From assembly GCF_964204865.1 (NCBI RefSeq), contig NC_135253.1:16616001-16680000 (forward strand): a stretch of DNA of 64,000 nt. The letters run 5' to 3'. This stretch comes from Styela clava. Its lineage: Eukaryota. The position numbers and the translations under genes are program-made. Shown here piece after piece: positions 1 to 64,000 of the stretch (positions within the stretch are counted from its first letter, which is position 1; every line of letters begins with the position of its first letter). The notes below the pieces were generated by a model. The model did no database searches, was not told the DNA's origin, and saw only the letters and a list, made by a program, of their open reading frames with translations.

Positions 1-228
1 CTATGACTATGTTCGATTTTTTTTAAATTCGCACGAAAATACGTTAGGAATAAAGTCGAACAGACAAAATTAGCGCTTAACTCGCTGTCGGGACACTTTT
101 TAAAGACCTACAAAAATTGCTTTTACAAATTTTCGGGCATCTATTGTTTTTTCAAATAGTCTACAGTAATTCATTGCAAACGATTTTCTATGATTATATT
201 TTTCAGGTCGGAGGATTCAAAATCTACA

Positions 229-3200
229 ATGTCATCGACAACATGCATTTATATATGTTCTGCGCTGATGGCCATTCTTGCCATTATATTATTTTGTATA
301 TTCCAATATTTACCGCCTTCGTACCCACATTCTACGTAAGTTTAGTTTTATATTTTGAAAGTTTATAACAAAAGAATCAGAGTAGTGCCTTGCAGACATT
401 TCAGTATGTGCATACCAGTGCGTTGTGGATTATAATAACTGATTTATTGACAAAAAGTTTAGGATTCGATTGTACATATTCGATAGAGCTACTACTATTT
501 GATTATCTAATTCTGTTATTATGATCTTATTTTGTGATCAAACAGACCACAATATCGCGTTGTGTTGAACGATCATACTGAAAGACACAAATCAACTGTC
601 GACGACGACAAACACGAAGCAAATAAAATTACAAGACTGCTGGACGAAGAGGCTCAAGCAAACGAAAAAGAAAGTAAAGTAAATTGACACCGATAATTAG
701 TTTAACACCCACTGTCATATTCCATCGTAAAAATCTAATGCCGAGCTTGTAATGACGTTTCATTAATTTATTTATATATATACATATATATATAACTAAA
801 ATTCAGCATTAGACGGCTACGGAATAAAATATTTATCGAATAATGATCAATTAATATTATCACTTTACTGAAAACTAAAATTATTATTCAGTCACTTTTC
901 ACCTGTATGGCATATTTATATATATATATAATTTGAGTGGTGACAAAAAGTGTTCCATGAAAATTTCTACAGGATGTATTTTTTTTTCAGGATGTGCAGA
1001 CTAAGGAATCACTTAAAGATAAGAGACAGTCTACACTGAGAAAAGAAGAGGTGGTCGAAGATGTTACATATGAATCTACGGATCAGTTGGTCAAAGATTC
1101 GGCCGTTTCAGATAGTTTTACATCAGAGCAATCCATGATTGACGATAATACTGTTATGGATAATACTTATTCAGACCTCATAGACAATGACATTACTGTG
1201 GATGATGAAGATAGTTTCCATGAGATCACGGAATCTAAAAAACAAACAGATGATGACAGTGAGGAGGTCAATCGTCTTCACACATTAGTATACCCGACTG
1301 AAACTAAATCATCTCCTAATCTTAATTCTGTAGACTTTCTTTTAGAAGGCAATGATCAGTCTGACAAGAAACAACATGATGATGTCGCAGATATGCAGAA
1401 TGGTAATTCTAACGAAGTCGTCGAAATGCCCGACAAAAGCGACTTTGAGAATTCTGAAATACAAAATCTAAACATTAACGCATTGCCTAACGAAACAGAA
1501 GATACTGGAGAATCGGAAAAACTACTTGATAATTTGGATGTAAAGGGAACTACTTCCGAGGAAGAGCCCGATGTCGAATCAGAAATTCCTAACGTTGGTA
1601 AAGGTGACGCCGAAAAGGCAATAGATTTTGATCGGTCATTGGATATCGAGAAAACTAAATCCGACAGTGACCACAGTACAAAAACAATTGGTTTGGATGA
1701 CCTTGAAATAGAAGACAAAACAATCGAATTTCCAAGCAAAGAAAGTATTGGTTCGCAGAATGAAGACCAAAATTTGAACTCAATTGAAGAAGTGGATATA
1801 GACTCAATGAAACCAGATGCTACCTCTAGTGCGGAAATAAACGATTCAGACGTTTCTCCAGTAAACGACAAAAACGACGATCTTCCACACTTGAAAAGTG
1901 ATCGTGCATCAATCGAATACAAAAGTTTGAAAGCAGAGGGTGAGCTGGATATCGAGTCAATTGAAATGCGCGATGACTCTAGTTCAGATATTGATGATTC
2001 GGCTGTCTCTTCGGTGAACGACAATGACACCCCACCCGAACGTTCACAGTTGGAAGACGAAAATTTAAACTCAATAGTAGAAGAGTTAGAAGTCAAAACA
2101 GGAAAATCGAATACTGTCTCTAATGCAAAAAAAGTGGAAGTAGATTTCCCTCGGGAAAACGACAAACCCGATGACATCCCGCTGCAAGAAAGTGACTGTT
2201 CACGAACTGAACATGAAGACTTGAATTCATTTGTTAATTCAGATATTAAAACAGTCAAGTTAGACAGCGTCTCAAATACAAAAGCAGATGAATTAGATTC
2301 TCCAGTCAACGACAGAGAAAATGATCTGATTCTTGATGGTTCAGAAATTAAAGACAAAACATTGGAAACTATGCACGAGTTGAATATCGAACCAACTAAT
2401 TTAGATGGTGTCTCCAATGCGGGAGATGACGATAACACCGACACAAAACAAGATGACGCGAGTAAAATTGAAATAGGCGAAAACAAAGGGGATGAATTCA
2501 TGTTGAATTCTGACTCTGAAATTCAAAAAAATATTGAAATGAAAGAAAAAATTGTCACAGATAATGAAAATGCTGTAAGTCCGCAACCAACTGTTGAAGA
2601 AAATATAATCACAAATAAAAATTTCAAAATTGATTCTGCCGAAAACGAATTTTCAGATGAAATTTTCAAATATCTTGGAAAAGATGAAGAAGAATTAGAA
2701 AAAGAACTGGAAGAAAGTTTTTACCATGAGGAAGATGAAGAAGATCTTGATGAAGAAATAAAAGTAGAACAAAACTCAAAATTAGAAGTAGCAGAAAAAC
2801 AATTACAAAATCAAGAATATTTAGACTCCAATGCGTTCGAAAAATCGATTAAACCGTATCACGTGGATGAAAGTTTCGTGGTGAAGGACTCGCAAAATGA
2901 GGAGGAAGGGTCAGTATTTTTATTTTCGAAATATTTTATTCCATATCTTAAAATAAACTAGAATATATACTTTTTCCTGTTCTTTGTGGGATATAACATG
3001 TAAATATATTTTTGTTGGACACAAAATGGACCTAAGGTTTGTTTTGATAAATTGCCGTTGAGATAAAGGAATCACTTTAATAACCTTCTTGGGGGCTGCA
3101 TTAGGGGTAAATTTTGCAAGCAAAAAATATAGCTTTTTCCTACTCTTATATTAAGTCATATATTTTGTTTTATACATGTTATCCACATATTAGATTATAG

Positions 3201-6123
3201 TATTGCCAACATTACAGCGTCCTACATTATTTAATAGATGCTATTATGCTCTCATTATAAGATTATCTATACTATAGCATAGCGTGTTATTTTCATATTT
3301 TACTGATAACTCACTGGCACTATGCATAATTTTACTTTTGGAATTTGTGGAACGGTAAACGAAGAAATAAAGAATGAGTCCCCTTGATCTAGTGAACCAC
3401 ATAACTTTTACCTTCACAACTTTTTGTTGTTTTACTTTAATCCACCACCAGTGAGTGGGCTTTCTTCTATCAAATTAAGCATCAGCTAACAACGTGGTAA
3501 AACGTGTTCATATACTTGAGCATTTCTTGTTGGACACGTAGTGGACCTATAGATCGTTTTGTTAATATGTTATTGTTGTTGTGCTTGTTCTTCGCGTTAC
3601 TTCCTATCGTTGTGAAAAAGTCACTTTTCTCGTTGATTACTAGACCAATTGCTTTTGAAGTTTTCAGTGGGTAAAGATTGTATTTTTCGCTAGAAGGCTA
3701 TTACTTTTTATTTATTCTTGAATTTTCTATGAATTCTGTGAGATCTTATATTTCATCCAAAATTTTGGTGTATTAATTTTTACTTATGGTAACACTGTTT
3801 CAAAACTTATTATAAGCGGTTCCGCGATCGAATATCAGGCCTACAGCTAGGCTACATGTCGGCCTACGGTACTGGTAAGTTACCGTACCGCATATGATTT
3901 TCGAGGAATTGATGATAAATAATTTAGTTTACTTGGGCATATATTTGAGCATCGCTCTCTTGTTTTTAGTTATATTTTTGTATCGCCCGGTGTTACAAAG
4001 AAAGTTATTAAAAAGGGACGAGGAAAAAATATAGTGATAGGAGATGTTGTGACTATTCACTGCGTTGGTTATCTTGACACCAATCCTCCTAAAAAGTTTT
4101 GGAGCACCAAAGATGCAGCACAAAAACCGTTTACTTTTGCTGTTGGAAAAAGACAAGTAATTAAAGGTGGGAAACTTTTCATCTTTCAAGTACATTTGTT
4201 GTACTTATTTGACTACACTTGTCAATATGATAGTCATATATTTTAGCTAGCCATCAAATATTTATTGAAACAACATTTGGTGGAAATACAAAGTGACCCA
4301 AAAAATGTTACCATTTTTTACATTCAGAATGTAAAATAGTAACATTTTTGGCCTACCCTGTATTTAGCGCGGAAAAGGCAACAACGTAGTATTTATAAAC
4401 ATATTATTCAAATAATCCTAATTTGATTTAAACTCTTTTAAAAACTAGTAAATTATTCATTTCCAAATTGGTTATTCTGTGTTCTTCGGATTTGCTCGAA
4501 GCTCTAAGGAGAGAGAGAGAGAGAGATTGACTCAGGACATTAAAAACGTCGCGCATCTGTTGCTTATTGATTTTCATGTTGTTTTCGAGACTGAAAAGCG
4601 CGTATCTCGTTTCCTTTTAGATCAATCAAATTTAAATCTGTTTATTAAATAACGATGAAACAGATTTCTAGATTGTAGAAGCACAGAGCTCTTATTAACT
4701 TTCTGTTGTGTTCTCTGGGCTTATAAGGGTTTTTGAAAAAAAAAAAAAAAAAAATCGAAAAACTGCGTCACCTTTTGGCGATTTAATTGTTATGCTCATA
4801 TATTAGAGCAAGGGGGTGCAACCCTTAATACAGGAGGGTCAGATACAAATAACTCGATGAAACGGCGGGCCGCACTTTCATTCAGCGTAGGCTTTCTAGT
4901 AGTTGCAAGCACAAAGCAGCACAAGCTAGCTGTTGGGGTATTGTAATGTCATTAGCACTTCTTTGTGGGTCGCATTTCCCCTTGTGAGCCGCATTTGGTC
5001 CGCGGGCCGCAGGTTGCGCACCCCGTATTATGGCATTTGCTCTTGTGTTTCTTGCATATTGTTAGCTTTCTTACTCACTCAATCAAAATTCCGTAAACCA
5101 CGTCAATATAATATGGAGGAAACTTTTAAATAAAAACGCTTTTATTGTGCATTCATGCACGATTCTATCCAGTGGTTAAATAAGATTCAAAACTTTTATA
5201 AATTTCGAGATCACATCAGTTTTTATCATTCCAGATCTTCTAATCTATATACGTCAATAAAATAGCCAAAGTATATATATCATACAGATATATAAAAAGA
5301 GAACTTTATAGATAATTCATTTATTTCTATGTTTTCTCTATTTCAGCATTATGTATATAACTTATTATTAACGATGTATCAGGATAAACTGTTTAATCTC
5401 TTCAGGTTGGGACGAAGGAGCAAGATCAATGCGGCTTTGGGAGTTTAGCCGTATAAAAATAGAAGCAAAAAAAGCTTATGGAAAATACGGATTTGAAGCA
5501 TGGGGATATCCTTTAAACAAATAGTAGTATTTTTAAATTTGCGTTCTTGGACACTAAGTGGACTTATAGGTCGTTTCGAATTATGTTGTTGTTGTTAGTA
5601 TTTTTTTCTTGCCGCTTTCTGTTCAACTACTAATTACTATTATTACTTTAATTTATTTCAAATATTCCTGTGGGCTCTATATGTGATTCGTTTTTCACTA
5701 TGAAGTTTTGTGGTGATGATTTGGGTTTTGATGATCAAAATTCAAAATTGCGCACCTTGTGGACGTTCCGCTTTCGCGATCTGGTGGTCAGCCGAAGTCA
5801 GGAAGGCGACGGAACCGGTACTGTAAAATTTTTGATACCCGTTCTACTTGGTTTTGGCTTTCGTGTTTATATATTTAAGCATTGTTCTCTCTTTATGTCA
5901 TTTTTCTAATGGTTGTCCAATTCTTGTTATCCCCTTTTCGCGTCTCCTTGTCAACCTGCATCTAGTCATTACCATTCTTTTTCTCTTCTCTCATTATCGA
6001 TACTTTTATGTAAAAAAAAAATCAGAAATAGAAAATTCTTTAACACGAAGCACAATACCTCCAAACGCTGGAATAATATTTGAAATGGAAATCATCGAGC
6101 ACAAACGCAACAACAAAAGTTGA
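229..6123 (+). CDS. Membrane-anchored or secreted acidic protein with a C-terminal FKBP-type peptidyl-prolyl isomerase domain (plant FKBP12-like), ~841 aa
   Basis: Exons 229-335, 546-678, 991-2909, 3970-4166, 5406-5505, 6054-6123 join in frame (2526 nt). Exon 1 encodes MSSTTCIYICSALMAILAIILFCIFQYL. Exon 3 is the D/E/S/N-rich ORF. The last three exons give GVTKKVIKKGRG..GDVVTIHCVGY..KKFWSTKDAAQKPFTFAVGKRQVIKGWDEG..AYGKYGFEAWGIPPNAGIIFEMEII, a complete FKBP_C domain. No Met precedes the FKBP exon, which supports the fusion. Confidence 0.85.
3531..3965 (+). mobile_element. Non-autonomous Helentron/HINE-like repeat (family 1)
   Basis: Starts TGGACACGTAGTGGAC, has a (GTT)n tract, ends CATATATTTGAGCATCGCTCTCTTGTT (GAGC..GCTC hairpin). 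Related copies at ~5547-5895 and 26045-26635, fragments at ~3015, ~26910-27000 (reverse) and ~32450-32640. Confidence 0.6.
4809..5025. mobile_element. hAT-like MITE
   Basis: Termini GGGGGTGCAACC / GGTTGCGCACCCC, subterminal GGTCCGCGGGCCGC, imperfect 8-bp flanks TATTAGAG/TATTATGG. A similar right end occurs at ~24990-25021. Confidence 0.55.
5506..6053 (+). other. U12-type (minor spliceosome) AT-AC intron
   Basis: Donor ATATCCTTT at 5506, branch-point-like TTCTTTAAC at 6036-6044, AC acceptor at 6052-6053. Removal restores the conserved FKBP motif AWG-IPPNA in frame. Confidence 0.93.
5547..5895 (+). mobile_element. HINE-like family 1 copy inside the U12 intron
   Basis: TTGGACACTAAGTGGACTTATAGGTCGTTTCG start, GTT tract, AAAATTGCGCACCTTGTG core shared with the copies at ~26480 and ~32540. 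Confidence 0.55.
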
Positions 6124-6513
6124 TGAATGTAGCGGAAAAGAATAGTTTTCTTAAATCTGTATTGTACTTGCACTTAAAAATTACATCGAATAGAGTTAAT
6201 TTCTCATAAAAATTAAAGCTATTGGCATATACATAAATCAGTACAGCATGACGGTGATTTTTTTTCTAATTGCATATCAAGAGGACTTGATGTTTGGCAA
6301 AATTATTTATGCTTATTTCAATAATATTTCTACTGCATGTTTTTTGTTCTGACAAAAGGGTTCTAATTTCTGTGCAGAAATCCCCTTTCTTATGTATCCG
6401 GAAAGTTCTTTTAAAGCACAACACTTCTTGGTATAAGACGACATAGGCTTATTGGTCATATTCAAGATAACATTAGTTTATGTTTTAACCGAACGTTGAC
6501 CAAATATCGTAAA

Positions 6514-6707
6514 AAGTTCATTTCTCTAGAAATTTTTGTCAAGGCTGACTGATCATGTCTTCCACTAGTTAATGGCTATAGCGCCTAAATTAATGCATCA
6601 ATAAATAGCGTAAGAAGTTCATTTCTCTAGAAATTTTTATCAATGCTGACTGATTCTGTCTTTCACTAGTTAATGGCTGTGGCGCCTAAATTAACGCATC
6701 AATAAAT
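6514..6707. repeat. Direct tandem duplication, ~101-bp period, 2 copies
   Basis: AAGTTCATTTCTCTAGAAATTTTT...GCGCCTAAATTAA(T/C)GCATCAATAAAT occurs twice. Confidence 0.85.
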
Positions 6708-7726
6708 TTTGTTCACTGAAATTGTACTAAGAGTGTTAATGAATTTGATTGCCAAATTAGCTCACCTGCGATACTGTCTCGGATATTGACGCCAAGATTA
6801 GGTGTTAATGACGATCAAATTTAATAAACAGATATCTTATATCACAATAAGAAGAGATGCAGTAAGGGATGCATGCAGTAGTTTTCGGTAACGTGCCTTA
6901 CTGGTCACATCCTACGTCATTGGTGCGTTGAAATTGTATGTAGATTGATAGGAAAAGTTGTACTTGGTTCTATAATGTGTAGACTGCAGTTTTTGTGGGC
7001 TAAATTTGTTGAATTTTAGAAGAAGGTATATAACATTTACAGTGTATGAAATATCAACATTATACTGTTGAAACTTTAGCGATATTGTCGTCTTTATGTA
7101 AGAATTACGAACATATCTTACCACACAAGACCTTGATATATCATGTTATCCTACCTTCTATCATGCTGACGCTTTTTACTTTAGGTTTGAGAGTTAGTTG
7201 GATAGTTCAGTGAGATCCAATACTTGAAGATTAGACTGTAAAATAGGACGTATAATCTCGGATTTACAATATGGCACATAATTTATTTCGGATGAAAGAT
7301 GCCTTTATCCGAGTGTTCTGATGACAATTGGCTACCTCGTAAATGCGCTAACTCAATTTAAATAGAACCATGTTACTTACTATAACGTATCGGCTACCAA
7401 TATTGGGAACATTGTGGGAAGGTTTCTCTCAAAAGGTGGACTGACAGACACTTGAATTTTTTTCCAACACGGCTTGCTTTTTTACAAAAATTCAAAACGC
7501 CATATCGTCATGCCCCGAAAATTGACACTTGACAAGCATATTAAAAAAAAGTAGTGTCGAAATGTGTCAACAAGGCGGTAATTGAAATATGGCATTATAT
7601 ATTGGAACTTATGGATAATGTCATAATATATATATTTGAATTCACGCTACCGTTGTCAAATTTTATAGAGGTCACCGTATAAAGCACTTTGCGAACCTTC
7701 AGATTAGACAATGGTTTTTATACCTC

Positions 7727-8507
7727 TAGTACGTGACCCAAAACTGGGTCGCCTGCAAATTTTCTTGGGTCATTTGTTTTTTCAACAAAAACCTAAAGGA
7801 TACTAAATTTATTTTCTAACAATTTCATTATATTTTTGGCATTGAATTGTTGTTAAATAGAAATTGTATATGTTGGAAGTATCCATGAGTAAAAACTTGG
7901 CAGAATTCATCTTGCTGAGTAAAGCCACACTACCATTTCAAAAACTCGCTGATGGCAAACTTTTGGGGTAATTACTGTCGGAATAAATGTTATGTAAAAA
8001 TGATTGATTACTGCCTCAATATGAATCATTATAAAAAACTAAAACTAATTTTCTTCACAAATTTGACACTATGCACACACATTTATAAAGTAAAGTTGAA
8101 ATGTGGCAACAAGGAGGTAACTGAAATTGTTCTATTGGAACAAAAAGTTACTTATTTTATTTTCTAGTAATTTTTAATATTTATTTTTTATTTCGGTATT
8201 GAGGTGTTGCCTAATAGTATTTGTATATATGGGAAGTATAAATGGCAGTATTCATTTTGCTAAGTAAAGCCACGCCACTATTTCAAAACTCGCTGATGGC
8301 AAACAAGCGCTACCTTCCCAATTTTGGGGTAATTACTGTCGGAATAAATGTTACGTAAAATGATTGTTTTATATTAGTCGATAAGTTTGCATCTATAAAA
8401 GTACTACCTGTCGTTTGTTATTTGAGCATGTCATTGGGTCGTAAAATTTTGCAAAATTTATTAAAAAAAAAATTGGGACGCTCGAAAAAAAAGGTTGCGA
8501 ACCACTG
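7727..8507. mobile_element. Degraded hAT-like non-autonomous element with an internal duplication
   Basis: GTGACCCA / TGGGTCG subterminal motifs, right end GGTTGCGAACCACTG, internal segment ~7800-8010 repeated at ~8170-8370. Confidence 0.4.
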
Positions 8508-9247
8508 AATTAGACCATGTCTGATAATTTACAGAATCGTATTCCAATGAGATTTAAAGATTGCGTTATTTTGTCACACTTATTGCTATATCGCTTGTAA
8601 ACAGAGGGAAAGGTTATTTACCCAAATGGTTCGAAATATGAATTTCGTTTTGCAAACGACGCATTCAATCCATGTTTGTAAATTATCGCAATCTATAACT
8701 TTAATTATCCCGTGGCGACTTTGTTCAGTCGAAAGTATATAATGCACAGTTACACACCCAAGGGACAATACCATTCATAGACATTGACCCCTTTTATCAG
8801 TATTACTGTAACGTTATACAGAAATTCTATGTCGATTCGAAGTTAATTCAACTGAATCATTTTGGTTGCATTCTCAATTGTGCACTCCATCAGAAAATAT
8901 GATTCACTAATGAGGCCCATCTTTCAGGCAAACCCTAATGTATTTTACCTTTGAGTCAGCATTAGATCTGTATTTTTGATACCCATAAACAAGTAACATC
9001 TCTGCTTTTTTCACAATGGATTACCAACTGCATGTGGTGTTACGCAGTGTGTATCGGCGTGCCGATTCCCATAGGACCCGGTGGAATTCGTTAGATACTT
9101 TATTATGCATCTGACGTTATTTGTGTGACGAGGGTTCTATTGCCTATATGAGTTGTATGTACTAGTTGTCGGTTAAATATGACTTAATTTTGTTAAAGGT
9201 TGGATTATTGAGTAAAAATTGCCGTCGATTAAAAACCCTCCTGTAAA

Positions 9248-10672
9248 ATGGCGTTCACCAATTTGGGACTCTTTTGGATTATTCTTGGAGTAGCAATCGT
9301 AAGCGAAGGTAAGTTTATTTTTGGGGTATTTGAGAAAGAACGGTATTTATTGCAATGACTGATTTTATTGGTATCATCAAAATATATGAAGAACAACAAA
9401 AAATGACGGTGAGATGTCGTGATTTTAGATATTTGTATATATTATATGGAAGCTCAAACTTGGCTTTGTGATTTAGGCAGTCATTTCAATTTGTTATTAT
9501 TCCGTATTGCGTATCATCAGGCAAAATATCAAAACGCTATGTCGATCAACTCCTGCGGGACTGGCACGCGTAAAAGCAAGAAAATACCAATATTATATTA
9601 TATAATTTTTAAATAATAAGCTTGACTAATTTGGAAAAACATAAGATGACACTTTTGAAAATTTCGGAATTAGTTGAAGCGTTAAATTTTGTTCAAATCC
9701 GAGGAGCGAAAAACTGCAGTTCAAGTTCACCAACCCTCAAAAAACGCCAGACTCCGAATTCAACCCCTGGTGCTAGCTATTAAATGATTTTGGATAAAAG
9801 CCAAAATTCAAAATTTGGTCAAATGAATCATGCTATTTTTCTCTTCAGCTCAGGCCACGTATCCTCCAACGTGCGACTCAAATGCCGTTTGCGTCGGATA
9901 TTATTCTGGATTCAATTGCTCCTGCAACAGTGGTTACAAAGGAAGCGATGGGGGATGTGTCAACATCAATGAATGCGTAGAGACGCCACAAGTTTGTACA
10001 GAAATTGAAACGTGCAACGATATTATCGGGAGTTACAACTGCACATGTGGTGATATTGACATCATTTGTCACGACCTTGCTGAGTGCATCAACGGCACCA
10101 ATGCAACTTCGTGTGTGTGCAATGCAGGTTACACTGGAAACGGAACCCACTGCGTTGACGAAGACGAATGTGAGGTCGGTTCTCATTTTTGTAACCCTGA
10201 TGCTAACTGCAGCAATACCGTGGGCAGTTACAGCTGCGCATGCCATGACGGTTTTGAAGGTAACGGTTTCTTTTGCATTGATCTGAATGAATGTGATATC
10301 GGAACGCATGACTGCGTTTCCCCGCTCACCTGTAACAATACACGAGGTAGCTTCGATTGCGTTTGTGGCGAAGACGGCTACTGTCACGATAATGGATATT
10401 GCGTTAACCTCGAAAATTCAACCTTCTGTGTGTGCAAAATTGGATACATTGGAAACGGCGTTTTGTGCGGCGATGTAGATGAGTGTGAAGCCGAAAATGA
10501 TTGTCATTCGAATGCATCATGCAAAAACACAGAAGGAAGTTACAGATGTATTTGTAAAGAAGGCTACGGAGGAGACGGAAAGGAATGTAATTTTGCGAGT
10601 GTAATTTCAATTTCCATCGGATTGTTTGTGCTTAGTGTTACATCTTCAATGCTTTCTTATGGCTCTAGCTAA
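9248..10672 (+). CDS. Predicted GPI-anchored EGF / calcium-binding-EGF protein, ~294 aa
   Basis: Exon 1 9248-9308 ([20 protein letters not shown], donor G|GTAAGT), exon 2 9849-10672. About seven EGF modules with cbEGF signatures (NINEC, DEDEC, DLNEC, DVDEC; C.NT.GSY.C). Hydrophobic C-terminus with no cytoplasmic tail. Confidence 0.88.
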
Positions 10673-11451
10673 GATTATTAAAAATAGTTATACAGTTGTA
10701 CAATAGTTTTTAGATAATAATATTAAATACACTGTTATAGTATATTACACTTCTAAGACAACTGTTAGAATTCTCGTGGGGATTGGATTTTTGGTTTCTA
10801 TGATTCGGGTATGATTAACAATCAATTGATAATAGATTATTGAAACTTATGATTTTATTTTAATATAACGCGATTTATTTAATATTTCCAATCTGATATA
10901 TGCTGAACAGTGCATTTATATTGCAGAAATATTTTAATTGGGCAAAAAAATCCTAGTTGATAATTCTATTCGGGTTTGATTTTAGGAAACGGGGTTTGAT
11001 GAAGGTATTTTAAAAGCAGCAACCCCTTAGAAGCGAAGGAAATTAACTTGAAAGTAAAATCATAGGCGACGACTGACATTTCAGGAAACGCAGAACAGTA
11101 ATTAGATATAGATTATAAAACAGTCGTACAATATATATGAACCAGAGATGTAAACCTGCCGAATTTCAAATAAGAGTAGCATGTAAAATGAAGAAAGTAT
11201 CCGCAAATCGAGCTTGGTATACGGCGAATAATCTGAGTTAGACAAGATAAAAATTGTAGATGAATAGAATATGAACCCGTTGTTGTTAAGACTGATTTCC
11301 AACCCTAACCTCAACTGGATAAGTACTAATTTGGTATTTTAAAACGTGGTAGGAGAGTTTTTCTCAAATCTCACATTTTTGTATTAGTGACGGGGGCTTT
11401 GTAGAAAAGATCTCGATAACGGCGTATACTTCAGTAAGATGAACCACTTCC

Positions 11452-12115
11452 TACTGGGAATGGTTAACGGTTACGATTTATTTTAACCGTTAACTGACAT
11501 CTCAGGTACAAATCGTCTTTATAATGTACAATTCTTTCAAAAATGATTACGTCATCGAAAATTTATCTCCTGTGGCGTTTAATTCAAAAGAATATCGCTA
11601 ACTGTATTGGTAAGGAGTAGGACCCAATAAATTTGAAAAATAATTGAAGTACCAAGATTGCTGATTATGAAAATTTGACAATAATTAATTATGAATCAGT
11701 TTTCGGTCGAAACATAGTGTTCACGATTTTATTTCAAAATCGTACATTCAATGTCAACCAACAACTGCGTAGTTGATGCTGTTTTTCAATATATATCTCA
11801 AAGCAGAATTTGCACATCGAATGCTAAAAATTTGTCACATGAATGACATTTAATAAGGAATCGGGTTTTACTAAAATGGTTCTATTTGTCCCAACTACGC
11901 CGCATATCTCTTGCGGCAGAGCGATCACGAAACCACCTCGATTCGTAAATAATTTTGAGCGATACCGAGATGAGGTCACGCAAAATTGCTTTGTAACCAT
12001 TGTGACGTAACAAGCTAAAACTATAGATTATTATGTGAAACGTCACGCTGCGGTTAACCGGTTAATTTTACCCGGTTAACGGTTAAAGTGTTTTCCCCTA
12101 AAATTCCCAGCCCTA
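11452..12115. mobile_element. hAT-like non-autonomous element
   Basis: CTGGGAAT / ATTCCCAGCCCTA ends and clustered (C)GGTTAAC subterminal repeats at both ends. Confidence 0.5.
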
Positions 12116-12392
12116 CATATGTACTTAATCGGAATGGGTCCACTTCTCCATTGGAAGTCGTACTTTTTAAGCTGTAATAAACAAATATACGAGAGTCATA
12201 TATCCGTTTCTCTGCAAGTAGCCTATAAATTTTGGCTGGTCAGTCATTTTTAGGTTTTTATTGAATATTTGTATTTGGTTCACATCAATATGTGCATGTA
12301 ATATATATCTATATAAAAGCTGAAAAATTAAAAAGAAAAAGTCATGACAACACTGAGAACATTTACGGGAAAATGAATGAAAACTAAACACT

Positions 12393-14099
12393 TCAAAGAA
12401 TATTATTTGAACACCATAGAGTCAATATAAACAACACAACGATATTTGATAGGTTATGTGCAATACTCGGAGCGGCACTATTACACGTAAAACTGCCATG
12501 CGTATTCTTGCATATAGTTTCTTTTGTACAATTATGTGTCCCTTCAAAGCACTCATTAACATCTTGGCAATACTGTCCGTCACCAGCAAACCCGATTCCG
12601 CAAACGCAGCCGATTTTCCCCCTTTCGTTCAAGCAGTATGCTGACCCGTGACAAACTTTACCGTTGCAGAAACACTTATAGCTGCCTTGTTCATTCTGAC
12701 AAGTTTCTATTTGTTGACACACACTACCAATGTCGTTACATTCATCAACGTCAATGCATTCCCTACCGTCTCCCATGTATCCTTCAAGGCATCGACATGA
12801 ATGTCCTCCAGGATGATTTTCACAGGCTGCGTTTACGCTGCAAGTGTTTCGTACGTCACAGTCGTTAATGTCAACACATTGATGATCTTGTTTGATAAAT
12901 CCGCTGTTGCAGTTGCAGACTTTCATAGAGCAGTATGCAAAATCCGGACAATCTCTAGATGTTTTGCATTTCTGACTCGAAACTGGTGGAAAGTAAAACA
13001 AATGAAAAATAAAATTGTAGAAACAGAAAATTCAACCAAATTGGAAGCGCGTGAGAAATCTATTAAAACTATTTTAATTCTCTGAAAGGTATAAACTGTT
13101 ATCTCAAAATATCTGCAAGCTTAATTGAAACCACCCGGGTTCAAATATCTCGAGTCCAATATTTACCGAAACCGACCCCACCTGGCCTGTTGGGAATTTT
13201 AAACAACTCTTATCCGAATCATTGAAGTAGGCCAAAAACTGAATTCAATAATATCTTGTCGGGTATGCTATGTGATTAAACTGTTACAAAAATATTGGCA
13301 ACACCAAAGACTCATGCATGCCGATGTAATTACATTTTATTAAAAGAAACTTAAAATTCGATTCCAGCACCGGCGAACTATATAGTTAGACTCCGATAAC
13401 AAATTTTAGGAAATTGGTAGTACAATATAACTCCGACAGAGCAAAACAGGAAAATGCAAAACTTATCGACTCTTAAAGTCTCTTCTAGTGGCAGTCGTCT
13501 TCGAGACAAAAAAATTAAATTGTCATGTCTAAAAGTATGTACGTTCACAATCGCCTATGAGATGTAAGTCCTTATTTGGCGATTACCATTATATTTGCAT
13601 AATGTTACTTACTATTTGATGGGAAGAGATTATGTTATTCCTATTAAATCTTATAGTCACGTGGTTTCGAGTTTAAAATACCTCTTGGCCGCGCGTAAAT
13701 ACTAAGTTGTAACTAAATGATATATAGATATACGATCCAACGACACATTTAATATTTGCTGAAAAGTGATTTAAATTACAAATGATCGTTGATAAACGTT
13801 TATTCACTTTGAATATAATGATGGTGGCATCAATAGCGTATTTCATAATAGATAATCACTGATGATCTCTAGTGCGAGTGCTTTATCTGGCATTAAATAA
13901 TCATAGCACTTTGTCGAGTTCATTCATATATTTCTCCTTAACAATTCATAAATTATTTGAACTTAATAATGGTAATCGAAATGTAACTTGCAGTATTCAT
14001 GTTATATTATGGCTGATTGTAGATATGTGGAAAACACTTACCGGTTAATATTCCAGTAAAAACAATGTAGAGCTTCATTACTGCCCGGGGGCTACACAT
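12393..14099 (-). CDS. Predicted GPI-anchored EGF / cbEGF protein, ~215 aa
   Basis: Exon 1 14099-14042 (MCSPRAVMKLYIVFTGILT, G|GTAAGT), exon 2 12982-12393. DINDC, DVDEC and DVNEC cbEGF motifs. C-terminus NSAAPSIAHNLSNIVVLFILTLWCSNNIL. Confidence 0.87.
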
Positions 14100-16229
14100 T
14101 CTTTCAGTAATTTACAACTTTCAGATAGCAAATCAAATTAATAAAATGTCTCGTACTGCTTTAAGGATAAATCGGAAATCCATGAACTGATACAACTAAA
14201 TCTGATGTTTAGTAATGGATAAAAAAAAAACATAAAAATATTTAAATATAAAATATATTCGATTGAAAAAGTACAACAGCAACAAAATATACAACTGCAA
14301 TAGCAGCAGTATCATGGTATTACGAAAAAGAACGTTTATCTAGAATATCATCAAACATATGACGTGATAGCGATGTGTGATATTTTTTATTACATATCAT
14401 TTTCAATGGTTGTTTTGGTAACGCGGGGATTAGAATTTCTGACTCTGATTTTTTACAGAGATAAAATGTGTCGTTTAGGACGAACATTTATATCTGATTT
14501 TAGTTAATGCAAATAAGGTTATTTATATGTCATCCTGGCTCTAAAATAATATATTTAAAATTCAATATTCCCAGCGAATGTAATAAATTTGAAAATTTTC
14601 CTAAAGCTTACATTAATCGCCATGTAATATTAACAGACTCGAACAGTTTCCCAATTCGGTGACCTTTATCATGCTAAACGGTATTTTTTCAAGATTTTTT
14701 TAAAAAAATTTTCTTCCCTTGACTTTTCCAGCAATCTTAGCTCCAACTGTCCCAACCCCCATGTTAGGCAGTATCTTGTCTGACCTCTATGTTACTTGTA
14801 GATTGCTTGTCTGTTGGTAATTAATGGACAAATCGAGTCCACAAGAAAACGACAATTTCCAATGAGAAAATTTCTCTAGAAATATGTACATATATATAAA
14901 TAAATCTATATGGCAATTGCTCAATAACAAAAGTACCAAGTTTGTTAAATTTCTTGTTTAAGGTGAGGCTAATAGATTGCCTTTGGTTGACTCATCTGTC
15001 CGCTATCTCAGTTGTCAACAAAACTTCTCTTCCACTTTATAATTATTATCATCTTTGATACTTTCGTTCACAAATTTTTTTTATATTCGAATCTAACCCT
15101 AGCAAACCTGAAACATGGTGTACACCCAAATTAGGAAAATGTAATATGAAAACTCAAAATCGCCATACTTCTACTGTTCGATCTGGGAAAGTATGAATGT
15201 GGTTTCTTTTCGTCATAATCGAATCTACCACATATGAATACCACCTCGAAGAAACCTGACAGTATCGGTGTACTGCTAATCTGCCCTGGGGCAAAACAAA
15301 AACGATTTGAAAATTTGTAGACATCTCTCTGCTGATAACGTACATGTATTGTCAAAACGAATAAATCAAAACATAAATATTAGGTCATATTTTAGGTTCA
15401 AAGGGTAAGCCAATACTGTTATTCTAGTACAAAAATTCCATACCGACGTGAGAAACGTATTGTGAAATAACATAGACAGCTGACGATTCAAGTTTCATTA
15501 ACACAAGATTACTAGAATAATTTTAATAGCAAATCAACTCATGAAAAATAAATTTAATTGCGAAAAACCGTCTACTAGTTAAGTTATCCAGATTGCTAAA
15601 TGCCGGAAGTGTGTTGTTGAAAATATTACGCCAAAATTACAATAACACACCCTATAATACCTTATATCGGCAATGAAGTCATATCATGGTAAAATACTGA
15701 TGCAAATAGACAAGTGGGGTAAATTATTATTCCATATCCATACAAAATGTTTTTGAAACATATTGGTGATGATATCACAAATGATTTGTTGTAGTAACAA
15801 ACGTTTTAATGACATCGTGAAATTAGGGGCAATCTAGATGCTCATTACCCTAACTTGGACACTTTTTATAGACTCCATAAAATTAAGTTGCCTTCAGGTG
15901 GTGATCTTTAGATGAAGCGTGGGAATAATTTGAAATATATACATTACTTATGAAAAAATTACTGATATCCTTGTTAATTTTACCGTGCATGAATTTTTAA
16001 CCACGTGTGATCGGCATTTCATCAACTGGCAATTGGTTTCTGAGGTCATACCAAAGAAAGAGAGATAGAAATAGATTAAAAAGTAAACGCGAGAGAGTGA
16101 GAAAGTATTGAATAAATCGCTACTGTAATAGTAAAGTACTCCGATATGAAACAGATATGAAAAAAAATTATTACATATAGTAAAAATTATATCCGTGCAA
16201 GAAATTTATTCATTAAAACCAACCTATTT

Positions 16230-17412
16230 TTACCAGGAGTAAATATTGATACGAAGAGTGAGAACAGTGAGAAATGCGATTACAAAATGCAAATATGAAG
16301 ATATGTTCATTTTCCCGCTCGAACGTGTCAAGATAAATTGCATAGATCCCACGGCATTATAGCAAAAATTCTGAACGAATAGAGCACATGACTGTCGAGA
16401 TGCACATGATTCAATTGACATATGTTTCACCTCATTTGCACTGTAGCACTTGCAACCAAAATAGCATAACATTGCCGTTTCATTGCAAGCATCAAGGCCG
16501 CTGCAAACGCATTCAATCTCGTTGTACTGTGGAAATGCTAACACAGCTTTCGTACTCAGACAATCTAAAAAGTTGATGCAGTCTCTATCCTCCTGTGTAC
16601 ATTCAAATATATCTTCATAGCAAAAGGTCTCATTACCGTAATAATGACTGGGACAAATGCAGTTGAAGCTTCCGGGTAAATTTTCGCATGCGCGTTCATC
16701 CGGACAATCGTGTCTGTCGTTCAAACATTCATTTACATCGAAACATTTTCCATAATGCTTTTCATATCCTTGGGGGCATTCGCAGCTTTTGGTTCCATTT
16801 CTCATTTCACAAATCATTTCATCTTTACATATTTCTCCATTATCCTCATCACAAACGCAGTGTAATCGTCCATTTATTTTCATGGACGTTTCAAATTGCG
16901 CACATTCTGTGACAGATCGTTTTGACGTCGATGGTGATCCGTCTATGTTTTCTGATTCTGTTTAATGAGAAGTGGGAATTTCTTTTCATTATATAAAAAT
17001 CGGGGAATGAAAAATATATATATACAGTGAAAATAATTAAACTGTATCGGCTTTGGAATGGAAATTATTAAATATATATTTTCATAGGCGTGGCGTTACT
17101 TGATTCAACAATTGGCGGAATACAGCATTTGTGTACAAATTTAAGCTCAAGATGCAATAGGGATAACAGTAAAGGCCCGTATAATAATATTCGGCAAATA
17201 TTTACTATATTTTCTCCTTAGACGCGTAAATATATATTTCACTGCATATGCTCTCTATCGGTAGTTTATTCCCTGCTTAGATGAGAAATTCACTTTGATT
17301 AACCTAGTAAAGCCAAATAGTTTGCTGAATTATCTAATCAAAATATTTACTTGCCTGCAAAACTTCCATATCCCAATATGTAAAGAAAAGTAAGAAGTTT
17401 CAGTAATGACAT
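16230..17412 (-). CDS. Predicted GPI-anchored Cys-rich protein with a cbEGF module, ~261 aa, GC-AG intron
   Basis: Exon 1 17412-17355 (MSLLKLLTFLYILGYGSFA, donor CAG|GCAAGT), exon 2 16957-16230. Contains DVNECLNDRHDC..CENLPGSFNCIC. Tail SSGKMNISSYLHFVIAFLTVLTLRINIYSW. Confidence 0.8.
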
Positions 17413-18695
17413 CTCTATGCGTTGAATTCATTCTATCATCTAAATATGGATATACTCTACGAATACGTAGTTGAGCACAACTTTTATATCCCGTGCGCAT
17501 GCAGATCATTCGTAGACAAATAGACGACGATTGTTAATAATTAATCAAACCTATAAGCTTTATTAACTAAGACTGAAGGTCGGAATTTAATAACAGACCT
17601 AGACGCAACAGTTTATTATATTCTATTGTATAATTCATTCGTAATATAATGATAAGAAGATTACCTACAGGAAAATAAATATGACTAAAATGACTTCTGT
17701 CTGTTCAGGTCTGCGATAGTTGACGTCACATTTGTGGCCTTGGTTTGATTGATGATGATTTGTATTCAATAAAAATGGCGGGTGTGCTGTAGAGAACTCG
17801 CCTTTGATTCCAAAAGTGTTGAAAAATCCTAAGACTAACAAATGACACAAAGTGCGTTTAGAACTTTAAATGATATCTAGCGAAAAGCTGCGAATTCGGC
17901 TTGATTTTCTGTTTAAATTATATAAAAAAGTGATATCTAGCAAATTTGGAACTGCAAAAATATAGCATAATTTCAAAATATATATTTTTGTAAAAATGTT
18001 TCACACTGCTGAATATTTTTAATTCAACTTGTATTTGATCGAAATTCATTTTATTTAGTTATTGTATATATATTTATTAACATATAAAACACAATTGATC
18101 GGTAGTCGGTACAGTTACAGCAATATTATTCACTAATCACAGGATATATGCATATATAATCATATAAATACCATCAATTATTGTACATATTTCTTAAAAT
18201 TTTCCATTTTTGATCATGTTTCGTTATTTTGCTATTTTTGTATGCCCAAGTTGATTATCCGGACTCAATGTTTGAGGTATGTGTCACAGCACCTAACGAA
18301 CCTGATTGGGTTTCATCACATCTCGAACAAAAATCAAAAACCCCATTATTAGAACGATATATATATATATATATTGTGATTATAATAATACTATATGATC
18401 CCACCTTAATTAAAGGTGATCATTTTGTAACGCATGTAACAGATATGTACAATCTTTTTTTTTTAATTATTTAGAAGATTTGTACTCTCTACCATCCTTC
18501 AAATGCAAATAAAAGAATACGTCAATGGCGATTAATTTAATTTTTTCGGAAAATATATATCGTTTGAATTGCTGAGTTTCCATTACAAGCGTTGCACTAT
18601 AGTAGGAACTGCGTTAACTGACAAAAAAGATGTTATCACCGTCATCATAAAGTGATTATAAAATCTACGGTAAACTTTTTTCATGGTATTAAATT

Positions 18696-21600
18696 TTAAA
18701 CGAAACTGATGACTTTGGACAAAATGGTGAAAATTACAACAAATAAACCACAAAAATAGTTTAAACGAATCGAATTTGCTGAACAAATGCTATCATCTAC
18801 GCAAACGCATAAATTTTCAGTGGAGCAAGTTGAGCCAATCCCACATTCATTTGCACCACCAGCACATGTAATGGCCGAACAATTGAATCCATCTCCGGCA
18901 TAATTTGTGGAACATTCACAATTTCCATCGATGCATTTGGCATTTTCGTGACAGCCAGAGTTATCTGAACAAGTTTTCCTACAAACAGATCCGACGGAAG
19001 TCCAATCTGAGGCACATGAGCATAGGCTGGATAAGCATTGCGAATTCGGCAGACACGAGGTTGTATCGCTACCGGTACAAGTCTTTTGTGTGCATTCAGC
19101 GGTTGATCCATCGCCCTCCCAATTTGCTGCACATACACATACGCCTTCGTAGCATAAAGCATTAGATGCGCAATCTGTTGCAGCAGTGCAATTTTTTCTG
19201 CATGCTGTCTCAATGGCTGTCCATCCGTCCTCACACTCGCACTTATTTTCATTGCTGCATTTGGAATTCGCGTCACAGTCACTAGATTGAGTACATGTTT
19301 TTTGAACACATGCGCTCTCTCCAGCAATAAAATTAACTCCACAGGAACACTGGAAAGTGCTCAAGCTTGAAGTACAAAATACGCTCGATCCGCATGTTGT
19401 CAATTTATCAGCTAAAGTGCATGTTTTCCCCGCACATGATCCAGTTGTTGCATCAACAGTTGATACGAATCCGCAGTTACAACCGAGCGAAGTTCCAGAT
19501 GTTGCACAATAGGAATTTGTTTCTGTACACTGAGAATTTTGGGTGCAGGTTTTGCGGGTACAGTCCGTTCCAGAAACATCGAAATTCTTTTTACATATGC
19601 AATTTGTTCCGTCGCAATAAGAATTTGCTGAACTGCACAATGAAGCATCAGAAGTACACACTATTTGGCTGCATGCGTTACCGACCTCTTGATAATGTGC
19701 AACACATGCACACTTGTCGTCAGCGTTGCACACAGTGTCAGTGCCACAATTTGTTGCTGCATTACCGCCACAAGCTTTACGGGTACAATCGGCAACTGAT
19801 GCTCCGTCAAAATTAAACTTGCAGGCGCAGTTACTCCCATCACAATATGAGTTTTGATCAGAAGAAATACAGACGGAATCGTCGCCACAAGTAATTTGTA
19901 CACAAGTATTCTCATTAGCAACAAAATTTGCTCTGCAGCTGCACTTGTCATCATTGTCACATGCTGTGTTGGTCCCACAATTTGTTGCCGCATTTCCACC
20001 ACAAGTTTTACTCGTGCACGTCGTTGAGCTTGTATCGTCAAACGTGATTTTACATGTACAGTCACCTGAACTACAATATGAGTTTGGATCTGCCGAAGTA
20101 CAGACACTCGAATCTGTGCCGCAGTCTCGAACGCAGGCTCCATCTTTTACCGCGAATCCATCCGCACATGCACATTTGTCATTTGTATCACATTTAGTGT
20201 CTGCACCACAGTTGTTTGATGCATCTCCTCCGCAATCTTTCAAAGTACAAATAGCAACGTTCGTTCCATCAAAAGTTATTTTGCAAAGGCAATTCGTCCC
20301 ATCACAATAGGAGTTTGAATCAGTGCATAAAGCGGCGTTACCGGTACAGACGATTTGACTGCATGTTCCGTCTGATACCACGTAATTGGCAAGACATGCG
20401 CAGTTGTCACTTCCATCACAAGCTGTGTTTGTCCCACAATTTGTAGCAGCGTTACCCCCGCATGCCTTTTGGGTGCACGTTGCAATATTAGTTCCGTCAA
20501 ATGTTATTTTGCAAAGGCAGTTGGTCCCATCACAATAGGAGTTTGAATCAGTGCATAAAGCGGCGTTACCACCGGAACAGTCGATTTGACTGCATGTTCC
20601 GTCTGATACCACGTAATTAACAGCACAAGCACAGTTGTCACCTCCATCACATGCTGTGTTTGTACCACAATTTGTAGCAGCGTTACCCCCGCATGCCTTT
20701 TGGGTGCATGTTGCAATATTAGTTCCGTCAAATGTTATTTTGCAAAGGCAATTCGTTCCATCGCAATAGGAGTTAGAATCAGTGCATAAAGCGGCGTTAC
20801 CGGTACAGACGATTTGACTGCATGTTCCGTCTGATACCACGTAATTGGCAAGGCATGCGCAGTTGTCACTTCCGTCACATGCTGTGTTTGTCCCACAATT
20901 TGTAGCAGCGTTACCCCCGCATGCCTTTTGGGTGCACGTTGCACTATTATCTCCAACAAATGTTATTTTGCAAAGGCAATTCGTTCCATCGCAATAGGAG
21001 TTAGAATCAGTGCATAAAGCGGCGTTACCGGTACAGACGATTTGACTGCATGTTCCGTCTGATACCACGTAATTGGCAAGGCATGCGCAGTTGTCACTTC
21101 CGTCACATGCTGTGTTTGTACCACAATTTGTAGCAGCGTTACCACCGCACGCCTTTTGAGTGCATGTTTCACTATTACTTCCAACGAATGTTATTTTGCA
21201 AAGACAGTTGGTTCCATCACAATAGGAGTTTGAATCAGTGCATAAAGCGGCGTTACCACCGGAACAGTCGATTTGACTGCATTGTCCATCCGATACAACG
21301 TAATTAATAGCACAAATGCAGTTGTCACTTCCATCACATGCTGTGTTTGTCCCACAATTTGTAGTAGGGTTACCCCCACATGCCTTCTGAGCGCATGTTT
21401 GACTATTAGTTCCATCAAATGTTATTTTGCAAAGACAGTTGGTTCCATCACAATAGGAGTTTGAATCAGTGCATAAAGCGGCGTTACCACCGGAACAGTC
21501 GATTTGACTGCATGTTCCATCCGATACAACGTAATTAATAGCACAAATGCAGTTGTCACTTCCATCACATGCTGTGTTTGTCCCACAATTTGTAGTAGGG

Positions 21601-23269
21601 TTACCCCCGCATGCCTTTTGATCGCATGTTTCCCTATTAGTTCCATCAAATGTTATTTTGCAAAGACAGTTGGTACCATCACAATAGGAGTTTGAATCAG
21701 TGCATAATGCGTCGTTTCCACCACTGCAATCAATTTGAGTACACGCGGCTCCTTCTTCACTGTAATTTACAGCACAGCTACATTCGTTTGACGAAGAACA
21801 CGCGGTTGATGCCCCGCAGGTTGCCGTAGGATCGTCACTTCCAGCCGTACACGCTTTTTTCTCACAACCTGTTGTTGCCGTATCGGGCTGGTAGTTAATA
21901 TTGCAAAGGCATATTGTGTTTGGTACATCGCAGACATCGGCATTTGGTTCTGGGGCGCATTCGGAATCGTCATTACACGTTTCAAGTTGAGCGGATACTG
22001 TAAATTGTAATAAACGTTAAGTTTATTTATTTCAAATGAAAAATTTCATCAACGTAATAATTTTTTCCAGTTTGATTTTGACTTCAGGGTTCGTTTAAAA
22101 CGGTAATTTACATTTGTAGCCGATCACGAGATTACTTTCTCTATTGCGCATCCTTTCATTATTCACGCAATTCGTTTTAGGCCTACTGCAAGTAATTTGA
22201 TCCGGTTCTTCATTTTAGTTTATTGTTTTGTTGCATAGCTTTGTTATTTGACGACAAATGCTGGATTGTATATATATATTGTTTCGGTAGCAAATATTCA
22301 ATATTATGATTGTTCGTCGTAACCAACTGAAGATTCTTAAAAATCCCTTAGCCTATACCAAACACGATGTTTTAATTAAAAGTCGAATCTTTAACTAAAT
22401 ATTTTTATTAGTTTTTGAATTTCATTCCATCTCATTGTAGTTTCTAGTATTGTAGCATAGTCTTATTATTTGAAAACAAATGTTCTTCATTGTTTATGTT
22501 GTTTCGTTAGTAAATATTCATTGTTTTGATTTTTTATCGTAACCAACTGAAGATTTTTTAACAATCCCGTGGCTGGTATACAAAACACAATGTTTTAATT
22601 AAAAATCGATTCCTTAATTAAATATTTTTATTAGATTCGAAATTTCACTCCAATTTAATAAATGTCTAATAATAATTAGAATAAGGAATAATTTTGAATA
22701 ATCAACTAAAATTATATTTAGCAAGAACGCTGAAAGGCAATTTTCAAGTAGCAACTCTCCATTGGATATTTCACATGTATTCGAGTTGCTGGGCTTCCAA
22801 GTTAGGGTTGCTCCACAAAAATGATTTTCCGGCAACTTAAAATCACGAAACAGCAAAATCCACTAATAAGAGTTTCTATATATGTTTGGATATTGGTAAG
22901 ATTTTCAATTGTTGATTACGATTGCCAACCACAATTCTACACGTTTTAAGATTCATGGATTGTGTCAGTCATGCATCAAAACCTATTATAGGTTTGGTTA
23001 TTTCGACTAAAGTATGCATCTATCCATTGGTTTTGTCCCAGTACATATTAGCATTTTATAGTAATTTCAAAGCCTTTAATGGGGCAAATTTACTGTTTGC
23101 TGAGTGAAATTCATCAGTGTTTTAGTAAGTCATCGTAAATATAAGTTTCAGCTATAGGAATACTTTATATAAAATAGTTCAAATAAAAGTCTTTTTCAAT
23201 ATACTCACCTTGATTCCACAAATATGAAAGCACAAATATCCCCAGAACTACAGTTTTGAGGAAATGCAT
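18696..23269 (-). CDS. Large predicted GPI-anchored Cys-rich repeat protein (roughly 28 six-Cys EGF/EB-like modules), ~1120 aa
   Basis: Exon 1 23269-23209 (MHFLKTVVLGIFVLSYLWNQ, G|GTGAGT), exon 2 21997-18696 as a single 3.3-kb frame extending the listed 790-aa ORF upstream in phase. Tail SANSIRLNYFCGLFVVIFTILSKVISFV. Confidence 0.88.
20235..21745 (-). repeat. Coding tandem repeat, 228/231-bp unit, about 6.5 near-identical copies
   Basis: Unit encodes QI(D/V)C..GNAALCTDSNSYCDGTNCLCKITFDG....C.QKACGGN..TNCGTNTACDG.DNC.C..NYVVSDG.CS. Shadow ORF ends are spaced 228 or 231 nt apart. Confidence 0.95.
22231..22635. repeat. Diverged intronic tandem duplication, ~220-bp period
   Basis: AACCAACTGAAGATT at 22321 and 22541, with matching flanks. 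Confidence 0.7.
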
Positions 23270-26044
23270 ACTATATTTGGATGGTAACATATATAAGCTG
23301 AATTTGTAATAAATCAACATAATATTAAAATATCAAATACAGAGCAACTAAAGTTGGTAAGTTATAACAACTGATGTAACGACTGATATATATATGTCAC
23401 CTGTCTTCGACTCTGAGACTACTATTCTAGAATTATACGGTTCCAAAGTTAATTCTATGGATTGCGTATATTGGGAATTATTATTCTGTTTTATATCATT
23501 CATAAAAATTGCAAATCTAACTCTAAAATCTTCAAAGATTAAACAGTGGGTTTTCGTGTCGTAAACAACAATTTTCTACCTTTACTTAGCAGTTTGTAAA
23601 TGTTCTAACGACTTTTTGTTTCCATTGTCTTATTGAATTAAACGATTCGTCATGATTACTGGCTACAGTCGGTTTTTGTTTGCCCACTCTATCCGTGATC
23701 GAATTTCAATAAACACGATGGTAAAAGTGAAATGATTTTCTCATCGAAATGTTCCGAGGATTGTTAGCTCAATTGTGAGAATATCCGATGCCAATGTGAA
23801 ACTATCAACGTCCATATCAACGTACAATTTTGTAGCCCAATAATTTTTATTCCAAGAGCACTGATGCAAAATTGCATTGTTTATAAATTAGCTAATGTTT
23901 TACTTATTTAAACAGTTTTTAAACAATGATTGCATATTTATTACCGCGAATTATTTGCTACCATTCCGATCATATATATATATATTAGAAGTTTCGCACC
24001 ATGGATCTTAATAAAGTTATGGGTAGCCCTGGGTACTATATGGTGTATGTTAACAAAGCACAAATAAAATAGCCCAAACAACTTTAGGCCCTTCGAGGCC
24101 CGCATTCGATATTGTTAGTGCTGCCTCCAAATTACTACCATCTGATGATAGAGCTTGAGTAACTTTAACTCACATTCCTGTCGCTGCGTGGAAAGAGGTT
24201 ACGTACTTATCCATATTTTATTGTAAGACTTCGAAACTAACAGGCGGCACCAAATCGACCCACTTTTATCCTTTAATAACAATGTTGTTCTTTATTCAGA
24301 ATTCTATGACTCAATTATATTGGGACAACACAATGTTATTATTTTCGAGCGCTGTTATACACACCTGTCTGCCATTGTTTTAAAATCAGTCAATCGGGAA
24401 CATCGTTATATTTATTTCAACCTTTGTCATCTATATGTATCTTGGAAATCATTTCATAAAATGCCAATCCAAACAACGTCAATAGTAGAAAGTTTTTGTG
24501 AACCTTGACACTATATATGTTTTTAAAGATATCATTATTAAAATAATAATCTTTTGAATGGGCTTCTAACTGCAGATTATCTATTTATTATTTGTTTCCG
24601 GATATCTTTGCAAGAATATTAACTGGATCAACTATTCTCCATTTTTTGCAATAAGAAATTCAAATTTATATACATGTATGAGATCTCTGTGTGTATCTTA
24701 TAATTTTTTGTTTCGTTTAGCATTCACATACTACTTAGAACAGGAATGTGCAACATTTTTTGTCGGTGATTCATATAACCAACTTCAAAGATCTGGCCGG
24801 GCCTCCAAAAAATTTAGTTTACCTATGCGGGAAAGGTAATAGAAGAGAATGAAAGGGTCTATTGCTTAGCCATGTACTAATAAAGGCACCGGGCAAAACG
24901 GTGAGCGAATTAACGCAGCGACAAGAACAAAAATCATTAGGTATTGTCACTAAATGGATACTACACTAAATGGATCAGTGGGATGAATTGTGGCCTGCGG
25001 ACCGCATGTTGCACACCCCTGCCTTAGAGCGTTTAAATTAAAAAAAACGTCTGTGTCGCATTCATGAAGAAAATAGTCAATATTTCATATATTTTTCAGA
25101 ATTCTAGTTTAGTTTGTACAGTATAAGACTATGTAGTATCACATCACATTTCAAAACAAAAAATAAGTCCTGAATATTCAGAATGATCTGTTGCAAATGG
25201 AAATTATGCATCGTTTTGAAAATTAGTTGTTGTTAGTGGTTGATTTCGTGTCGTTGGCACAAAGAGTTGCATCTCTATATCACTAATGTATCAATCGATT
25301 CCAAGAACATTTCCACGGTACTCAGTATCGAGATTTTTGCGAGCTAGTGCAAAACGAACGACATGATAACGGTGTCGATATGATCAGCTACATATATTTG
25401 TGCGCTGATCGTTTGTTTATTATCGCAATAACTTATGTTTTAAGACTTTTCGCGTGTATTTATAGTAAGTTTGACACCTGCGACGAAATATGCATTTACT
25501 CAACTTCCCCGCTATCCACTAACGCATGCGTCACATTCTTTGTGCGTTGGATTATTTTGTAACTTCATATATTTGAGTTTTTTTATCATATATTTTACCC
25601 ATCACTTCCGAATTGGCTGTTGACGACACAGTACACGGATCTCTAATGTATTTTCCCATTGTAATCAGCATAACACAGTCAAAACATGTTCAGGATACTG
25701 CTCTATGAAAAGATTAATCTGAATCAAGATATCTTTGTCATCGCAACAGAATATGATAGGAATGTTACCAGCAATTCTACATGTCCTGTTATTGTTCCTA
25801 ATGTCTCATACTACAACCAATCGTGATCCGCGCAAGGTAGTATCCGGATATTGCTATGAAGTATTATCGGATTGGGTGAATTTTCGGCGTTTATTGATGC
25901 GTATTATCTTACATTGCATCTGTATTCCTGTTTTGATCTCTTCCTCTCACTATTGTACAAATTAATTAGTACATTTGTATATTTTGTACAACACTGTATC
26001 TTGTCTTATTGGAGACGAATTGTACATGTGGATTGATTTGTTAT

Positions 26045-26635
26045 TGGACACGTAGTGGACATAACGATCGTTTCGATATTATGTTGTTGTTGTTGTTGTT
26101 GTTCTTGTTCTTTGACACGTTTTTAAAAAGTCGCTTTTCTCTTCGAATACTGGACCAATTGCTTTGAAATTTTCAGTGGTTAAAGATAAAAATTTTCTCC
26201 AGAAGGCTATTACTTTTTTTTTTTGCTATGACGTCATCAAAATTATGTGACTCTACGTGTCCATATATTTGAGCATAGCTCTCTTGTTATTGTTATGTTG
26301 TCGTTAGAATCCATTTTCTTGCTGTTATGAAAAAACAATTTCTAATTAAACCCTGGACTGTTTTGAATTTTTCAGCAGTTAAATATTGTATTTTTCACTG
26401 TAAGGTTATTGCTTGTATTTGAAAATTTATGTGGGTTCTAAGGGATTCGCGTCATTTTGCGATGACGTTATCAAAATTAAAAATTGCGCACCTTGTGTCG
26501 GTTCCGCGTTTGCGATTTCATGTTCAGATGAAGTCGTGAAGACACTACCGGTAGTCTACTGCTACAGATTGCATTACCGTACTATTTCTCTTTAAGCCGT
26601 CATGTGAATATATTTGAGCATCGCTCTCTTGATTT
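26045..26635 (+). mobile_element. HINE-like family 1, two adjacent copies
   Basis: Subterminal inverted repeat TGGACACGTAG / CTACGTGTCCA, (GTT)n tract, 3-prime hairpin GAGCAT(A/C)GCTC followed by TCTTG at ~26272 and ~26616. Confidence 0.65.
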
Positions 26636-27279
26636 CAGTCATCTATAGCCTTAGTGGTGGGAACAACCTACCAAACGTTTTATTAGGATTGATCATGTGA
26701 TCTAATTACAAAGAAAAAGACAAAGAATATCATAATCCTTGTTACCTAATGCACTGCCAATGCATTGTCTCGTCAAAACTAGGAACTATTATTATATCTG
26801 TAATTTGTGTCAATGTCAGTTTAAAATGTTGTGTAAGGGATCCTCCTAGTGACCACAAGAATCTTTAACCAACCTCTGAAAATTTCAAAGCAATTGGGCC
26901 ATAGTTAAAGAGAAAAGCGATGTTTTTGAAAAGAACAACAATAAGAAAAATAACAAGAATACTAACAACAACAATTTAACAAAATTATCTTCGTGTCCAT
27001 TACATTCACCAACCAAAAGTAGAATTTTTTTTTCTTTTTCAAATGAACTCTGATACTTATGGGTAGTGATATTACACCCAAAATTTGTACTCCATTGCTC
27101 TCGACAGCAAGATAAGGAAGTAGGCCTCACCAGCTAGCGGGGCTAATGTGCTTGTGGCAAGTGACGTCAGTCAGACTCATTTGTCAGCGTTTCTAGAATT
27201 TAAGCAGATTAATGCAATATTGATAATACTAATAATATGCAGCATATTTTGCTTATTTCAATATTTATAGAAAACATAA

Positions 27280-27578
27280 AAACGAGAATATCGGCCAGAG
27301 ACCGAAAACTTATCGATCGAATAACAGGGGAAACAGCGCTCTTACTCCATAGTGACACCTTGTGTCCCATCACTAATTAAATAATAACTCGCTAATTATA
27401 CTACATAATTCATCCAAAATCAATAGGCTTCTGGTACGGCATATGTTGAATGCACATGCAAAATCTGGAGCAGATTCAATCTCGCTTTCGTGAGATATCG
27501 CGTGCATCTAACAAACAAACAGACAGAAAGACAAATACCTATCAACATACTTACTGATTAAAATCGATAAGTAATAAT
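27280..27578 (-). mobile_element. DINE-1/HINE-like element (family 2)
   Basis: ACTTATCGAT / ATCGATAAGT subterminal inverted repeat, (ACAA/ACAG)n tract, TCGGCCAGAGACCGA hairpin at the far end. Confidence 0.6.
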
Positions 27579-28928
27579 AAGATTAATGTGTTACCGAGTA
27601 TAGTTAGCGTCGACTATAAAGGGCCTAGTTAGCTCTGGAAGTGGGGTTCTGAAAAAGTTTTGGGGTCAGTTTACCTTCTCTCATCTAAAACGCGGTGTAT
27701 TGAATTGTTTCAATTTCCGTGACAACGAGAATGGCATTCCCTTGATTTCTTATATAGTGTAAACAGCGTATCAAGTCTTGTTAATTTATTTGTTATTGTA
27801 GACGTCTTAATACAATAATAATCATAACTTATTTCATTTTTGAACGCGGACGAAATTAACGAAAACACATGTGCAGGATTTTTCAACTTTCGGACGCTTT
27901 GAGAACCAACAAAACACTTTGTAGACGAATTGGAACATTGAAAGTGCGATTGCAATTAACACCATAGTATTCAAACGGGCAATTTAACGACGGAAGACAA
28001 ATCGCCAATTTAAGAAACATAACATTCGTCATTTCGGTAACTGTATGGTTTCGCTGATAAAAGAAGTAATAAAGCAGCAAAACGTTCGCAAATCGGTAAA
28101 CAACCGTGCGGGCCGGGCCGACACCGGTCCGCTGAAAGGCGGTTGGAAACTACCACATGGCACGGCTTCTCGAAATAATATATATCTGTTTACCCGTCAT
28201 TATTCGAATATTCACAACTGTCCTTGACTAGCAGCGTTTAACACGATGTATCAATTTATCAAGAGACAATTGACAATGCAGCATTACTTTGACTTTCAAG
28301 CAGAGTTCTGGAAAAGGTCAAATAAATGCATGTGATTTGATGTATGGTAAAGGTTGTTGTAAACTTGTAACCACATTTTCACGCTGATAAAACAATTTTC
28401 TGGACCCAATATTTGACCTGATTTCCAAGGGTTGTCTTATTGACTGGCTCAGCCTTTTTATAGGATCTCTTGAATTTTGTCTGGCTGTCAGCCTGACTTG
28501 AACCGTGTACTTTGTATTCGGAAATATATATAATTTCCAAACGTGCATACCGAATCGTAAGTAATTAAAGAGTCTTGCTGCAAAATAACACAAATTTGTG
28601 TTAAGTTTCCATGATTGACAGTGTGACTGCGAATAACACTCTACAGTCTACACAATTTATCACGAAATAATTGAGGAGACTTCGAAACTGATTGCCTGGC
28701 CTGACATATTTTTCTTAATTGGGGATGTTTCAAGTGTTTTGCTTTAATTAAGATAACGCTTTTCTTCGTTAGAGTAAATAAGTTAGAAACAGTCTAGTAG
28801 TCCGGGACTTATCATGTTCAGTTGTAGTTGTTATGATTTGTTGCGCGTTAGGCGTGATAGATTATAGTCAACTTCATACTGCCATATAGTTTCAAGCATA
28901 TTTCTATGGGTATGCAATGTGCATCTAG

Positions 28929-29102
28929 TAGTGGTATTCAGCCGGTTCGCACCAGTTCTATAGAACCGTCTCACGGATTTTTATGAGATCAGTGAACCGG
29001 TTGGCATTACTGAAAAAAAGGACTTTTTGTAACAGAACCGGCTGAAAAATATGACATTTGTATGATGAAACCGGCTGACAAAAAATTTGAATCCCACCCT
29101 TG
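28929..29102. mobile_element. Short MITE with GAACCG subterminal repeats
   Basis: GTGGTATTCA / TGAATCCCAC imperfect termini and about five (G)AACCG motifs. Confidence 0.5.
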
Positions 29103-31521
29103 TATACATCTACCTTTGTAAAGATTTTACTGGTATAATTTAATTGATTGACTTGATTAGATTTCATCGAAAAATGGTTTCATCTTTGACACGTGATATT
29201 TTAAGGCTGGAATAGCAGTCAAATTTGATGTGTTATAATTTGTAACTCATTCTGACGCGAAGGCTGCAAGTTATTTCAAGTGAAACTGGTACGTCAGCAT
29301 GATTAATTACATTCGATAATTGTGGTATTATACTATTGTGTTTGTTGCACATTTCGTTTTCAAATGTCGACGTATACACAAAATCCTAATTAAAATGTCT
29401 CACTAGGTAAATTTAACGTTGCATGAACCAAACAAAGGATGTAAATTTAGCGTCGAAAAGACTATTTTTTATTGGGTTTTGCTGATAAATCTTAGTTGCC
29501 AAAGCTGTGTATTGCTTACAATAGGCTAAATATAATTGTTGGCTTGATTACTGTCAAATCATTTTAGGTATCATTATTTAAATACAGCAGGTCAATTTAG
29601 TGCTGAATTATGAAAATGAAATTATAAAACTTAGTATTTTGTGCCTGAACTATTGTAAGACGGCGATTGTGGCATTGTGGATTAAAATCTGGAGTTTGAA
29701 TCCCATCCCATCACCTCAACCAGGATATAATGCATTCTGGTCATTCCATACCTGGCAGTGAATTCTTGTGCACAAGCCTTGTTCAGAACGACGGCGTATG
29801 GAACATTTAAAATCGCCTTCAATTGCCATCTACAATAAACTCGAAAGCAGACGCAACGTACCTCTTTTCATTTCAATAATTCATATCGTAATCAATTCCG
29901 ACGTCGCAGACGTATAGTGCAGTGAAAAAAAACTGAAAAACTTTTTTTGATTTCAGTTTGGTTTTCAAAATTATTACTTTATGTTCCTTTACTCCTAAAA
30001 AAGACACTAGAACGTTAAAGGTGGGTGACGGAAATTACATCGCGGAAAATACATAATGTCGACTTAGTTTTATGATGAAAATTATTTAAAAACTGTTTCA
30101 AAAAAAGTTCGGTTCGCTAATGGCCTTTGATGACGTAGTACTGAGAACTCGTCTCAGAAGTTATTTTCACGCTATTCGCGATAAGGGTGTACAATTCTAG
30201 TTCCTCATCGCGTGCTTTAGATTGGAACAATATTGTAATGTTAAACAGAATTGACGTATTCATAGGAAGCTAAGACAGTCAGGCAATCAAGCAATGACGT
30301 TTGTAGAATTGATTTCAGAGTTAGTTTATACCACTTTATTTTGTTTGTCCTGTAGTTGTACAAAGAAGTGATTTTTTCACAGCAACAACAAGAAAACCAA
30401 CAACAAACCGATCCATGAATCCATTTCGTGTCCCAAACATAACGGTCCACAATACCGTGAAGTGAGTAAGTACCAATTTGCCATGAGGATCCATCAGCTC
30501 ACAACTAAGATTATTGACAGCACCCAAAGTGTTCGAAAAAAAAAACACCATGGCAATTTTATTGTAAGCCAAACTTTGACAAAATATTTAGTGGTAATCC
30601 CCTTGCATGTGGCTTCAAGTCGGAAAATTACCTTTCACACTTTGAAACGTTTAAATTGAATTATTAATAAATCTAATCATTAGTGTTCATGTGCATTTTC
30701 ATTTTACAGAACAGCATTTTTATCCACGAGAATTTGCGCCCATAGGCATTTTCACAAAGAAACAAAAAGAGAGTAATCTCGAAAAGAGACAAGACTTGAA
30801 GTCAAGTTTAAGACGTACAAACACGCGTCTCTCATATACACACAGAAACGACAACACGGTATTCCATATTATTTCAATCAAAATCTTCGATTCCCCGCCA
30901 TTTGTTGATGCTTGATAACAGCCCATTTTTTAATAACATTCTGAAATTTGTTCAATGTTTTTCAGTACTCTTTTTTACACCAATCGAAACTTTTGTTACC
31001 ATTTGTTTTAAAAAACTATTTCACATTGCAGGAAAAACCTACGTACATATGCGCCCGTGCAAACACGATTATGTGTGTTTCAAACAAAATCAAATAACAA
31101 TACCAAAGAGCCGAACTTTACTTTACATTGTGTTTGTTGGTGTTTCTAAATATCGTGACAAATTTGGAATCAGAGTATAACGTGAGACGTCTATCTGACT
31201 ATGCGACGCCAAATTTAGTCAGCGAGACTTTAGTTTATACTATTTTTGTGCTTGCTATAGAAATTGAACTATGTAGAATATCACGACTTTAGTCAAGAAA
31301 TACCTATTTGAAATTTTCGTATTATATATATATCAGGATGTATTCGAAGTTATAGTTGTCTCATTCGTGTTTGCATATGTGTTTTTGCAATGATCTGCTT
31401 AAATTATATAAACTTTGACAAATGGGACTAACAGACATTGTTATTTCGCAAGCACTGCGATAATGCGGCAGAGCGGAAAAAAACTGAGCACTATTATCAA
31501 GTACCGGTATATTGATTATTT

Positions 31522-31738
31522 GGTACTCCCGTTGTATGTGTACCAGGTTAGGGTTAGGCCATAATTTTATTCCGATTTTTAAATTATTCCAGTTCTATAA
31601 AGAGTTCGGGGACTGTCTATGTTAGCGAAGTGAATATATCCCCCTACCCATAGGTTTCAGTCCCTTTACACAACTTGATGTAAAATAGGCGAACAAAATT
31701 AGTTACCATCATATTGGTACACATACTTCTTGAGCGCC
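31522..31738. mobile_element. Merlin-like MITE with an internal GGTTAGGGTTAGG motif
   Basis: Termini GGTACTCCC..GTATGTGTACCA / TGGTACACATAC..GAGCGCC, 8-bp flanks GATTATTT/GATTATTC. Confidence 0.6.
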
Positions 31739-33552
31739 GATTATTCTGTATTACCGCCAGTTGGCACAATTGAATCGCATTGTTTAAACTTCTCCGAAGC
31801 TGGATTCAGCATTTGGTATACAGGAATTTGCTTCAAAATAACGTTAATATACAAAAAAGTGAACATTCCGTGTGGTGGTGTTTGGTTAATACACGATGCC
31901 ATTTACCGCATTAAAACCGGACATAATTAAGCATTGTGCGCCGTTATTAAATGATGGAAATTTTCCGGGAATCGGACGCATTTGTTCATTGGATACGATG
32001 TTTGAATATCGATCGTTTTTTTTAGTATGTTGTTCATCTTGTTCTTTTCGTCTTCTTGTTACTAGACTGGTTATTTAACTACTGCGACAATTGCGTAAGT
32101 CATTTTTAGCAGTTTTGAGAAAAACGTAAAAAACTTCCTAATGAAATTGTTATGCCATTGAGAGTCAATAATTTGCCATGGTTCAATTTATATTATATGA
32201 AACTTCGTAACATTTCAAGTAGTCGAACAAAATTAAGCGAAACTATTGGTTCTCTCAAGCTGCTACCAATATGAAATATAACAACTCTGGGAGTGTTACG
32301 ACTTTGAAAAGCTGTAAACGTAAGAAAAATAAACGCCTTTGGTCGATATCGAGACAGCGCCGCTGCGTCGTGCAATTGTCCTGTGTATCTTAGATTCTTT
32401 TTTAAATAGAATCAGGGCTCTTTTTCCTAAATTGCTTCGAAACGTACATCCCTAGGCCTGTTACCTTTATTTATTTTAAAAAATTTGTAGGCTTGATGGG
32501 ATTAGTTTTTTGTGTGCAATGACATCATCAAAATTAAAAATTGCGCACCTTGTGGCGTTCGTTGATATCTCGTGGTCAGCCGAAGTCGTAAATACCGCGG
32601 TACCGGTACTTTGTGAACGTTTCCGTACCCTACTACCTAGTGTTCATGTTGTTTTATTTCCGCACCGATGCAAAATGAGTAAAATAAATTTTAACACTTG
32701 AAAATTTTAATTTTTGATTGTAAACATCGACTTGTTTTAGTTACTTTTGGTGATTGTTAATTTTTAGTATTGTTTGGATAGGAATCAGATAACTCGAACG
32801 CTCTTGTGTCATCGAAAGAATTTTAGTTTAGAAGTAAACAAAACACTCGAGTACTACTGAACAAGGTTAGCTAAACTGAAATGTTCTATCCAGCACTGGT
32901 ATTGGAACCGTGACAGTATTTTTCATACTTGCTAATTGAAGTTGAAATTCTATGTTGCAATTTTAAGCAGGAGTAAAAAAATTGAAGTTGTCATGGAATA
33001 TAGTCAGAGGCGCGAAACTAACACTTTCTGTCATCGTATTCACAGCCGTTCTATAAACTATGCTGGGGGTTCTAACATGGATTGCAAATCTATTTGTATC
33101 TTAACATGTTTACTCTCGTTAAGAAAACTTCAATTCAGACTCCCGCATTACCGCGCTAGCAAAAGTTCTGAATTTTCATTTTCTTTCACGTTCTCTTATG
33201 CGCATTATTCTCTTATGCATTCAATAACGTTTCTCTTACATCTCTTTGGTATAAAAGTAAAAAATCATTCAAAAAAAGATCATTCAAATTTTTTTAACTT
33301 TTTTATTTATTGATCAAATCTCCCATAAAACTTCATACTTGAAATGCGATCAGGAAATATTCCATCAAATCTTTTTCAAGCATTAGTTACTCCGACAATC
33401 TTATAAAATAGAGTATATATTGAATTTTCCTATCAAAATGAATTGTTAAAATACTCGAATTATAATCTGAAAATAATATTAATAAAATTGCCAAACTGAC
33501 TGAAAAATTACTGATTTACATATATATTTTTAGTAAATTAAAACACAAAAAA

Positions 33553-35140
33553 TTAATTACTGAACCATTTTGCTGCTTTAAACACACAAAGGTTGAAAAA
33601 GAGTAGAGGGAACGAAAAAACTGTTGAAATCCCTCCACACGTTGTGGTAGCAGCCGCAGTAGTAGTAGCAGTTACTACGCATGCCGCTTCCGAGGCTTCA
33701 TAACCAGATTTACATGCACATTTTCCTGTCGAGGTGTTGCATTCCGAGTTGGCGTCACCATTGGTTGTGCAGTCGGAGGTCGCTGCACATTTTCTGTCAA
33801 CACAAGCTGTTGCCCCAGGGATCTGATTTACTGGACATGCGCACTGTGATGATACGCAGTAGAGAGTGCTGGATCCACAAGCAGATGTGATTGTAGTTGC
33901 TGTGCAAGCTTTGGGTGTACACGATCCAGATGAAGCGTCGGCATCGGAAAGAAATCCACAGGTGCATCCGGTGGTTCCAGTTGTAGCACAATAAGAATGA
34001 GCTTCGTTGATAAAACAATCTCTGTCACCATTGCTGCAGGTACGACGCACACATGCAGTGTGTGACGTATCGACGAAGTTATCTTTGCAGTTGCAAACGT
34101 CGATCGCGGGAGTCGTATTGCAGTAACTGTTGGCATCGGAGGGTGTGCAGTCACTATCACCAGCATTGCATGTCATTGCTTCGCAGCCAGTAGTTGTGGG
34201 AGCGGGCTGTAAAATTTGACATGAAAAATAAATTAATTCTGTATCTTATAACTTCATTTGCGAAATAGTTTTGGTATCAACTGGATCTAATGCCAGCTAA
34301 CACTATAGCTATTTCTAGGGGTTTGACATAAAGTTGTGTTAGAAAATCTGTTGTACATCACTTTAATACAAAAATCGAAAACATAATATGTTAAATAGCT
34401 CTTCAGTTTGCAATCTGCATGATTAAAGATTCTCCGGTAATGAGCTTACTTCAGTTTTGGTATTACTCGAGGTGAATGAAAATAAATTATATATTTTATT
34501 ATATCTTGAATTTTATTGTTTAAGCTGAGTCCATTGGCAAAAGCTCACATGAATATTTTGATAATTTGAGTGCTCAAATACTTTTTGATTACTCTTACCG
34601 TATAATTGACATCACACACGCAAAGTATTGGAGAAGCAGAGTTGCACGTACTTGCGTTTGGTTCGCCTGTACATGTACCACCTGCGGCTGAGCAAGTTCC
34701 GTCCAATTGACTCAGACCTGTTATTAAAAAAACTTGCCTTGCCGTCTGTTTCTTAATTTTATTGTTATTTAAAACGTTATCCATCTATAATTTAATAAGT
34801 TTTTTTCAATTTCACGATTCAGTTAAATAATAGGCTTGTTTTGAAAATATTTCTGCATTAATTTTATTGTTATTTAAAACGTTATCCATCTATAATTTAG
34901 ACGTTTTTTTTCAATTTCACGATTCAGTTAAATGATAGGCTTGTTTTGAAAATATTTCTGCATTCACTATTTTAAATCAATTTTTAGAGTAAATAAATAT
35001 TGTTTGGTAAAGGAGAAATTGAAAACAAAATTGTCTCAAGAAACGACGTTTTTATAAATTTATCTAGTTTAAAGTGATAACTATACTTCACCTCCTCTTG
35101 TCATGAACAAAACACACAGCATAGAAACCAAAACCCTCAT
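33553..35140 (-). CDS. Tandem family copy A: five 6-Cys EGF-like modules, Thr stalk, GPI-type tail, ~273 aa
   Basis: Exons 35140-35092 (MRVLVSMLCVLFMTRG), 34717-34599, 34206-33553. GT-AG introns of phase 1 and 0, frame intact. Confidence 0.88.
34755..34965. repeat. ~103-bp tandem duplication in intron 1 of copy A only
   Basis: TTAATTTTATTGTTATTTAAAACGTTATCC...TTTCTGCATT occurs twice here and once in copies B, C and E. Confidence 0.85.
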
Positions 35141-36385
35141 TTTAATTGTTGTTAAGATTGATGAATCTTCGAATATTCGTCGATTTATGCTGTAATATTT
35201 GAAACAGAAATTTAGTATTATGGATTATTAACAAAGAAATTCCCCGTCCTGTCTCCCTCACGAAAATTTCGACGAAGCCAATTCCTATATTATCATTGCG
35301 CGAATAACTTTTTAAAATTACTTCAAGGATTAAATAGTTTTCAGCAGCTCTTGATAAGTACATAGCTATCATGCTATGGCGAACAGGATCTTTTTTACTC
35401 GGCACAGACCTACCACGATATCAAACAGTAGATATATTTATTGTCTTAATGTTTACATATTTTAAGATTATAAAGACAAAACTCGGGTCGCGTAAACTGC
35501 CGATTCCTAATTAGCCGACGAAAAACACAGCCCGACAATGGAAATGTCCATGTCAACTTCATTTTTCATCTGATGAAGTTATGGTAATTAAATTATTTTA
35601 TGTATATTGCATATGTTATGCATCAATTACATTGGATTTCCGAACTAAAAATCCGTTTCAAAATCGGTTCGCTTACAGTTTACACTATGTATCTACAAAT
35701 GCCAACTTTCTTGACGACATCCCATGCATTGAGTATGGTACAAATTACCATTGCTCATTGAGTATATTCAAGACATATTGGGATACGATGAACGACGAAC
35801 GGCAAGAAAGTATATTGATTGAAAAAATTATTACGACTCACCCAGTCTGGTAATCTTATTTAACTGGTAAATATCTCCAAGCGTAATGGTTCATTTGGTG
35901 ATCGTTTGCGGTTTTTATACTGAATCACCGCAGAAAAAGATTCCTTTGGATGAATGAAAGAGAATACTATTTGTATGAGAACTAGCGACTTTCACTCATA
36001 ACAAACACACTCTTTCCGATATGCTAACCCGTTTGGTTCCAAGACCTACTTAATATGTCGTCAACGACATTTTCGTCATTTGATTTTGGGAATGAATTCT
36101 CTCATATTATTACCGCAAGCAATATCAGCCAAATCCGTGTAACTTTTTGGGTTTTCAATATTTTATCATCAACTTAGAGTTTTTTGAATTATCCATATTA
36201 GGTCGAACGTTTATGCATAAAATAATATTATCGCGTAATATCAAATGAGATCAATTATTTCACAATATCGCTTCAAAATGGAGACGTTCACTCGACCAAA
36301 ACTGATACGAAACTAGGAGTTTTTTTTTAACTACCCTTTAAGAAAATTGAATTTATTTAATGGAAGCGTTGTTGACATTATACAT

Positions 36386-37182
36386 CAGGGTGGTCCAAGG
36401 TTGTATGCTCCACAAAATTATTTTTACGTTGTTGGCGGGCTACAATAGTGCCAAGAATAGATAAAGAGCGCAATACTGAAAAACATTTTTATTATGCAAA
36501 CACATTAATCAGCAGTTGTCAATTATTTAGCTGAAAAATGCAAAAACTCACTAAACCCGGCATAACTTTCTAATTTACATTTAGTGTAAGATTTTAAACT
36601 CTTCATAACGGAAAAAGTGCTTCCGCAATTGTTATTGCTTTCGGACATCGATTGGATTTTCAAAGCAAAATTTTATCTTTGAAAATTCTCATTGCTCACA
36701 AGATAAAAACTGCCGTCTCAAATTTTATTCTTTTTTTTACCGACATATCAAGCAAGCATTGTGGTATTTTCCCTCCCATATTCAGTTAAAAATCCAGTGA
36801 AATGTAATGCTGTTTGAGCTGGTGGTAAAAAACATCCGCGTGAATTATATTGTTCATTATATCATGCATAGGCAACCTAGGCTATAATAGAATCCGCATT
36901 CGATTTTTAGTTTTCTATGGTTCCTATACCGTTAGCATATATTCCCAATCAAAATGATAGAAAGCCGGATAACAATTTAGACTAGCTAAGCACATCATTC
37001 AACTTCGCTAGTTGCCTCAGCTGCCGTAACACTAGTCAATTCAGTGTCATTAGTGATGTAACAATATGTGAAAAGATTTTTCTAGTTAGTTTTATGACGA
37101 AACAACACGGATGCGACGCGGGCCACAGATAATGAATCTGAGGGCCACATGAGGCCCGCGGGCTCGGGTTTCGACAACCCTG
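36386..37182. mobile_element. hAT (Charlie-like) non-autonomous insertion upstream of copy A
   Basis: CAGGGTGGTC / GACAACCCTG ends, GCGGGCCAC subterminal motifs, TATACAT on both flanks. Absent at the homologous site upstream of B, C and E. Confidence 0.7.
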
Positions 37183-37630
37183 CTGATATACATGTTTCAT
37201 GTGATAAGTGTTGTTAGTTAGTTGTCATTCAACTTCGAGCGTCAGAATAACGAGTCTGTATTGGTATAGTAATTGTTAGCAGATGGACACGATACGCACG
37301 ATAATACTTATTCGGTCGTACGGAAAATTAAATGGGACGCCGGGATTTTGGGGGTGCGGGAACTCATAGCGATATTATGTTGTACTGAAATGCTGATTGC
37401 ATTTTACCACTTGGTGTGTTAGAATAAAGTATTTATTATTATAATTTACACTTCTGTATATCGTATGTTATACTTTCATCGTAAAATAAATATGCCAAAA
37501 GGTATTTTGCACACACTTTGACCTCGTAATTTGAAATAAGATGTTGACGTGAGCACCTCCGCGTCTGAGGTACGTTTGATTTTGGAATCATCATAATGCA
37601 AAATTCGCTCCAAAAAGCATTTCAGCACAC

Positions 37631-37966
37631 ATTTGGAGCAACATATGAGTGCCCTGGAGTGCCTATGGTGAGCTAGAAATTTCAAAGCATGCCAAATGCG
37701 CCATCTTTTTCCAACTAGTCATCTGTCTATTGCTGATGTCGTTCACTTCACATCTGTTTTAAGCTCTATGATACAATGTCAAGGTCTCAACAAGCCGTTC
37801 CATTTGACGGTATTACCGTATATATATTAGAAATGGACCTCAGATGTGAGGTGAACGACATCAGCAATAGACAGATGACTAGTTGAAAAAGTATGGCGCA
37901 TTTCGCATGCTTAGAAATTTCTAGCTCACCATAGGCACTCCAGGGCACTCATATGTTGCTCCAAAT
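37631..37966. repeat. Long inverted repeat (126-bp arms, 84-bp spacer)
   Basis: 37631-37756 is the near-exact reverse complement of 37841-37966. Confidence 0.9.
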
Positions 37967-38896
37967 ATGGGAATGCGATATACTTCATGAAGGGGCTGGC
38001 TGATGGGCACATGTATAATAGTTATAAATATTAGGTTGACAAGGTCCGTAAATTTTGTTGTTTTGCATGTCTCTTCGTACATGTAGTCCTATTTAGTAGA
38101 CGCTAAATCTAAATTTAACAATTTTTATTGAATTTTATTCCAATGTGAATTCCATGAGATGAGATGAGACAGGCATAATTGCTATGGGATGGGAATTGGA
38201 CAGAAAAATATATCCCATGGACAAGCCTGGCAATACCTATGGTGCACAAGCTACAAACTGGACCCCAGACAAGTAGTCGATGTGATGTACAAACCATTGA
38301 AAAACCGTTGTATCGTTTGGGTGGTTTTGTATTTAAGTTGTTGCTTGGACGAGATCTTGGAATATAAATTATAAAGTAATAATCAATAGATGAATTTTGA
38401 TGAAAAAAAACGCATTGCGGTATAATTTTGTAAAAGTTGTCATCTGATGCTAATTATGTTTAACACGAACGCAAAATGAATCTAAGGATGGTTGGAAACT
38501 TGCAATATGAAAAGTGGTTGTTGTTAATGTTTTTAAAATTTTTATTCTTGAAATTATTTGAATACGTTAGTTAAAATGGAACGTTCTCGTATCCAGTGCT
38601 GGTATCGGAGTATGCACCGGCTAATTTTTTTCAAACTTTCTGATTGAAGCTGAAATTTTAAATGGGTAGAAGACCAAAGTTAAATTAAATTTCTGAAGCA
38701 TAATTTTTCAGTCGAAGCGAAAATTTCCTGCGGTACAAACTTTCAAAGCAAATATTTCTCTGTGGAGTGAAAATTTCAAGCGATACCAACTAATATTTTC
38801 AAGTTTTGGTGCGGTGTGCAATCTTTGAGACAGTAAACATTCGAATGTTGCAAGGAGAGTCGAGTTTTAAATAATTCGTAGAAATATAGAATTTTC

Positions 38897-39132
38897 GTTA
38901 CCCCGAGTTATGTCAACCAAGATGGCGGAACGTATGTATGTGTATGTGTCTACCAGGTTAGGGTTAGGCCATAATTGCATTCCAATTTTCTTATTTTAGT
39001 TTTAATATGAGTTTGGAGACTAGCCAAGTGACTCCCATAGTATTTGTAAATGAAATCATGACCTAACCCTAACCTGGTACACATACTACGTTCCGGTGTC
39101 CGCCATCTTGGTTTACATACTTCGGGAGTACC
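38897..39132. mobile_element. Merlin-like palindromic MITE with telomere-like motifs
   Basis: CCAAGATGGCGG / CCGCCATCTTGG and CCAGGTTAGGGTTAGG / CCTAACCCTAACCTGG inverted pairs, right end GGGAGTACC. Absent in the paralogous spacers. Confidence 0.65.
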
Positions 39133-39252
39133 GAATATTACGGCCGTTTCGTCTTTTATACTGGGGCTCCAGACACTTCTCGGAATCTATCTGTAAGTAA
39201 CACCCGATGGAATTTTATGAGTAAAGTTTTCCCCCTGGAGAGAATATTCTAC

Positions 39253-39590
39253 TGTCGCGGACTAAAGTGTCCGCGTTTATGTTTTGTGTATATATATATT
39301 TTTATGTTTATAGACTGTTATGTTGACATTTATTTAATGCTTTTTTGTCGGATTTGGACTCCGACCACTCACTACATGTGAGGCAAAAACTGTCTTTCGA
39401 TCTCTCTTCTCCGGCTGCCGCGCTGGCGGGCGGTCGTGTTTTCGGTTCCTTAGTTATATTTTGTTGTGTTGTCTGTTTATGTTGTTTTAAGTTTGATATA
39501 GGAATTGCCGTACAATAAACAACCAATCCGGAACCTTTGAGTCTTCTGATTCATTCTACAACCACGGTAACAACATCTTGGTCCGTGGCA
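39253..39590 (+). mobile_element. Solo LTR (Gypsy-like)
   Basis: TG...CA ends with imperfect IR TGTCGCGGACTAA / TTGGTCCGTGGCA, 4-bp TSD CTAC, internal TATATATA and AATAAA. The empty site ATTCTACTTCA is present at ~46380, ~51268 and ~61260. Confidence 0.8.
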
Positions 39591-40048
39591 CTACTTCAGA
39601 CTCTCGTTTTGCAATGCTATAGCTAATCTGAATTTTTACTTTGTGCATTCTCTTGTGCTCACATCTCAAATCGTTATGGATTCGTCTCACCGCAAAATCT
39701 CAACATTAAAAGTTGTTATCTCTGATATTGACTGCGTATCTATTTTTTTAATAAACTAGATTGGGGAAATAAAAAAAACTATATATTGTTTCAACTTTTT
39801 TTTTATTAATTGAAGCTGCCATAAAACTTTATACTTGAAATGGGATCAGGAAATATTCCATCAAATCTTTTTCAAGCATTAGTTACTACGACAAACGTAT
39901 AAAATATAGTATACATTGAGTTTTCCTATCAAAATGAATTGTTAAAATACTCGAATAATCATCAAAAATTATTTTCAATAAAATTGCCAAACTGACTGAA
40001 AAATTACTGATTTACATATATATTTTTAGATAATTAAAACACAAAAAA

Positions 40049-41510
40049 TTAATTACTGAACCATTTTGCTGCTTTAAACACACAAAGGTTGAACAGGAGT
40101 AGAGAGAACGAAAAAACTGTTGAAATCCCTCCAGACGTTGTGGTAGCAGCCGCAGTAGTAGTAGCAGTTACTACGCATGCCGCTTCCGAGGCTTCATAAC
40201 CAGATTTACATGCACATTTTCCTGTCGAGGTGTTGCATTCCGAGTTGGCGTCACCATTGGTTGTGCAGTCGGAGTTCGCTGCACATTCTCTGTCAACACA
40301 AGCTGTTGCCCCAGGGATCTGATTTACTGGACATGCGCATTGTAATGATACGCAGTAGAGAGTGCCGGATCCACAATCAGATGTGATTGTAGTTGCTGTG
40401 CAAGCTTTGGGTGTACACGATCCAGATGAAGCGTCGGCATCGGAAAGGAATCCACAGGTGCATCCGATGGTTCCAGATGAAGAACAATAAGAATGAGCTT
40501 CGTTGATAAAACAATCTCTGTCACCATTGGTGGTGCAGGTACGACGTTCACATGCGGAGAATGACGTATCAACAAAGTTATCTTTGCAGTTGCAAACGTC
40601 GGTCGTGGGAGCCGTATTGCAGTAAGTGTTGGGAGCCAGACCGGTACAGACACTATCAGCATTGCATGTCTTTTTTTCGCAACCAGTATCCGGAGTATCG
40701 GGCTTTAATATTAGACATAAAAAATAAATTAATTCTGTATCTTGTATCTGACCAATTTATTTGCAAAAATAATTTTCTTATCAACTGAAACTAATGCCAG
40801 CTAACACGATGATTATTTCTAGGCGTTTTGAAATAAAGTTTAATACAAAATCGGAAACAAATCCCGAATAACTCTTCAGTTTGCAATCTGCATGACAAAA
40901 GATTCTCCAGTGATAAGCTTATCTCAGTTTTGGTATTACTCGAGGTGAATGAAAATAAATTATATCTTTCATTGAATCTTAATTTTTTTTTTAGTTTTAA
41001 TCATTAGCAAAAGCTCACGCACATATTTTGATAATTTGAGTTCTCAATTACTTTTTGATAATCCTTACCGTATAATTGACATTACACACGCAAACAGGAG
41101 GAGTAGCAGAGTCACACTTATCTGCGTTTGGTTCGCCTGTACATGTACCAGCTGCGCCTGAGCAAGTTCCGTCCAATGCACTCAGACCTGTTATAAAAAA
41201 AAACTTGCCTTGTCGTCTAGTTCCTAATTTTATTGTTAAGTTAAAACGTTATCGACCTATATTTTAGTCGTTTCTTCAATTTCACGATTCAGTTAAATGA
41301 CGGGCTTGTTTTGGAATTTTTTCTGCATCTACTATTTTAAATCAATTTTTAGAGTAAATAAATATAGTTTGGTAAAGAAGAAATTGAAAAATAAAAAAAT
41401 TTGTCGCAAAAAACGATGTTTTTTTAAATCTATCTAGTGTAAAGTGATAACTATACTTCACCTCCTCTTGTCATGAACAAAACACACAGCATAGAAACCA
41501 AAACCCTCAT
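40049..41510 (-). CDS. Tandem family copy B, ~273 aa
   Basis: Exons 41510-41462, 41187-41069, 40702-40049, frame intact. The exon-3 acceptor is AAG instead of CAG. Missing from the ORF track because exon 3 has no suitable start codon. Confidence 0.82.
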
Positions 41511-42635
41511 TTTAATTGTTGTTACGATTGATGAATATTTGAATTTTCGTCGATTTATGCTGTAATATTTGAAACAGAAATTTAGTATTATGGATTATTA
41601 ACAAAGAAATTCCCCGTCCTGTCTACCTCGCGAAAATTTCAACGGAGCCAATTTTTATAAAATGTTTTTTTAAATTACTTTGTGATGGTTAATTAGTTTT
41701 CAGCAATACTGTCGTTATTTATATTAATAACAAATTAATAGCATTTATTTTTGGATGTTTCAGAATTCATCTTCGACCAAGGCAGTGGTTAAGCAGCCCC
41801 TAGTAAATACATAGCTATCATGCTATGGCGAACAGGATCTTTCTAACTCGGCATTGCCCTACCACGTCATTAAAACAGTAAATATATTTATTGTCTTAAT
41901 GTTTAATTTTTTTAAGAGTATAAGAACAAAAATAATCCAGATGTAACGAGTCGCGTAAACTGCCGGTTCTTAATCGACGGCAAAAAACACAGTCAGACAA
42001 TGGAAATTTTCGTGTCAACTTCCTTTTTCGTCTGATTAAGTTATGGTAGATAAACTATTCTATATATTGTTTACATAAAAAGCATATGTTTATAAATCAA
42101 TTAAATTGGATTCCCAAACAAAAATCCGTTTCAAAACCGGTTCGCTTACAGTTTACACTATGTATCTACAAATTCCAACTTTCTTAAGACGACATCATAT
42201 GACTATTCCTGCATTGAGTATGGCTAAGTTACCATTGCTCATTGAGTATATTCAAGACATATTGGGATACGAATAACTATACGAATTTTAGCATGAGAAC
42301 GACGAACAGTAAGAAAGTATATTGATTGAAAAAATTATTAGACTCACCTAGTCTCGCAATGTTATTCAACAGGTAAATATCTTCAACCGAATGCTTCATT
42401 TAATGATAGTTTGCAGTTTTTATACTGAATCACCGCAGAAAAAGATTCCTTTGGATGAATGAAAGAGAATACTATTTGTATGAGGGCTAGCGACTTTCGG
42501 TTATAACAAAAGCACTCTTTCCGATATGTTAACCCGTTTGGTTCCAATACCTACTTAACATGTCGTCAACGACATTTTCGTCTTTTGATTATGAGCAATG
42601 AATTCTCTCATATTATTATCGCAAGCAATATGAAC

Positions 42636-44195
42636 TAGAGATGTACCGATGTATCGGTATCGGCAATATCGGCTATTTTTTCGTTATCGTTCATGTATCG
42701 GTATCGGCTGAATTAATATCGATATTTCCGATATTTTTACCTTTTTGATATGATTCAGAATGTTTCAAAAGATAAGTTTAAATATCACTTTTTAATTAAT
42801 TTTTTGCCTGGAGAGATCGTGAACTATGAGCCATGCATGTCTACACCCCCGCGAGTGGTAACAGGAATAGGATTCACCTGTTTCTAAATATTTACTAGCA
42901 GAACTAGCTGATCTAATCTGGCTATTTTCGCTGCCAAATTTATATATTGACATTTTTAATATACATAATACATATTAATTATGAAGAAATATATTAACAC
43001 AGCACAGAAAAGAGAGCAACTAGGCGCCCAGTTTTAAATCATACAGTGGAATCGGAGTCCTTTTACACAGCACATGCACATTCCGGCACGGTTATAAATC
43101 CTGACTGTTTATCGTCAAGCGCGACTGTCATTCAGTCCGTCGACGTCGTTAAACTAAATTTTTGACACAATTATCCCCTACGCAGGTATTATATATTGTG
43201 TTATATTAATTTTAATTTTCTCTGAATACACAATTTCTTTATAGATATTCTGATGTGGCCGCCAAGTATTATAGGTTATTCCAGTCTACGCTGATTGATA
43301 TCCTTTCATTTTAGCTGTAATTTATTGACGCGGCGATCACGATTAAATACAAAATGAAATATTTGCATCTTTTCGATATTCTTTTAAACACGAAAAACGA
43401 TATTCGAAGGTCGCAATATTAATACTAGAGCTGCGTGCAGCTTTAACAGGCTTCCCGCCAAAAAAAAACTGAAGACGCGTTTTGCTCACTGGAGCGTGAA
43501 AGCGTGGTCAGTCATGCATAAAATTTGCAGTTTACGATGGGGGACTTATTATCTGCATGTGATGTAAATTTCAAGTCTCTAAGTAGTGTCGTTCTCGAGA
43601 AGAAGATGAAAATGTAAAATCCTATATTGCTCACTGGAGCGTATCGCCGAGGTCACTCATGCGTATCCTTGATATGTCGTATCCGGAACATGTCCATTGA
43701 TCATTGTTATGAATTTCAACCCAATAGCATGTATCAATTTTGAGAAATCGCAAAAAAAAACTGAAAACGCGTTTTGTTCACTGGAGCGTGAAAACTTTTT
43801 CAGTCATGCATAAAATTTGCAATTTATGATGGGGGACTTATTATCTGCTCTTGATGTAAATTTCAAGTCTCTAAGTAGTGTCGTTCTCGAGAAGAAGATG
43901 AAAATGTAAAATCCTATATTGATCACTGCAGCGTATCGCCGAGGTCACTCATGCGTATCCTTGATATGTCGTATCCGGAACATGTCCATTAATCATTGTT
44001 ATGAATTGCAACCCAATAACATGTATCAATTTTGAGAAATCGCAAAAAAACTGAAAACGCGTTTTGCTCACTGGAGCGTGAAAGCGTGGTCAGTCATGCA
44101 TAAAATTTGCATTTTATTGCTAGCTGAGAACTTCTGCACATTTGAGGTGAATTTCAAGTTTGTAAGATCAATTTGAAAAAAAAATAATAAAAATA

Positions 44196-44228
<33 letters not shown>

Positions 44229-44638
44229 ATAATAATAATAAAACACAGGAATACAATAGGTTCCCTGCTGACAAGCAGCGGGAAGCCTAATTAAATTGGA
44301 ATTGGACATCCCGGCTTATGAGTTTTCTAATTGGACACCGAGATTACTAGCGTCAGCGTACAATGCATCCAAATCAATTAATGCATCTGGATACCAAACA
44401 TCAATTTCATATTATGTGATATATCTCTTTTTCAATTTGAAATAATGTGTACTATAAATAACGCTCAAAGATCATTGTTTTGACCCGTCTGCCCTACACA
44501 GCACACTTAATTAAGGTAATAATTACATAGATAGTATTGGTATCGGAATATCGACAATATCGGCCTTTTTTGTAATATCGGCGTTTTACTCGGTATCGGA
44601 TCGGTATCGGCGACAAAAGTGTTGTCGGTACATCTCTA
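42636..44638. mobile_element. Non-autonomous hAT element, 2003 bp
   Basis: Perfect 14-bp TIR TAGAGATGTACCGA, perfect 8-bp TSD ATATGAAC, subterminal TATCGG repeats. Absent from the other units. Confidence 0.92.
43424..44290 (-). mobile_element. Helentron/HINE-like element nested in the hAT element, with a ~291-bp internal tandem repeat
   Basis: Subterminal IR AGGCTTCCCGC / GCGGGAAGCCT, (TTA)n microsatellite, 3-prime hairpin AGCTGCACGCAGCT followed by CTAG. Unit starts at 43469, 43761 and 44051. Confidence 0.8.
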
Positions 44639-45249
44639 ATATGAACTAAATCCGTGTAACTTTATGGGTTTTCAATATTTTAGCATATCATACATTTATA
44701 CAATTCACAGTTTGTTAAATTATTCATATTAGGTCGAACGTTTATGCATAAAATAATATTATCGCATAATATCAAATGAGATCAATTGTTTGACAATATC
44801 GCTTCGAAATGGCGACGTTCACACGACCGAAATTGCTCACAAACAAGGATTTCATTTACTCTCCTTCGAGAAGATTAAATTTAATGCAGGCGTTTTGGAC
44901 AGTTGTTTCATGTGCTACGTGTTGTCATTCGGTTGCCATTCAACTCTAGCGTCAGAATACCGAGTCTGTAATGGAATATTGTAATGGTTAGCAGATGAAC
45001 TCGATACGCGCGATAATACTTGTTAGATATTAGTCCTTTTATGAAATACCACTTACGACTGTTGTTATTCAAACGAGATAACGGTCGTAGGGAAAAATAA
45101 ATGAAACGCTGGGATTTAGGTGGGTGCGATATTATGTTGTACTGAAATGCTGAATTTCCTTTTAACAGTTAGTGTGTTAGAATGGAGTATTTATTATTAT
45201 AATTTACACTTCTGTATCTCGTATGTTCTACTTTTATCGTAATATAAAT

Positions 45250-45359
45250 GAAACTCCCGGAGTATGTGTACCAAGATGACGCACAACCTGAACACAGTAT
45301 GTGTACCAAGTGAGGGTTTAGGTTGTGCGCCACCTTGATACACGTACTTCGGGAGCGCC
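45250..45359. mobile_element. 110-bp Merlin-like MITE (upstream of B)
   Basis: CTCCCGGAGTATGTGTACCAAG / CTTGATACACGTACTTCGGGAG TIR, 8-bp TSD ATATAAAT. Empty site upstream of A at ~37485. Confidence 0.7.
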
Positions 45360-46803
45360 ATATAAATATGCCAAAAGCTATTTTGTACAAACTTTGACCT
45401 CATAATTTGAAATAAAATGTTGACGTGAGCATTTCGGCATTTGATGTAAGTTTGTTTTTGGAATCATTATAATATAAAATTCTGTCAAAAATCATGTTTA
45501 GCACACATTTGGAACAACAACATATGAGTGTCTTCTATGGTGAACGTATAAGCTATAATGAGCTAGGAATTTCCAAGCGCATGCGACAGTCACCATACTT
45601 TTCCAACTAGTCACTGCTTCACTGCTGCTCGACGTATCATGTGATACGAAATCCCAGCATATGTTTCCTATTGCTATCTGATGGATCTAATGCATTTGAG
45701 CCAAGAGACTTTGTCTTAAGCCAATATTATAGAAGAGTTGGCGTATTTTAGCTACAAATCATATGCTGCTGAACTTAAATCTGATATTTCTTCTGGGGTG
45801 GATGGCTATGTTGAGTTTCGTTTAATTCAAGACCAGCACTGGCAATCGGTGTCCAGTTGACTTCATATAGAGAAACTTGCAATATGAAAAGTAGTTGTTG
45901 TTAATGTTTTTAAAATTTTTATTCTTAAAATTATTTGAATACGTTAGTTAAAATGTAACGTTCTCTTAAGTGTCCAGTACTAGTATCGGAGTATGCACCG
46001 GTTAATTTTTTTTCAAACTTTCTGATTGGAGCTGAAATTCATAATGGGCAGAAGTTAAGTAAAATTTCTGTAGCAAAATTTTCTGCGGTACAAACTTTCT
46101 ACGCAAATTTTTTTCAACGGAGTGAAAATTTCAAGCGATACCAACTAATATTTTCTATTTTTCGTAGACTATTATCTAAATTGTATGGATTTGAAGTTGC
46201 AGTCAATTTTATTTTACACGGCGTGCAATCTTTGAGATAATAAACATTCGAATGTAGCAAGTAGAGTCGAGTTTTGAATAATTCGTAGAAGTATAGAAGT
46301 TCCAGACACTTCTTGGAATCTATCTGTAAGCAACACCTGGGGGAAATTTACGAGTAAGCTTTTCAATCTGAAAAGAATATTCTACTTCAGACTCTCGTTT
46401 TGCAATAAGCGTTAGTTAATAAGCAAAAGTTCTGCATTTTTAATTTGTGGATTCGTCTCACCGCCAAATCTCAACATAAAAGTTGTTAACTTTGATATTG
46501 GCTGCGTATTTATTTTTTTCATAAACTAGATTACGGAAAATAAACTCTGTATATTGTTTCAACTTTTTTTTTTATTAATTGAAGCTGCCATAAAACTTTA
46601 TACTTGAAATGGGATCAGGAAAGATTCCATCAAATCTTTTCCAAGCATTAGTTACTACGACAATCGTATAAAATATAGTATATATTGTATTTTCCTAGCA
46701 AGTTGAACGAATATTTATCTGAAAATATTATTAATAAAATTGCCAAACTCGTTGAAAAATTACTGATTTGAATATATATTTCAGCACACTATAACGTTAA
46801 CTA

Positions 46804-48263
46804 TTAATTACTGAACCATTTTGCTGCTTTATATACACCAAGGTTAAAAAGAAGTAGAGGGAAAGAAAAAACTGTTGAAATCCCTCCAGACGTTGCAGTA
46901 GTTGTAGTTGCTGTAGTAGTTGTAGTAGTGGATGCTACGCATGCCGCTTCCGAGGCTTCATAACCAGATTTACATGCACATTTTCCTGTCGAGGTGTTGC
47001 ATTCCGAGTTGGCGTCACCATTGGTTGTGCAGTCGGAGGTCGCTGCACATGCTCTCTCAACACAAGCTGTTTCCCCAGGGATCTGATTTACTGGACATGC
47101 GCACTGTGATGATACGCAGTAGAGAGTGCCGGATCCACAAGTAGATGTGATTGTAGCTGTTGTGCAAGTTTTGGGTGTACACGATCCAGATGAAGCGTCG
47201 GCATCGGAAAGGAATCCACAGGTGCATCCAGTTGTAGCACAATAAGAATGAGCTTCGTTGATAAAACAATCTCTGTCACCATTGGCGCAGCTACGACGTT
47301 CACAGGCAGTGTGTGACGTATCAACAAAGTTATCTTTGCAGTTGCAAACGTCGGTCGTGGGAGCCGTATTGCAGTAAGTGTTGGGAGCCAGAGTAGTGCA
47401 GACACTGTCAGCATTGCATGTCTTTGCTTCGCAGGCATCATTCGGGGTATTGGGCTGTAAAATTTGACATGAAAAATAAATTAATTCTGTATCTTATAAC
47501 TTCATTTGCGAAATAGTTTTGGTCAACTGGATCTAATGCCAGCTAACACTATAGCTATTTCTATGGGTTTGACATGAAGTTGTGTTGGAAAATCTGTTGT
47601 ACATCACTTTAATACAAAAATCGAAAACATAATATGTTAAATAGCTCTTCAGTTTGCAATCTGCATGATAAAAGATTCTCCGGTAATAAGCTTACTTCAG
47701 TTTTGGTATTACTCGAGGTGAATGAAAATAAATTATATCTTTCATTATATCTTGAATTTTATTGTTTAAGCTGAGTCCATTAGCAAAAGCTCACATGAAT
47801 ATTTGGATAATTTGAGTGCTCAAGTACTTTTTGATTATTCTTACCGTATAATTGACATCACACACGCAAAGTGCAGGAGCAGGGCTGCACGTATTTGCGT
47901 TTGGTTCTCCTGTACATGCACCGCCTGTGCAAGCGCTCAATTGACTCAGACCTGTTAAAAAAAAAACTTGCCTTGCCGTCTGGTTCTTAATTTTATTGTT
48001 AATTTAAAACGTTATCCACCTATAATTTAGACGTTTTTCCAATTTCACGATTCAGTTGAATGATAGGCTTGTTTTAGGAATTTGTCTGCATCTACTCTTT
48101 TAAAATTTAATCAATTTTTAGAGTAAATAAATGTAGTTTAATCAAAAAAAAAAATGTCGCAAAGTACGACGTTTTTATAAATTTATCTAGTGTAAAGTAA
48201 TTACTATACTTCACCTCCTCTTGTCACGAACAAAACACACAGCATAGAAACCAGAACCCTCAT
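46804..48263 (-). CDS. Tandem family copy C, ~268 aa
   Basis: Exons 48263-48215, 47951-47845, 47454-46804. In-frame deletions in modules 1 and 3. Confidence 0.86.
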
Positions 48264-49921
48264 TTTAATTGTTGTTAAGATTAATGAATCTTCGAATATT
48301 CGTCGATTTATTCTGTAATATTCGAAACAGAAATTTAGTATTATGGGTTATTAACAAAGAAATTCCCCGTCCTGTCTCCCTCACGAAAATTTCGACGAAG
48401 CCTATTTCTATCATATCCTCGCGCGATTAACTTTTTAAAATTACTTTGATAAATAATTAGTTTTCAGGGTTAGTTCATTTATTTTTGTTTATAATAATAA
48501 AAAATTAATAGCATTTATTTTGAATGTTTCAGAATTCATTTTCGACCAAGGCATTGGTTAAGCAGCCCCTGATAAATACATGGCTATCATGCTATGGCGA
48601 ACAGGATCTTTCTAACTCGGCATTGCCCTACCATGTTATCAAACAGTAGATATATTTATTGTCTTAATCCTAGCGTAAACTGCCGGTTCGTAATCAGCGG
48701 CAAAAAACACAGTCAGACAATGGAAATGTTCATGTCAACCTCATTTTTTTTCCGATGAAGTTATGGTAAATAAACAATTTTATATATTGTTTACACAAAT
48801 TGGATTCCCAAACAAAAATCCGTTTCAAAACCGGTTCGCCTACAGTTTACACCATGTATCTACAAAATCCAACTTTCTTAAGACAACATCATATGACTAT
48901 TCCTGCATTGGTTCGAGTTACCATTGCTCATTGGGTATATTCAAGACATATTGGGTTACAAATAACTATACGAATTTTAGCATGAGAACGACGAACGGTA
49001 AGAAAGTATATTGATTGAAAAAATCATTAGACTCACCCAATCTCGCAACGTTATTCAACAGGTAAATATCTTCAACCGAATGCTTCATTTGATGATAGTT
49101 TGCAGTTTTTATACTGAATCACCGCAGAAAAAGATTTCTTTGCTTGAATGAAAGAGAATACTATTTGTTTGGGGACTAGCGAACTTCGCTTATAACAAAA
49201 GCACTCTTTCCGATATGTTATTGGTTGCAATACCTAATTTACATGTCGTCAACGACATTTTCGTCTTTTGATTAAGGACAATGAATTCTTTCATATTATT
49301 ACCACAAGCCATATCAACCAAGTCCGTGTAACTTTTGGGGTTTTCAGTATTTTAGCATCAAATATTTATACAATTCACAGTTTGTTAAATTATTCATATT
49401 AGGTCGAACGTTTATGCATAAAATGATATTATCGCATAATATCACAAATGAGATCAATTGTTTCACAATATCGCTTCAAAATGGCGACGTTCACACGATC
49501 GAGGTTGTTACTAAACAAGGATTTCATTAACTCTCCTTCGAGAAGATTAAATTTAATGCAAGCGTTTTTGACAGTTGTTTCATATGCTAGGTGTTGTTAT
49601 TCGGTTGCCATTCAATTTCCAGCGTCAGAATACCGAGTCTGTAATGGAATATTGTAATGGTTAGCAGATGAACACGATACGCGCGATAATACTTGTTGGA
49701 TATTAGTCCTTTTATGAAATACCACTTACGACTGTTGTTATTCAAACGGTTAACGGTCGTAGGGAAAAATAAATAAAACGCTGGGATTTAGGTGGGTGCG
49801 ATATTATGTTGTACTGAAATGCTGAATTTCCTTTCAACATTTAGTGTGTTAGAATGGAGTATTTATTATTATAATTTACACTTCTGTATCTCGTATGTTC
49901 TATTTTTATGGTAATATATAT

Positions 49922-50031
49922 GGCGCTCCCGGAGTATGTGTACCAAGATGACGCACAACCTGAACATAGTATGTGTACCAGGTGAGGGTTCAGGTTGCGC
50001 GCTACTTTGGTACACATACTTCGGGAGCGCC
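49922..50031. mobile_element. 110-bp Merlin-like MITE (upstream of C)
   Basis: GGCGCTCCCG..GTATGTGTACCAA / TTGGTACACATAC..CGGGAGCGCC. Same insertion site as the 45250 and 59900 copies. Confidence 0.7.
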
Positions 50032-51689
50032 ATAAAAATATGCCTTTTGCAAGCTATTTTGTACACACTTTGACCTCATACTTTGAAATAAAATGTTGAC
50101 GTGAGCATCTCGGCATCTGACGTAAGTTTGTTTTGGGGATCATTATAATATAAAACTAAGTCAAAAAGAGTCATATGAGTGTCTATTATGGTGAACGTAT
50201 AAGCCATAATGAGCTAGAAATTTCCAAGCGCATGCGACAGTCACCATACTTTTCCAACTAGTTATTTGTCTATTGCTGAAGGCGTTCACTTTGCATCTGT
50301 TTAAAGCTCTAAGATACAATACCAAGGTCTCAACAAGCCGTTTCATTTGGGGTCCGTTTCTAAAGAAATACATGTGTTGCACAAGCTACAAACTGGACTC
50401 CAGACAAGTAGTCGATGTGATGTACAACCCATTTGAACACGTTATATTGTTTGGGTGGTTTTGTATTCAAGTTGTTGCCTGGACAGGATCCTGCCATATA
50501 AATTTGATATTTTATTAAAATAAAACGCATTGCGGTATAATTTTGTAAAAGTTGTCAACTGATGCCAATTATGATGATCTAATGAATTTGAGCCATGATA
50601 CTTTGCCAATATCAGAAGAGTGGGCGTATCTTAGCTACAAATCCTACTCTGTTGAGCTTAAATCAGATATTTCTACTGGGATGGTTGGCTATGTTGAGTT
50701 TCGCTTTATTCGAGAATAGCACTGGCTATCGGTGTCCAGTTGACTTCATATAGAGAAACTTGCAATATGAAAAGTGGTTGTTGCTAATGTTTTTAAAATT
50801 TTTATTCTTGGAATTATTTGAATACGTTAGTTAAAATGTAACGTTCTTTTTAGTGTCCAGTATTAGCATCGGAGTATGCACCGGCTTATTTTTTTTCAAA
50901 CTTTCTGATTGGAGCTGAAATTCTTAATGAGCAGAAGTTAAGTAAAATTTCTGTAGCAAAATTTCCTGCGGTACAAACTTTCTACGCAAATTTTTTTCAA
51001 TGGAGTAGAAATTTCAAGCGATACCAACTAATATTTTCTATTTTTCGTAGTCTATTATCTAGCTAGATTGTATGGATTTGAAGTTGCAGTCAAATTTATT
51101 TTACACGGCGTGCAATCTTTGAGACAATGAACATTCGAATGTAGCAAGTAGAGTCGAGTTTTGAATAATTCGTAGAAGTATAGAAGTTCCAGACACTTCT
51201 TGGAATCTATCTGTAAGCAACACCTGGGGGAAATTTACGAGTAAACTTTTCACTCTGAAAAGACTATTCTACTTCAAACTCTCGTTTTGCAATAAGCGTT
51301 AGTTAATAAGCAAAAGTTCTGCATTTTTAATTTGCGGATTCGTCTCACCGCAAAATCTCAACATAAAAGTTGTTAACTTTGATATTGGCTGCGTATTTAT
51401 TTTTTTCATAAACTAGATTACGGAAAAAAAACTCTGTATATTGTTTCAACTTTTTTTTTATTAATTGAAGCTGCCATAAAACTTTATACTTGAAATGGGA
51501 TCAGGAAAGATTCCATCAAATCTTTTCCAAGCATTAGTTACTACTAAAATCGTATAAAATAAAGTATATATTGTATTTTCCTAGCAAGTTGAACAAATAT
51601 TCATCTGAAAATATTATTAATAAAATTGCCAAACTCATTGAAAAATTACTGATTTGAATATATATTTCAGCACGCTGTAACGTTAATTA

Positions 51690-53228
51690 TCAATTACTGA
51701 ACCATTTTGCTGCTTTAAACACACAATAGTTGAAAAGAAGTAGAGGGAACGAAAAAACTGTTGAAATTCCTCCACACGTTGCAGTAGTTGTAGTTGCTGT
51801 AGTAGTAGTAGTTGTAGTAGTGGATGCTACGCATGCTGCTTCCGAGGCTTCATAACCAGATTTACATGCACATTTCCCTGTTGAGGTGTTGCATTCCGAA
51901 TTGGCGTCACCATTAGTTGTGCAGTCGGAGGTCGCTGCACATGTTCTGTCAACACAAGCTGTTGCCCCAGCGATCTGATTTGCTGGGCATGCGCACACTG
52001 ATGATACACAGTAGAGAGTGCCGGATCCACAAGCAGATGCGATTGTTGATGTTGTGCATGCTTTGGCTGTACACGATCCAGATGAGCCGTCGGTAGTGGA
52101 AAGAAATCCACAGGCGCATCCGATGGTTCCAGATGAAGAACAATATGAATTAGCTTCGTTTACAACACAATCTCTGTCACCATTGGCGCAGGTTCGACGT
52201 ACACAGGCAGCGTTTGACGTATCGACAAAGTTTGCCTTGCAGTTGCAAACGTCGGTCGTGGGAGCCGTATTGCAGTAACTGTTGGTATCGGAAGGGGTGC
52301 AGTCACCATCACCACTAGCGCATGTCCTTGCTGTGCAGTCAGTATTCGGGGTAGCAGGCTGTAAAATTAGTCATGAAAAATAAATCAATTCTGTATCTTG
52401 TAACTTCATTTGCGAGATAGTTTTGGTATCAACTCGAACTAATGCCAGCTAACACAATGATTATTTCTAGGCGTTTTAACGGAAACAAATTTTAAATAGC
52501 TCTTCAGTTTGCAATCTGCATGATAAAAGATTCTCCGGTGATAAGCTTACTTCAGTTTTGGTTTTACTCGAGGTGAATAAAAATAAATTATATATTTTAA
52601 TATATCTTGAATTTTTTAGTTTTAATCGAATACTTATTCTTTATCCTTACCATATAATTGACATTACACACGCAAAGTGGAGGAGTAGAAGAGTCGCACA
52701 AAGCTGCGTTTGGTTCGCCTGTACATGTACCACCTGCGCCTGAGCAAGTTCCGTCCAATTGACTTAGACCTATTAGTTACAAAAAAATGCCGTCTTTTTT
52801 TATGAATTTATTGTTAATTCGTTATTTTTCAAATTAAAATTTACTACACGATCTGCCAACCGAATCTTTTGACTGCAGACTGAAGTACAAAATTGTTTGA
52901 AAACATTTTAATTTTACTCAAATATTTTTTTCATAAATGATTCGTACAATATTGAATTTTACGACTCAATTATTTTAGGTTTGTGTTTATTTTGGCATTT
53001 CGTCTACATCTGCTATTTTAAAAACTTGTTCAATATTTTGAATCAATAAATGTAGTTTATAAAGGAGAAAACAGGTCAGATGAAATTTTTGCAATCTCAT
53101 TTACATAAAAAATATTTTTATAAATGAATTTAGTGTAAACTAGCTACGAGAATTTTTTTTCAATATTGAAATACTTCACCTCCTCTTGCCATGAGCAAAA
53201 CACACACGATTGAAATCAAAATCTTCAT
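51690..53228 (-). CDS. Tandem family copy D (type-II leader), ~278 aa
   Basis: Exons 53228-53180 (MKILISIVCVLLMARG), 52769-52651, 52358-51690, frame intact. Confidence 0.87.
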
Positions 53229-53880
53229 TCTCTTCGTTTTCGTTTTATTTCTGGATTAAAATTACTCGAGTGCTAGCTGGTTTATTCTGCAAGTACTAAA
53301 TTTAAAATATGTATTAAACTTAAATTGAGTTTTAAAAATTATAAACCTTGAATAGTGATTTTTTGGGGGGATTGCGGGTACTTTATGGAAAAACCTAACA
53401 AAAAACGTAAAGCTCTAGTAATAATACTCTTCGCCCACAATATTATAAAGCAATACTTATTTGATCAAATGCAAAATAAATTGTGGCGCTTATGGCAGCT
53501 AATATTTGCATCTCTTAGTTAGTAATAAAACTTTTTTCATATTTTATGTCGGTTTAAAAATGCCCTCTGAATTGGATATATTGTTGTCAAATTTTTCAGA
53601 TGACAAATAAACGTTTATCAGCGGTATCAGCGGTTTCCAAGCATTTCATACGCAATCTCTTCATAATGGTTTTAAATAGCTTTACTGTTCCGAAAAGATC
53701 AACAATTGATAAGTCAGTATTAGCAAATATGACATTGTTATCTATGACTTGGGCAATATACCAATTGAATCTTACTGGAGAACTTCTGCACCACAACATA
53801 ATATAATACATAACTATATTTATGTTCCATCGGCTCGCTATGTCTGTTGTACTATAGTCTTACAAATATGGTACGGTTCG

Positions 53881-54078
53881 CAACCGTTATATATACTCAT
53901 ATTCGCGTTGATAACTATGGTAAAAAAAAACTGTTATTCCTATTCCCTTCTAATGTTTTTCTTATTTTTTCGTGCGTTTTCAACCGTTATATATACTCGT
54001 ATTCGCGTTAATAACTATGGTAGAAAAAGATTATTATTCTTATTTCCTTAGAATGTTTCTCTTATTTTTTCGTGTGTT
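53881..54078. repeat. ~100-bp tandem duplication
   Basis: CAACCGTTATATATACTC.TATTCGCGTT.ATAACTATGGTA...TTCTTATTTTTTCGTG occurs twice. Confidence 0.8.
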
Positions 54079-56669
54079 TCGCGTGACAACGTAGACGGAT
54101 TCGCACTACTGGATATTTGGATCGCACGAAATGCCCCGTTGAAAAGCGCACCTTGACAGCACAAACCTGATTTTAATTTTTTTTTAATCCTTCGTGGAGA
54201 TCCCTTGAATGCGTTACCCATGTTTCAAAAAGTGTTTAAAGACCTTGTATCAAGTTGGCATGGCAATCTAAAAGGATACACAAGGTATCAACATAACATG
54301 AGCGATGCTGAAAAAAATTCAATTTGTTATTTTTGCCCATCCACCTAAAATTAATTCACGAAATATTGTTACCATATTCATGCTGGTGTTAGAGCCTGAA
54401 TATGCTTAGCTGAAATTATTAGGTTCTATTGTGATCGAATGTGAAATCTGATAACAGGTATATTGGAGGCCTTTCCACTCACCAGTCCTTTTTCCTGTCA
54501 AGTTCAATCGCTCTGAAATATACTATTAGATTTTTATGTTTTGAAAATTACGTGTGGTAGGTACAATGTGTTTTCAATTGAAAAATAAGAGCATTCATTT
54601 CTCTTACCAGTTGGAGAAACGGTATGCTTGTCTCTTGTTGTGTTATTTATTCTTAGTATCTTGGCTGCCATAGAAAACTTCTATAGAAAACATAGGCGGA
54701 TAGTGACGACCGTTAGTATAAAAATAATATATATATGCACAATAGTCTAGTAGCTATGGGATACACATCAACTTAAATTATATTTCAGAATATATCGGCC
54801 AATAGAATTCTAAAATTAGGTTTCAATATTCTACTTATTTTTATTTATAATATCTAAGTTACGGAAATGTTAATCATAAAAGTTGAGAAAAATTGTTGAA
54901 GATAATTTCAGAAAAAATATTACCTTGTTAATATTTACAAAACTAAAACAAGAAGTAATAGTCTTATCGTAGCTGGATCATTTTTTTTAAAATTTGGTCT
55001 CAGTATGTTGATCCCTCGCTGTTGGTACAATACAAGTTTTCTAGAAGTTTTAGTCTGAGCTTAGTTGGAAATTATTAGAAAAAAACTTAAATGTTATTCC
55101 CAATTACCATTCGTATGTCCTTCTCCGTTTAAGGCTTTATCTTGAACATAATTAAATATATTGCAATTAGATTTTAACGCAGTCGTGCTAATGGAATGGG
55201 TAAGCCTGCTCATGAAGTCCGCTATTCGAATGTGTTTTCTTTACTTCTATATTGCGCAAAGCACGGCAATTGGAAAGCATAAGGGCGAGATGTTCTTTTT
55301 ATCCCATGATTACACCAGTTTGTAGAACAATGATTCACTCGTCCAAGCATGAAGAATATTATAATTTAGATTTGGAAGTTGTTTTTAAGTAGAGAAATAA
55401 TTTTGTTAACAAACTATGGATTTTTATAACATTGTTGACGACGTTACGGCGGGGCTTATACGACTTTTACTTTCGTTTATCCGGCAGATTTTCTCTATGA
55501 ATATAAATGTTTTACTCAATAGTTGAAAAATGACATTTATCCGCTTGAATTGATTTCAAAGGAGAATATTTACAAGTAAAGTTGTCTATGAAATTCATGT
55601 AATCGTATCATGCCTCATAGTGTGTTGAACGCGAATTTTGATTTCAAATATAAATTTATAGCTTATGCATATGGTTTTATCCAGAGATTTTTTATTTTCA
55701 TTTACTGCCTGTGTGTATGGATATTCTATGTATCGTAGTGATAAGATTTATATTTAGAGTGGAAATCGAATGAAACCCATGTCATTGGATGATTATTTAA
55801 CAAAACAAATGTATGCGTTATGTATGGTATGGCGCCGGTCACTTGTACAGGTCTTTGGACTCGTAGGTGAAGCGATAACATGGATAAGGGTGGGTGTACA
55901 AAACTGGTCGTACAGGCGAATCCATATGAAAAGTCAACATATGAAAATAAATACAATATACCCTCATTTACAGAGAAATATTCACTTAACCTGGCTTTAA
56001 ATGAGAGGAAGATTTGCGCAGTTGTTTGCTACAAGGTTTTATGCTTACAAATCCAATTTTATTGCGCTCGGCGGTCCAAATAATTTGTAGAAGTCAATTT
56101 TTCTACTTTTGAAATTTTATTCCATGTATATATTTCAAAAAAATTACCGCCGAACTTCGGCGCGTCGACGTAACCTTTAAAGAAAGAACCTTTATGAATT
56201 TACTGTATAGTTTCATCAAGAAACTAAAAATGTGTTATAAAAGATGGAAGTAGGATACTTGTGTGTAGACCCCCGTATATTGATATCAAAATGAACATAG
56301 TTTCACTCTTCAATCAAAAAATAAATGAGCGTGCATCAGTCAGTCGCTGGAGGCTTCTAAAGGTGCGTTTCCAGTACTATGTGTAACGAACACAGATTAC
56401 GGAAAAAAAACTCCGTATATTGTTTCAACTTTTTTATTTATTAATTGAAGCTGCCATAAAACTTTATACTTGAAATGGGATCAGGAAAGATTCCATCAAA
56501 TCTTTTCCAAGCATTAGTTACTACTAAAATCGTATAAAATAAAGTATATATTGTATTTTCCTAGCAAGTTGAACGAATATTCATCTAAAAATATTATTAA
56601 TAAAATTGCCAAACTCATTGAAAAATTACTGATTTGAATATATATTTCAGCACACTATAACGTTAACTA

Positions 56670-58152
56670 TTAATTACTGAACCATTTTGCTGCTTTATAT
56701 ACACCAAGGTTGAAAAGAAGTAGAGGGAAAGAAAAAGCTGTCGAAATCCCTCCAGACGTTGCAGGAGTTGTAGTTGCTGTAGTAGTAGTAGTTGTAGTAG
56801 TGGATGCTACGCATGCCGCTTCCGAGGCTTCATATCCAGATTTACATGCACATTTTCCTGTTGAGGTGTTGCATTCCGAGTTGGCGTCACCATTGGTTGT
56901 GCAGTCGGAGGTCGCTGCACATGCTCTCTCAACACAAGCTGTTGCCCCAGGAATCTGATTTACTGGACATGCGCACTGTGATGATACGCAGTAGAGAGTG
57001 CCGGATCCACAAGCAGATGCGATTGTAGTTGCTGTGCAAGCTTTGGGTGTACACGATCCAGATGAAGTGGAAGCGGAAAGGAATCCACAGGTGCATCCAG
57101 TGTCTCCAGATGTAGCACAATAGGAATTAGCTTCAGTGATAAAACAATCTCTGTCACCATTGGCGCAGGTACGACGTACACAGGAAGTGTGTGACGTATC
57201 AACAAAATTCACTTTGCAGTTGCAAACGTCGGTCGCGGGAGCTGTATTGCAGTAACTGTTGGTATCGGAAGGGGTGCAGTCACCATCACCACCACTGCAT
57301 GTCCTTTCTATGCAGTCATTATCCGGGGTAGTAGGCTGTAAAATTAGACATGAAAAATAAATTAATTCTGTATCTTGTAACTTCATTTGCGAAATAGTTT
57401 TGGTATCAACTGGATCTAATGCCAGCTAACATTATAGCTATTTCTAGGGGTTTGACATGAAGTTGTGTTGGAAAATCTGTTGTACATCACTTTAATACAA
57501 GAATCGAAAACATAATATGTTAAATAGATCTTCAGTTTGCAATTTGCACGATAAAAGATTCTCCGATGATAAGATTACTTCAGTTTTGGTATTACTCGAG
57601 GTGAATGAAAATAATTTATATCTTTCATTATATCTTGAATTTTAAGTCCATTAGCAAAGACTCACATGAATATTTTGATAATTTGAGTGCTCAAGTACTT
57701 TTTGATTATTCTTACCATATAATTGACATTACACACGCAAAGTGGAGTAGGATCAGAGTTGCACGTATTTGCGTTTGGTTCGTTTGAACATGTACCACCT
57801 CCGCCTGAGCAAGTTCCGTCCAATTGACTCAGACCTGTTATAAAAAAAAACTTGCCTTGTCGTCTGGTTCTCAATTTTATTGTTAATTTAATAAGTTATC
57901 GACCTACAATTTAAACGTTTTTTCAATTTCACGATTCAGTTGAATGATGTGCCTGTTTTGGGAATTTGTCTGCATCTACTATTTTAATTCAATTTTTAGA
58001 GTAAATAAATATAGTTTGATAAAGAAGAAATTGAAAACAAAATTGTCTCAAAAAACGACCTTTTTATTAATTTATCTAGTGTTAAGTAATTACTATACTT
58101 CACCTTCTCTTGTCATGAACAAAACACACAGCATAGAAACCAAAACCCTCAT
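56670..58152 (-). CDS. Tandem family copy E, ~277 aa
   Basis: Exons 58152-58104, 57834-57716, 57335-56670, frame intact. Confidence 0.88.
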
Positions 58153-59899
58153 TTTAATTGTTGTTAGGATTGATGAATCTTCGAATATTCGTCGATTTAT
58201 GCTGTAATATTTGAAACAGAAATTTAGTATTATGGATTATTAACAAAGAAATTCCCCGTCCTGTCTCCCTCACGAAAATTTCGACGAAGCCTATTTCTAT
58301 CATATCCCCGCGCGATTAACTTTTTAAAATTACTTTGATAAATAATTAGTTGTCAGGGTTAGTTCATTTATTTATGTTTATAATAATAACAAATTGATAG
58401 CATTTATTTTGGATGTTTCAGAATTCATCTTCGACCAAGGCATTGGTTAAGCAGCCCCTGGTAAATACATAGCTATCATGCTATGGCGAACAGAATCTTT
58501 CTAACTCGGCATTGCCCTACCATGTTATTAAAACAGTAAATATATTTATTGTCTTAATGTTTAATTTTTTTTAAGATTATAAAAACAAAAATAATCCAGA
58601 TGTAACGAGTCGCGTAAACTGCCGGTTCATAATCGGCGGCAAAAAACAAAGTCAGACAATGGCAATGTTCATGTCAACTTCATTTTTCGTCTGATTAAGT
58701 TATGGTAGATAAACTATTCTATATATTGTTTACATAAAAAGCATATGTTTATAAATCAATTAAATTGGATTCCCAAACAATAATCCGTTTCAAAACCGGT
58801 TCGCTTACAGTTTACACTATATATCTACAAATTCCAACTTTGTTAAGACGACATCATATGACTATTCCTGCATTGAGTATGGTTCAAGTTACCATTGCTC
58901 ATTGAATATATTCAAGACATATTGGGATACGAATAACTATACGAATTTTAGCGTGAGAACGACGAACGGTAAGAAAGTATGTTGATTGAAAAAATTATTA
59001 TACTCACCCAATCTCGCAATGTTATTCAACGGGTAAATATCTTCAACCGAATGCTTCATTTGATGATAGTTTGCAGTTTTTATACTGAATCACCGCAGAA
59101 AAAGATTCCTTTGGATGAATGAAAGAGAATACTATTTGTTTGGGGACTAGCGACTTTCGTTTATAACCAAAGCACTCTTTCCGATATGTTAACCCGTTTG
59201 GTTGCAATACCTAATTTACATATCGTCAACGACATTTTCGTCTTTTGATTAAGGGCAATGAATTCTCTGATATTATTACCACAAGCCATATCAACCAAGT
59301 CCGTGTAACTTTTGGGGTTTTCAGTATTTTAGCATCATCTATTTATACAACTCACAGTTTGTTAAAATATTCATATTAGGTCGAACGTTTATGCATAAAA
59401 TAATACTATCGCATAATATCAAATGAGAATAATTGTTTCACAATATCGCTTCAAAATGGCGACGTTCACACGAACGAAGTTGTTACTAGACAAGGATTTC
59501 ATTAACTCTCCTTCGAGAAGATTAAATTTAATGTAAGGGTTTTTGACAGTTGTTTCATGTGCCACGTGTTGTTATTCGGTTGCCATTCAACTTTCAGCGT
59601 CAGAATACCGAGTCTGTAATGGAATATTGTAATGATTAGCAGACGAACACGATACGCGCGATAATACTTGTTCGATGCTAGTCCTTTTATGAAATACCAC
59701 TTACGACTGTTGTTATTCAAATGAGATAACGGTCGTAGGGAAAAATAAATGAAACGCTGGGATTTAGGTGGGTGCGATATTATGTTGTACTGAAATGCTG
59801 AATTTCCTTTCAACATTTAGTGTATTAGAATGGAGTATTTATTATTATAATTTACACTTCTGTATCTCGTATGTTTTATTTTTATCGTAATATATATAT

Positions 59900-60009
59900 G
59901 GCGCTCCCGGAGTATGTGTACCAAGATGACGCACAACCTGAACATATTATGTGTACCAGGTGAAGGTTCAGGTTGCGCGCCACCTTGGCACACATACTTC
60001 GGAAGCCCC
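59900..60009. mobile_element. 110-bp Merlin-like MITE (upstream of E)
   Basis: Same element at the same site as the 45250 and 49922 copies. Confidence 0.7.
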
Positions 60010-61682
60010 ATATAAATATGCCAAAAGCTATTTTGAACAAACTTTGACCTCATAATTTGAAATAAAATGTTGACGTGAGCATTTCGGCATTTGATGTACG
60101 TTTATTTTTGAAATCATTATAATATAAAATTCTGTCAAAAATCATGTTTAGCACACATTTGGAACAACAACATATGAGTGTCTTCTATGGTGAACGTATA
60201 AGCTATAATGAGCTAGAAATTTCCAAGCGCATGCGACAGTCACCATACTTTTCCAACTAGTCATTTGTCTATTGCTGAAGGCGTTCACTTTGCATCTGTT
60301 TAAAGCTCTAAGATACAATATCAAGGCCTCAACAGGCCGTTTCGTTTGGGGTCCGTTTCTAAGGAAATACCTGTGTTGCACAAGCTACAAACTGGACTCC
60401 AGACAAGTAGTCGATGTGATGTACAACCCATTTAAACACGTTATATCGTTTGGGTGGATTTGTATTCAAGTTGTTGCCTGGACAGGATCCTGCTATATAA
60501 ATTTGATATTTTATTAAAATAAAACGCATTGCGGTATAATTTTGTAAAAGTTGTCAACTGATGCCAATTTTGATGATCCAATGAATTTGAGCCATGATAC
60601 TTTGCCAATATCAGAAGAGTTGGCGTATGTTAGCTACAAATCCTACTCTGTTGAGCTTAAATCAGATATTTCTACTGGGATGGTTGGCTATGTTGAGTTT
60701 CGCTTTATTCGAGACTAGTACTGGCTATCGGTGTCCAGTTGACTTCATATGGAGAAACTTGCAATATGAAAAGTAGTTGTTGTTACTGTTTTTAAATTTT
60801 TTATTCTTGGAATTATTTGAATACGTTAGTTAAAATGTAACGTTCTCTTAAGTGTCCAGTATTAGTATCGGAGTATGCACCGGCTAATTTTTTTCAAACT
60901 TTCTGATTGGAGCTGAAATTCTTAATGAGCAGAAGTTAAGTAAAATTTCTGTAGCAAAATTTTCTGCGGTACAAACTTTCTACGCAAATTTTTTTCAACG
61001 GAGTGAAAATTTCAAGCGATACCAACTAATATTTTCTATTTTTCGTAGTCTATTATCTAAATTGTATGGATTTGAAGTTGCAGTCAACTTTATTTTACAC
61101 GGCGTGCAATCTTTGAGATAATAAACATTCGAATGTAGCAAGTAGAGTCGAGTTTTGAATAATTCGTAGAAGTATAGAAGTTCCAGACACTTCTTGGAAT
61201 CTATCTGTAAGCAACACCTGGGGGAAATTTACGAGTAAGCTTTTCAATCTGAAAAGAATATTCTACTTCAGACTCTCGTTTTGCAATAAGCGTTAGCTAA
61301 TAAGCAAAAGTTCTGCATTTTTAATTTGTGAATTCGTCTCACCGGAAAATCTCAACATAAAAGTTGTTAACTTTGATATTGGCTGCCTATTTATTTTTTT
61401 CATAAACTAGATTACGGAAAAAAACTTTGTATATTGTTTCAACTTTTTTTTTATTAATTGAAGCTGCCATAAAACTTTATACTTGAAATGGGATCAGGAA
61501 AGATTCCATCAAATCTTTTCCAAGCATTAGTTACTACTAAAATCGTATAAAATAAAGTATATATTGGATTTTCCTAGCAAGTTGAACAAGTATTCATCTG
61601 AAAATATTATTAATAAAATTGCCAAACTTATTGAAAAATTACTGATTTGAATATATATTTCAGCACACTATAACGTTAATTA

Positions 61683-63308
61683 TCAATTACTGAACCATTT
61701 TGCTGCTTTATACACACAAAAGTTGAAAAGAAGTAGAGGGAAAGAAAAAGCTGTTGAAATTCCTCCACACGTTGCAGTAGTTGTAGTTGCTGTAGTAGTA
61801 GTAGTAGTTGTAGTAGTGGATGCTACGCATGCTGCTTCCGAGGCTTCATAACCAGATTTACATGCGCATTTTCCTGTCGAGGTGTTGCATTCCGAGTTGG
61901 CGTCACCATTGGTTGTGCAGTCGGAGGTCGCTGCACATGCTCTCTCAACACAAGCTGTTGCCCCAGGGATCTGATTTACTGGACATGCGCACTGTGATGA
62001 TACGCAGTAGAGAGTGCCGGATCCACAAGTAGATGCGATTGTAGCTGTTGTGCATGCTTTGGGTGTACACGATCCAGATGTAGCGTCGGCATCGGAAAGA
62101 AATCCACAGGTGCATCCGGTGGTTCCCGTTGTAGCACAATAAGAATGAGCTTCGTTGATAAAACAATCTCTGTCACCATTGCTGCAGCTACGACGTACAC
62201 AGGCAGTGTGTGACGTATCAACAAAGTTATTTTTGCAGTTGCAAACGGCGGTCGTGGGAGCCGTATTGCAGTAACTTTCTGGTTCGGTGCAGTCACTAGC
62301 ACCACTAGGGCATGCTTTTGCTTCGCAGTCAGTAGTTGCGCCATTGGGCTGTAAAATTAGTCATGAAAAATAAATTAATTCTGTATCTTGTAACTGCATT
62401 TGCAAAATAGTTTTGGTATCAACTGGATCTAATGCCAGCTAATACCATAGCTATTTCTAGGGGTTTGACATAGAGTTGTGTTAGAAAATCTGTTGTACAT
62501 CACTTTAATACAAAAATCGAAAACATAATATGTTAAATAGCTCTTCAGTTTGCAATCTGCATGATTAAAGATTCTCCGGTAATGAGCTCACTTCAGTTTT
62601 GGTATTACTTGAGGTGAATGAAAATAAATTATATCTTTCGTTATATCTTGAATTTTATTGTTTAAGCTGAGTCCATTAGCAAAAACTCACATAAATATTT
62701 TGATAATTTGAGTGCTCAAGTACTTTTTGATTATTCTTACCGTATAATTGACATTACACACGCAAAGTGGAGTAGGAGTAGTAGAATCACACGTATCTGC
62801 GTTTGGTTCGCCTGTACATGTACCACCTGCGCCTGAGCAAGTTCCGTCCAATTGACTTAGACCTGTTAGTAACAAAAAAATTGCCGTCTTTTTCATGAAT
62901 TTATTGTCAATACGTTATTTCTAAATAAAACTTTACTACACAATCTGACAACTGAATCTTTTGACTGCAGACTAAAGTATAAAATTGTTTTAAAAGTTTT
63001 AAATTTTACTCATAAATGATTCCTACAATATTGAATTTTACGACTCAATTATTTTAGGTTTGTGTTTATTTTGGCATTTTGACTACATCTGCTATTTTAA
63101 AAACTTATTCAATATTTTGAATCAATAAATGTAGTTTTGTAAAGGAGAAAACAGGTCAGATGAAATTTTTGCAATCTCATTTACATAAAGAATATTTTTA
63201 TAAATGAATTTAGTGTAAACTAGGTACGAGAATTTTTTTTCAATATTGAAATACTTCACCTCCTCTTGCCATGAGCAAAACACACACGATTGAAATCAAA
63301 ATCTTCAT
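61683..63308 (-). CDS. Tandem family copy F (type-II leader), ~278 aa
   Basis: Exons 63308-63260, 62862-62741, 62348-61683, frame intact. Confidence 0.87.
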
Positions 63309-64000
63309 TCTCTTCGTTTTCGTTTTATTTCTGGATTAAAATTACTCGAGTGCTAGCTGGTTTATTCTGCAAGTACTAAATTTAAAATATGTATTAAACT
63401 TAAATTGAGTTTTAAAAATTATAAACCTTGAATAGTGATTTTTTGGGGGGGATTGCGGGTACTTTATGCAAAAAACCTAACAAAAAACGTAAAGCTCTAG
63501 TAATAATACTCTTCGCCCACAAATATTATAAAGCAATACTTATTTGATCAAATGCAAAATAAATTGTGGCGCTTATGGCAGCTAATATTTGCATCTCTTA
63601 GTTAGTAATAAGACTTTTTTCATATTTTATGTCGGTTTGAAAATGCCCTCTGAATTGGATATATAGTTGTTAAATTTTTCAAATGAAAAATAAAAGTTTA
63701 TCAGCGGTATCGTTTAGAGGCCGCGCTTCGTCATATTGTTATTTAGGAACCTAAAAAAGGCAAAAATAAAATATTTCCAAGCATTTCATACGCAATCTCT
63801 TCATAATGGTTTTAAATAGCTCTACTGTTCCGAAAAGATCAACAATTGATAAGTCAGTATTAGCAAATATGACATTGTTATCTATGACTTGGGCAATATA
63901 CCAATTGAATCTTACTAGAGAACCTCTGCACCACAACATAATATAATACATAACTATAGTTATGTTCCATCGGCTCGCTATGTCTGTTGTACTATAGTCT

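What the first reader, a model, noticed from the sequence alone, without database searches (positions are those of the whole stretch)
9248..63308. Ten-gene cluster sharing one architecture, with EGF arrays packed into single exons
Seen: all ten genes have a 49-61-nt signal-peptide exon, a phase-1 first intron, Cys-rich modules and a terminal hydrophobic stretch with no cytoplasmic domain. In four genes the whole ectodomain (up to 3.3 kb) is one exon. Known: metazoan EGF modules are usually encoded by separate phase-1/1 exons. Inference: the cluster expanded locally from an intron-poor ancestor, with cbEGF genes as the older layer and the A-F array as the youngest, and forms a co-located GPI surface-coat repertoire.
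Basis: partly seen in the sequence, partly recalled or inferred. Interest (0 to 1): 0.7.

Follow-up and report, generated by a model that had tools for sequence, protein, structure and literature searches.

The report
Two sea-squirt surface-protein families, one locus
Ten spliced, transcribed sea-squirt genes encode cysteine-rich proteins predicted to be lipid-anchored on the cell surface, but they belong to two separate families rather than one, and the six youngest copies are patchworks whose outermost modules differ most, likely through exchange of pieces between copies.

Summary
The ten genes are real (Styela clava by database hits). All have a signal exon, a phase-1 intron and a hydrophobic C-terminus that passes a hand-made GPI rule (11 of 11 genes, against 41 of 955 non-coding frames). 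RNA-type contigs confirm the introns of G1-G4 and F and cross the stops of G1-G4, D and E unspliced; no ZP or transmembrane exon was seen. The single-ancestor story fails. G1-G3, with an eleventh gene (G0) just outside the window, are calcium-binding EGF genes: 23 of 23 of their modules match unlinked EGF genes better than G4 or A-F. G4 and A-F carry a divergent six-cysteine module cassette shared with a gene on contig C8. Multi-EGF exons occur at other loci too, up to 9.6 kb, and uromodulin is a published precedent. What stays interesting: A-F is a mosaic array whose two outer modules differ 13-22% where flanking DNA differs 5% (pN/pS 1.18, positive selection unproven); A-F probably gained an intron; G0-G2 share a fused half-EGF/EGF module, and G0/G1 an odd cysteine count conserved in orthologs. 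The scan had not noted this on other DNA.

The parts
9248..10672 (+). G1: exons 9248-9308 and 9849-10672; 294 aa; 5-Cys EGF, two half-cbEGF/EGF compounds, two cbEGF, GPI-type tail
   Evidence: (540-nt GT-AG joint in X5)
12393..14099 (-). G2: exons 14099 (or 14078)-14042 and 12982-12393; EB-like module, cbEGF, compound, half cbEGF, GPI-type tail
   Evidence: (X5 contig 18 covers both exons)
16230..17412 (-). G3: exons 17412-17355 and 16957-16230; GC-AG intron; divergent cbEGF gene, GPI-type tail
   Evidence: (joint in X1 and X6)
18696..23269 (-). G4: exons 23269-23209 and 21997-18696 (3302 nt); 1120 aa, 28 six-Cys modules: alpha, (beta gamma)x10, delta, epsilon, zeta, 4 more; GPI-type tail
   Evidence: (joint in X1)
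33553..35140 (-). Array gene A: 35140-35092, 34717-34599, 34206-33553; 273 aa
40049..41510 (-). Array gene B: 41510-41462, 41187-41069, 40702-40049; identical to XP_077968335
46804..48263 (-). Array gene C: 48263-48215, 47951-47845, 47454-46804; identical to XP_077968301
51690..53228 (-). Array gene D: 53228-53180, 52769-52651, 52358-51690
56670..59037 (-). Array gene E: 5'-UTR exon ending 59008, then 58201/58152-58104, 57834-57716, 57335-56670
   Evidence: 806-nt joint in X1
61683..63308 (-). Array gene F: 63308-63260, 62862-62741, 62348-61683
   Evidence: 392-nt joint in X5
62349..62740 (-). Phase-0 intron inside module alpha (one in each of A-F), absent at the same codon in G4 and the C8 gene; probable intron gain
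46528..63711 (.). Two-gene duplication: 46528-53628 (C, D) matches 56394-63711 (E, F) at 89.8%

Best explanation
The locus holds two neighbouring gene families that likely arose separately and are predicted to make GPI-anchored, disulfide-rich surface rods: an older calcium-binding EGF family (G0-G3) and a six-cysteine-module family (G4, A-F) related to a gene on contig C8. Shown: gene structures, splicing of G1-G4 and F, the module series (C8 = alpha beta gamma delta epsilon zeta; G4 = alpha (beta gamma)x10 delta epsilon zeta plus four; A-F = alpha gamma delta epsilon zeta plus a Thr-rich stalk), and the mosaic divergence of A-F. Inferred: the signal peptide takes each protein into the ER, the last 24-29 residues are exchanged for GPI (candidate omega G1 N268, G2 N180/S181, G3 S232, G4 S1093, A-F the S/C before GG), and the rod stands on an exposed cell surface as a coat or adhesion/recognition layer. 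G4 grew by unequal crossing-over inside one exon, which needs no introns. A-F spread by tandem duplication. Gene conversion likely homogenises the membrane-proximal modules while the distal modules keep or swap older variants, as expected if the tip meets a varying outside partner. The A-F ancestor probably lost module beta and gained a phase-0 intron.
For: Two origins: 23 of 23 G0-G3 modules score higher against 59 unlinked Styela EGF modules than against 64 G4/A-F/C8 modules. A module tree puts them with the unlinked EGFs on a 97/92 branch. Genome searches with F and G4 hit only the array, G4 and C8; G2's best hits are G0 and G1. GPI: 11 of 11 genes and 3 of 3 orthologs pass the rule; the anchorless C8 protein fails; null 41 of 955. 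The A-F tail has dN/dS 0.34. Contigs cross the stops of G1-G4, D and E. Mosaicism: nearest paralog changes from module to module and nearby informative sites are more compatible than shuffled ones (0.246 vs 0.428, p=0.0005). C/E modules 1-2 have pN 0.218 against 0.050 intergenic, modules 3-5 0.058. All 30 module Cys are kept in six of six copies.
Against: No real GPI predictor or experiment; my hydrophobicity threshold (1.75) was set after seeing the tails, just under gene E's 1.77. G1 lacks a polar spacer and A-F end in a basic octapeptide. The tail dN/dS interval reaches 1.15. The tree has 43 columns and had not converged; G4 modules 25 and 27 sit weakly (67/94) beside the EGF clade and G2's first module has EB-type spacing, so an old shared local origin or exchange is not excluded. 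G3's best genome hits are the C9 array, not G1. In D/F the contrast is weaker (modules 3-5 pN 0.091). Synonymous sites are raised as much as replacement sites (C/E pS 0.185). Joint tables were truncated (22 and 2 rows not shown). Tissue and function are untested.
Confidence: 0.65

Rival explanations
1. One reading: all ten genes descend from one local intron-poor ancestor and form a co-regulated GPI coat.
For: Same layout, adjacency and tail type; G2's first module and G4's last modules share Cys spacing and sub-threshold EB hits; G4 modules 25 and 27 are unplaced.
Against: 23 of 23 module test, the 97/92 split, the C8 relative, and unrelated genes between G0 and G1. A phase-1 intron after a signal exon is common in secreted metazoan proteins (own knowledge) and also present in C8.
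Confidence: 0.15
2. The tails, above all in A-F, are weak transmembrane anchors with a short basic cytoplasmic stub, or the proteins are cleaved and shed into mucus or tunic.
For: A-F have two Lys within 8 residues after the hydrophobic stretch, as in the positive-inside rule; G4's 19-residue Kyte-Doolittle mean is 2.37.
Against: A-F 19-residue means are only 1.3-1.8 with Pro and Asn inside; G2 and G4 end on the hydrophobic run; small omega triplets sit 24-29 residues from the end in all genes and orthologs.
Confidence: 0.15
3. The A-F pattern is neutral: conversion tracts fall by chance and the distal loops are merely unconstrained.
For: Non-Cys pN/pS for modules 1-2 is 1.18 (0.82-1.76), and synonymous sites are raised too.
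Against: Divergence peaks on the same exons in both duplicate pairs while the 4% intron between them in C/E is spared; 53 of 79 non-Cys columns vary in modules 1-2 against 35 of 107 in modules 3-5; module 1 alone gives 1.53 (0.96-2.76).
Confidence: 0.35
4. A-F transcripts are diversified by splicing between neighbouring copies.
For: Three forward cross-copy joints at exact exon ends; the older annotation lists isoforms X2-X4 with two signal types on one body.
Against: Four other joints run backwards, which cis-splicing cannot do, so best-match placement of other individuals' mosaic alleles explains all seven; A and B were not in the laid stretch.
Confidence: 0.08

Closest known systems
Plasmodium Pfs25/Pvs25/Pfs28 ookinete coat proteins
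   Same: Small tandem-EGF proteins; that they are GPI-anchored coats is recalled. Top fold hits for the gene C model (Foldseek E 2e-3, VIA Z 3.3, rmsd 2.1 over 38 residues).
   Different: Matches are weak (TM 0.12, one module); no sequence relationship. An analogy, not membership.
Uromodulin (UMOD)
   Same: GPI-anchored, with EGF-like domains; a reference title in PMC6014484 states that one exon encodes three EGF-like domains (passages read). G1 model matches it at E 1e-8.
   Different: UMOD has D8C and ZP domains and more exons; none here.
Ascidian vitelline-coat HrVC120/HrVC70, HaVC80, CiVC57
   Same: Ascidian tandem-EGF surface proteins; HrVC70 is polymorphic at restricted sites and a candidate for allorecognition (PMC9265791, passages read).
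   Different: They carry a ZP domain (and a transmembrane segment in CiVC57); no ZP in these genes.
Bivalve six-Cys repeat proteins (Mercenaria XP_053384606, Mya WAR02178, Dreissena KAH3793479)
   Same: Cys repeats and a tail passing the same GPI rule; profile hits E 1.5e-5 to 7.8e-4.
   Different: Weak hits that may be convergent; a yeast and a prokaryotic protein score similarly. No known function.
Styela clava LOC120328339 (XP_039250733, contig C8)
   Same: Same signal-exon boundary and the alpha-zeta cassette in one 735-nt exon; 44% identity.
   Different: Continues through separate exons into cbEGF, EGF and TSP1 and has no GPI tail.

Membership tests
GPI-anchored proteins | N-terminal signal peptide | tested here: met
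   9-residue hydropathy 2.2-3.5 in the first 30 aa of all ten; no SignalP available
GPI-anchored proteins | Small omega and omega+2, 20-30 aa propeptide with a hydrophobic run (PMC7125958, passages read) | tested here: met
   11 of 11 genes vs 41 of 955 null frames; threshold set after seeing the data
GPI-anchored proteins | About 10 hydrophilic then about 20 hydrophobic residues | tested here: inconclusive
   Fits G2-G4; G1 has no polar spacer; A-F end in a polar, basic octapeptide
GPI-anchored proteins | No downstream transmembrane or cytoplasmic exon | tested here: met
   Contigs cross the stops of G1-G4, D and E; not shown for A, B, C, F; tables truncated
GPI-anchored proteins | PI-PLC release or GPI on the omega residue | not testable with these tools
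   needs bench work
Calcium-binding EGF proteins | EGF_CA above the Pfam cut-off, G0-G3 | tested here: met
   105, 120, 78 and 37 bits vs 27
Calcium-binding EGF proteins | EGF_CA above the Pfam cut-off, G4 and A-F | tested here: not met
   no EGF_CA hit for G4, A, C, F or P0002
EB module (PF01683) | Score at or above 24.3 | tested here: inconclusive
   G4 C-terminus 24.1, G2 22.2, C8 14.7, A-F none; only the six-Cys half of the profile matches
EGF fold (G4/A-F modules) | EGF-type hairpin fold and 1-3, 2-4, 5-6 disulfides | tested here: inconclusive
   Model pLDDT 69.7 with two hairpins per module; best Z 3.3; pairing not readable
VC70/VC120 ZP proteins | ZP domain | tested here: not met
   no ZP hit in the proteins scanned; transcripts end after the tail
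Metallothionein (older RefSeq label) | Metallothionein profile, no signal peptide | tested here: not met
   no hit at E<=10; signal peptide and tail present
Class 1-1 modules (PMC3927616, passages read) | Each module flanked by phase-1 introns | tested here: not met
   not in G0-G4 or A-F; a single-cbEGF exon does follow the cassette in C8

The most novel reading that the evidence does not exclude
A-F is a previously unrecognised ascidian recognition repertoire: GPI-anchored rods whose membrane-distal modules are reshuffled between tandem copies by exon-limited gene conversion and kept diverse by balancing selection (microbe, parasite or allo-recognition), beside a conserved cbEGF family that cross-links into a coat through an unpaired N-terminal cysteine.
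Probability: 0.2. Interest if true: 0.7.

Novelty: new member of a known kind. Interest (0 to 1): 0.4.

Why it matters
The headline, EGF arrays in single exons from one ancestor, is ordinary and partly wrong. The locus is still a clean, testable case of a styelid surface-protein family with a tip-to-base diversity gradient, a candidate recent intron gain with two intronless relatives, and a conserved EGF variant. It also corrects a misleading 'metallothionein' label. If the tip diversity proves selected, it adds a candidate recognition locus in a solitary ascidian.

Tried and rejected
No run was on record as RNA; the RNA-type runs are guesses, supported by spliced joints that the DNA run X10 lacks. 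Contig depth was not used to rank genes; the A-F exon bins were deep in X1 and X5 and near zero in X6 and X9, while G3 was covered best in X6: a weak hint only. Transposon origin of the A-F intron: matches only its six copies. Direct repeat at the intron ends: p 0.01-0.2 over six non-independent copies, not established. The tree could not root module alpha. No homolog of G4 residues 780-1099 among proteins of 604-1924 aa. ESM Atlas gave no answer. A G1 dimer prediction was not run, so dimer formation is untested. Fold searches of the A-F model gave nothing at E<=0.001 or Z>=5. Literature: searches found 0 papers; listings showed none on these genes. No supplements were read; Styela expression tables in supplements or subscription journals could name these genes. 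No related genome was available for synteny.
Full report
Setting. The window is G000:C4:16616001-16680000. Array proteins hit only Styela clava records, and my models of B and C are identical to RefSeq proteins. An older annotation calls array products 'copper metallothionein 2-like' isoforms, which no Pfam hit supports.

Observation. Ten Cys-rich frames give ten complete models. G1-G4 have two coding exons, the second 824, 590, 728 and 3302 nt. A-F have three (49, 107-122, 651-669 nt; phases 1 and 0). I laid 3 RNA-type runs and 1 DNA run on 8800-24000: the G1 intron is joined in X5, G2's two exons lie on one X5 contig, G3's GC-AG intron is joined in X1 and X6, G4's in X1, and none is listed for the DNA run. 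Contigs pass all four stops unspliced. On 44300-64000 (C-F only, 4 RNA-type runs) F's second intron is joined directly, seven joints link homologous exon ends of different copies (four run backwards), contigs cross the D and E stops, and an 806-nt 5'-UTR intron precedes E's signal exon.

Tails. Using the definition in PMC7125958 (passages) I wrote a rule; 11 of 11 genes, 3 of 3 G1 orthologs and 3 of 3 bivalve look-alikes pass, the C8 protein fails, and 41 of 955 non-coding frames pass. The threshold was chosen after seeing the tails. G1 lacks a spacer and A-F end in a basic octapeptide, so GPI is likely but not shown.

Two families. Pfam finds cbEGF in G1-G3 and G0 only. G0 is a 50% identical G1 paralog just upstream of the window with the same two-exon plan. 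G0, G1 and G2 contain a ten-Cys compound: a cbEGF cut after its fourth Cys and followed at once by an EGF (regular-expression hits in G0 x2, G1 x2, G2, the three orthologs x2 and one other of 32 proteins; G3 has a looser version). The G1 model (pLDDT 76.4) shows the half module without its second hairpin; the pairing itself is inferred. G0, G1, P0008 and P0032 have 37 ectodomain Cys because the first EGF has five; P0007 has 38. G4 and A-F instead share modules with a C8 gene whose cassette lies in one exon and continues into cbEGF, EGF and TSP1 exons. All 23 G0-G3 modules match unlinked EGFs better than this family, two of them by small margins, and an 80-row tree separates the sets at 97/92, with G4 modules 25 and 27 unresolved and G4 modules 6-15 and 28 and the half modules left out.

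Single-exon arrays. In 11 other loci chosen for EGF hits, 42 of 52 EGF-bearing frames hold one EGF, 2 hold two and 8 hold three or more; a C9 frame of 3217 aa holds 75 cbEGF motifs. By eye none of those other multi-EGF frames ends in a hydrophobic tail, so ectodomain plus anchor in one exon is particular to G0-G4 among the loci viewed. Unequal crossing-over needs no introns (PMC3927616, passages) and explains G4's 231-nt repeat.

The array. C-D and E-F are one duplicated block with 170 differences in 3414 intergenic bases. Against this 5%, C/E modules 1-2 differ at 21.8% of replacement and 18.5% of silent sites, modules 3-5 at 5.8% and 7.0%; D/F give 13.9% and 13.4% against 9.1% and 13.3%. The C/E intron between the two variable exons differs 4%. 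Nearest paralogs change along the gene and site compatibility is clustered (p=0.0005). Pooled non-Cys pN/pS for modules 1-2 is 1.18 (0.82-1.76). This is a mosaic with a tip-to-base gradient; positive selection is plausible, not shown. Proteins from the older annotation carry yet other module variants.

Intron. A-F have a phase-0 intron inside module alpha that G4 and C8 lack at the same codon. No other module has an intron there, and alpha of A-F scores closer to C8 (up to 154) than to G4 (up to 90), which favours one gain over two losses; the tree cannot root it and the intron's source is unknown. I put gain at about 70%.

Comparison and verdict. The A-F model resembles EGF coats such as Pfs25 only weakly; G1 matches NELL, Notch and uromodulin EGFs. 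Outside Styela the array profile finds 7 weak hits among 1.84 billion proteins, three of them bivalve proteins with the same layout. The locus is two co-located, probably GPI-anchored families of a known kind, with an undescribed mosaic array as its best feature. Earlier scan notes show other fast-evolving tandem arrays in this genome and nothing on these sequences. Interest 0.4.

Noticed in passing
G000:C4:16612093-16613405 (L010:972-2284, +): G0, an eleventh two-exon cbEGF gene with a 61-nt signal exon and GPI-type tail, 50% identical to G1.
   Followed up: yes
L023:1098-2700 onward (G000:C8, about 16.873-16.878 Mb): LOC120328339: the six-module cassette in one exon, then cbEGF, a stretch without Pfam hit, EGF and TSP1; no anchor.
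   Followed up: partly
G000:C9:1847340-1856990 (L044-L045): A 3217-codon open frame with 75 near-identical cbEGF motifs, apparently one 9.6-kb exon.
   Followed up: partly
G000:C3, about 18.630-18.638 Mb (L049-L050): Four tandem ~300-codon multi-EGF frames, near-identical, beside single-EGF exons.
   Followed up: no
window 961-2958 (+): A 2-kb very acidic open frame with no Pfam hit, probably one exon of a gene lying between G0 and G1.
   Followed up: no
window 3923-6123 (+): FKBP-type prolyl isomerase gene fragments (PF00254 hit).
   Followed up: no
window 16958-17354 (-): G3 uses a GC-AG intron, joined in two runs.
   Followed up: yes
window 53180-53628 and 63260-63711: D and F share a 5' region and signal exon unlike those of A, B, C and E (intron 1 about 36% different), so the array has two promoter types.
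   Followed up: partly
L038:786-6377 (+): An intact 1864-codon retrotransposon-like frame between similar flanks about 20 kb past the array (class judged from recall, no family search).
   Followed up: no
L042:5645-6373 and 9293-10000 (-): Two near-identical frames that look like T-box C-terminal exons (recalled, not tested) next to the C8 gene.
   Followed up: no
window 11335-12348; 45290-45330, 49920-50030, 59900-60030: High-copy genomic repeats in intergenic DNA, with many contigs in DNA and RNA-type runs.
   Followed up: no

What the first reader, a model, noticed from the sequence alone, without database searches (positions are those of the whole stretch)
33553..63308. Tandem array of six GPI-type EGF-module proteins with variable distal modules and an invariant proximal core: candidate recognition locus
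Seen: six intact paralogs, each signal peptide + five 6-Cys modules + Thr stalk + hydrophobic tail. The module-5 core SDCTTNGDANSECNTSTGKCACKSGYEASEAAC is identical in all six. Modules 1-3 differ by many amino-acid changes and in-frame indels with all Cys kept, for example the start of exon 3: A PAPTTTGCEAMTC, B PDTPDTGCEKKTC, C PNTPNDACEAKTC, D PATPNTDCTARTC, E PTTPDNDCIERTC, F PNGATTDCEAKAC. By eye these exon parts look more diverged than adjacent introns and spacers. Known: this polarity is typical of immune, allorecognition and gamete-recognition surface proteins, and EGF-repeat proteins serve such roles in ascidians (vitelline-coat VC70). Inference: an unrecognised diversifying surface receptor or antigen family.
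Basis: partly seen in the sequence, partly recalled or inferred. Interest (0 to 1): 0.88.

Follow-up and report, generated by a model that had tools for sequence, protein, structure and literature searches.

The report
Six variable-tipped EGF-like surface genes
The sea squirt Styela clava carries six neighbouring copies of a species-restricted, probably cell-surface protein whose two outermost modules stay different between copies while the rest is kept alike, which fits a recognition molecule, but neither expression nor function could be tested here.

Summary
Window 33553-63308 (Styela clava) has six intact three-exon genes on the minus strand. Each encodes a signal peptide, five 6-Cys EGF-like modules, a Thr stalk and a weak hydrophobic tail (268-278 aa). 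The 33-residue module-5 core is identical in all six, with 7 synonymous and 0 non-synonymous changes.

Variation is concentrated in modules 1-2. There 49 of 92 codon columns vary in amino acid and 23 hold three or more residues. Pooled dN/dS falls from 1.1 in M1 to 0.2 in M5.

"Exons more diverged than introns" is only partly true. It holds against intron 2 in copies A, C, E and F (9% variable sites against 29-32%, p 1e-7 to 1e-10). It does not hold against intron 1 or for copies B and D. Synonymous sites show the same excess, so the distal coding segments are older than the intron between them. The copies are recombinant mosaics.

My own site-model test, using a separate tree per block, supports positive selection in M1-M2 only (LRT 13.2; bootstrap p about 0.02-0.05).

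The only relatives are two other S. clava genes. Public records call these genes "copper metallothionein 2-like" or "uncharacterized".

Verdict: a real, new, fast-evolving surface family; the recognition role is plausible but unproven.

The parts
33553..35140 (-). Gene A (273 aa). Exon 3 is 33553-34206, exon 2 is 34599-34717, exon 1 is 35092-35140. 5' end of class I.
40049..41510 (-). Gene B (273 aa). Exon 3 is 40049-40702, exon 2 is 41069-41187, exon 1 is 41462-41510. Identical to NCBI protein P0009 (LOC144422229).
46804..48263 (-). Gene C (268 aa). Exon 3 is 46804-47454, exon 2 is 47845-47951, exon 1 is 48215-48263. Identical to NCBI protein P0002 (LOC144422222).
51690..53228 (-). Gene D (278 aa). 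Exon 3 is 51690-52358, exon 2 is 52651-52769, exon 1 is 53180-53228. 5' end of class II, with a different signal peptide, promoter region and intron 1.
56670..58152 (-). Gene E (277 aa). Exon 3 is 56670-57335, exon 2 is 57716-57834, exon 1 is 58104-58152. 5' end of class I.
61683..63308 (-). Gene F (278 aa). Exon 3 is 61683-62348, exon 2 is 62741-62862, exon 1 is 63260-63308. 5' end of class II.
34207..34598 (-). Intron 2 of gene A, as an example. It occurs only in the six genes. Identity to A is 97, 95 and 91% in C, F and E, but 76-77% in B and D. It lies between the two most variable coding segments.
33679..33801 (-). Module 5 of gene A. Its last 33 codons are the invariant core: 7 synonymous and 0 non-synonymous changes across the six genes. 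The same module lies at 40175-40297, 46939-47061, 51831-51953, 56811-56933 and 61827-61949.
34051..34206 (-). Start of exon 3 of gene A: the end of module 1, the inter-module linker and module 2. Together with exon 2 this is the hypervariable part. Block omega is 1.84 for the first 28 codons.
48673..62466 (-). Two copies of a two-gene unit of about 10 kb, [C,D] and [E,F]. Window 48673-52476 matches 58612-62466 at 91.9% and 46528-48668 matches 56394-58558 at 91.1%.
18696..21997 (-). Neighbouring large relative with an open frame of about 1106 aa. It consists of many of the same 6-Cys modules plus a hydrophobic tail. It is 50% identical to modules 2-5 of A-F and has no Pfam family.

Best explanation
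The six genes encode a Styela-restricted family of small secreted-pathway glycoproteins displayed on a cell surface. Each has a cleaved signal peptide, a rod of five EGF-like disulfide modules and a Thr-rich stalk that is probably O-glycosylated. The C-terminal signal is more likely a GPI-attachment signal than a short transmembrane anchor; its candidate omega site reads S/C-G-G.

The array grew by unequal crossing-over, including duplication of a two-gene unit. It is continually exchanged by gene conversion. Conversion together with purifying selection keeps the membrane-proximal scaffold (M3-M5, above all the M5 core) and intron 2 alike. Selection preserves and promotes amino-acid differences in loops of the two membrane-distal modules and in the linker between them. 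The animal therefore displays a panel of related molecules with different tips.

Shown here: anatomy, mosaicism, the polarity of constraint, the greater age of the distal exon parts, and moderate statistical support for omega above 1.

Inferred: surface display, the GPI anchor, glycosylation, and that the distal tip is a binding face for a fast-changing partner. That partner could be conspecific cells or gametes, or microbes. Which one cannot be told from sequence.
For: Anatomy and gene models.

Polarity of constraint:
- NG86 pooled dN/dS is 1.10 (M1), 0.71, 0.64, 0.94 and 0.21 (M5).
- Changes at codon positions 1, 2 and 3 number 28/21/13 in M1 and 1/2/8 in M5.
- 49 of 92 M1-M2 columns vary in amino acid and 23 hold three or more residues, against 3 of 41 in M5.
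- The M5 core has 7 synonymous and 0 non-synonymous changes, p 3e-5.

Site models (own GY94 code):
- One tree for M1-M2: LRT of M2a against M1a is 12.7.
- A separate tree per block: LRT 13.2 for M1-M2, with about half the sites at omega 2.7. For M3-M5 the LRT is 2.05, not significant.
- Parametric bootstrap: 1 of 43 null replicates reached 13.2.

Exon islands among A, C, E and F:
- Variable sites are 9% in intron 2, 29% in exon 2 and 32% in the first 147 nt of exon 3 (p 7e-7 and 7e-10). M4 has 7.7% and M5 5.7%.
- Synonymous divergence at codons with identical amino acids is 0.207 in M1-M2, 0.074 in M3-M5 and 0.047 in intron 2.

Mosaicism: PHI permutation p at or below 0.001 and long identical runs between copies. 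Module 2 comes in two cassette types.

Between individuals: P0001 from the older reference differs from every copy here by at least 11/48 residues in M1 and 9/44 in M2, but by 1-2 in M3, M4 and M5 against A or B.

Tail: the candidate omega position alternates only between S and C, followed by an invariant GG. The hydrophobic core is 14-17 aa, with mean hydropathy 1.5-2.1.
Against: - Only six sequences from one assembly were available, and recombination is strong, which inflates site-model tests. The bootstrap p value is only about 0.02-0.05, and the code is my own rather than PAML or HyPhy.
- The counting method gives dN/dS near 1, not clearly above it, in M1 and M2.
- For pairs that include B or D, exon and intron 2 divergence are similar. 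Intron 1 and the 5' flank are more diverged than any exon.
- The M1 framework is the best conserved part against the distant paralog P0012, so variability is limited to particular loops.
- There are no expression data and no population data, and no GPI predictor was available. The tail ends in a basic stretch (KAAKWFSN) that is invariant even in DNA, which would also fit a stop-transfer anchor with a short cytoplasmic tail.
- Only two of the six models were found as annotated proteins in the searched collections.
Confidence: 0.55

Rival explanations
1. Relaxed constraint plus concerted evolution, with no recognition role. The distal loops simply tolerate change (omega near 1). Gene conversion happens to homogenise the 3' two thirds of the gene and intron 2, and the high divergence of the distal segments then blocks further conversion there.
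For: NG86 omega is 0.7-1.1 in M1-M2 and 0.72 overall. M0 omega of 1.2-1.3 is not far from 1. Conversion is clearly active. Bootstrap support for omega above 1 is modest.
Against: - A neutral intron lying between two neutral exon segments should not be the only part homogenised, yet intron 2 is 4-5 times less variable than both of its flanks in four copies.
- Codon positions 1 and 2 change more than position 3 in M1, p 0.02.
- 23 columns hold three to five residues among six sequences.
- M3-M5 have similar base composition but show no such excess.
Confidence: 0.25
2. A specific version of the main reading: an egg-coat or sperm gamete-recognition family working like Halocynthia VC70/VC80.
For: - Stolidobranch ascidians use a polymorphic EGF-repeat protein on the vitelline coat. 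Its variable sites lie between Cys3 and Cys4 and in the connecting regions between EGF domains (PMC9265791).
- Several of the sites that my models flag lie in the same kinds of place: the Cys3-Cys4 loop of M1 and the M1-M2 linker.
Against: - No sequence similarity to any Halocynthia protein in an exhaustive HMMER search.
- No ZP-domain precursor.
- Five modules, not 12-13.
- A membrane anchor instead of a coat-matrix protein.
- No tissue data.
Confidence: 0.12
3. Part of the array is an assembly artefact. The two 10-kb two-gene units [C,D] and [E,F] are diverged haplotypes of one unit placed in tandem, so some 'paralog' differences are really allelic.
For: The two units are colinear at about 92% identity. 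Ascidian genomes are very heterozygous. Alleles of the related gene on contig C8 differ by 14% in the module region between two references.
Against: - 8% non-coding divergence is high for alleles.
- A and B are further copies in any case.
- The older reference annotation joined three different first exons to one gene, which implies several copies in that individual too.
- I could not test read depth.
Confidence: 0.1
4. The genes are metallothioneins, as the older RefSeq name 'copper metallothionein 2-like' says.
For: Only the high Cys content, about 12%, and the database name.
Against: The proteins have a signal peptide, regular 6-Cys modules with C-x-C only between Cys4 and Cys5, a Thr stalk and a hydrophobic tail. 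No metallothionein family appeared in the Pfam scan. From general knowledge, metallothioneins are cytosolic proteins of about 60 aa.
Confidence: 0.01

Closest known systems
Styela clava LOC120328339 (P0012/P0003, 598 aa, contig C8; formerly named 'eyes shut homolog')
   Same: It is the true nearest relative. It is colinear with A-F from the signal peptide through module 5 (36% identity, E 8e-41). The M1 framework is especially similar.
   Different: It has one extra module after M1. It then continues with a calcium-binding EGF domain, a VWA-like stretch, another EGF domain and a TSP1 repeat. It has no Thr stalk and no hydrophobic tail, so it is a secreted multidomain protein.
The neighbouring large gene in this window (18696-21997)
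   Same: It uses the same unrecognised 6-Cys module type, is 50% identical to modules 2-5, has a hydrophobic C-terminal tail and lies in the same cluster.
   Different: Its open frame is about 1106 aa with many tandem module pairs expanded by a young coding repeat. It has no Thr stalk, and its module 5 sequence is not the A-F core.
Plasmodium ookinete surface proteins P25/P28 (Pfs25, Pfs28, Pvs25)
   Same: The architecture matches: signal peptide, four tandem EGF-like modules and a GPI anchor, about 200 aa. They are the top rows of both Foldseek searches and of the language-model look-alike search.
   Different: All matches are weak (best E 2e-3, TM below 0.2, cosine 0.86). A-F get no hit to the Pvs28 Pfam family. 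The organisms are unrelated, so this is an analogy of design, not kinship.
Halocynthia HrVC70/HaVC80 vitelline-coat sperm receptor
   Same: It is a stolidobranch ascidian EGF-repeat protein that differs between individuals at restricted loop and connecting-region sites (PMC9265791).
   Different: It has 12-13 repeats cut from a ZP-domain precursor and sits in the coat matrix rather than on a membrane anchor. No sequence similarity was detected.
Botryllus fuhc-sec (histocompatibility candidate of a styelid ascidian)
   Same: A highly polymorphic secreted-pathway protein with EGF domains, from the same ascidian family, encoded in a locus with variable gene content (PMC12065747).
   Different: [quoted passage not shown] Its polymorphism is spread over the protein with no hypervariable region, it is a single gene, and no similarity to A-F was found.
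MHC-type pattern: old exon lineages with homogenised introns (from my own knowledge of the HLA class I and DRB intron literature)
   Same: The ligand-facing coding segments coalesce much deeper than the adjacent introns, which are homogenised by recombination or conversion.
   Different: Here the pattern is seen between tandem paralogs of one assembly, not yet between alleles, and the protein fold is unrelated.

Membership tests
EGF-like domain (Pfam EGF clan) | Six Cys per module with a single residue between Cys4 and Cys5 | tested here: met
   All five modules of all six genes have the spacing C-x(4-8)-C-x(6-9)-C-x(4-8)-C-x-C-x(10-12)-C, with 4-residue linkers.
EGF-like domain (Pfam EGF clan) | Score above the curated threshold of a Pfam EGF-type model | tested here: not met
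   The only hit is EGF_laminin at 15-17 bits against a cut-off of 21, on module 5 in two of the three copies scanned. Copy A has none. Profile searches against PDB sequences gave nothing significant. The neighbouring cbEGF genes score at 1e-9 to 1e-44 in the same test.
EGF-like domain (Pfam EGF clan) | EGF signature C-x-C-x(2)-[GP]-[FYW]-x(4,8)-C (pattern recalled from memory of PROSITE EGF_2) | tested here: inconclusive
   Module 5 matches exactly in all six genes. Modules 1 and 2 match only a relaxed form, and modules 3 and 4 do not match.
EGF-like domain (Pfam EGF clan) | EGF fold, as judged by structural matches | tested here: inconclusive
   The AF2 models have pLDDT 62.6 and 75.0 and are built of beta-hairpins. 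The best matches are EGF-repeat proteins (Pfs25, NELL, SCARF1, uromodulin, MSP1-19) and knottins. All are weak: E at or above 2e-3 and Z at or below 2.6. Disulfide pairing could not be read.
GPI-anchored protein | N-terminal signal peptide | tested here: met
   By inspection only. Exon 1 encodes M-R/K followed by 11-12 hydrophobic residues and a small-residue end. No predictor was available.
GPI-anchored protein | Small residues at the omega site and at omega+2, followed by a short spacer | tested here: met
   All six genes have [S/C]-G-G after the Thr stalk. The first position varies only between S and C, both of which are permitted omega residues according to the known rules.
GPI-anchored protein | Hydrophobic C-terminal segment that runs to the end of the protein | tested here: inconclusive
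   The hydrophobic core is weak (14-17 aa, containing S, T, P and N; mean hydropathy 1.5-2.1), which is more like a GPI signal than a transmembrane helix. It is followed by an invariant basic 8-mer, which would also fit a stop-transfer anchor.
GPI-anchored protein | Release by PI-PLC, or a call from a trained predictor | not testable with these tools
   No NetGPI or big-PI was available, and no bench work was possible.
Ascidian VC70/VC120 family | 12-13 EGF repeats cut from a precursor with a C-terminal ZP domain, with sequence homology | tested here: not met
   A-F have five modules, no ZP domain and a membrane tail. An exhaustive HMMER search found only S. clava proteins and generic Cys-rich hits.
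Diversifying recognition locus (operational definition) | Non-synonymous excess at restricted sites of the exposed part | tested here: inconclusive
   LRT 13.2 for M1-M2 with block-specific trees (chi-square p 0.0013; bootstrap 1 of 43 replicates). Omega by counting is near 1.
Diversifying recognition locus (operational definition) | Binding-part coding segments older than the neighbouring non-coding DNA | tested here: met
   Met for copies A, C, E and F against intron 2 and against M3-M5, also at synonymous sites. Not met for pairs that include B or D.
Diversifying recognition locus (operational definition) | High allelic polymorphism in populations, and expression in a tissue where recognition takes place | not tested
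The only hint is one protein from an older reference that differs mainly in M1-M2.
Metallothionein | Short cytosolic Cys-cluster protein without a signal peptide | tested here: not met
   See the anatomy. The name comes from an automatic annotation.

The most novel reading that the evidence does not exclude
The array is a polymorphic, multi-copy self/non-self recognition locus of a solitary styelid ascidian, acting in blood-cell or tunic allorecognition or in gamete self-sterility. It would be built from EGF-like modules rather than Ig domains. Specificities would reside in the two distal modules, persist as old lineages, and be reshuffled between tandem copies by gene conversion. This would be an EGF-based counterpart to the exon and intron pattern seen at the MHC.
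Probability: 0.2. Interest if true: 0.85.

Novelty: new variant of a known kind. Interest (0 to 1): 0.55.

Why it matters
How solitary stolidobranch ascidians tell self from non-self, both at fertilisation and between blood cells, is only partly known. The candidates studied so far (VC70, Themis pairs, the Botryllus fuhc genes) belong to other families.

This locus gives a compact and easily genotyped candidate. It consists of six small genes with a defined hypervariable tip and a conserved scaffold that could serve for antibodies or primers. It also comes with two relatives that show where the module type originated.

Whatever its function, it is a clear animal example of concerted evolution stopping exactly at the edges of the coding segments under selection. 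It also corrects a misleading public name, "copper metallothionein 2-like".

Tried and rejected

Searches that gave nothing decisive:
- Pfam on exon-3 products gave only a sub-threshold EGF_laminin hit.
- PDB sequence searches with a whole-exon profile and a single-module profile found nothing significant.
- Foldseek and VIA-align on two AF2 models gave weak EGF-repeat and knottin rows only.
- The ESM Atlas gave weak look-alikes, with P28, EB and EGF clusters at 0.86 or below.
- Rfam on the array gave no family, so a known RNA gene in the conserved intron 2 is not supported.
- Intron 2 as a repeat element is rejected, because it occurs only in the six genes.
- A silent library of extra exon-2 or module-2 cassettes as conversion donors is rejected, because none exists elsewhere in the assembly.
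- Literature searches on S. clava plus these names found nothing about these genes.

Computation:
- The first bootstrap run timed out.
- A single-tree site-model test on the whole mature region (LRT 36) was set aside as probably inflated by recombination.

Searches used single exons by reference, or the database proteins P0002 and P0009, which equal models C and B. Exons were concatenated only inside local scripts, to build the codon alignment.

Full report
**What is there**

The window is Styela clava DNA (G000 contig C4:16616001-16680000). A degenerate probe for the module-5 motif hits six times on the minus strand, against 0 expected by chance.

Each gene has three exons with GT/AG splice sites:
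- Exon 1 is 49 nt and encodes the signal peptide. It ends in phase 1.
- Exon 2 is 107-122 nt and encodes most of module 1.
- Exon 3 is 651-669 nt. It encodes the last Cys of module 1, modules 2-5, the Thr stalk and the tail.

The products are 268-278 aa and pairwise 76-85% identical. Models C and B are identical to NCBI proteins P0002 and P0009, so an independent annotation arrives at the same splicing.

Thirty Cys columns are invariant. Each module has the spacing C-x(4-8)-C-x(6-9)-C-x(4-8)-C-x-C-x(10-12)-C, with four-residue linkers.

No further close copy exists in the 377-Mb assembly. The only relatives are a large gene in this same window (18696-21997, 50% identical over modules 2-5) and one gene on contig C8.

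**Is it EGF, and is it GPI?**

The Cys pattern is EGF-like, and module 5 fits the classical C-x-C-x2-G-Y signature (the pattern is recalled from memory). However, no Pfam EGF model reaches its threshold. The best is EGF_laminin at 15-17 bits against a cut-off of 21. Three neighbouring genes in the window score as calcium-binding EGF at 1e-9 to 1e-44 in the same test.

Profiles against PDB sequences find nothing. The AF2 models have pLDDT 62.6 for the exon-3 product and 75.0 for modules 4-5, and consist of small beta-hairpin modules. Their best structural rows are EGF-repeat proteins, led by Plasmodium Pfs25/Pfs28, and knottins. All are weak. I therefore call the modules EGF-like, with membership unproven.

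The tail reads [S/C]-G-G, then a weak hydrophobic stretch of 14-17 residues that contains Ser, Thr, Pro and Asn, then an 8-residue basic end that is invariant even at the DNA level. The small-residue triplet and the weak, short hydrophobic core favour a GPI signal. The basic end would also suit a stop-transfer anchor. My estimate is about 65:35 in favour of GPI, and this is untested.

**Polarity of variation**

The 33-residue module-5 core is identical in all six genes, and this is not merely recent copying. Its 99 nt carry 7 synonymous and 0 non-synonymous changes (p 3e-5).

Pooled Nei-Gojobori dN/dS is 1.10 (M1), 0.71 (M2), 0.64 (M3), 0.94 (M4), 0.21 (M5) and 0.44 (stalk and tail).

In M1-M2, 49 of 92 codon columns vary in amino acid and 23 hold three to five different residues among six sequences. 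In M5 only 3 of 41 columns vary. Many hypervariable codons change at the first or second position while keeping the third. Changes at codon positions 1, 2 and 3 number 28/21/13 in M1 and 1/2/8 in M5.

The variable patches are:
- the end of the Cys2-Cys3 loop, the Cys3-Cys4 loop and the Cys5-Cys6 loop of M1;
- the linker between M1 and M2;
- the Cys1-Cys2 and Cys2-Cys3 loops of M2.

**Exons against introns**

Among copies A, C, E and F, intron 2 has 34 variable sites in 378 (9%). Exon 2 has 31 in 107 and the first 147 nt of exon 3 have 47 in 147 (Fisher p 7e-7 and 7e-10). M4 and M5 are as quiet as the intron (sliding windows).

Intron 1 and the 5' flank are far more diverged (46-50%). This is because D and F carry a different class of 5' end, with their own signal-peptide exon and upstream sequence. 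In pairs that include B or D, intron 2 is about as diverged as the distal exons.

The exon excess is not only non-synonymous. At codons that encode the same amino acid, synonymous divergence among A, C, E and F is 0.207 in M1-M2, 0.074 in M3-M5 and 0.047 in intron 2. So the distal coding segments have a genuinely older common ancestor than the intron lying between them. M3-M5, which have similar base composition, serve as a control against a simple mutation-rate explanation.

Intron 2 is not a repeat element and matches no known RNA family.

**Mosaicism**

The array includes a duplicated two-gene unit, with [C,D] and [E,F] at about 92% identity.

Different segments give different relationships:
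- 5' flank: D groups with F, and C with E.
- Intron 2: A, C, E and F group together.
- 3' flank: C, D, E and F group together.
- Stalk: A groups with B.

A PHI-type permutation test (p at or below 0.001) and permutation tests on the longest identical runs confirm recombination or gene conversion. Module 2 occurs in two cassette types that do not follow the unit duplication. There is no silent store of extra cassettes elsewhere in the genome.

**Test for positive selection**

PAML is not installed, so I wrote a Goldman-Yang codon model with F3x4 frequencies and the M0, M1a and M2a site classes.
- With one tree for M1-M2, the M2a-M1a LRT is 12.7.
- To limit recombination artefacts I gave each of six blocks its own tree and branch lengths and shared only the selection parameters. 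M1-M2 then gives LRT 13.2 (chi-square p 0.0013), with about half the sites at omega 2.7.
- M3-M5 gives LRT 2.05, which is not significant.
- Block omegas are 1.37, 1.84, 0.60, 0.73, 1.15 and 0.29.

In a parametric bootstrap under the fitted M1a model, 1 of 43 replicates reached 13.2 and 2 of 43 exceeded 5.99. The test is therefore roughly calibrated, and the empirical p value is about 0.02-0.05.

This is moderate support, not proof. There are only six sequences, recombination within blocks remains possible, and the code is my own.

**Variation between individuals**

The older RefSeq annotation, from another assembly, has one gene with isoforms that join three different first exons to the same exons 2 and 3 (P0001, P0010, P0011). 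Its mature protein matches no copy here. It differs from every copy by at least 11 of 48 residues in M1 and 9 of 44 in M2, but from A or B by only 1-2 residues in each of M3, M4 and M5. Whether it is an allele or an extra paralog, the difference between individuals lies in the same distal modules.

The C8 relative shows a similar effect. Its two RefSeq versions differ at 43 of the first 300 residues (the module run and the first cbEGF domain) against 7 of the remaining 298.

**Relatives and range**

An exhaustive HMMER search of 1.84 billion representative proteins found only S. clava proteins, plus generic Cys-rich hits at E above 1e-5. A word-indexed search of 5.8 billion proteins found the same two clusters. 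A search with the module region of the C8 protein found only its own other version.

The C8 protein P0012 is colinear with A-F from the signal peptide through module 5 (36% identity, E 8e-41). It has one extra module and then continues with cbEGF, a VWA-like stretch, EGF and TSP1. The A-F genes therefore look like the N-terminal module run of a secreted matrix-type protein that has been placed on a mucin stalk and a membrane anchor.

Absence from other tunicates is weak evidence, since few tunicate proteomes are present in these collections.

**Interpretation**

The best reading is a surface-displayed family with two parts under different regimes. Purifying selection and gene conversion hold the proximal scaffold constant. 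Selection keeps the distal two modules different and pushes them apart.

The pattern resembles MHC genes, where peptide-binding exons are old and the introns are homogenised (from my own knowledge). In the placement of its variable sites it also resembles Halocynthia VC70 (PMC9265791). It is not a member of the VC70 family, of the Botryllus fuhc-sec family (PMC12065747) or of the P25/P28 family. The metallothionein name is wrong.

What the tip binds cannot be decided from sequence. Candidates are conspecific gametes, blood cells or microbes.

The main rival is relaxed constraint combined with conversion. It explains omega near 1 but does not explain why only the intron between two variable exon parts is homogenised.

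A further caveat is that I could not check read depth. The [C,D] and [E,F] units might therefore be haplotypes placed in tandem.

**Limits**

Expression, copy number and alleles are therefore untested.
Exon-by-exon references and the database proteins P0002 and P0009 were used instead.

Noticed in passing
window 18696-21997 (-), repeat at 20254-21722: A large relative of the A-F genes with an open frame of about 1106 aa. It is made of many of the same 6-Cys modules and has a hydrophobic tail. A tandem coding repeat with offsets of about 229 bp, at 88-92% identity, lengthens it. Pfam finds no family in it.
   Followed up: partly
window 9830-10672 (+), 12393-13001 (-), 16230-16883 (-): Three further small open frames encode genuine calcium-binding EGF repeats (Pfam E from 1e-9 to 1e-44), each ending in a hydrophobic tail. 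The whole 55-kb stretch is therefore a cluster of tail-anchored EGF-type surface genes.
   Followed up: partly
L008 (G000:C8:16872332-16875769); proteins P0012 and P0003: The two RefSeq versions of this gene come from two assemblies. They differ at 43 of the first 300 residues (module run plus first cbEGF) but at only 7 of the remaining 298. This is a very uneven and very high difference between individuals.
   Followed up: partly
proteins P0001, P0010, P0011 (older RefSeq): Three 'isoforms' share exons 2 and 3 but start with three different first exons: class I with G, class I with E, and class II. The cause is either read-through splicing between tandem copies or a collapsed array in the older assembly.
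   Followed up: no
window 53180-53228 and 63260-63308 against 35092-35140, 41462-41510, 48215-48263 and 58104-58152: There are two classes of 5' end. D and F share a signal-peptide exon, intron 1 and upstream sequence (0.3% different over 300 bp) that cannot be aligned with those of A, B, C and E. This suggests two regulatory classes that alternate along part of the array.
   Followed up: partly
window 43459-44117; 34753-34964; 53881-54079: Non-coding tandem repeats within the array: a 292-bp unit x2.3 between B and C, a 105-bp x2 duplication inside intron 1 of A (which accounts for its extra length), and a 100-bp x2 repeat upstream of D.
   Followed up: no
window 994-2961 (+): A long open frame of about 655 aa that is very rich in acidic residues, at the left end of the window. 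Other notes of this scan link it to an FKBP-domain gene at 229-6123.
   Followed up: no

What the first reader, a model, noticed from the sequence alone, without database searches (positions are those of the whole stretch)
33900..62862. Coding patches are shuffled between paralogs (gene-conversion-like mosaicism)
Seen: different segments group the copies incompatibly. NADSVCT.LAPNTYC unites B+C. GDGDCTPSDTNSYC unites D+E. CSSSGTIGC unites B+D. RRSC and CTTATI.STC unite C+F. FINEAHSYC unites A, B, C, F. The stalk and 3-prime flank unite A+B against C-F. Leader exon and upstream DNA unite D+F, yet intron 2 of F (392 nt) resembles that of A (392 nt), not D (292 nt). Inference: short-tract gene conversion or unequal crossover generates combinatorial module variants.
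Basis: partly seen in the sequence, partly recalled or inferred. Interest (0 to 1): 0.8.

Follow-up and report, generated by a model that had tools for sequence, protein, structure and literature searches.

The report
Mosaic tandem surface-protein genes, sea squirt
Six neighbouring copies of a sea-squirt (Styela clava) gene for a small cysteine-rich surface protein have repeatedly copied short stretches into one another, a real but familiar way for gene families to evolve.

Summary
The window holds six intact, same-strand, three-exon paralogs (A-F) in Styela clava. Each encodes a signal peptide, five EGF-like six-cysteine modules, a Thr-rich stalk and a hydrophobic tail.

The mosaic exceeds chance:
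- Neighbouring sites are less incompatible than permuted ones (0/5000).
- None of the 105 possible trees fits all seven blocks (AU test).
- Simulations on the best single tree almost never reach the observed incompatibility.
- Four exon-3 tracts of 37-102 bp are globally significant (B-C, D-E, A-F, D-F).

Both ends of the genes agree on (A,B),(C,E),(D,F), while intron 2 and module 1 disagree. So internal patches were replaced with the flanks kept, which is the mark of gene conversion. This sits on top of a ~10-kb C+D to E+F tandem duplication.

Module 1 is an island of old divergence (77-89% identity, dS about 0.27) inside flanks that are 95-100% identical. Amino-acid variation falls towards the membrane.

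Nothing points to somatic shuffling. The reads were too short to bridge the junctions. The family appears Styela-restricted and uncharacterised. First readers noted similar mosaics at other loci of this genome (unverified).

Verdict: a new member of a known kind, of moderate interest.

The parts
33553..35140 (-). Paralog A. Exons 35140-35092, 34717-34599, 34206-33553 (stop TAA). Intron 2 is 392 nt.
   Evidence: Leader search, six-copy alignment, exon table with GT-AG introns, intact ORF.
40049..41510 (-). Paralog B. Exons 41510-41462, 41187-41069, 40702-40049. Equals RefSeq XP_077968335 (P0003).
   Evidence: The exon 2 and exon 3 translations are contained exactly in P0003.
46804..48263 (-). 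Paralog C. Exons 48263-48215, 47951-47845 (12 nt shorter than in the others), 47454-46804. Equals RefSeq XP_077968301 (P0001).
   Evidence: The exon translations are contained exactly in P0001.
51690..53228 (-). Paralog D. Exons 53228-53180 (type-II leader MKILISIVCVLLMARG), 52769-52651, 52358-51690 (stop TGA). Intron 2 is 292 nt.
56670..58152 (-). Paralog E. Exons 58152-58104, 57834-57716, 57335-56670. Its 3'UTR and exon 3 are covered by RNA-like contigs.
   Evidence: In run X6, depth is 350-670 over bins 56678-57274, lower in the 3'UTR bins down to about 56459, and zero in introns and intergenic DNA.
61683..63308 (-). Paralog F. Exons 63308-63260 (type-II leader, identical to D's), 62862-62741, 62348-61683 (stop TGA). 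Intron 2 is 392 nt.
40571..40638 (-). B side of the B-C conversion-like tract in module 1 (C side: 47323-47390). The two are identical at all 21 polymorphic sites, within a 79-bp perfectly identical stretch.
   Evidence: GENECONV-like test: global P 0.001 (exon 2 to 3' flank) and 0.024 (exon 3 only). Coordinates. B and C are only 79-81% identical in exon 2 and intron 2.
57256..57292 (-). E side of the D-E tract in module 1 (D side: 52279-52315). The two are identical at 16 polymorphic sites, within a 49-bp identical stretch.
   Evidence: Global P 0.015; coordinates.
62082..62183 (-). F side of the A-F tract covering module 2 (A side: 33934-34035). 21 polymorphic sites are identical.
   Evidence: Global P 0.007. 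Module 2 is 98.4% identical between A and F but 84.1% between D and F.
61822..62729 (-). Interior of F (intron 2 to module 4), closest to A and C. It is bounded by D-like sequence on both sides (61413-61820, and the exon 2/leader side above about 62768).
   Evidence: Nearest-neighbour painting, block identities, 200-bp BLAST painting.
40788..40912 (-). B-D shared block in intron 2 (10 informative BD sites plus shared indels; D side about 52438-52485). There is a second BD patch in module 2 (B 40467-40483, D 52123-52139, the CSSSGTIGC motif).
   Evidence: The intron 2 block rejects the flank tree (p-AU 0.0075 and 4.6e-6).
46445..56392 (.). Unit 1 (C + D + D's upstream) of a ~10-kb two-gene tandem duplication. 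Unit 2 runs from 56394 past the window end to about 66577 (E + F + F's upstream).
   Evidence: Self-BLAST: 46528-53628 matches 56394-63711 at 89.8%. L001 1-2577 matches 53861-56392 at 94.9%.
18696..21997 (-). Larger same-strand relative: a multi-module cysteine-rich gene with a 231-bp coding tandem repeat. It served as an outgroup for module 2.
   Evidence: (49% identity), and (about 70% DNA identity to module 2).

Best explanation
A-F are six functional-looking tandem paralogs of a Styela-restricted surface glycoprotein. Each has a signal peptide, five EGF-like six-cysteine modules, a Thr-rich stalk and a hydrophobic membrane-anchor tail.

Their mosaicism comes from repeated germline recombination between misaligned copies. 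The main process is short non-crossover gene conversion; detectable tracts run from about 40 to 350 bp, and up to about 900 bp in F. This is superimposed on unequal-crossover events: a ~10-kb C+D to E+F tandem duplication, and older exchanges that produced three combinations of two 5'-end types (ABCE and DF) with two 3'-end types (AB and CDEF).

Conversion keeps introns, the membrane-proximal modules and the flanks 95-100% alike. The membrane-distal modules (exon 2 and module 1) persist as old, diverged cassette types. Either selection favours diversity there, or their divergence itself blocks heteroduplex formation.

Shown: the mosaic, its statistical significance, its geometry, and the gradient of variation. 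Inferred: the molecular mechanism, that it happens in the germline, and the role of selection.
For: - Gene models and intact ORFs. B and C equal RefSeq proteins.
- Informative splits lie in blocks: DF 196 sites upstream to intron 1; BD in intron 2; BC and DE in module 1; AB in the stalk and 3' flank.
- PHI permutation gives 0/5000.
- Pairwise tracts are globally significant.
- No topology of 105 is accepted by all blocks. The upstream and 3' blocks agree with each other but share no accepted tree with intron 2. With module 1 the 3' block shares none and the upstream block one.
- Simulated homoplasy on one tree is insufficient.
- The C/D to E/F duplication has a baseline divergence of about 5%, yet C-E and D-F differ by 18-19% in module 1. 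Meanwhile B-C share a perfect 79-bp stretch and D-E a perfect 49-bp stretch there.
- Mean dS is 0.27 in module 1 against 0.08-0.15 in modules 2-4. dN falls from about 0.2 (exon 2, module 1) to 0.016 (module 4).
- Mosaicism also occurs in intergenic DNA.
Against: - There is only one haploid assembly. No population, pedigree or sister-species data are available, so timing and direction are inferred.
- Within the first 350 bp of exon 3 the PHI statistic is not significant. Some site-level sharing there may be parallel substitution.
- Double crossovers could mimic conversion.
- The read check used short contigs that do not bridge the mosaic junctions.
- dN/dS near 1 does not prove positive selection.
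Confidence: 0.8

Rival explanations
1. Unequal crossing-over alone: serial duplication and deletion by misaligned crossovers produced hybrid genes, without non-crossover conversion.
For: - A ~10-kb two-gene tandem duplication is present.
- The 5'-end and 3'-end types combine as AB, CE and DF, as a hybrid-gene model predicts.
- F's distal 3' flank switches from C-like to D-like.
Against: - Each crossover changes everything on one side of the breakpoint. Here both ends of the genes keep one concordant tree while interior blocks conflict.
- Every copy changes nearest neighbour ten or more times within 1.5 kb.
- The tracts are 37-173 bp long.
Confidence: 0.12
2. Parallel or convergent substitution at a few hypervariable codons under selection produces apparent patch sharing without any exchange.
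For: - PHI is not significant inside the 5' half of exon 3.
- About 50% of site pairs are incompatible there.
- dN/dS is about 1 in exon 2 and module 1.
Against: - Shared patches include synonymous differences, shared indels and intron blocks (BD in intron 2, AC in intron 2).
- Simulation on a single tree does not reach the observed incompatibility even in the 5' half: 0.504 against a maximum of 0.486, Rmin 19 against a maximum of 18.
- Perfect 79-bp and 49-bp identities span 21 and 16 polymorphic sites.
Confidence: 0.03
3. Assembly artefact: chimeric or collapsed paralogs, or haplotigs placed in tandem.
For: - Reads could not be made to bridge the junctions.
- The older S. clava assembly carries an A/B-alternating gene that could be a collapse.
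- The C+D and E+F units abut exactly.
Against: - The window has no gaps.
- The copies differ by 10-20% in the mosaic zone, and the patches are tens of bp long and nested. That is far below the scale at which read-overlap chimeras arise.
- All six ORFs and all twelve introns are intact.
- WGS contigs from another data set cover every bin of 52300-58250 at 95-100%.
- RNA-like contigs match E's exon 3.
- The two units differ by 5-19%, more than expected for alleles.
Confidence: 0.04
4. Somatic diversification: programmed shuffling in somatic or immune cells.
For: None found. It rests only on analogy with conversion-based repertoires.
Against: - The mosaics are fixed in a germline-type reference assembly.
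- No joints or alternative junctions appeared in any run laid.
- There is no pseudogene donor bank; the genome holds only six copies plus two distant relatives.
Confidence: 0.01

Closest known systems
Interlocus (ectopic) gene conversion and concerted evolution in tandem gene families. Textbook cases, cited from my own knowledge: fetal globin genes, RHD/RHCE, opsins, CYP21.
   Same: Tandem same-strand paralogs. Short internal tracts are copied between copies. Segment trees conflict. Homology boundaries are sharp, here at the intron 1/exon 2 junction and at the stalk.
   Different: Here exchange does not simply homogenise. It leaves an island of old divergence (module 1), and each of the six genes ends up with a different combination.
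MHC-type pattern: introns homogenised by recombination while exons encoding the recognition surface stay old and diverse (own knowledge of the HLA class I literature).
   Same: Intron 2 is 94-97% identical among A, C, E and F. Next to it, module 1 is 77-89% identical with dS about 0.27. Variation is concentrated in the membrane-distal modules.
   Different: There is no sequence or fold relationship. No polymorphism or trans-species data are available here. Positive selection is not demonstrated (dN/dS 0.76-1).
Sea urchin Sp185/333 (SpTransformer) immune genes: small clustered genes with a leader exon and mosaic element patterns (own knowledge).
   Same: An invertebrate deuterostome. Small, tightly clustered same-family genes with a separate leader exon, and mosaic sharing of sequence blocks attributed to recombination.
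   Different: Sp185/333 mosaics are presence/absence of elements in a cysteine-free protein. Here the mosaics are substitution patches in a fixed cysteine scaffold. No similarity was found in any search.
Ascidian vitelline-coat EGF-repeat proteins HrVC70/HaVC80, candidates for self/nonself recognition (PMC9265791).
   Same: A stolidobranch ascidian. Runs of EGF-like modules, with variation at restricted inter-cysteine and inter-domain sites.
   Different: A-F have no ZP domain, only five modules, and a Thr stalk plus a hydrophobic tail. No homology was tested or found. Expression site is unknown.
Plasmodium P25/P28 ookinete surface proteins: four EGF-like domains plus a GPI anchor (PMC9664031).
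   Same: The architecture only: a short string of EGF-like modules tethered to the membrane.
   Different: An unrelated organism, with no significant sequence match. Only the C8 relative P0012 gives a sub-threshold Pvs28 EGF hit of 19.7 bits.

Membership tests
Gene-conversion mosaics among tandem paralogs (a process, not a protein family) | Adjacent segments support incompatible trees | tested here: met
   No topology of 105 is accepted by all seven blocks. The flank tree is rejected by intron 2 (p 0.0075) and module 1 (p 0.0015). The module 1 tree is rejected by the 3' block (p 1e-53).
Gene-conversion mosaics among tandem paralogs (a process, not a protein family) | Incompatibility is clustered along the sequence beyond permutation and beyond homoplasy on one tree | tested here: met
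   PHI-type test 0/5000. AliSim parametric null is exceeded. Not met within the 5' half of exon 3 taken alone.
Gene-conversion mosaics among tandem paralogs (a process, not a protein family) | Unexpectedly long identical tracts between specific pairs | tested here: met
   Global P for exon 3 alone: A-F 0.007, D-E 0.015, D-F 0.02, B-C 0.024.
Gene-conversion mosaics among tandem paralogs (a process, not a protein family) | Flanking markers retained on both sides of a tract (non-crossover) | tested here: met
   F has D-like flanks on both sides and an A/C-like interior. The upstream and 3' blocks share accepted trees.
Gene-conversion mosaics among tandem paralogs (a process, not a protein family) | Events observed directly (pedigree, sperm typing, segregating tracts) | not testable with these tools
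   The only hint is one other assembly's protein, an A/B mosaic that may be a collapse.
EGF-like domain superfamily | Six cysteines with the C-x-C spacing at Cys4-5, repeated | tested here: met
   Cysteine spacings such as 6,8,8,1,11 / 6,8,7,1,12 / 8,6,4,1,10 / 5,9,6,1,10 are conserved in all six copies.
EGF-like domain superfamily | Profile match above the curated threshold | tested here: not met
   The best hit is EGF_laminin at 14.5-16 bits against a cut-off of 21. There is no PDB sequence match. The C8 relative P0012 carries true EGF_CA and TSP_1 domains after its homologous N-terminal region.
EGF-like domain superfamily | EGF fold | tested here: inconclusive
   The AlphaFold2 model has mean pLDDT 37, so no fold search was run.
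GPI-anchored surface proteins | N-terminal signal peptide, plus a C-terminal small-residue site followed by a hydrophobic tail | tested here: inconclusive
   A leader exon and a C-terminal hydrophobic stretch are present. The hydrophobic run is followed by a polar tail, KAAKWFSN, which is atypical. No GPI predictor was available, so a short transmembrane anchor is equally possible.
Metallothioneins (the name given by the older annotation) | Match to a metallothionein family profile | tested here: not met
   No metallothionein family appears in the Pfam scans even at E up to 10. The name reflects cysteine richness only.
HrVC70-type vitelline-coat proteins | EGF repeats followed by a ZP domain in the precursor | tested here: not met
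   There is no ZP domain in A-F. The feature is taken from PMC9265791.

The most novel reading that the evidence does not exclude
The array is a hypervariable cell-surface recognition locus of a solitary ascidian, for gamete self-incompatibility, allorecognition or immune recognition. Conversion among six paralogs continually deals new combinations of membrane-distal cassettes, so individuals differ in their repertoire. The different A/B mosaic in the older assembly would be one such variant.
Probability: 0.1. Interest if true: 0.7.

Novelty: new member of a known kind. Interest (0 to 1): 0.35.

Why it matters
It gives a clean, statistically supported example of conversion-driven mosaicism in a tunicate. 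An uncharacterised, apparently Styela-restricted surface-protein family has membrane-distal modules that stay diverse while the rest of each gene is homogenised.

That pattern marks the family as a candidate recognition molecule worth an expression and polymorphism study in this invasive species.

It is also a practical warning. Reads and transcripts from these copies will cross-map, and annotation pipelines can create false cross-paralog isoforms.

Tried and rejected
- Pfam scans of exon products and of the RefSeq proteins found nothing above cut-off.
- The PDB sequence search found nothing.
- The AlphaFold2 model was too poor (pLDDT 37) to search by fold.
- The protein-atlas search could not read the protein.
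- A four-copy global alignment of 2.45 kb of upstream DNA gave a spurious AB|CE signal, because copy-specific insertions were forced to align. I discarded its distal part and relied on local BLAST painting instead.
- The laid reads gave no splice joints and no bridging contigs. They therefore neither confirm long-range structure nor support cross-paralog splicing.
- The big neighbouring gene was tested as a possible donor. It is only about 70% identical, apart from one 33-bp stretch at 88% in E, which is too little to claim.
- Literature searches found no description of this locus.
The full-length proteins used (P0001-P0004, P0012) are database records.


Full report
WHAT IS THERE. The window is 35% G+C eukaryotic DNA without gaps. 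It is C4:16616001-16680000 of a 377-Mb assembly.

The organism is Styela clava. The exon 2 and exon 3 translations of copies C and B are contained exactly in RefSeq proteins XP_077968301 (P0001) and XP_077968335 (P0003) of that species.

Six paralogs lie head to tail on the minus strand. Each has three exons:
- a 49-nt leader in phase 1;
- a 107-122-nt exon 2;
- a 651-669-nt exon 3.

All twelve introns are GT-AG and all ORFs are intact.

The product is a signal peptide, five six-cysteine modules with EGF-like spacing (one in exon 2, four in exon 3), a Thr-rich stalk and a hydrophobic C-terminal segment.

The genome holds only these six copies, a larger relative 12 kb away in the window, and one relative on contig C8.

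CHECK OF THE OBSERVATION. The intron 2 lengths (A 392, F 392, D 292) are exact. D and F have identical leaders, and upstream DNA that occurs nowhere else in the genome. The finding's end coordinate is the first base of F's exon 2; F's leader lies 400 nt further on.

IS IT MORE THAN CHANCE? I aligned the six units from 690 nt upstream of the ATG to 270 nt past the stop, giving 2858 columns. The 343 informative sites fall into blocks:

| Split | Location (columns) | Sites |
|---|---|---|
| DF against the rest | 146-1368, stopping within 10 nt of the exon 2 acceptor | 196 |
| BD | intron 2 | 10, plus shared indels |
| BD | module 2 | a further patch |
| BC and DE | module 1 | |
| AB | 2433-2768 (stalk and 3' flank) | 28 |

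Four tests followed.

1. A PHI-type statistic (incompatibility between neighbouring informative sites against 5000 permutations) gave 0/5000 for the whole unit, for exon 2 to the 3' flank, and for exon 3. It was not significant within the first 350 bp of exon 3 alone, where half of all site pairs are incompatible whatever their distance.

2. A GENECONV-like test asked for the longest run of polymorphic sites identical in a pair, with site order permuted and P corrected over all pairs. It gave four significant tracts inside exon 3: A-F 102 bp (P 0.007), D-E 37 bp (0.015), D-F 97 bp (0.02) and B-C 68 bp (0.024). Further tracts lie in intron 2 and the 3' flank. B and C share a perfect 79-bp stretch in the most variable part of the gene, and D and E a perfect 49-bp stretch.

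3. I scored all 105 unrooted six-taxon trees on seven blocks defined by gene structure, using the AU test. No tree is accepted by all blocks. The upstream block and the stalk/3' block accept the same trees, of the form (A,B),(C,E),(D,F). They share no accepted tree with intron 2. With module 1 the 3' block shares none and the upstream block shares one.

4. I simulated 300 alignments on the best single tree with its fitted HKY+G model. For exon 3:

| Measure | Observed | Simulated |
|---|---|---|
| Incompatible fraction | 0.483 | mean 0.309, max 0.490 |
| Rmin | 26 | max 24 |

For the 5' half alone all three measures exceed every replicate.

So one tree with homoplasy does not explain the data, even where PHI is blind.

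GEOMETRY AND HISTORY. The two ends agree and the interior conflicts. Internal patches were therefore replaced while the flanks stayed. That is what non-crossover conversion produces and what single crossovers do not.

F is the clearest case. Its leader, intron 1 and stalk/3' flank are 92-100% D-like, and its exon 2 is closest to D overall (94%) though it contains a short B-like patch. Its interior is closest to A and C over about 900 bp, from intron 2 to module 4 (61822-62729). Module 2, for example, is 98.4% identical to A and 84.1% to D.

Every copy changes nearest neighbour ten or more times between exon 2 and the 3' flank.

Crossover-type events also occurred. Window 46528-53628 matches 56394-63711, and the match continues 2.6 kb past the window end at 94.9%. 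So C+D and E+F are a ~10-kb tandem duplication with a neutral baseline of about 5%. Against that baseline, C-E and D-F differ by 18-19% in module 1, so the interiors were overwritten after the duplication.

Two 5'-end types (ABCE, DF) and two 3'-end types (AB, CDEF) occur in three combinations, as expected from an old hybrid-forming exchange.

Exchange is not confined to coding DNA. E's upstream region, for instance, alternates between B-like (94-98%) and C-like stretches.

AN ISLAND OF DIVERGENCE. Non-coding flanks reach 95-100% identity between some copies. Module 1 is only 77-89% identical between any two copies. A and F have no partner above 83% there, although intron 2 right beside it is 95-97% identical among A, C and F.

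Mean divergence by module:

| Region | dS | dN |
|---|---|---|
| Exon 2 | | about 0.17 |
| Module 1 | 0.27 | 0.20 |
| Module 2 | 0.145 | 0.10 |
| Module 3 | 0.08 | 0.07 |
| Module 4 | 0.11 | 0.016 |

The dS values show that the module 1 types are old rather than recently hypermutated.

dN/dS is about 1 in exon 2, 0.76 in module 1 and 0.14 in module 4. Variation is thus greatest at the membrane-distal tip.

I infer that conversion homogenises most of the unit. The distal cassettes resist it, through selection for diversity, through heteroduplex rejection at high divergence, or both. Positive selection itself is not shown.

EXTERNAL EVIDENCE. I laid four public runs on 52300-58250.
- WGS contigs of the same species label cover all 30 bins at 95-100%, with 1-2% differences. 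They come from another individual or the other haplotype.
- A transcriptome-sized run covers only E's 3'UTR and exon 3. Depth is 350-670 over the exon-3 bins, and nothing lies in introns or intergenic DNA. An E-type gene is therefore expressed.
- No joints were seen, and the contigs are too short to bridge the mosaic junctions. The assembly's long-range structure is not independently confirmed.

Three points argue against artefact: the patches are tens of bp long and nested, the copies differ by 10-20%, and all ORFs and splice sites are intact.

The older S. clava assembly encodes a gene named "copper metallothionein 2-like" (P0002). Its exon 3 is 88.9% A-like and 88.0% B-like. It alternates between the two at least nine times and has seven residues seen in none of the six copies.

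WHAT THE PROTEIN IS. Evidence on family membership:
- No Pfam family passes its cut-off; the best is EGF_laminin at 16 bits against 21.
- There is no PDB sequence match.
- The AlphaFold2 model is unusable.
- A full scan of 1.84 billion representatives found one real relative, S. clava LOC120328339 (P0006/P0012; E = 1.4e-23 in that scan). It aligns at 33% identity over 269 columns in a pairwise BLASTP, and its homologous N-terminal region is followed by true EGF_CA and TSP_1 domains.

The family is therefore EGF-like by cysteine pattern and by context. In these libraries it is restricted to Styela. The metallothionein name is a misnomer. Whether the tail is a GPI signal or a short transmembrane anchor is open.

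COMPARISON AND VERDICT. Mechanistically this is ordinary interlocus gene conversion plus unequal crossover in a tandem family. It also shows the MHC-like feature of homogenised non-coding DNA around an old, diverse recognition-type exon region.

It resembles the sea urchin Sp185/333 clusters in layout and mosaicism, but not in sequence or in the kind of mosaic. It resembles ascidian HrVC70-type proteins only in having variable EGF-like modules (PMC9265791), and it lacks their ZP domain.

I found no paper on this locus. First readers of this scan flagged conversion-like mosaics at several other loci of the same genome (unverified). That suggests the process is common in this genome rather than special to this array.

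Nothing supports somatic shuffling.

The finding is real and well supported. It is a new member of a known kind.

LIMITS.
- There is one assembly only.
- My PHI, GENECONV-like and Nei-Gojobori implementations are my own scripts.
- The block boundaries for the AU tests follow gene structure, but I chose them after seeing the split map.
- The look-up of encoding contigs and the protein atlas were unavailable.

Noticed in passing
Proteins P0002, P0005 and P0004 (older S. clava annotation), compared with window leaders at 58152-58104, 35140-35092/41510-41462 and 53228-53180/63308-63260: Three annotated 'isoforms' share one exon 2+3 body but carry an E-type, an A/B-type and a D/F-type leader. All leaders are 49 nt in phase 1, so any leader can splice in frame to any exon 2. 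This is either read-through splicing across paralogs or an annotation artefact from cross-mapped junction reads. No such joint was seen in the runs laid.
   Followed up: partly
window 18696-21997 (minus strand): A large relative of A-F: an ORF of at least 790 aa made of cysteine-rich modules. It has a 231-bp coding tandem repeat (6.4 copies, 91% matches) and a hydrophobic C-terminus.
   Followed up: partly
window 42640-44500 (upstream of B): A B-specific insertion holding an ~870-bp repeat. The repeat has at least 80 matches genome-wide at 90-98% identity, often in tandem arrays on other contigs. It includes a 292-bp tandem repeat at 43459-44117.
   Followed up: partly
window 34753-34964 (intron 1 of A): A 105-bp tandem duplication (2 copies, 95%) explains why A's intron 1 is 374 nt against about 270 nt in B, C and E.
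   Followed up: yes
window 57105-57137 against 19494-19526: E alone matches the large neighbouring gene at 88% over 33 bp in module 2, where the other copies are 68-70% identical. This is either a retained ancestral state or a micro-conversion from the distant paralog.
   Followed up: no
C-terminal region of exon 3 in all copies (for example A 33553-33640): The number of extra cysteines near the anchor differs between copies. A, D and F have TCGG plus a Cys in the hydrophobic tail (27 Cys in exon 3). B has one extra (26). C and E have none (25). This is another split that conflicts with the flank tree. The unpaired Cys might allow dimerisation or lipidation.
   Followed up: no
window 47845-47951 (exon 2 of C): C's exon 2 is 12 nt shorter and has a rearranged start to its first module (LSACTGGAC instead of LDGTCSG.GGTC). 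It still has five cysteines.
   Followed up: no
Run X5 laid on window 52300-58250: A large run filed under a different organism label holds parts of this locus at 95-99% identity. It is probably S. clava DNA under another label, or a very close relative.
   Followed up: no
window 51690-51692 and 61683-61685: D and F end in TGA, while A, B, C and E end in TAA. The change is part of the DF-type 3' end.
   Followed up: yes
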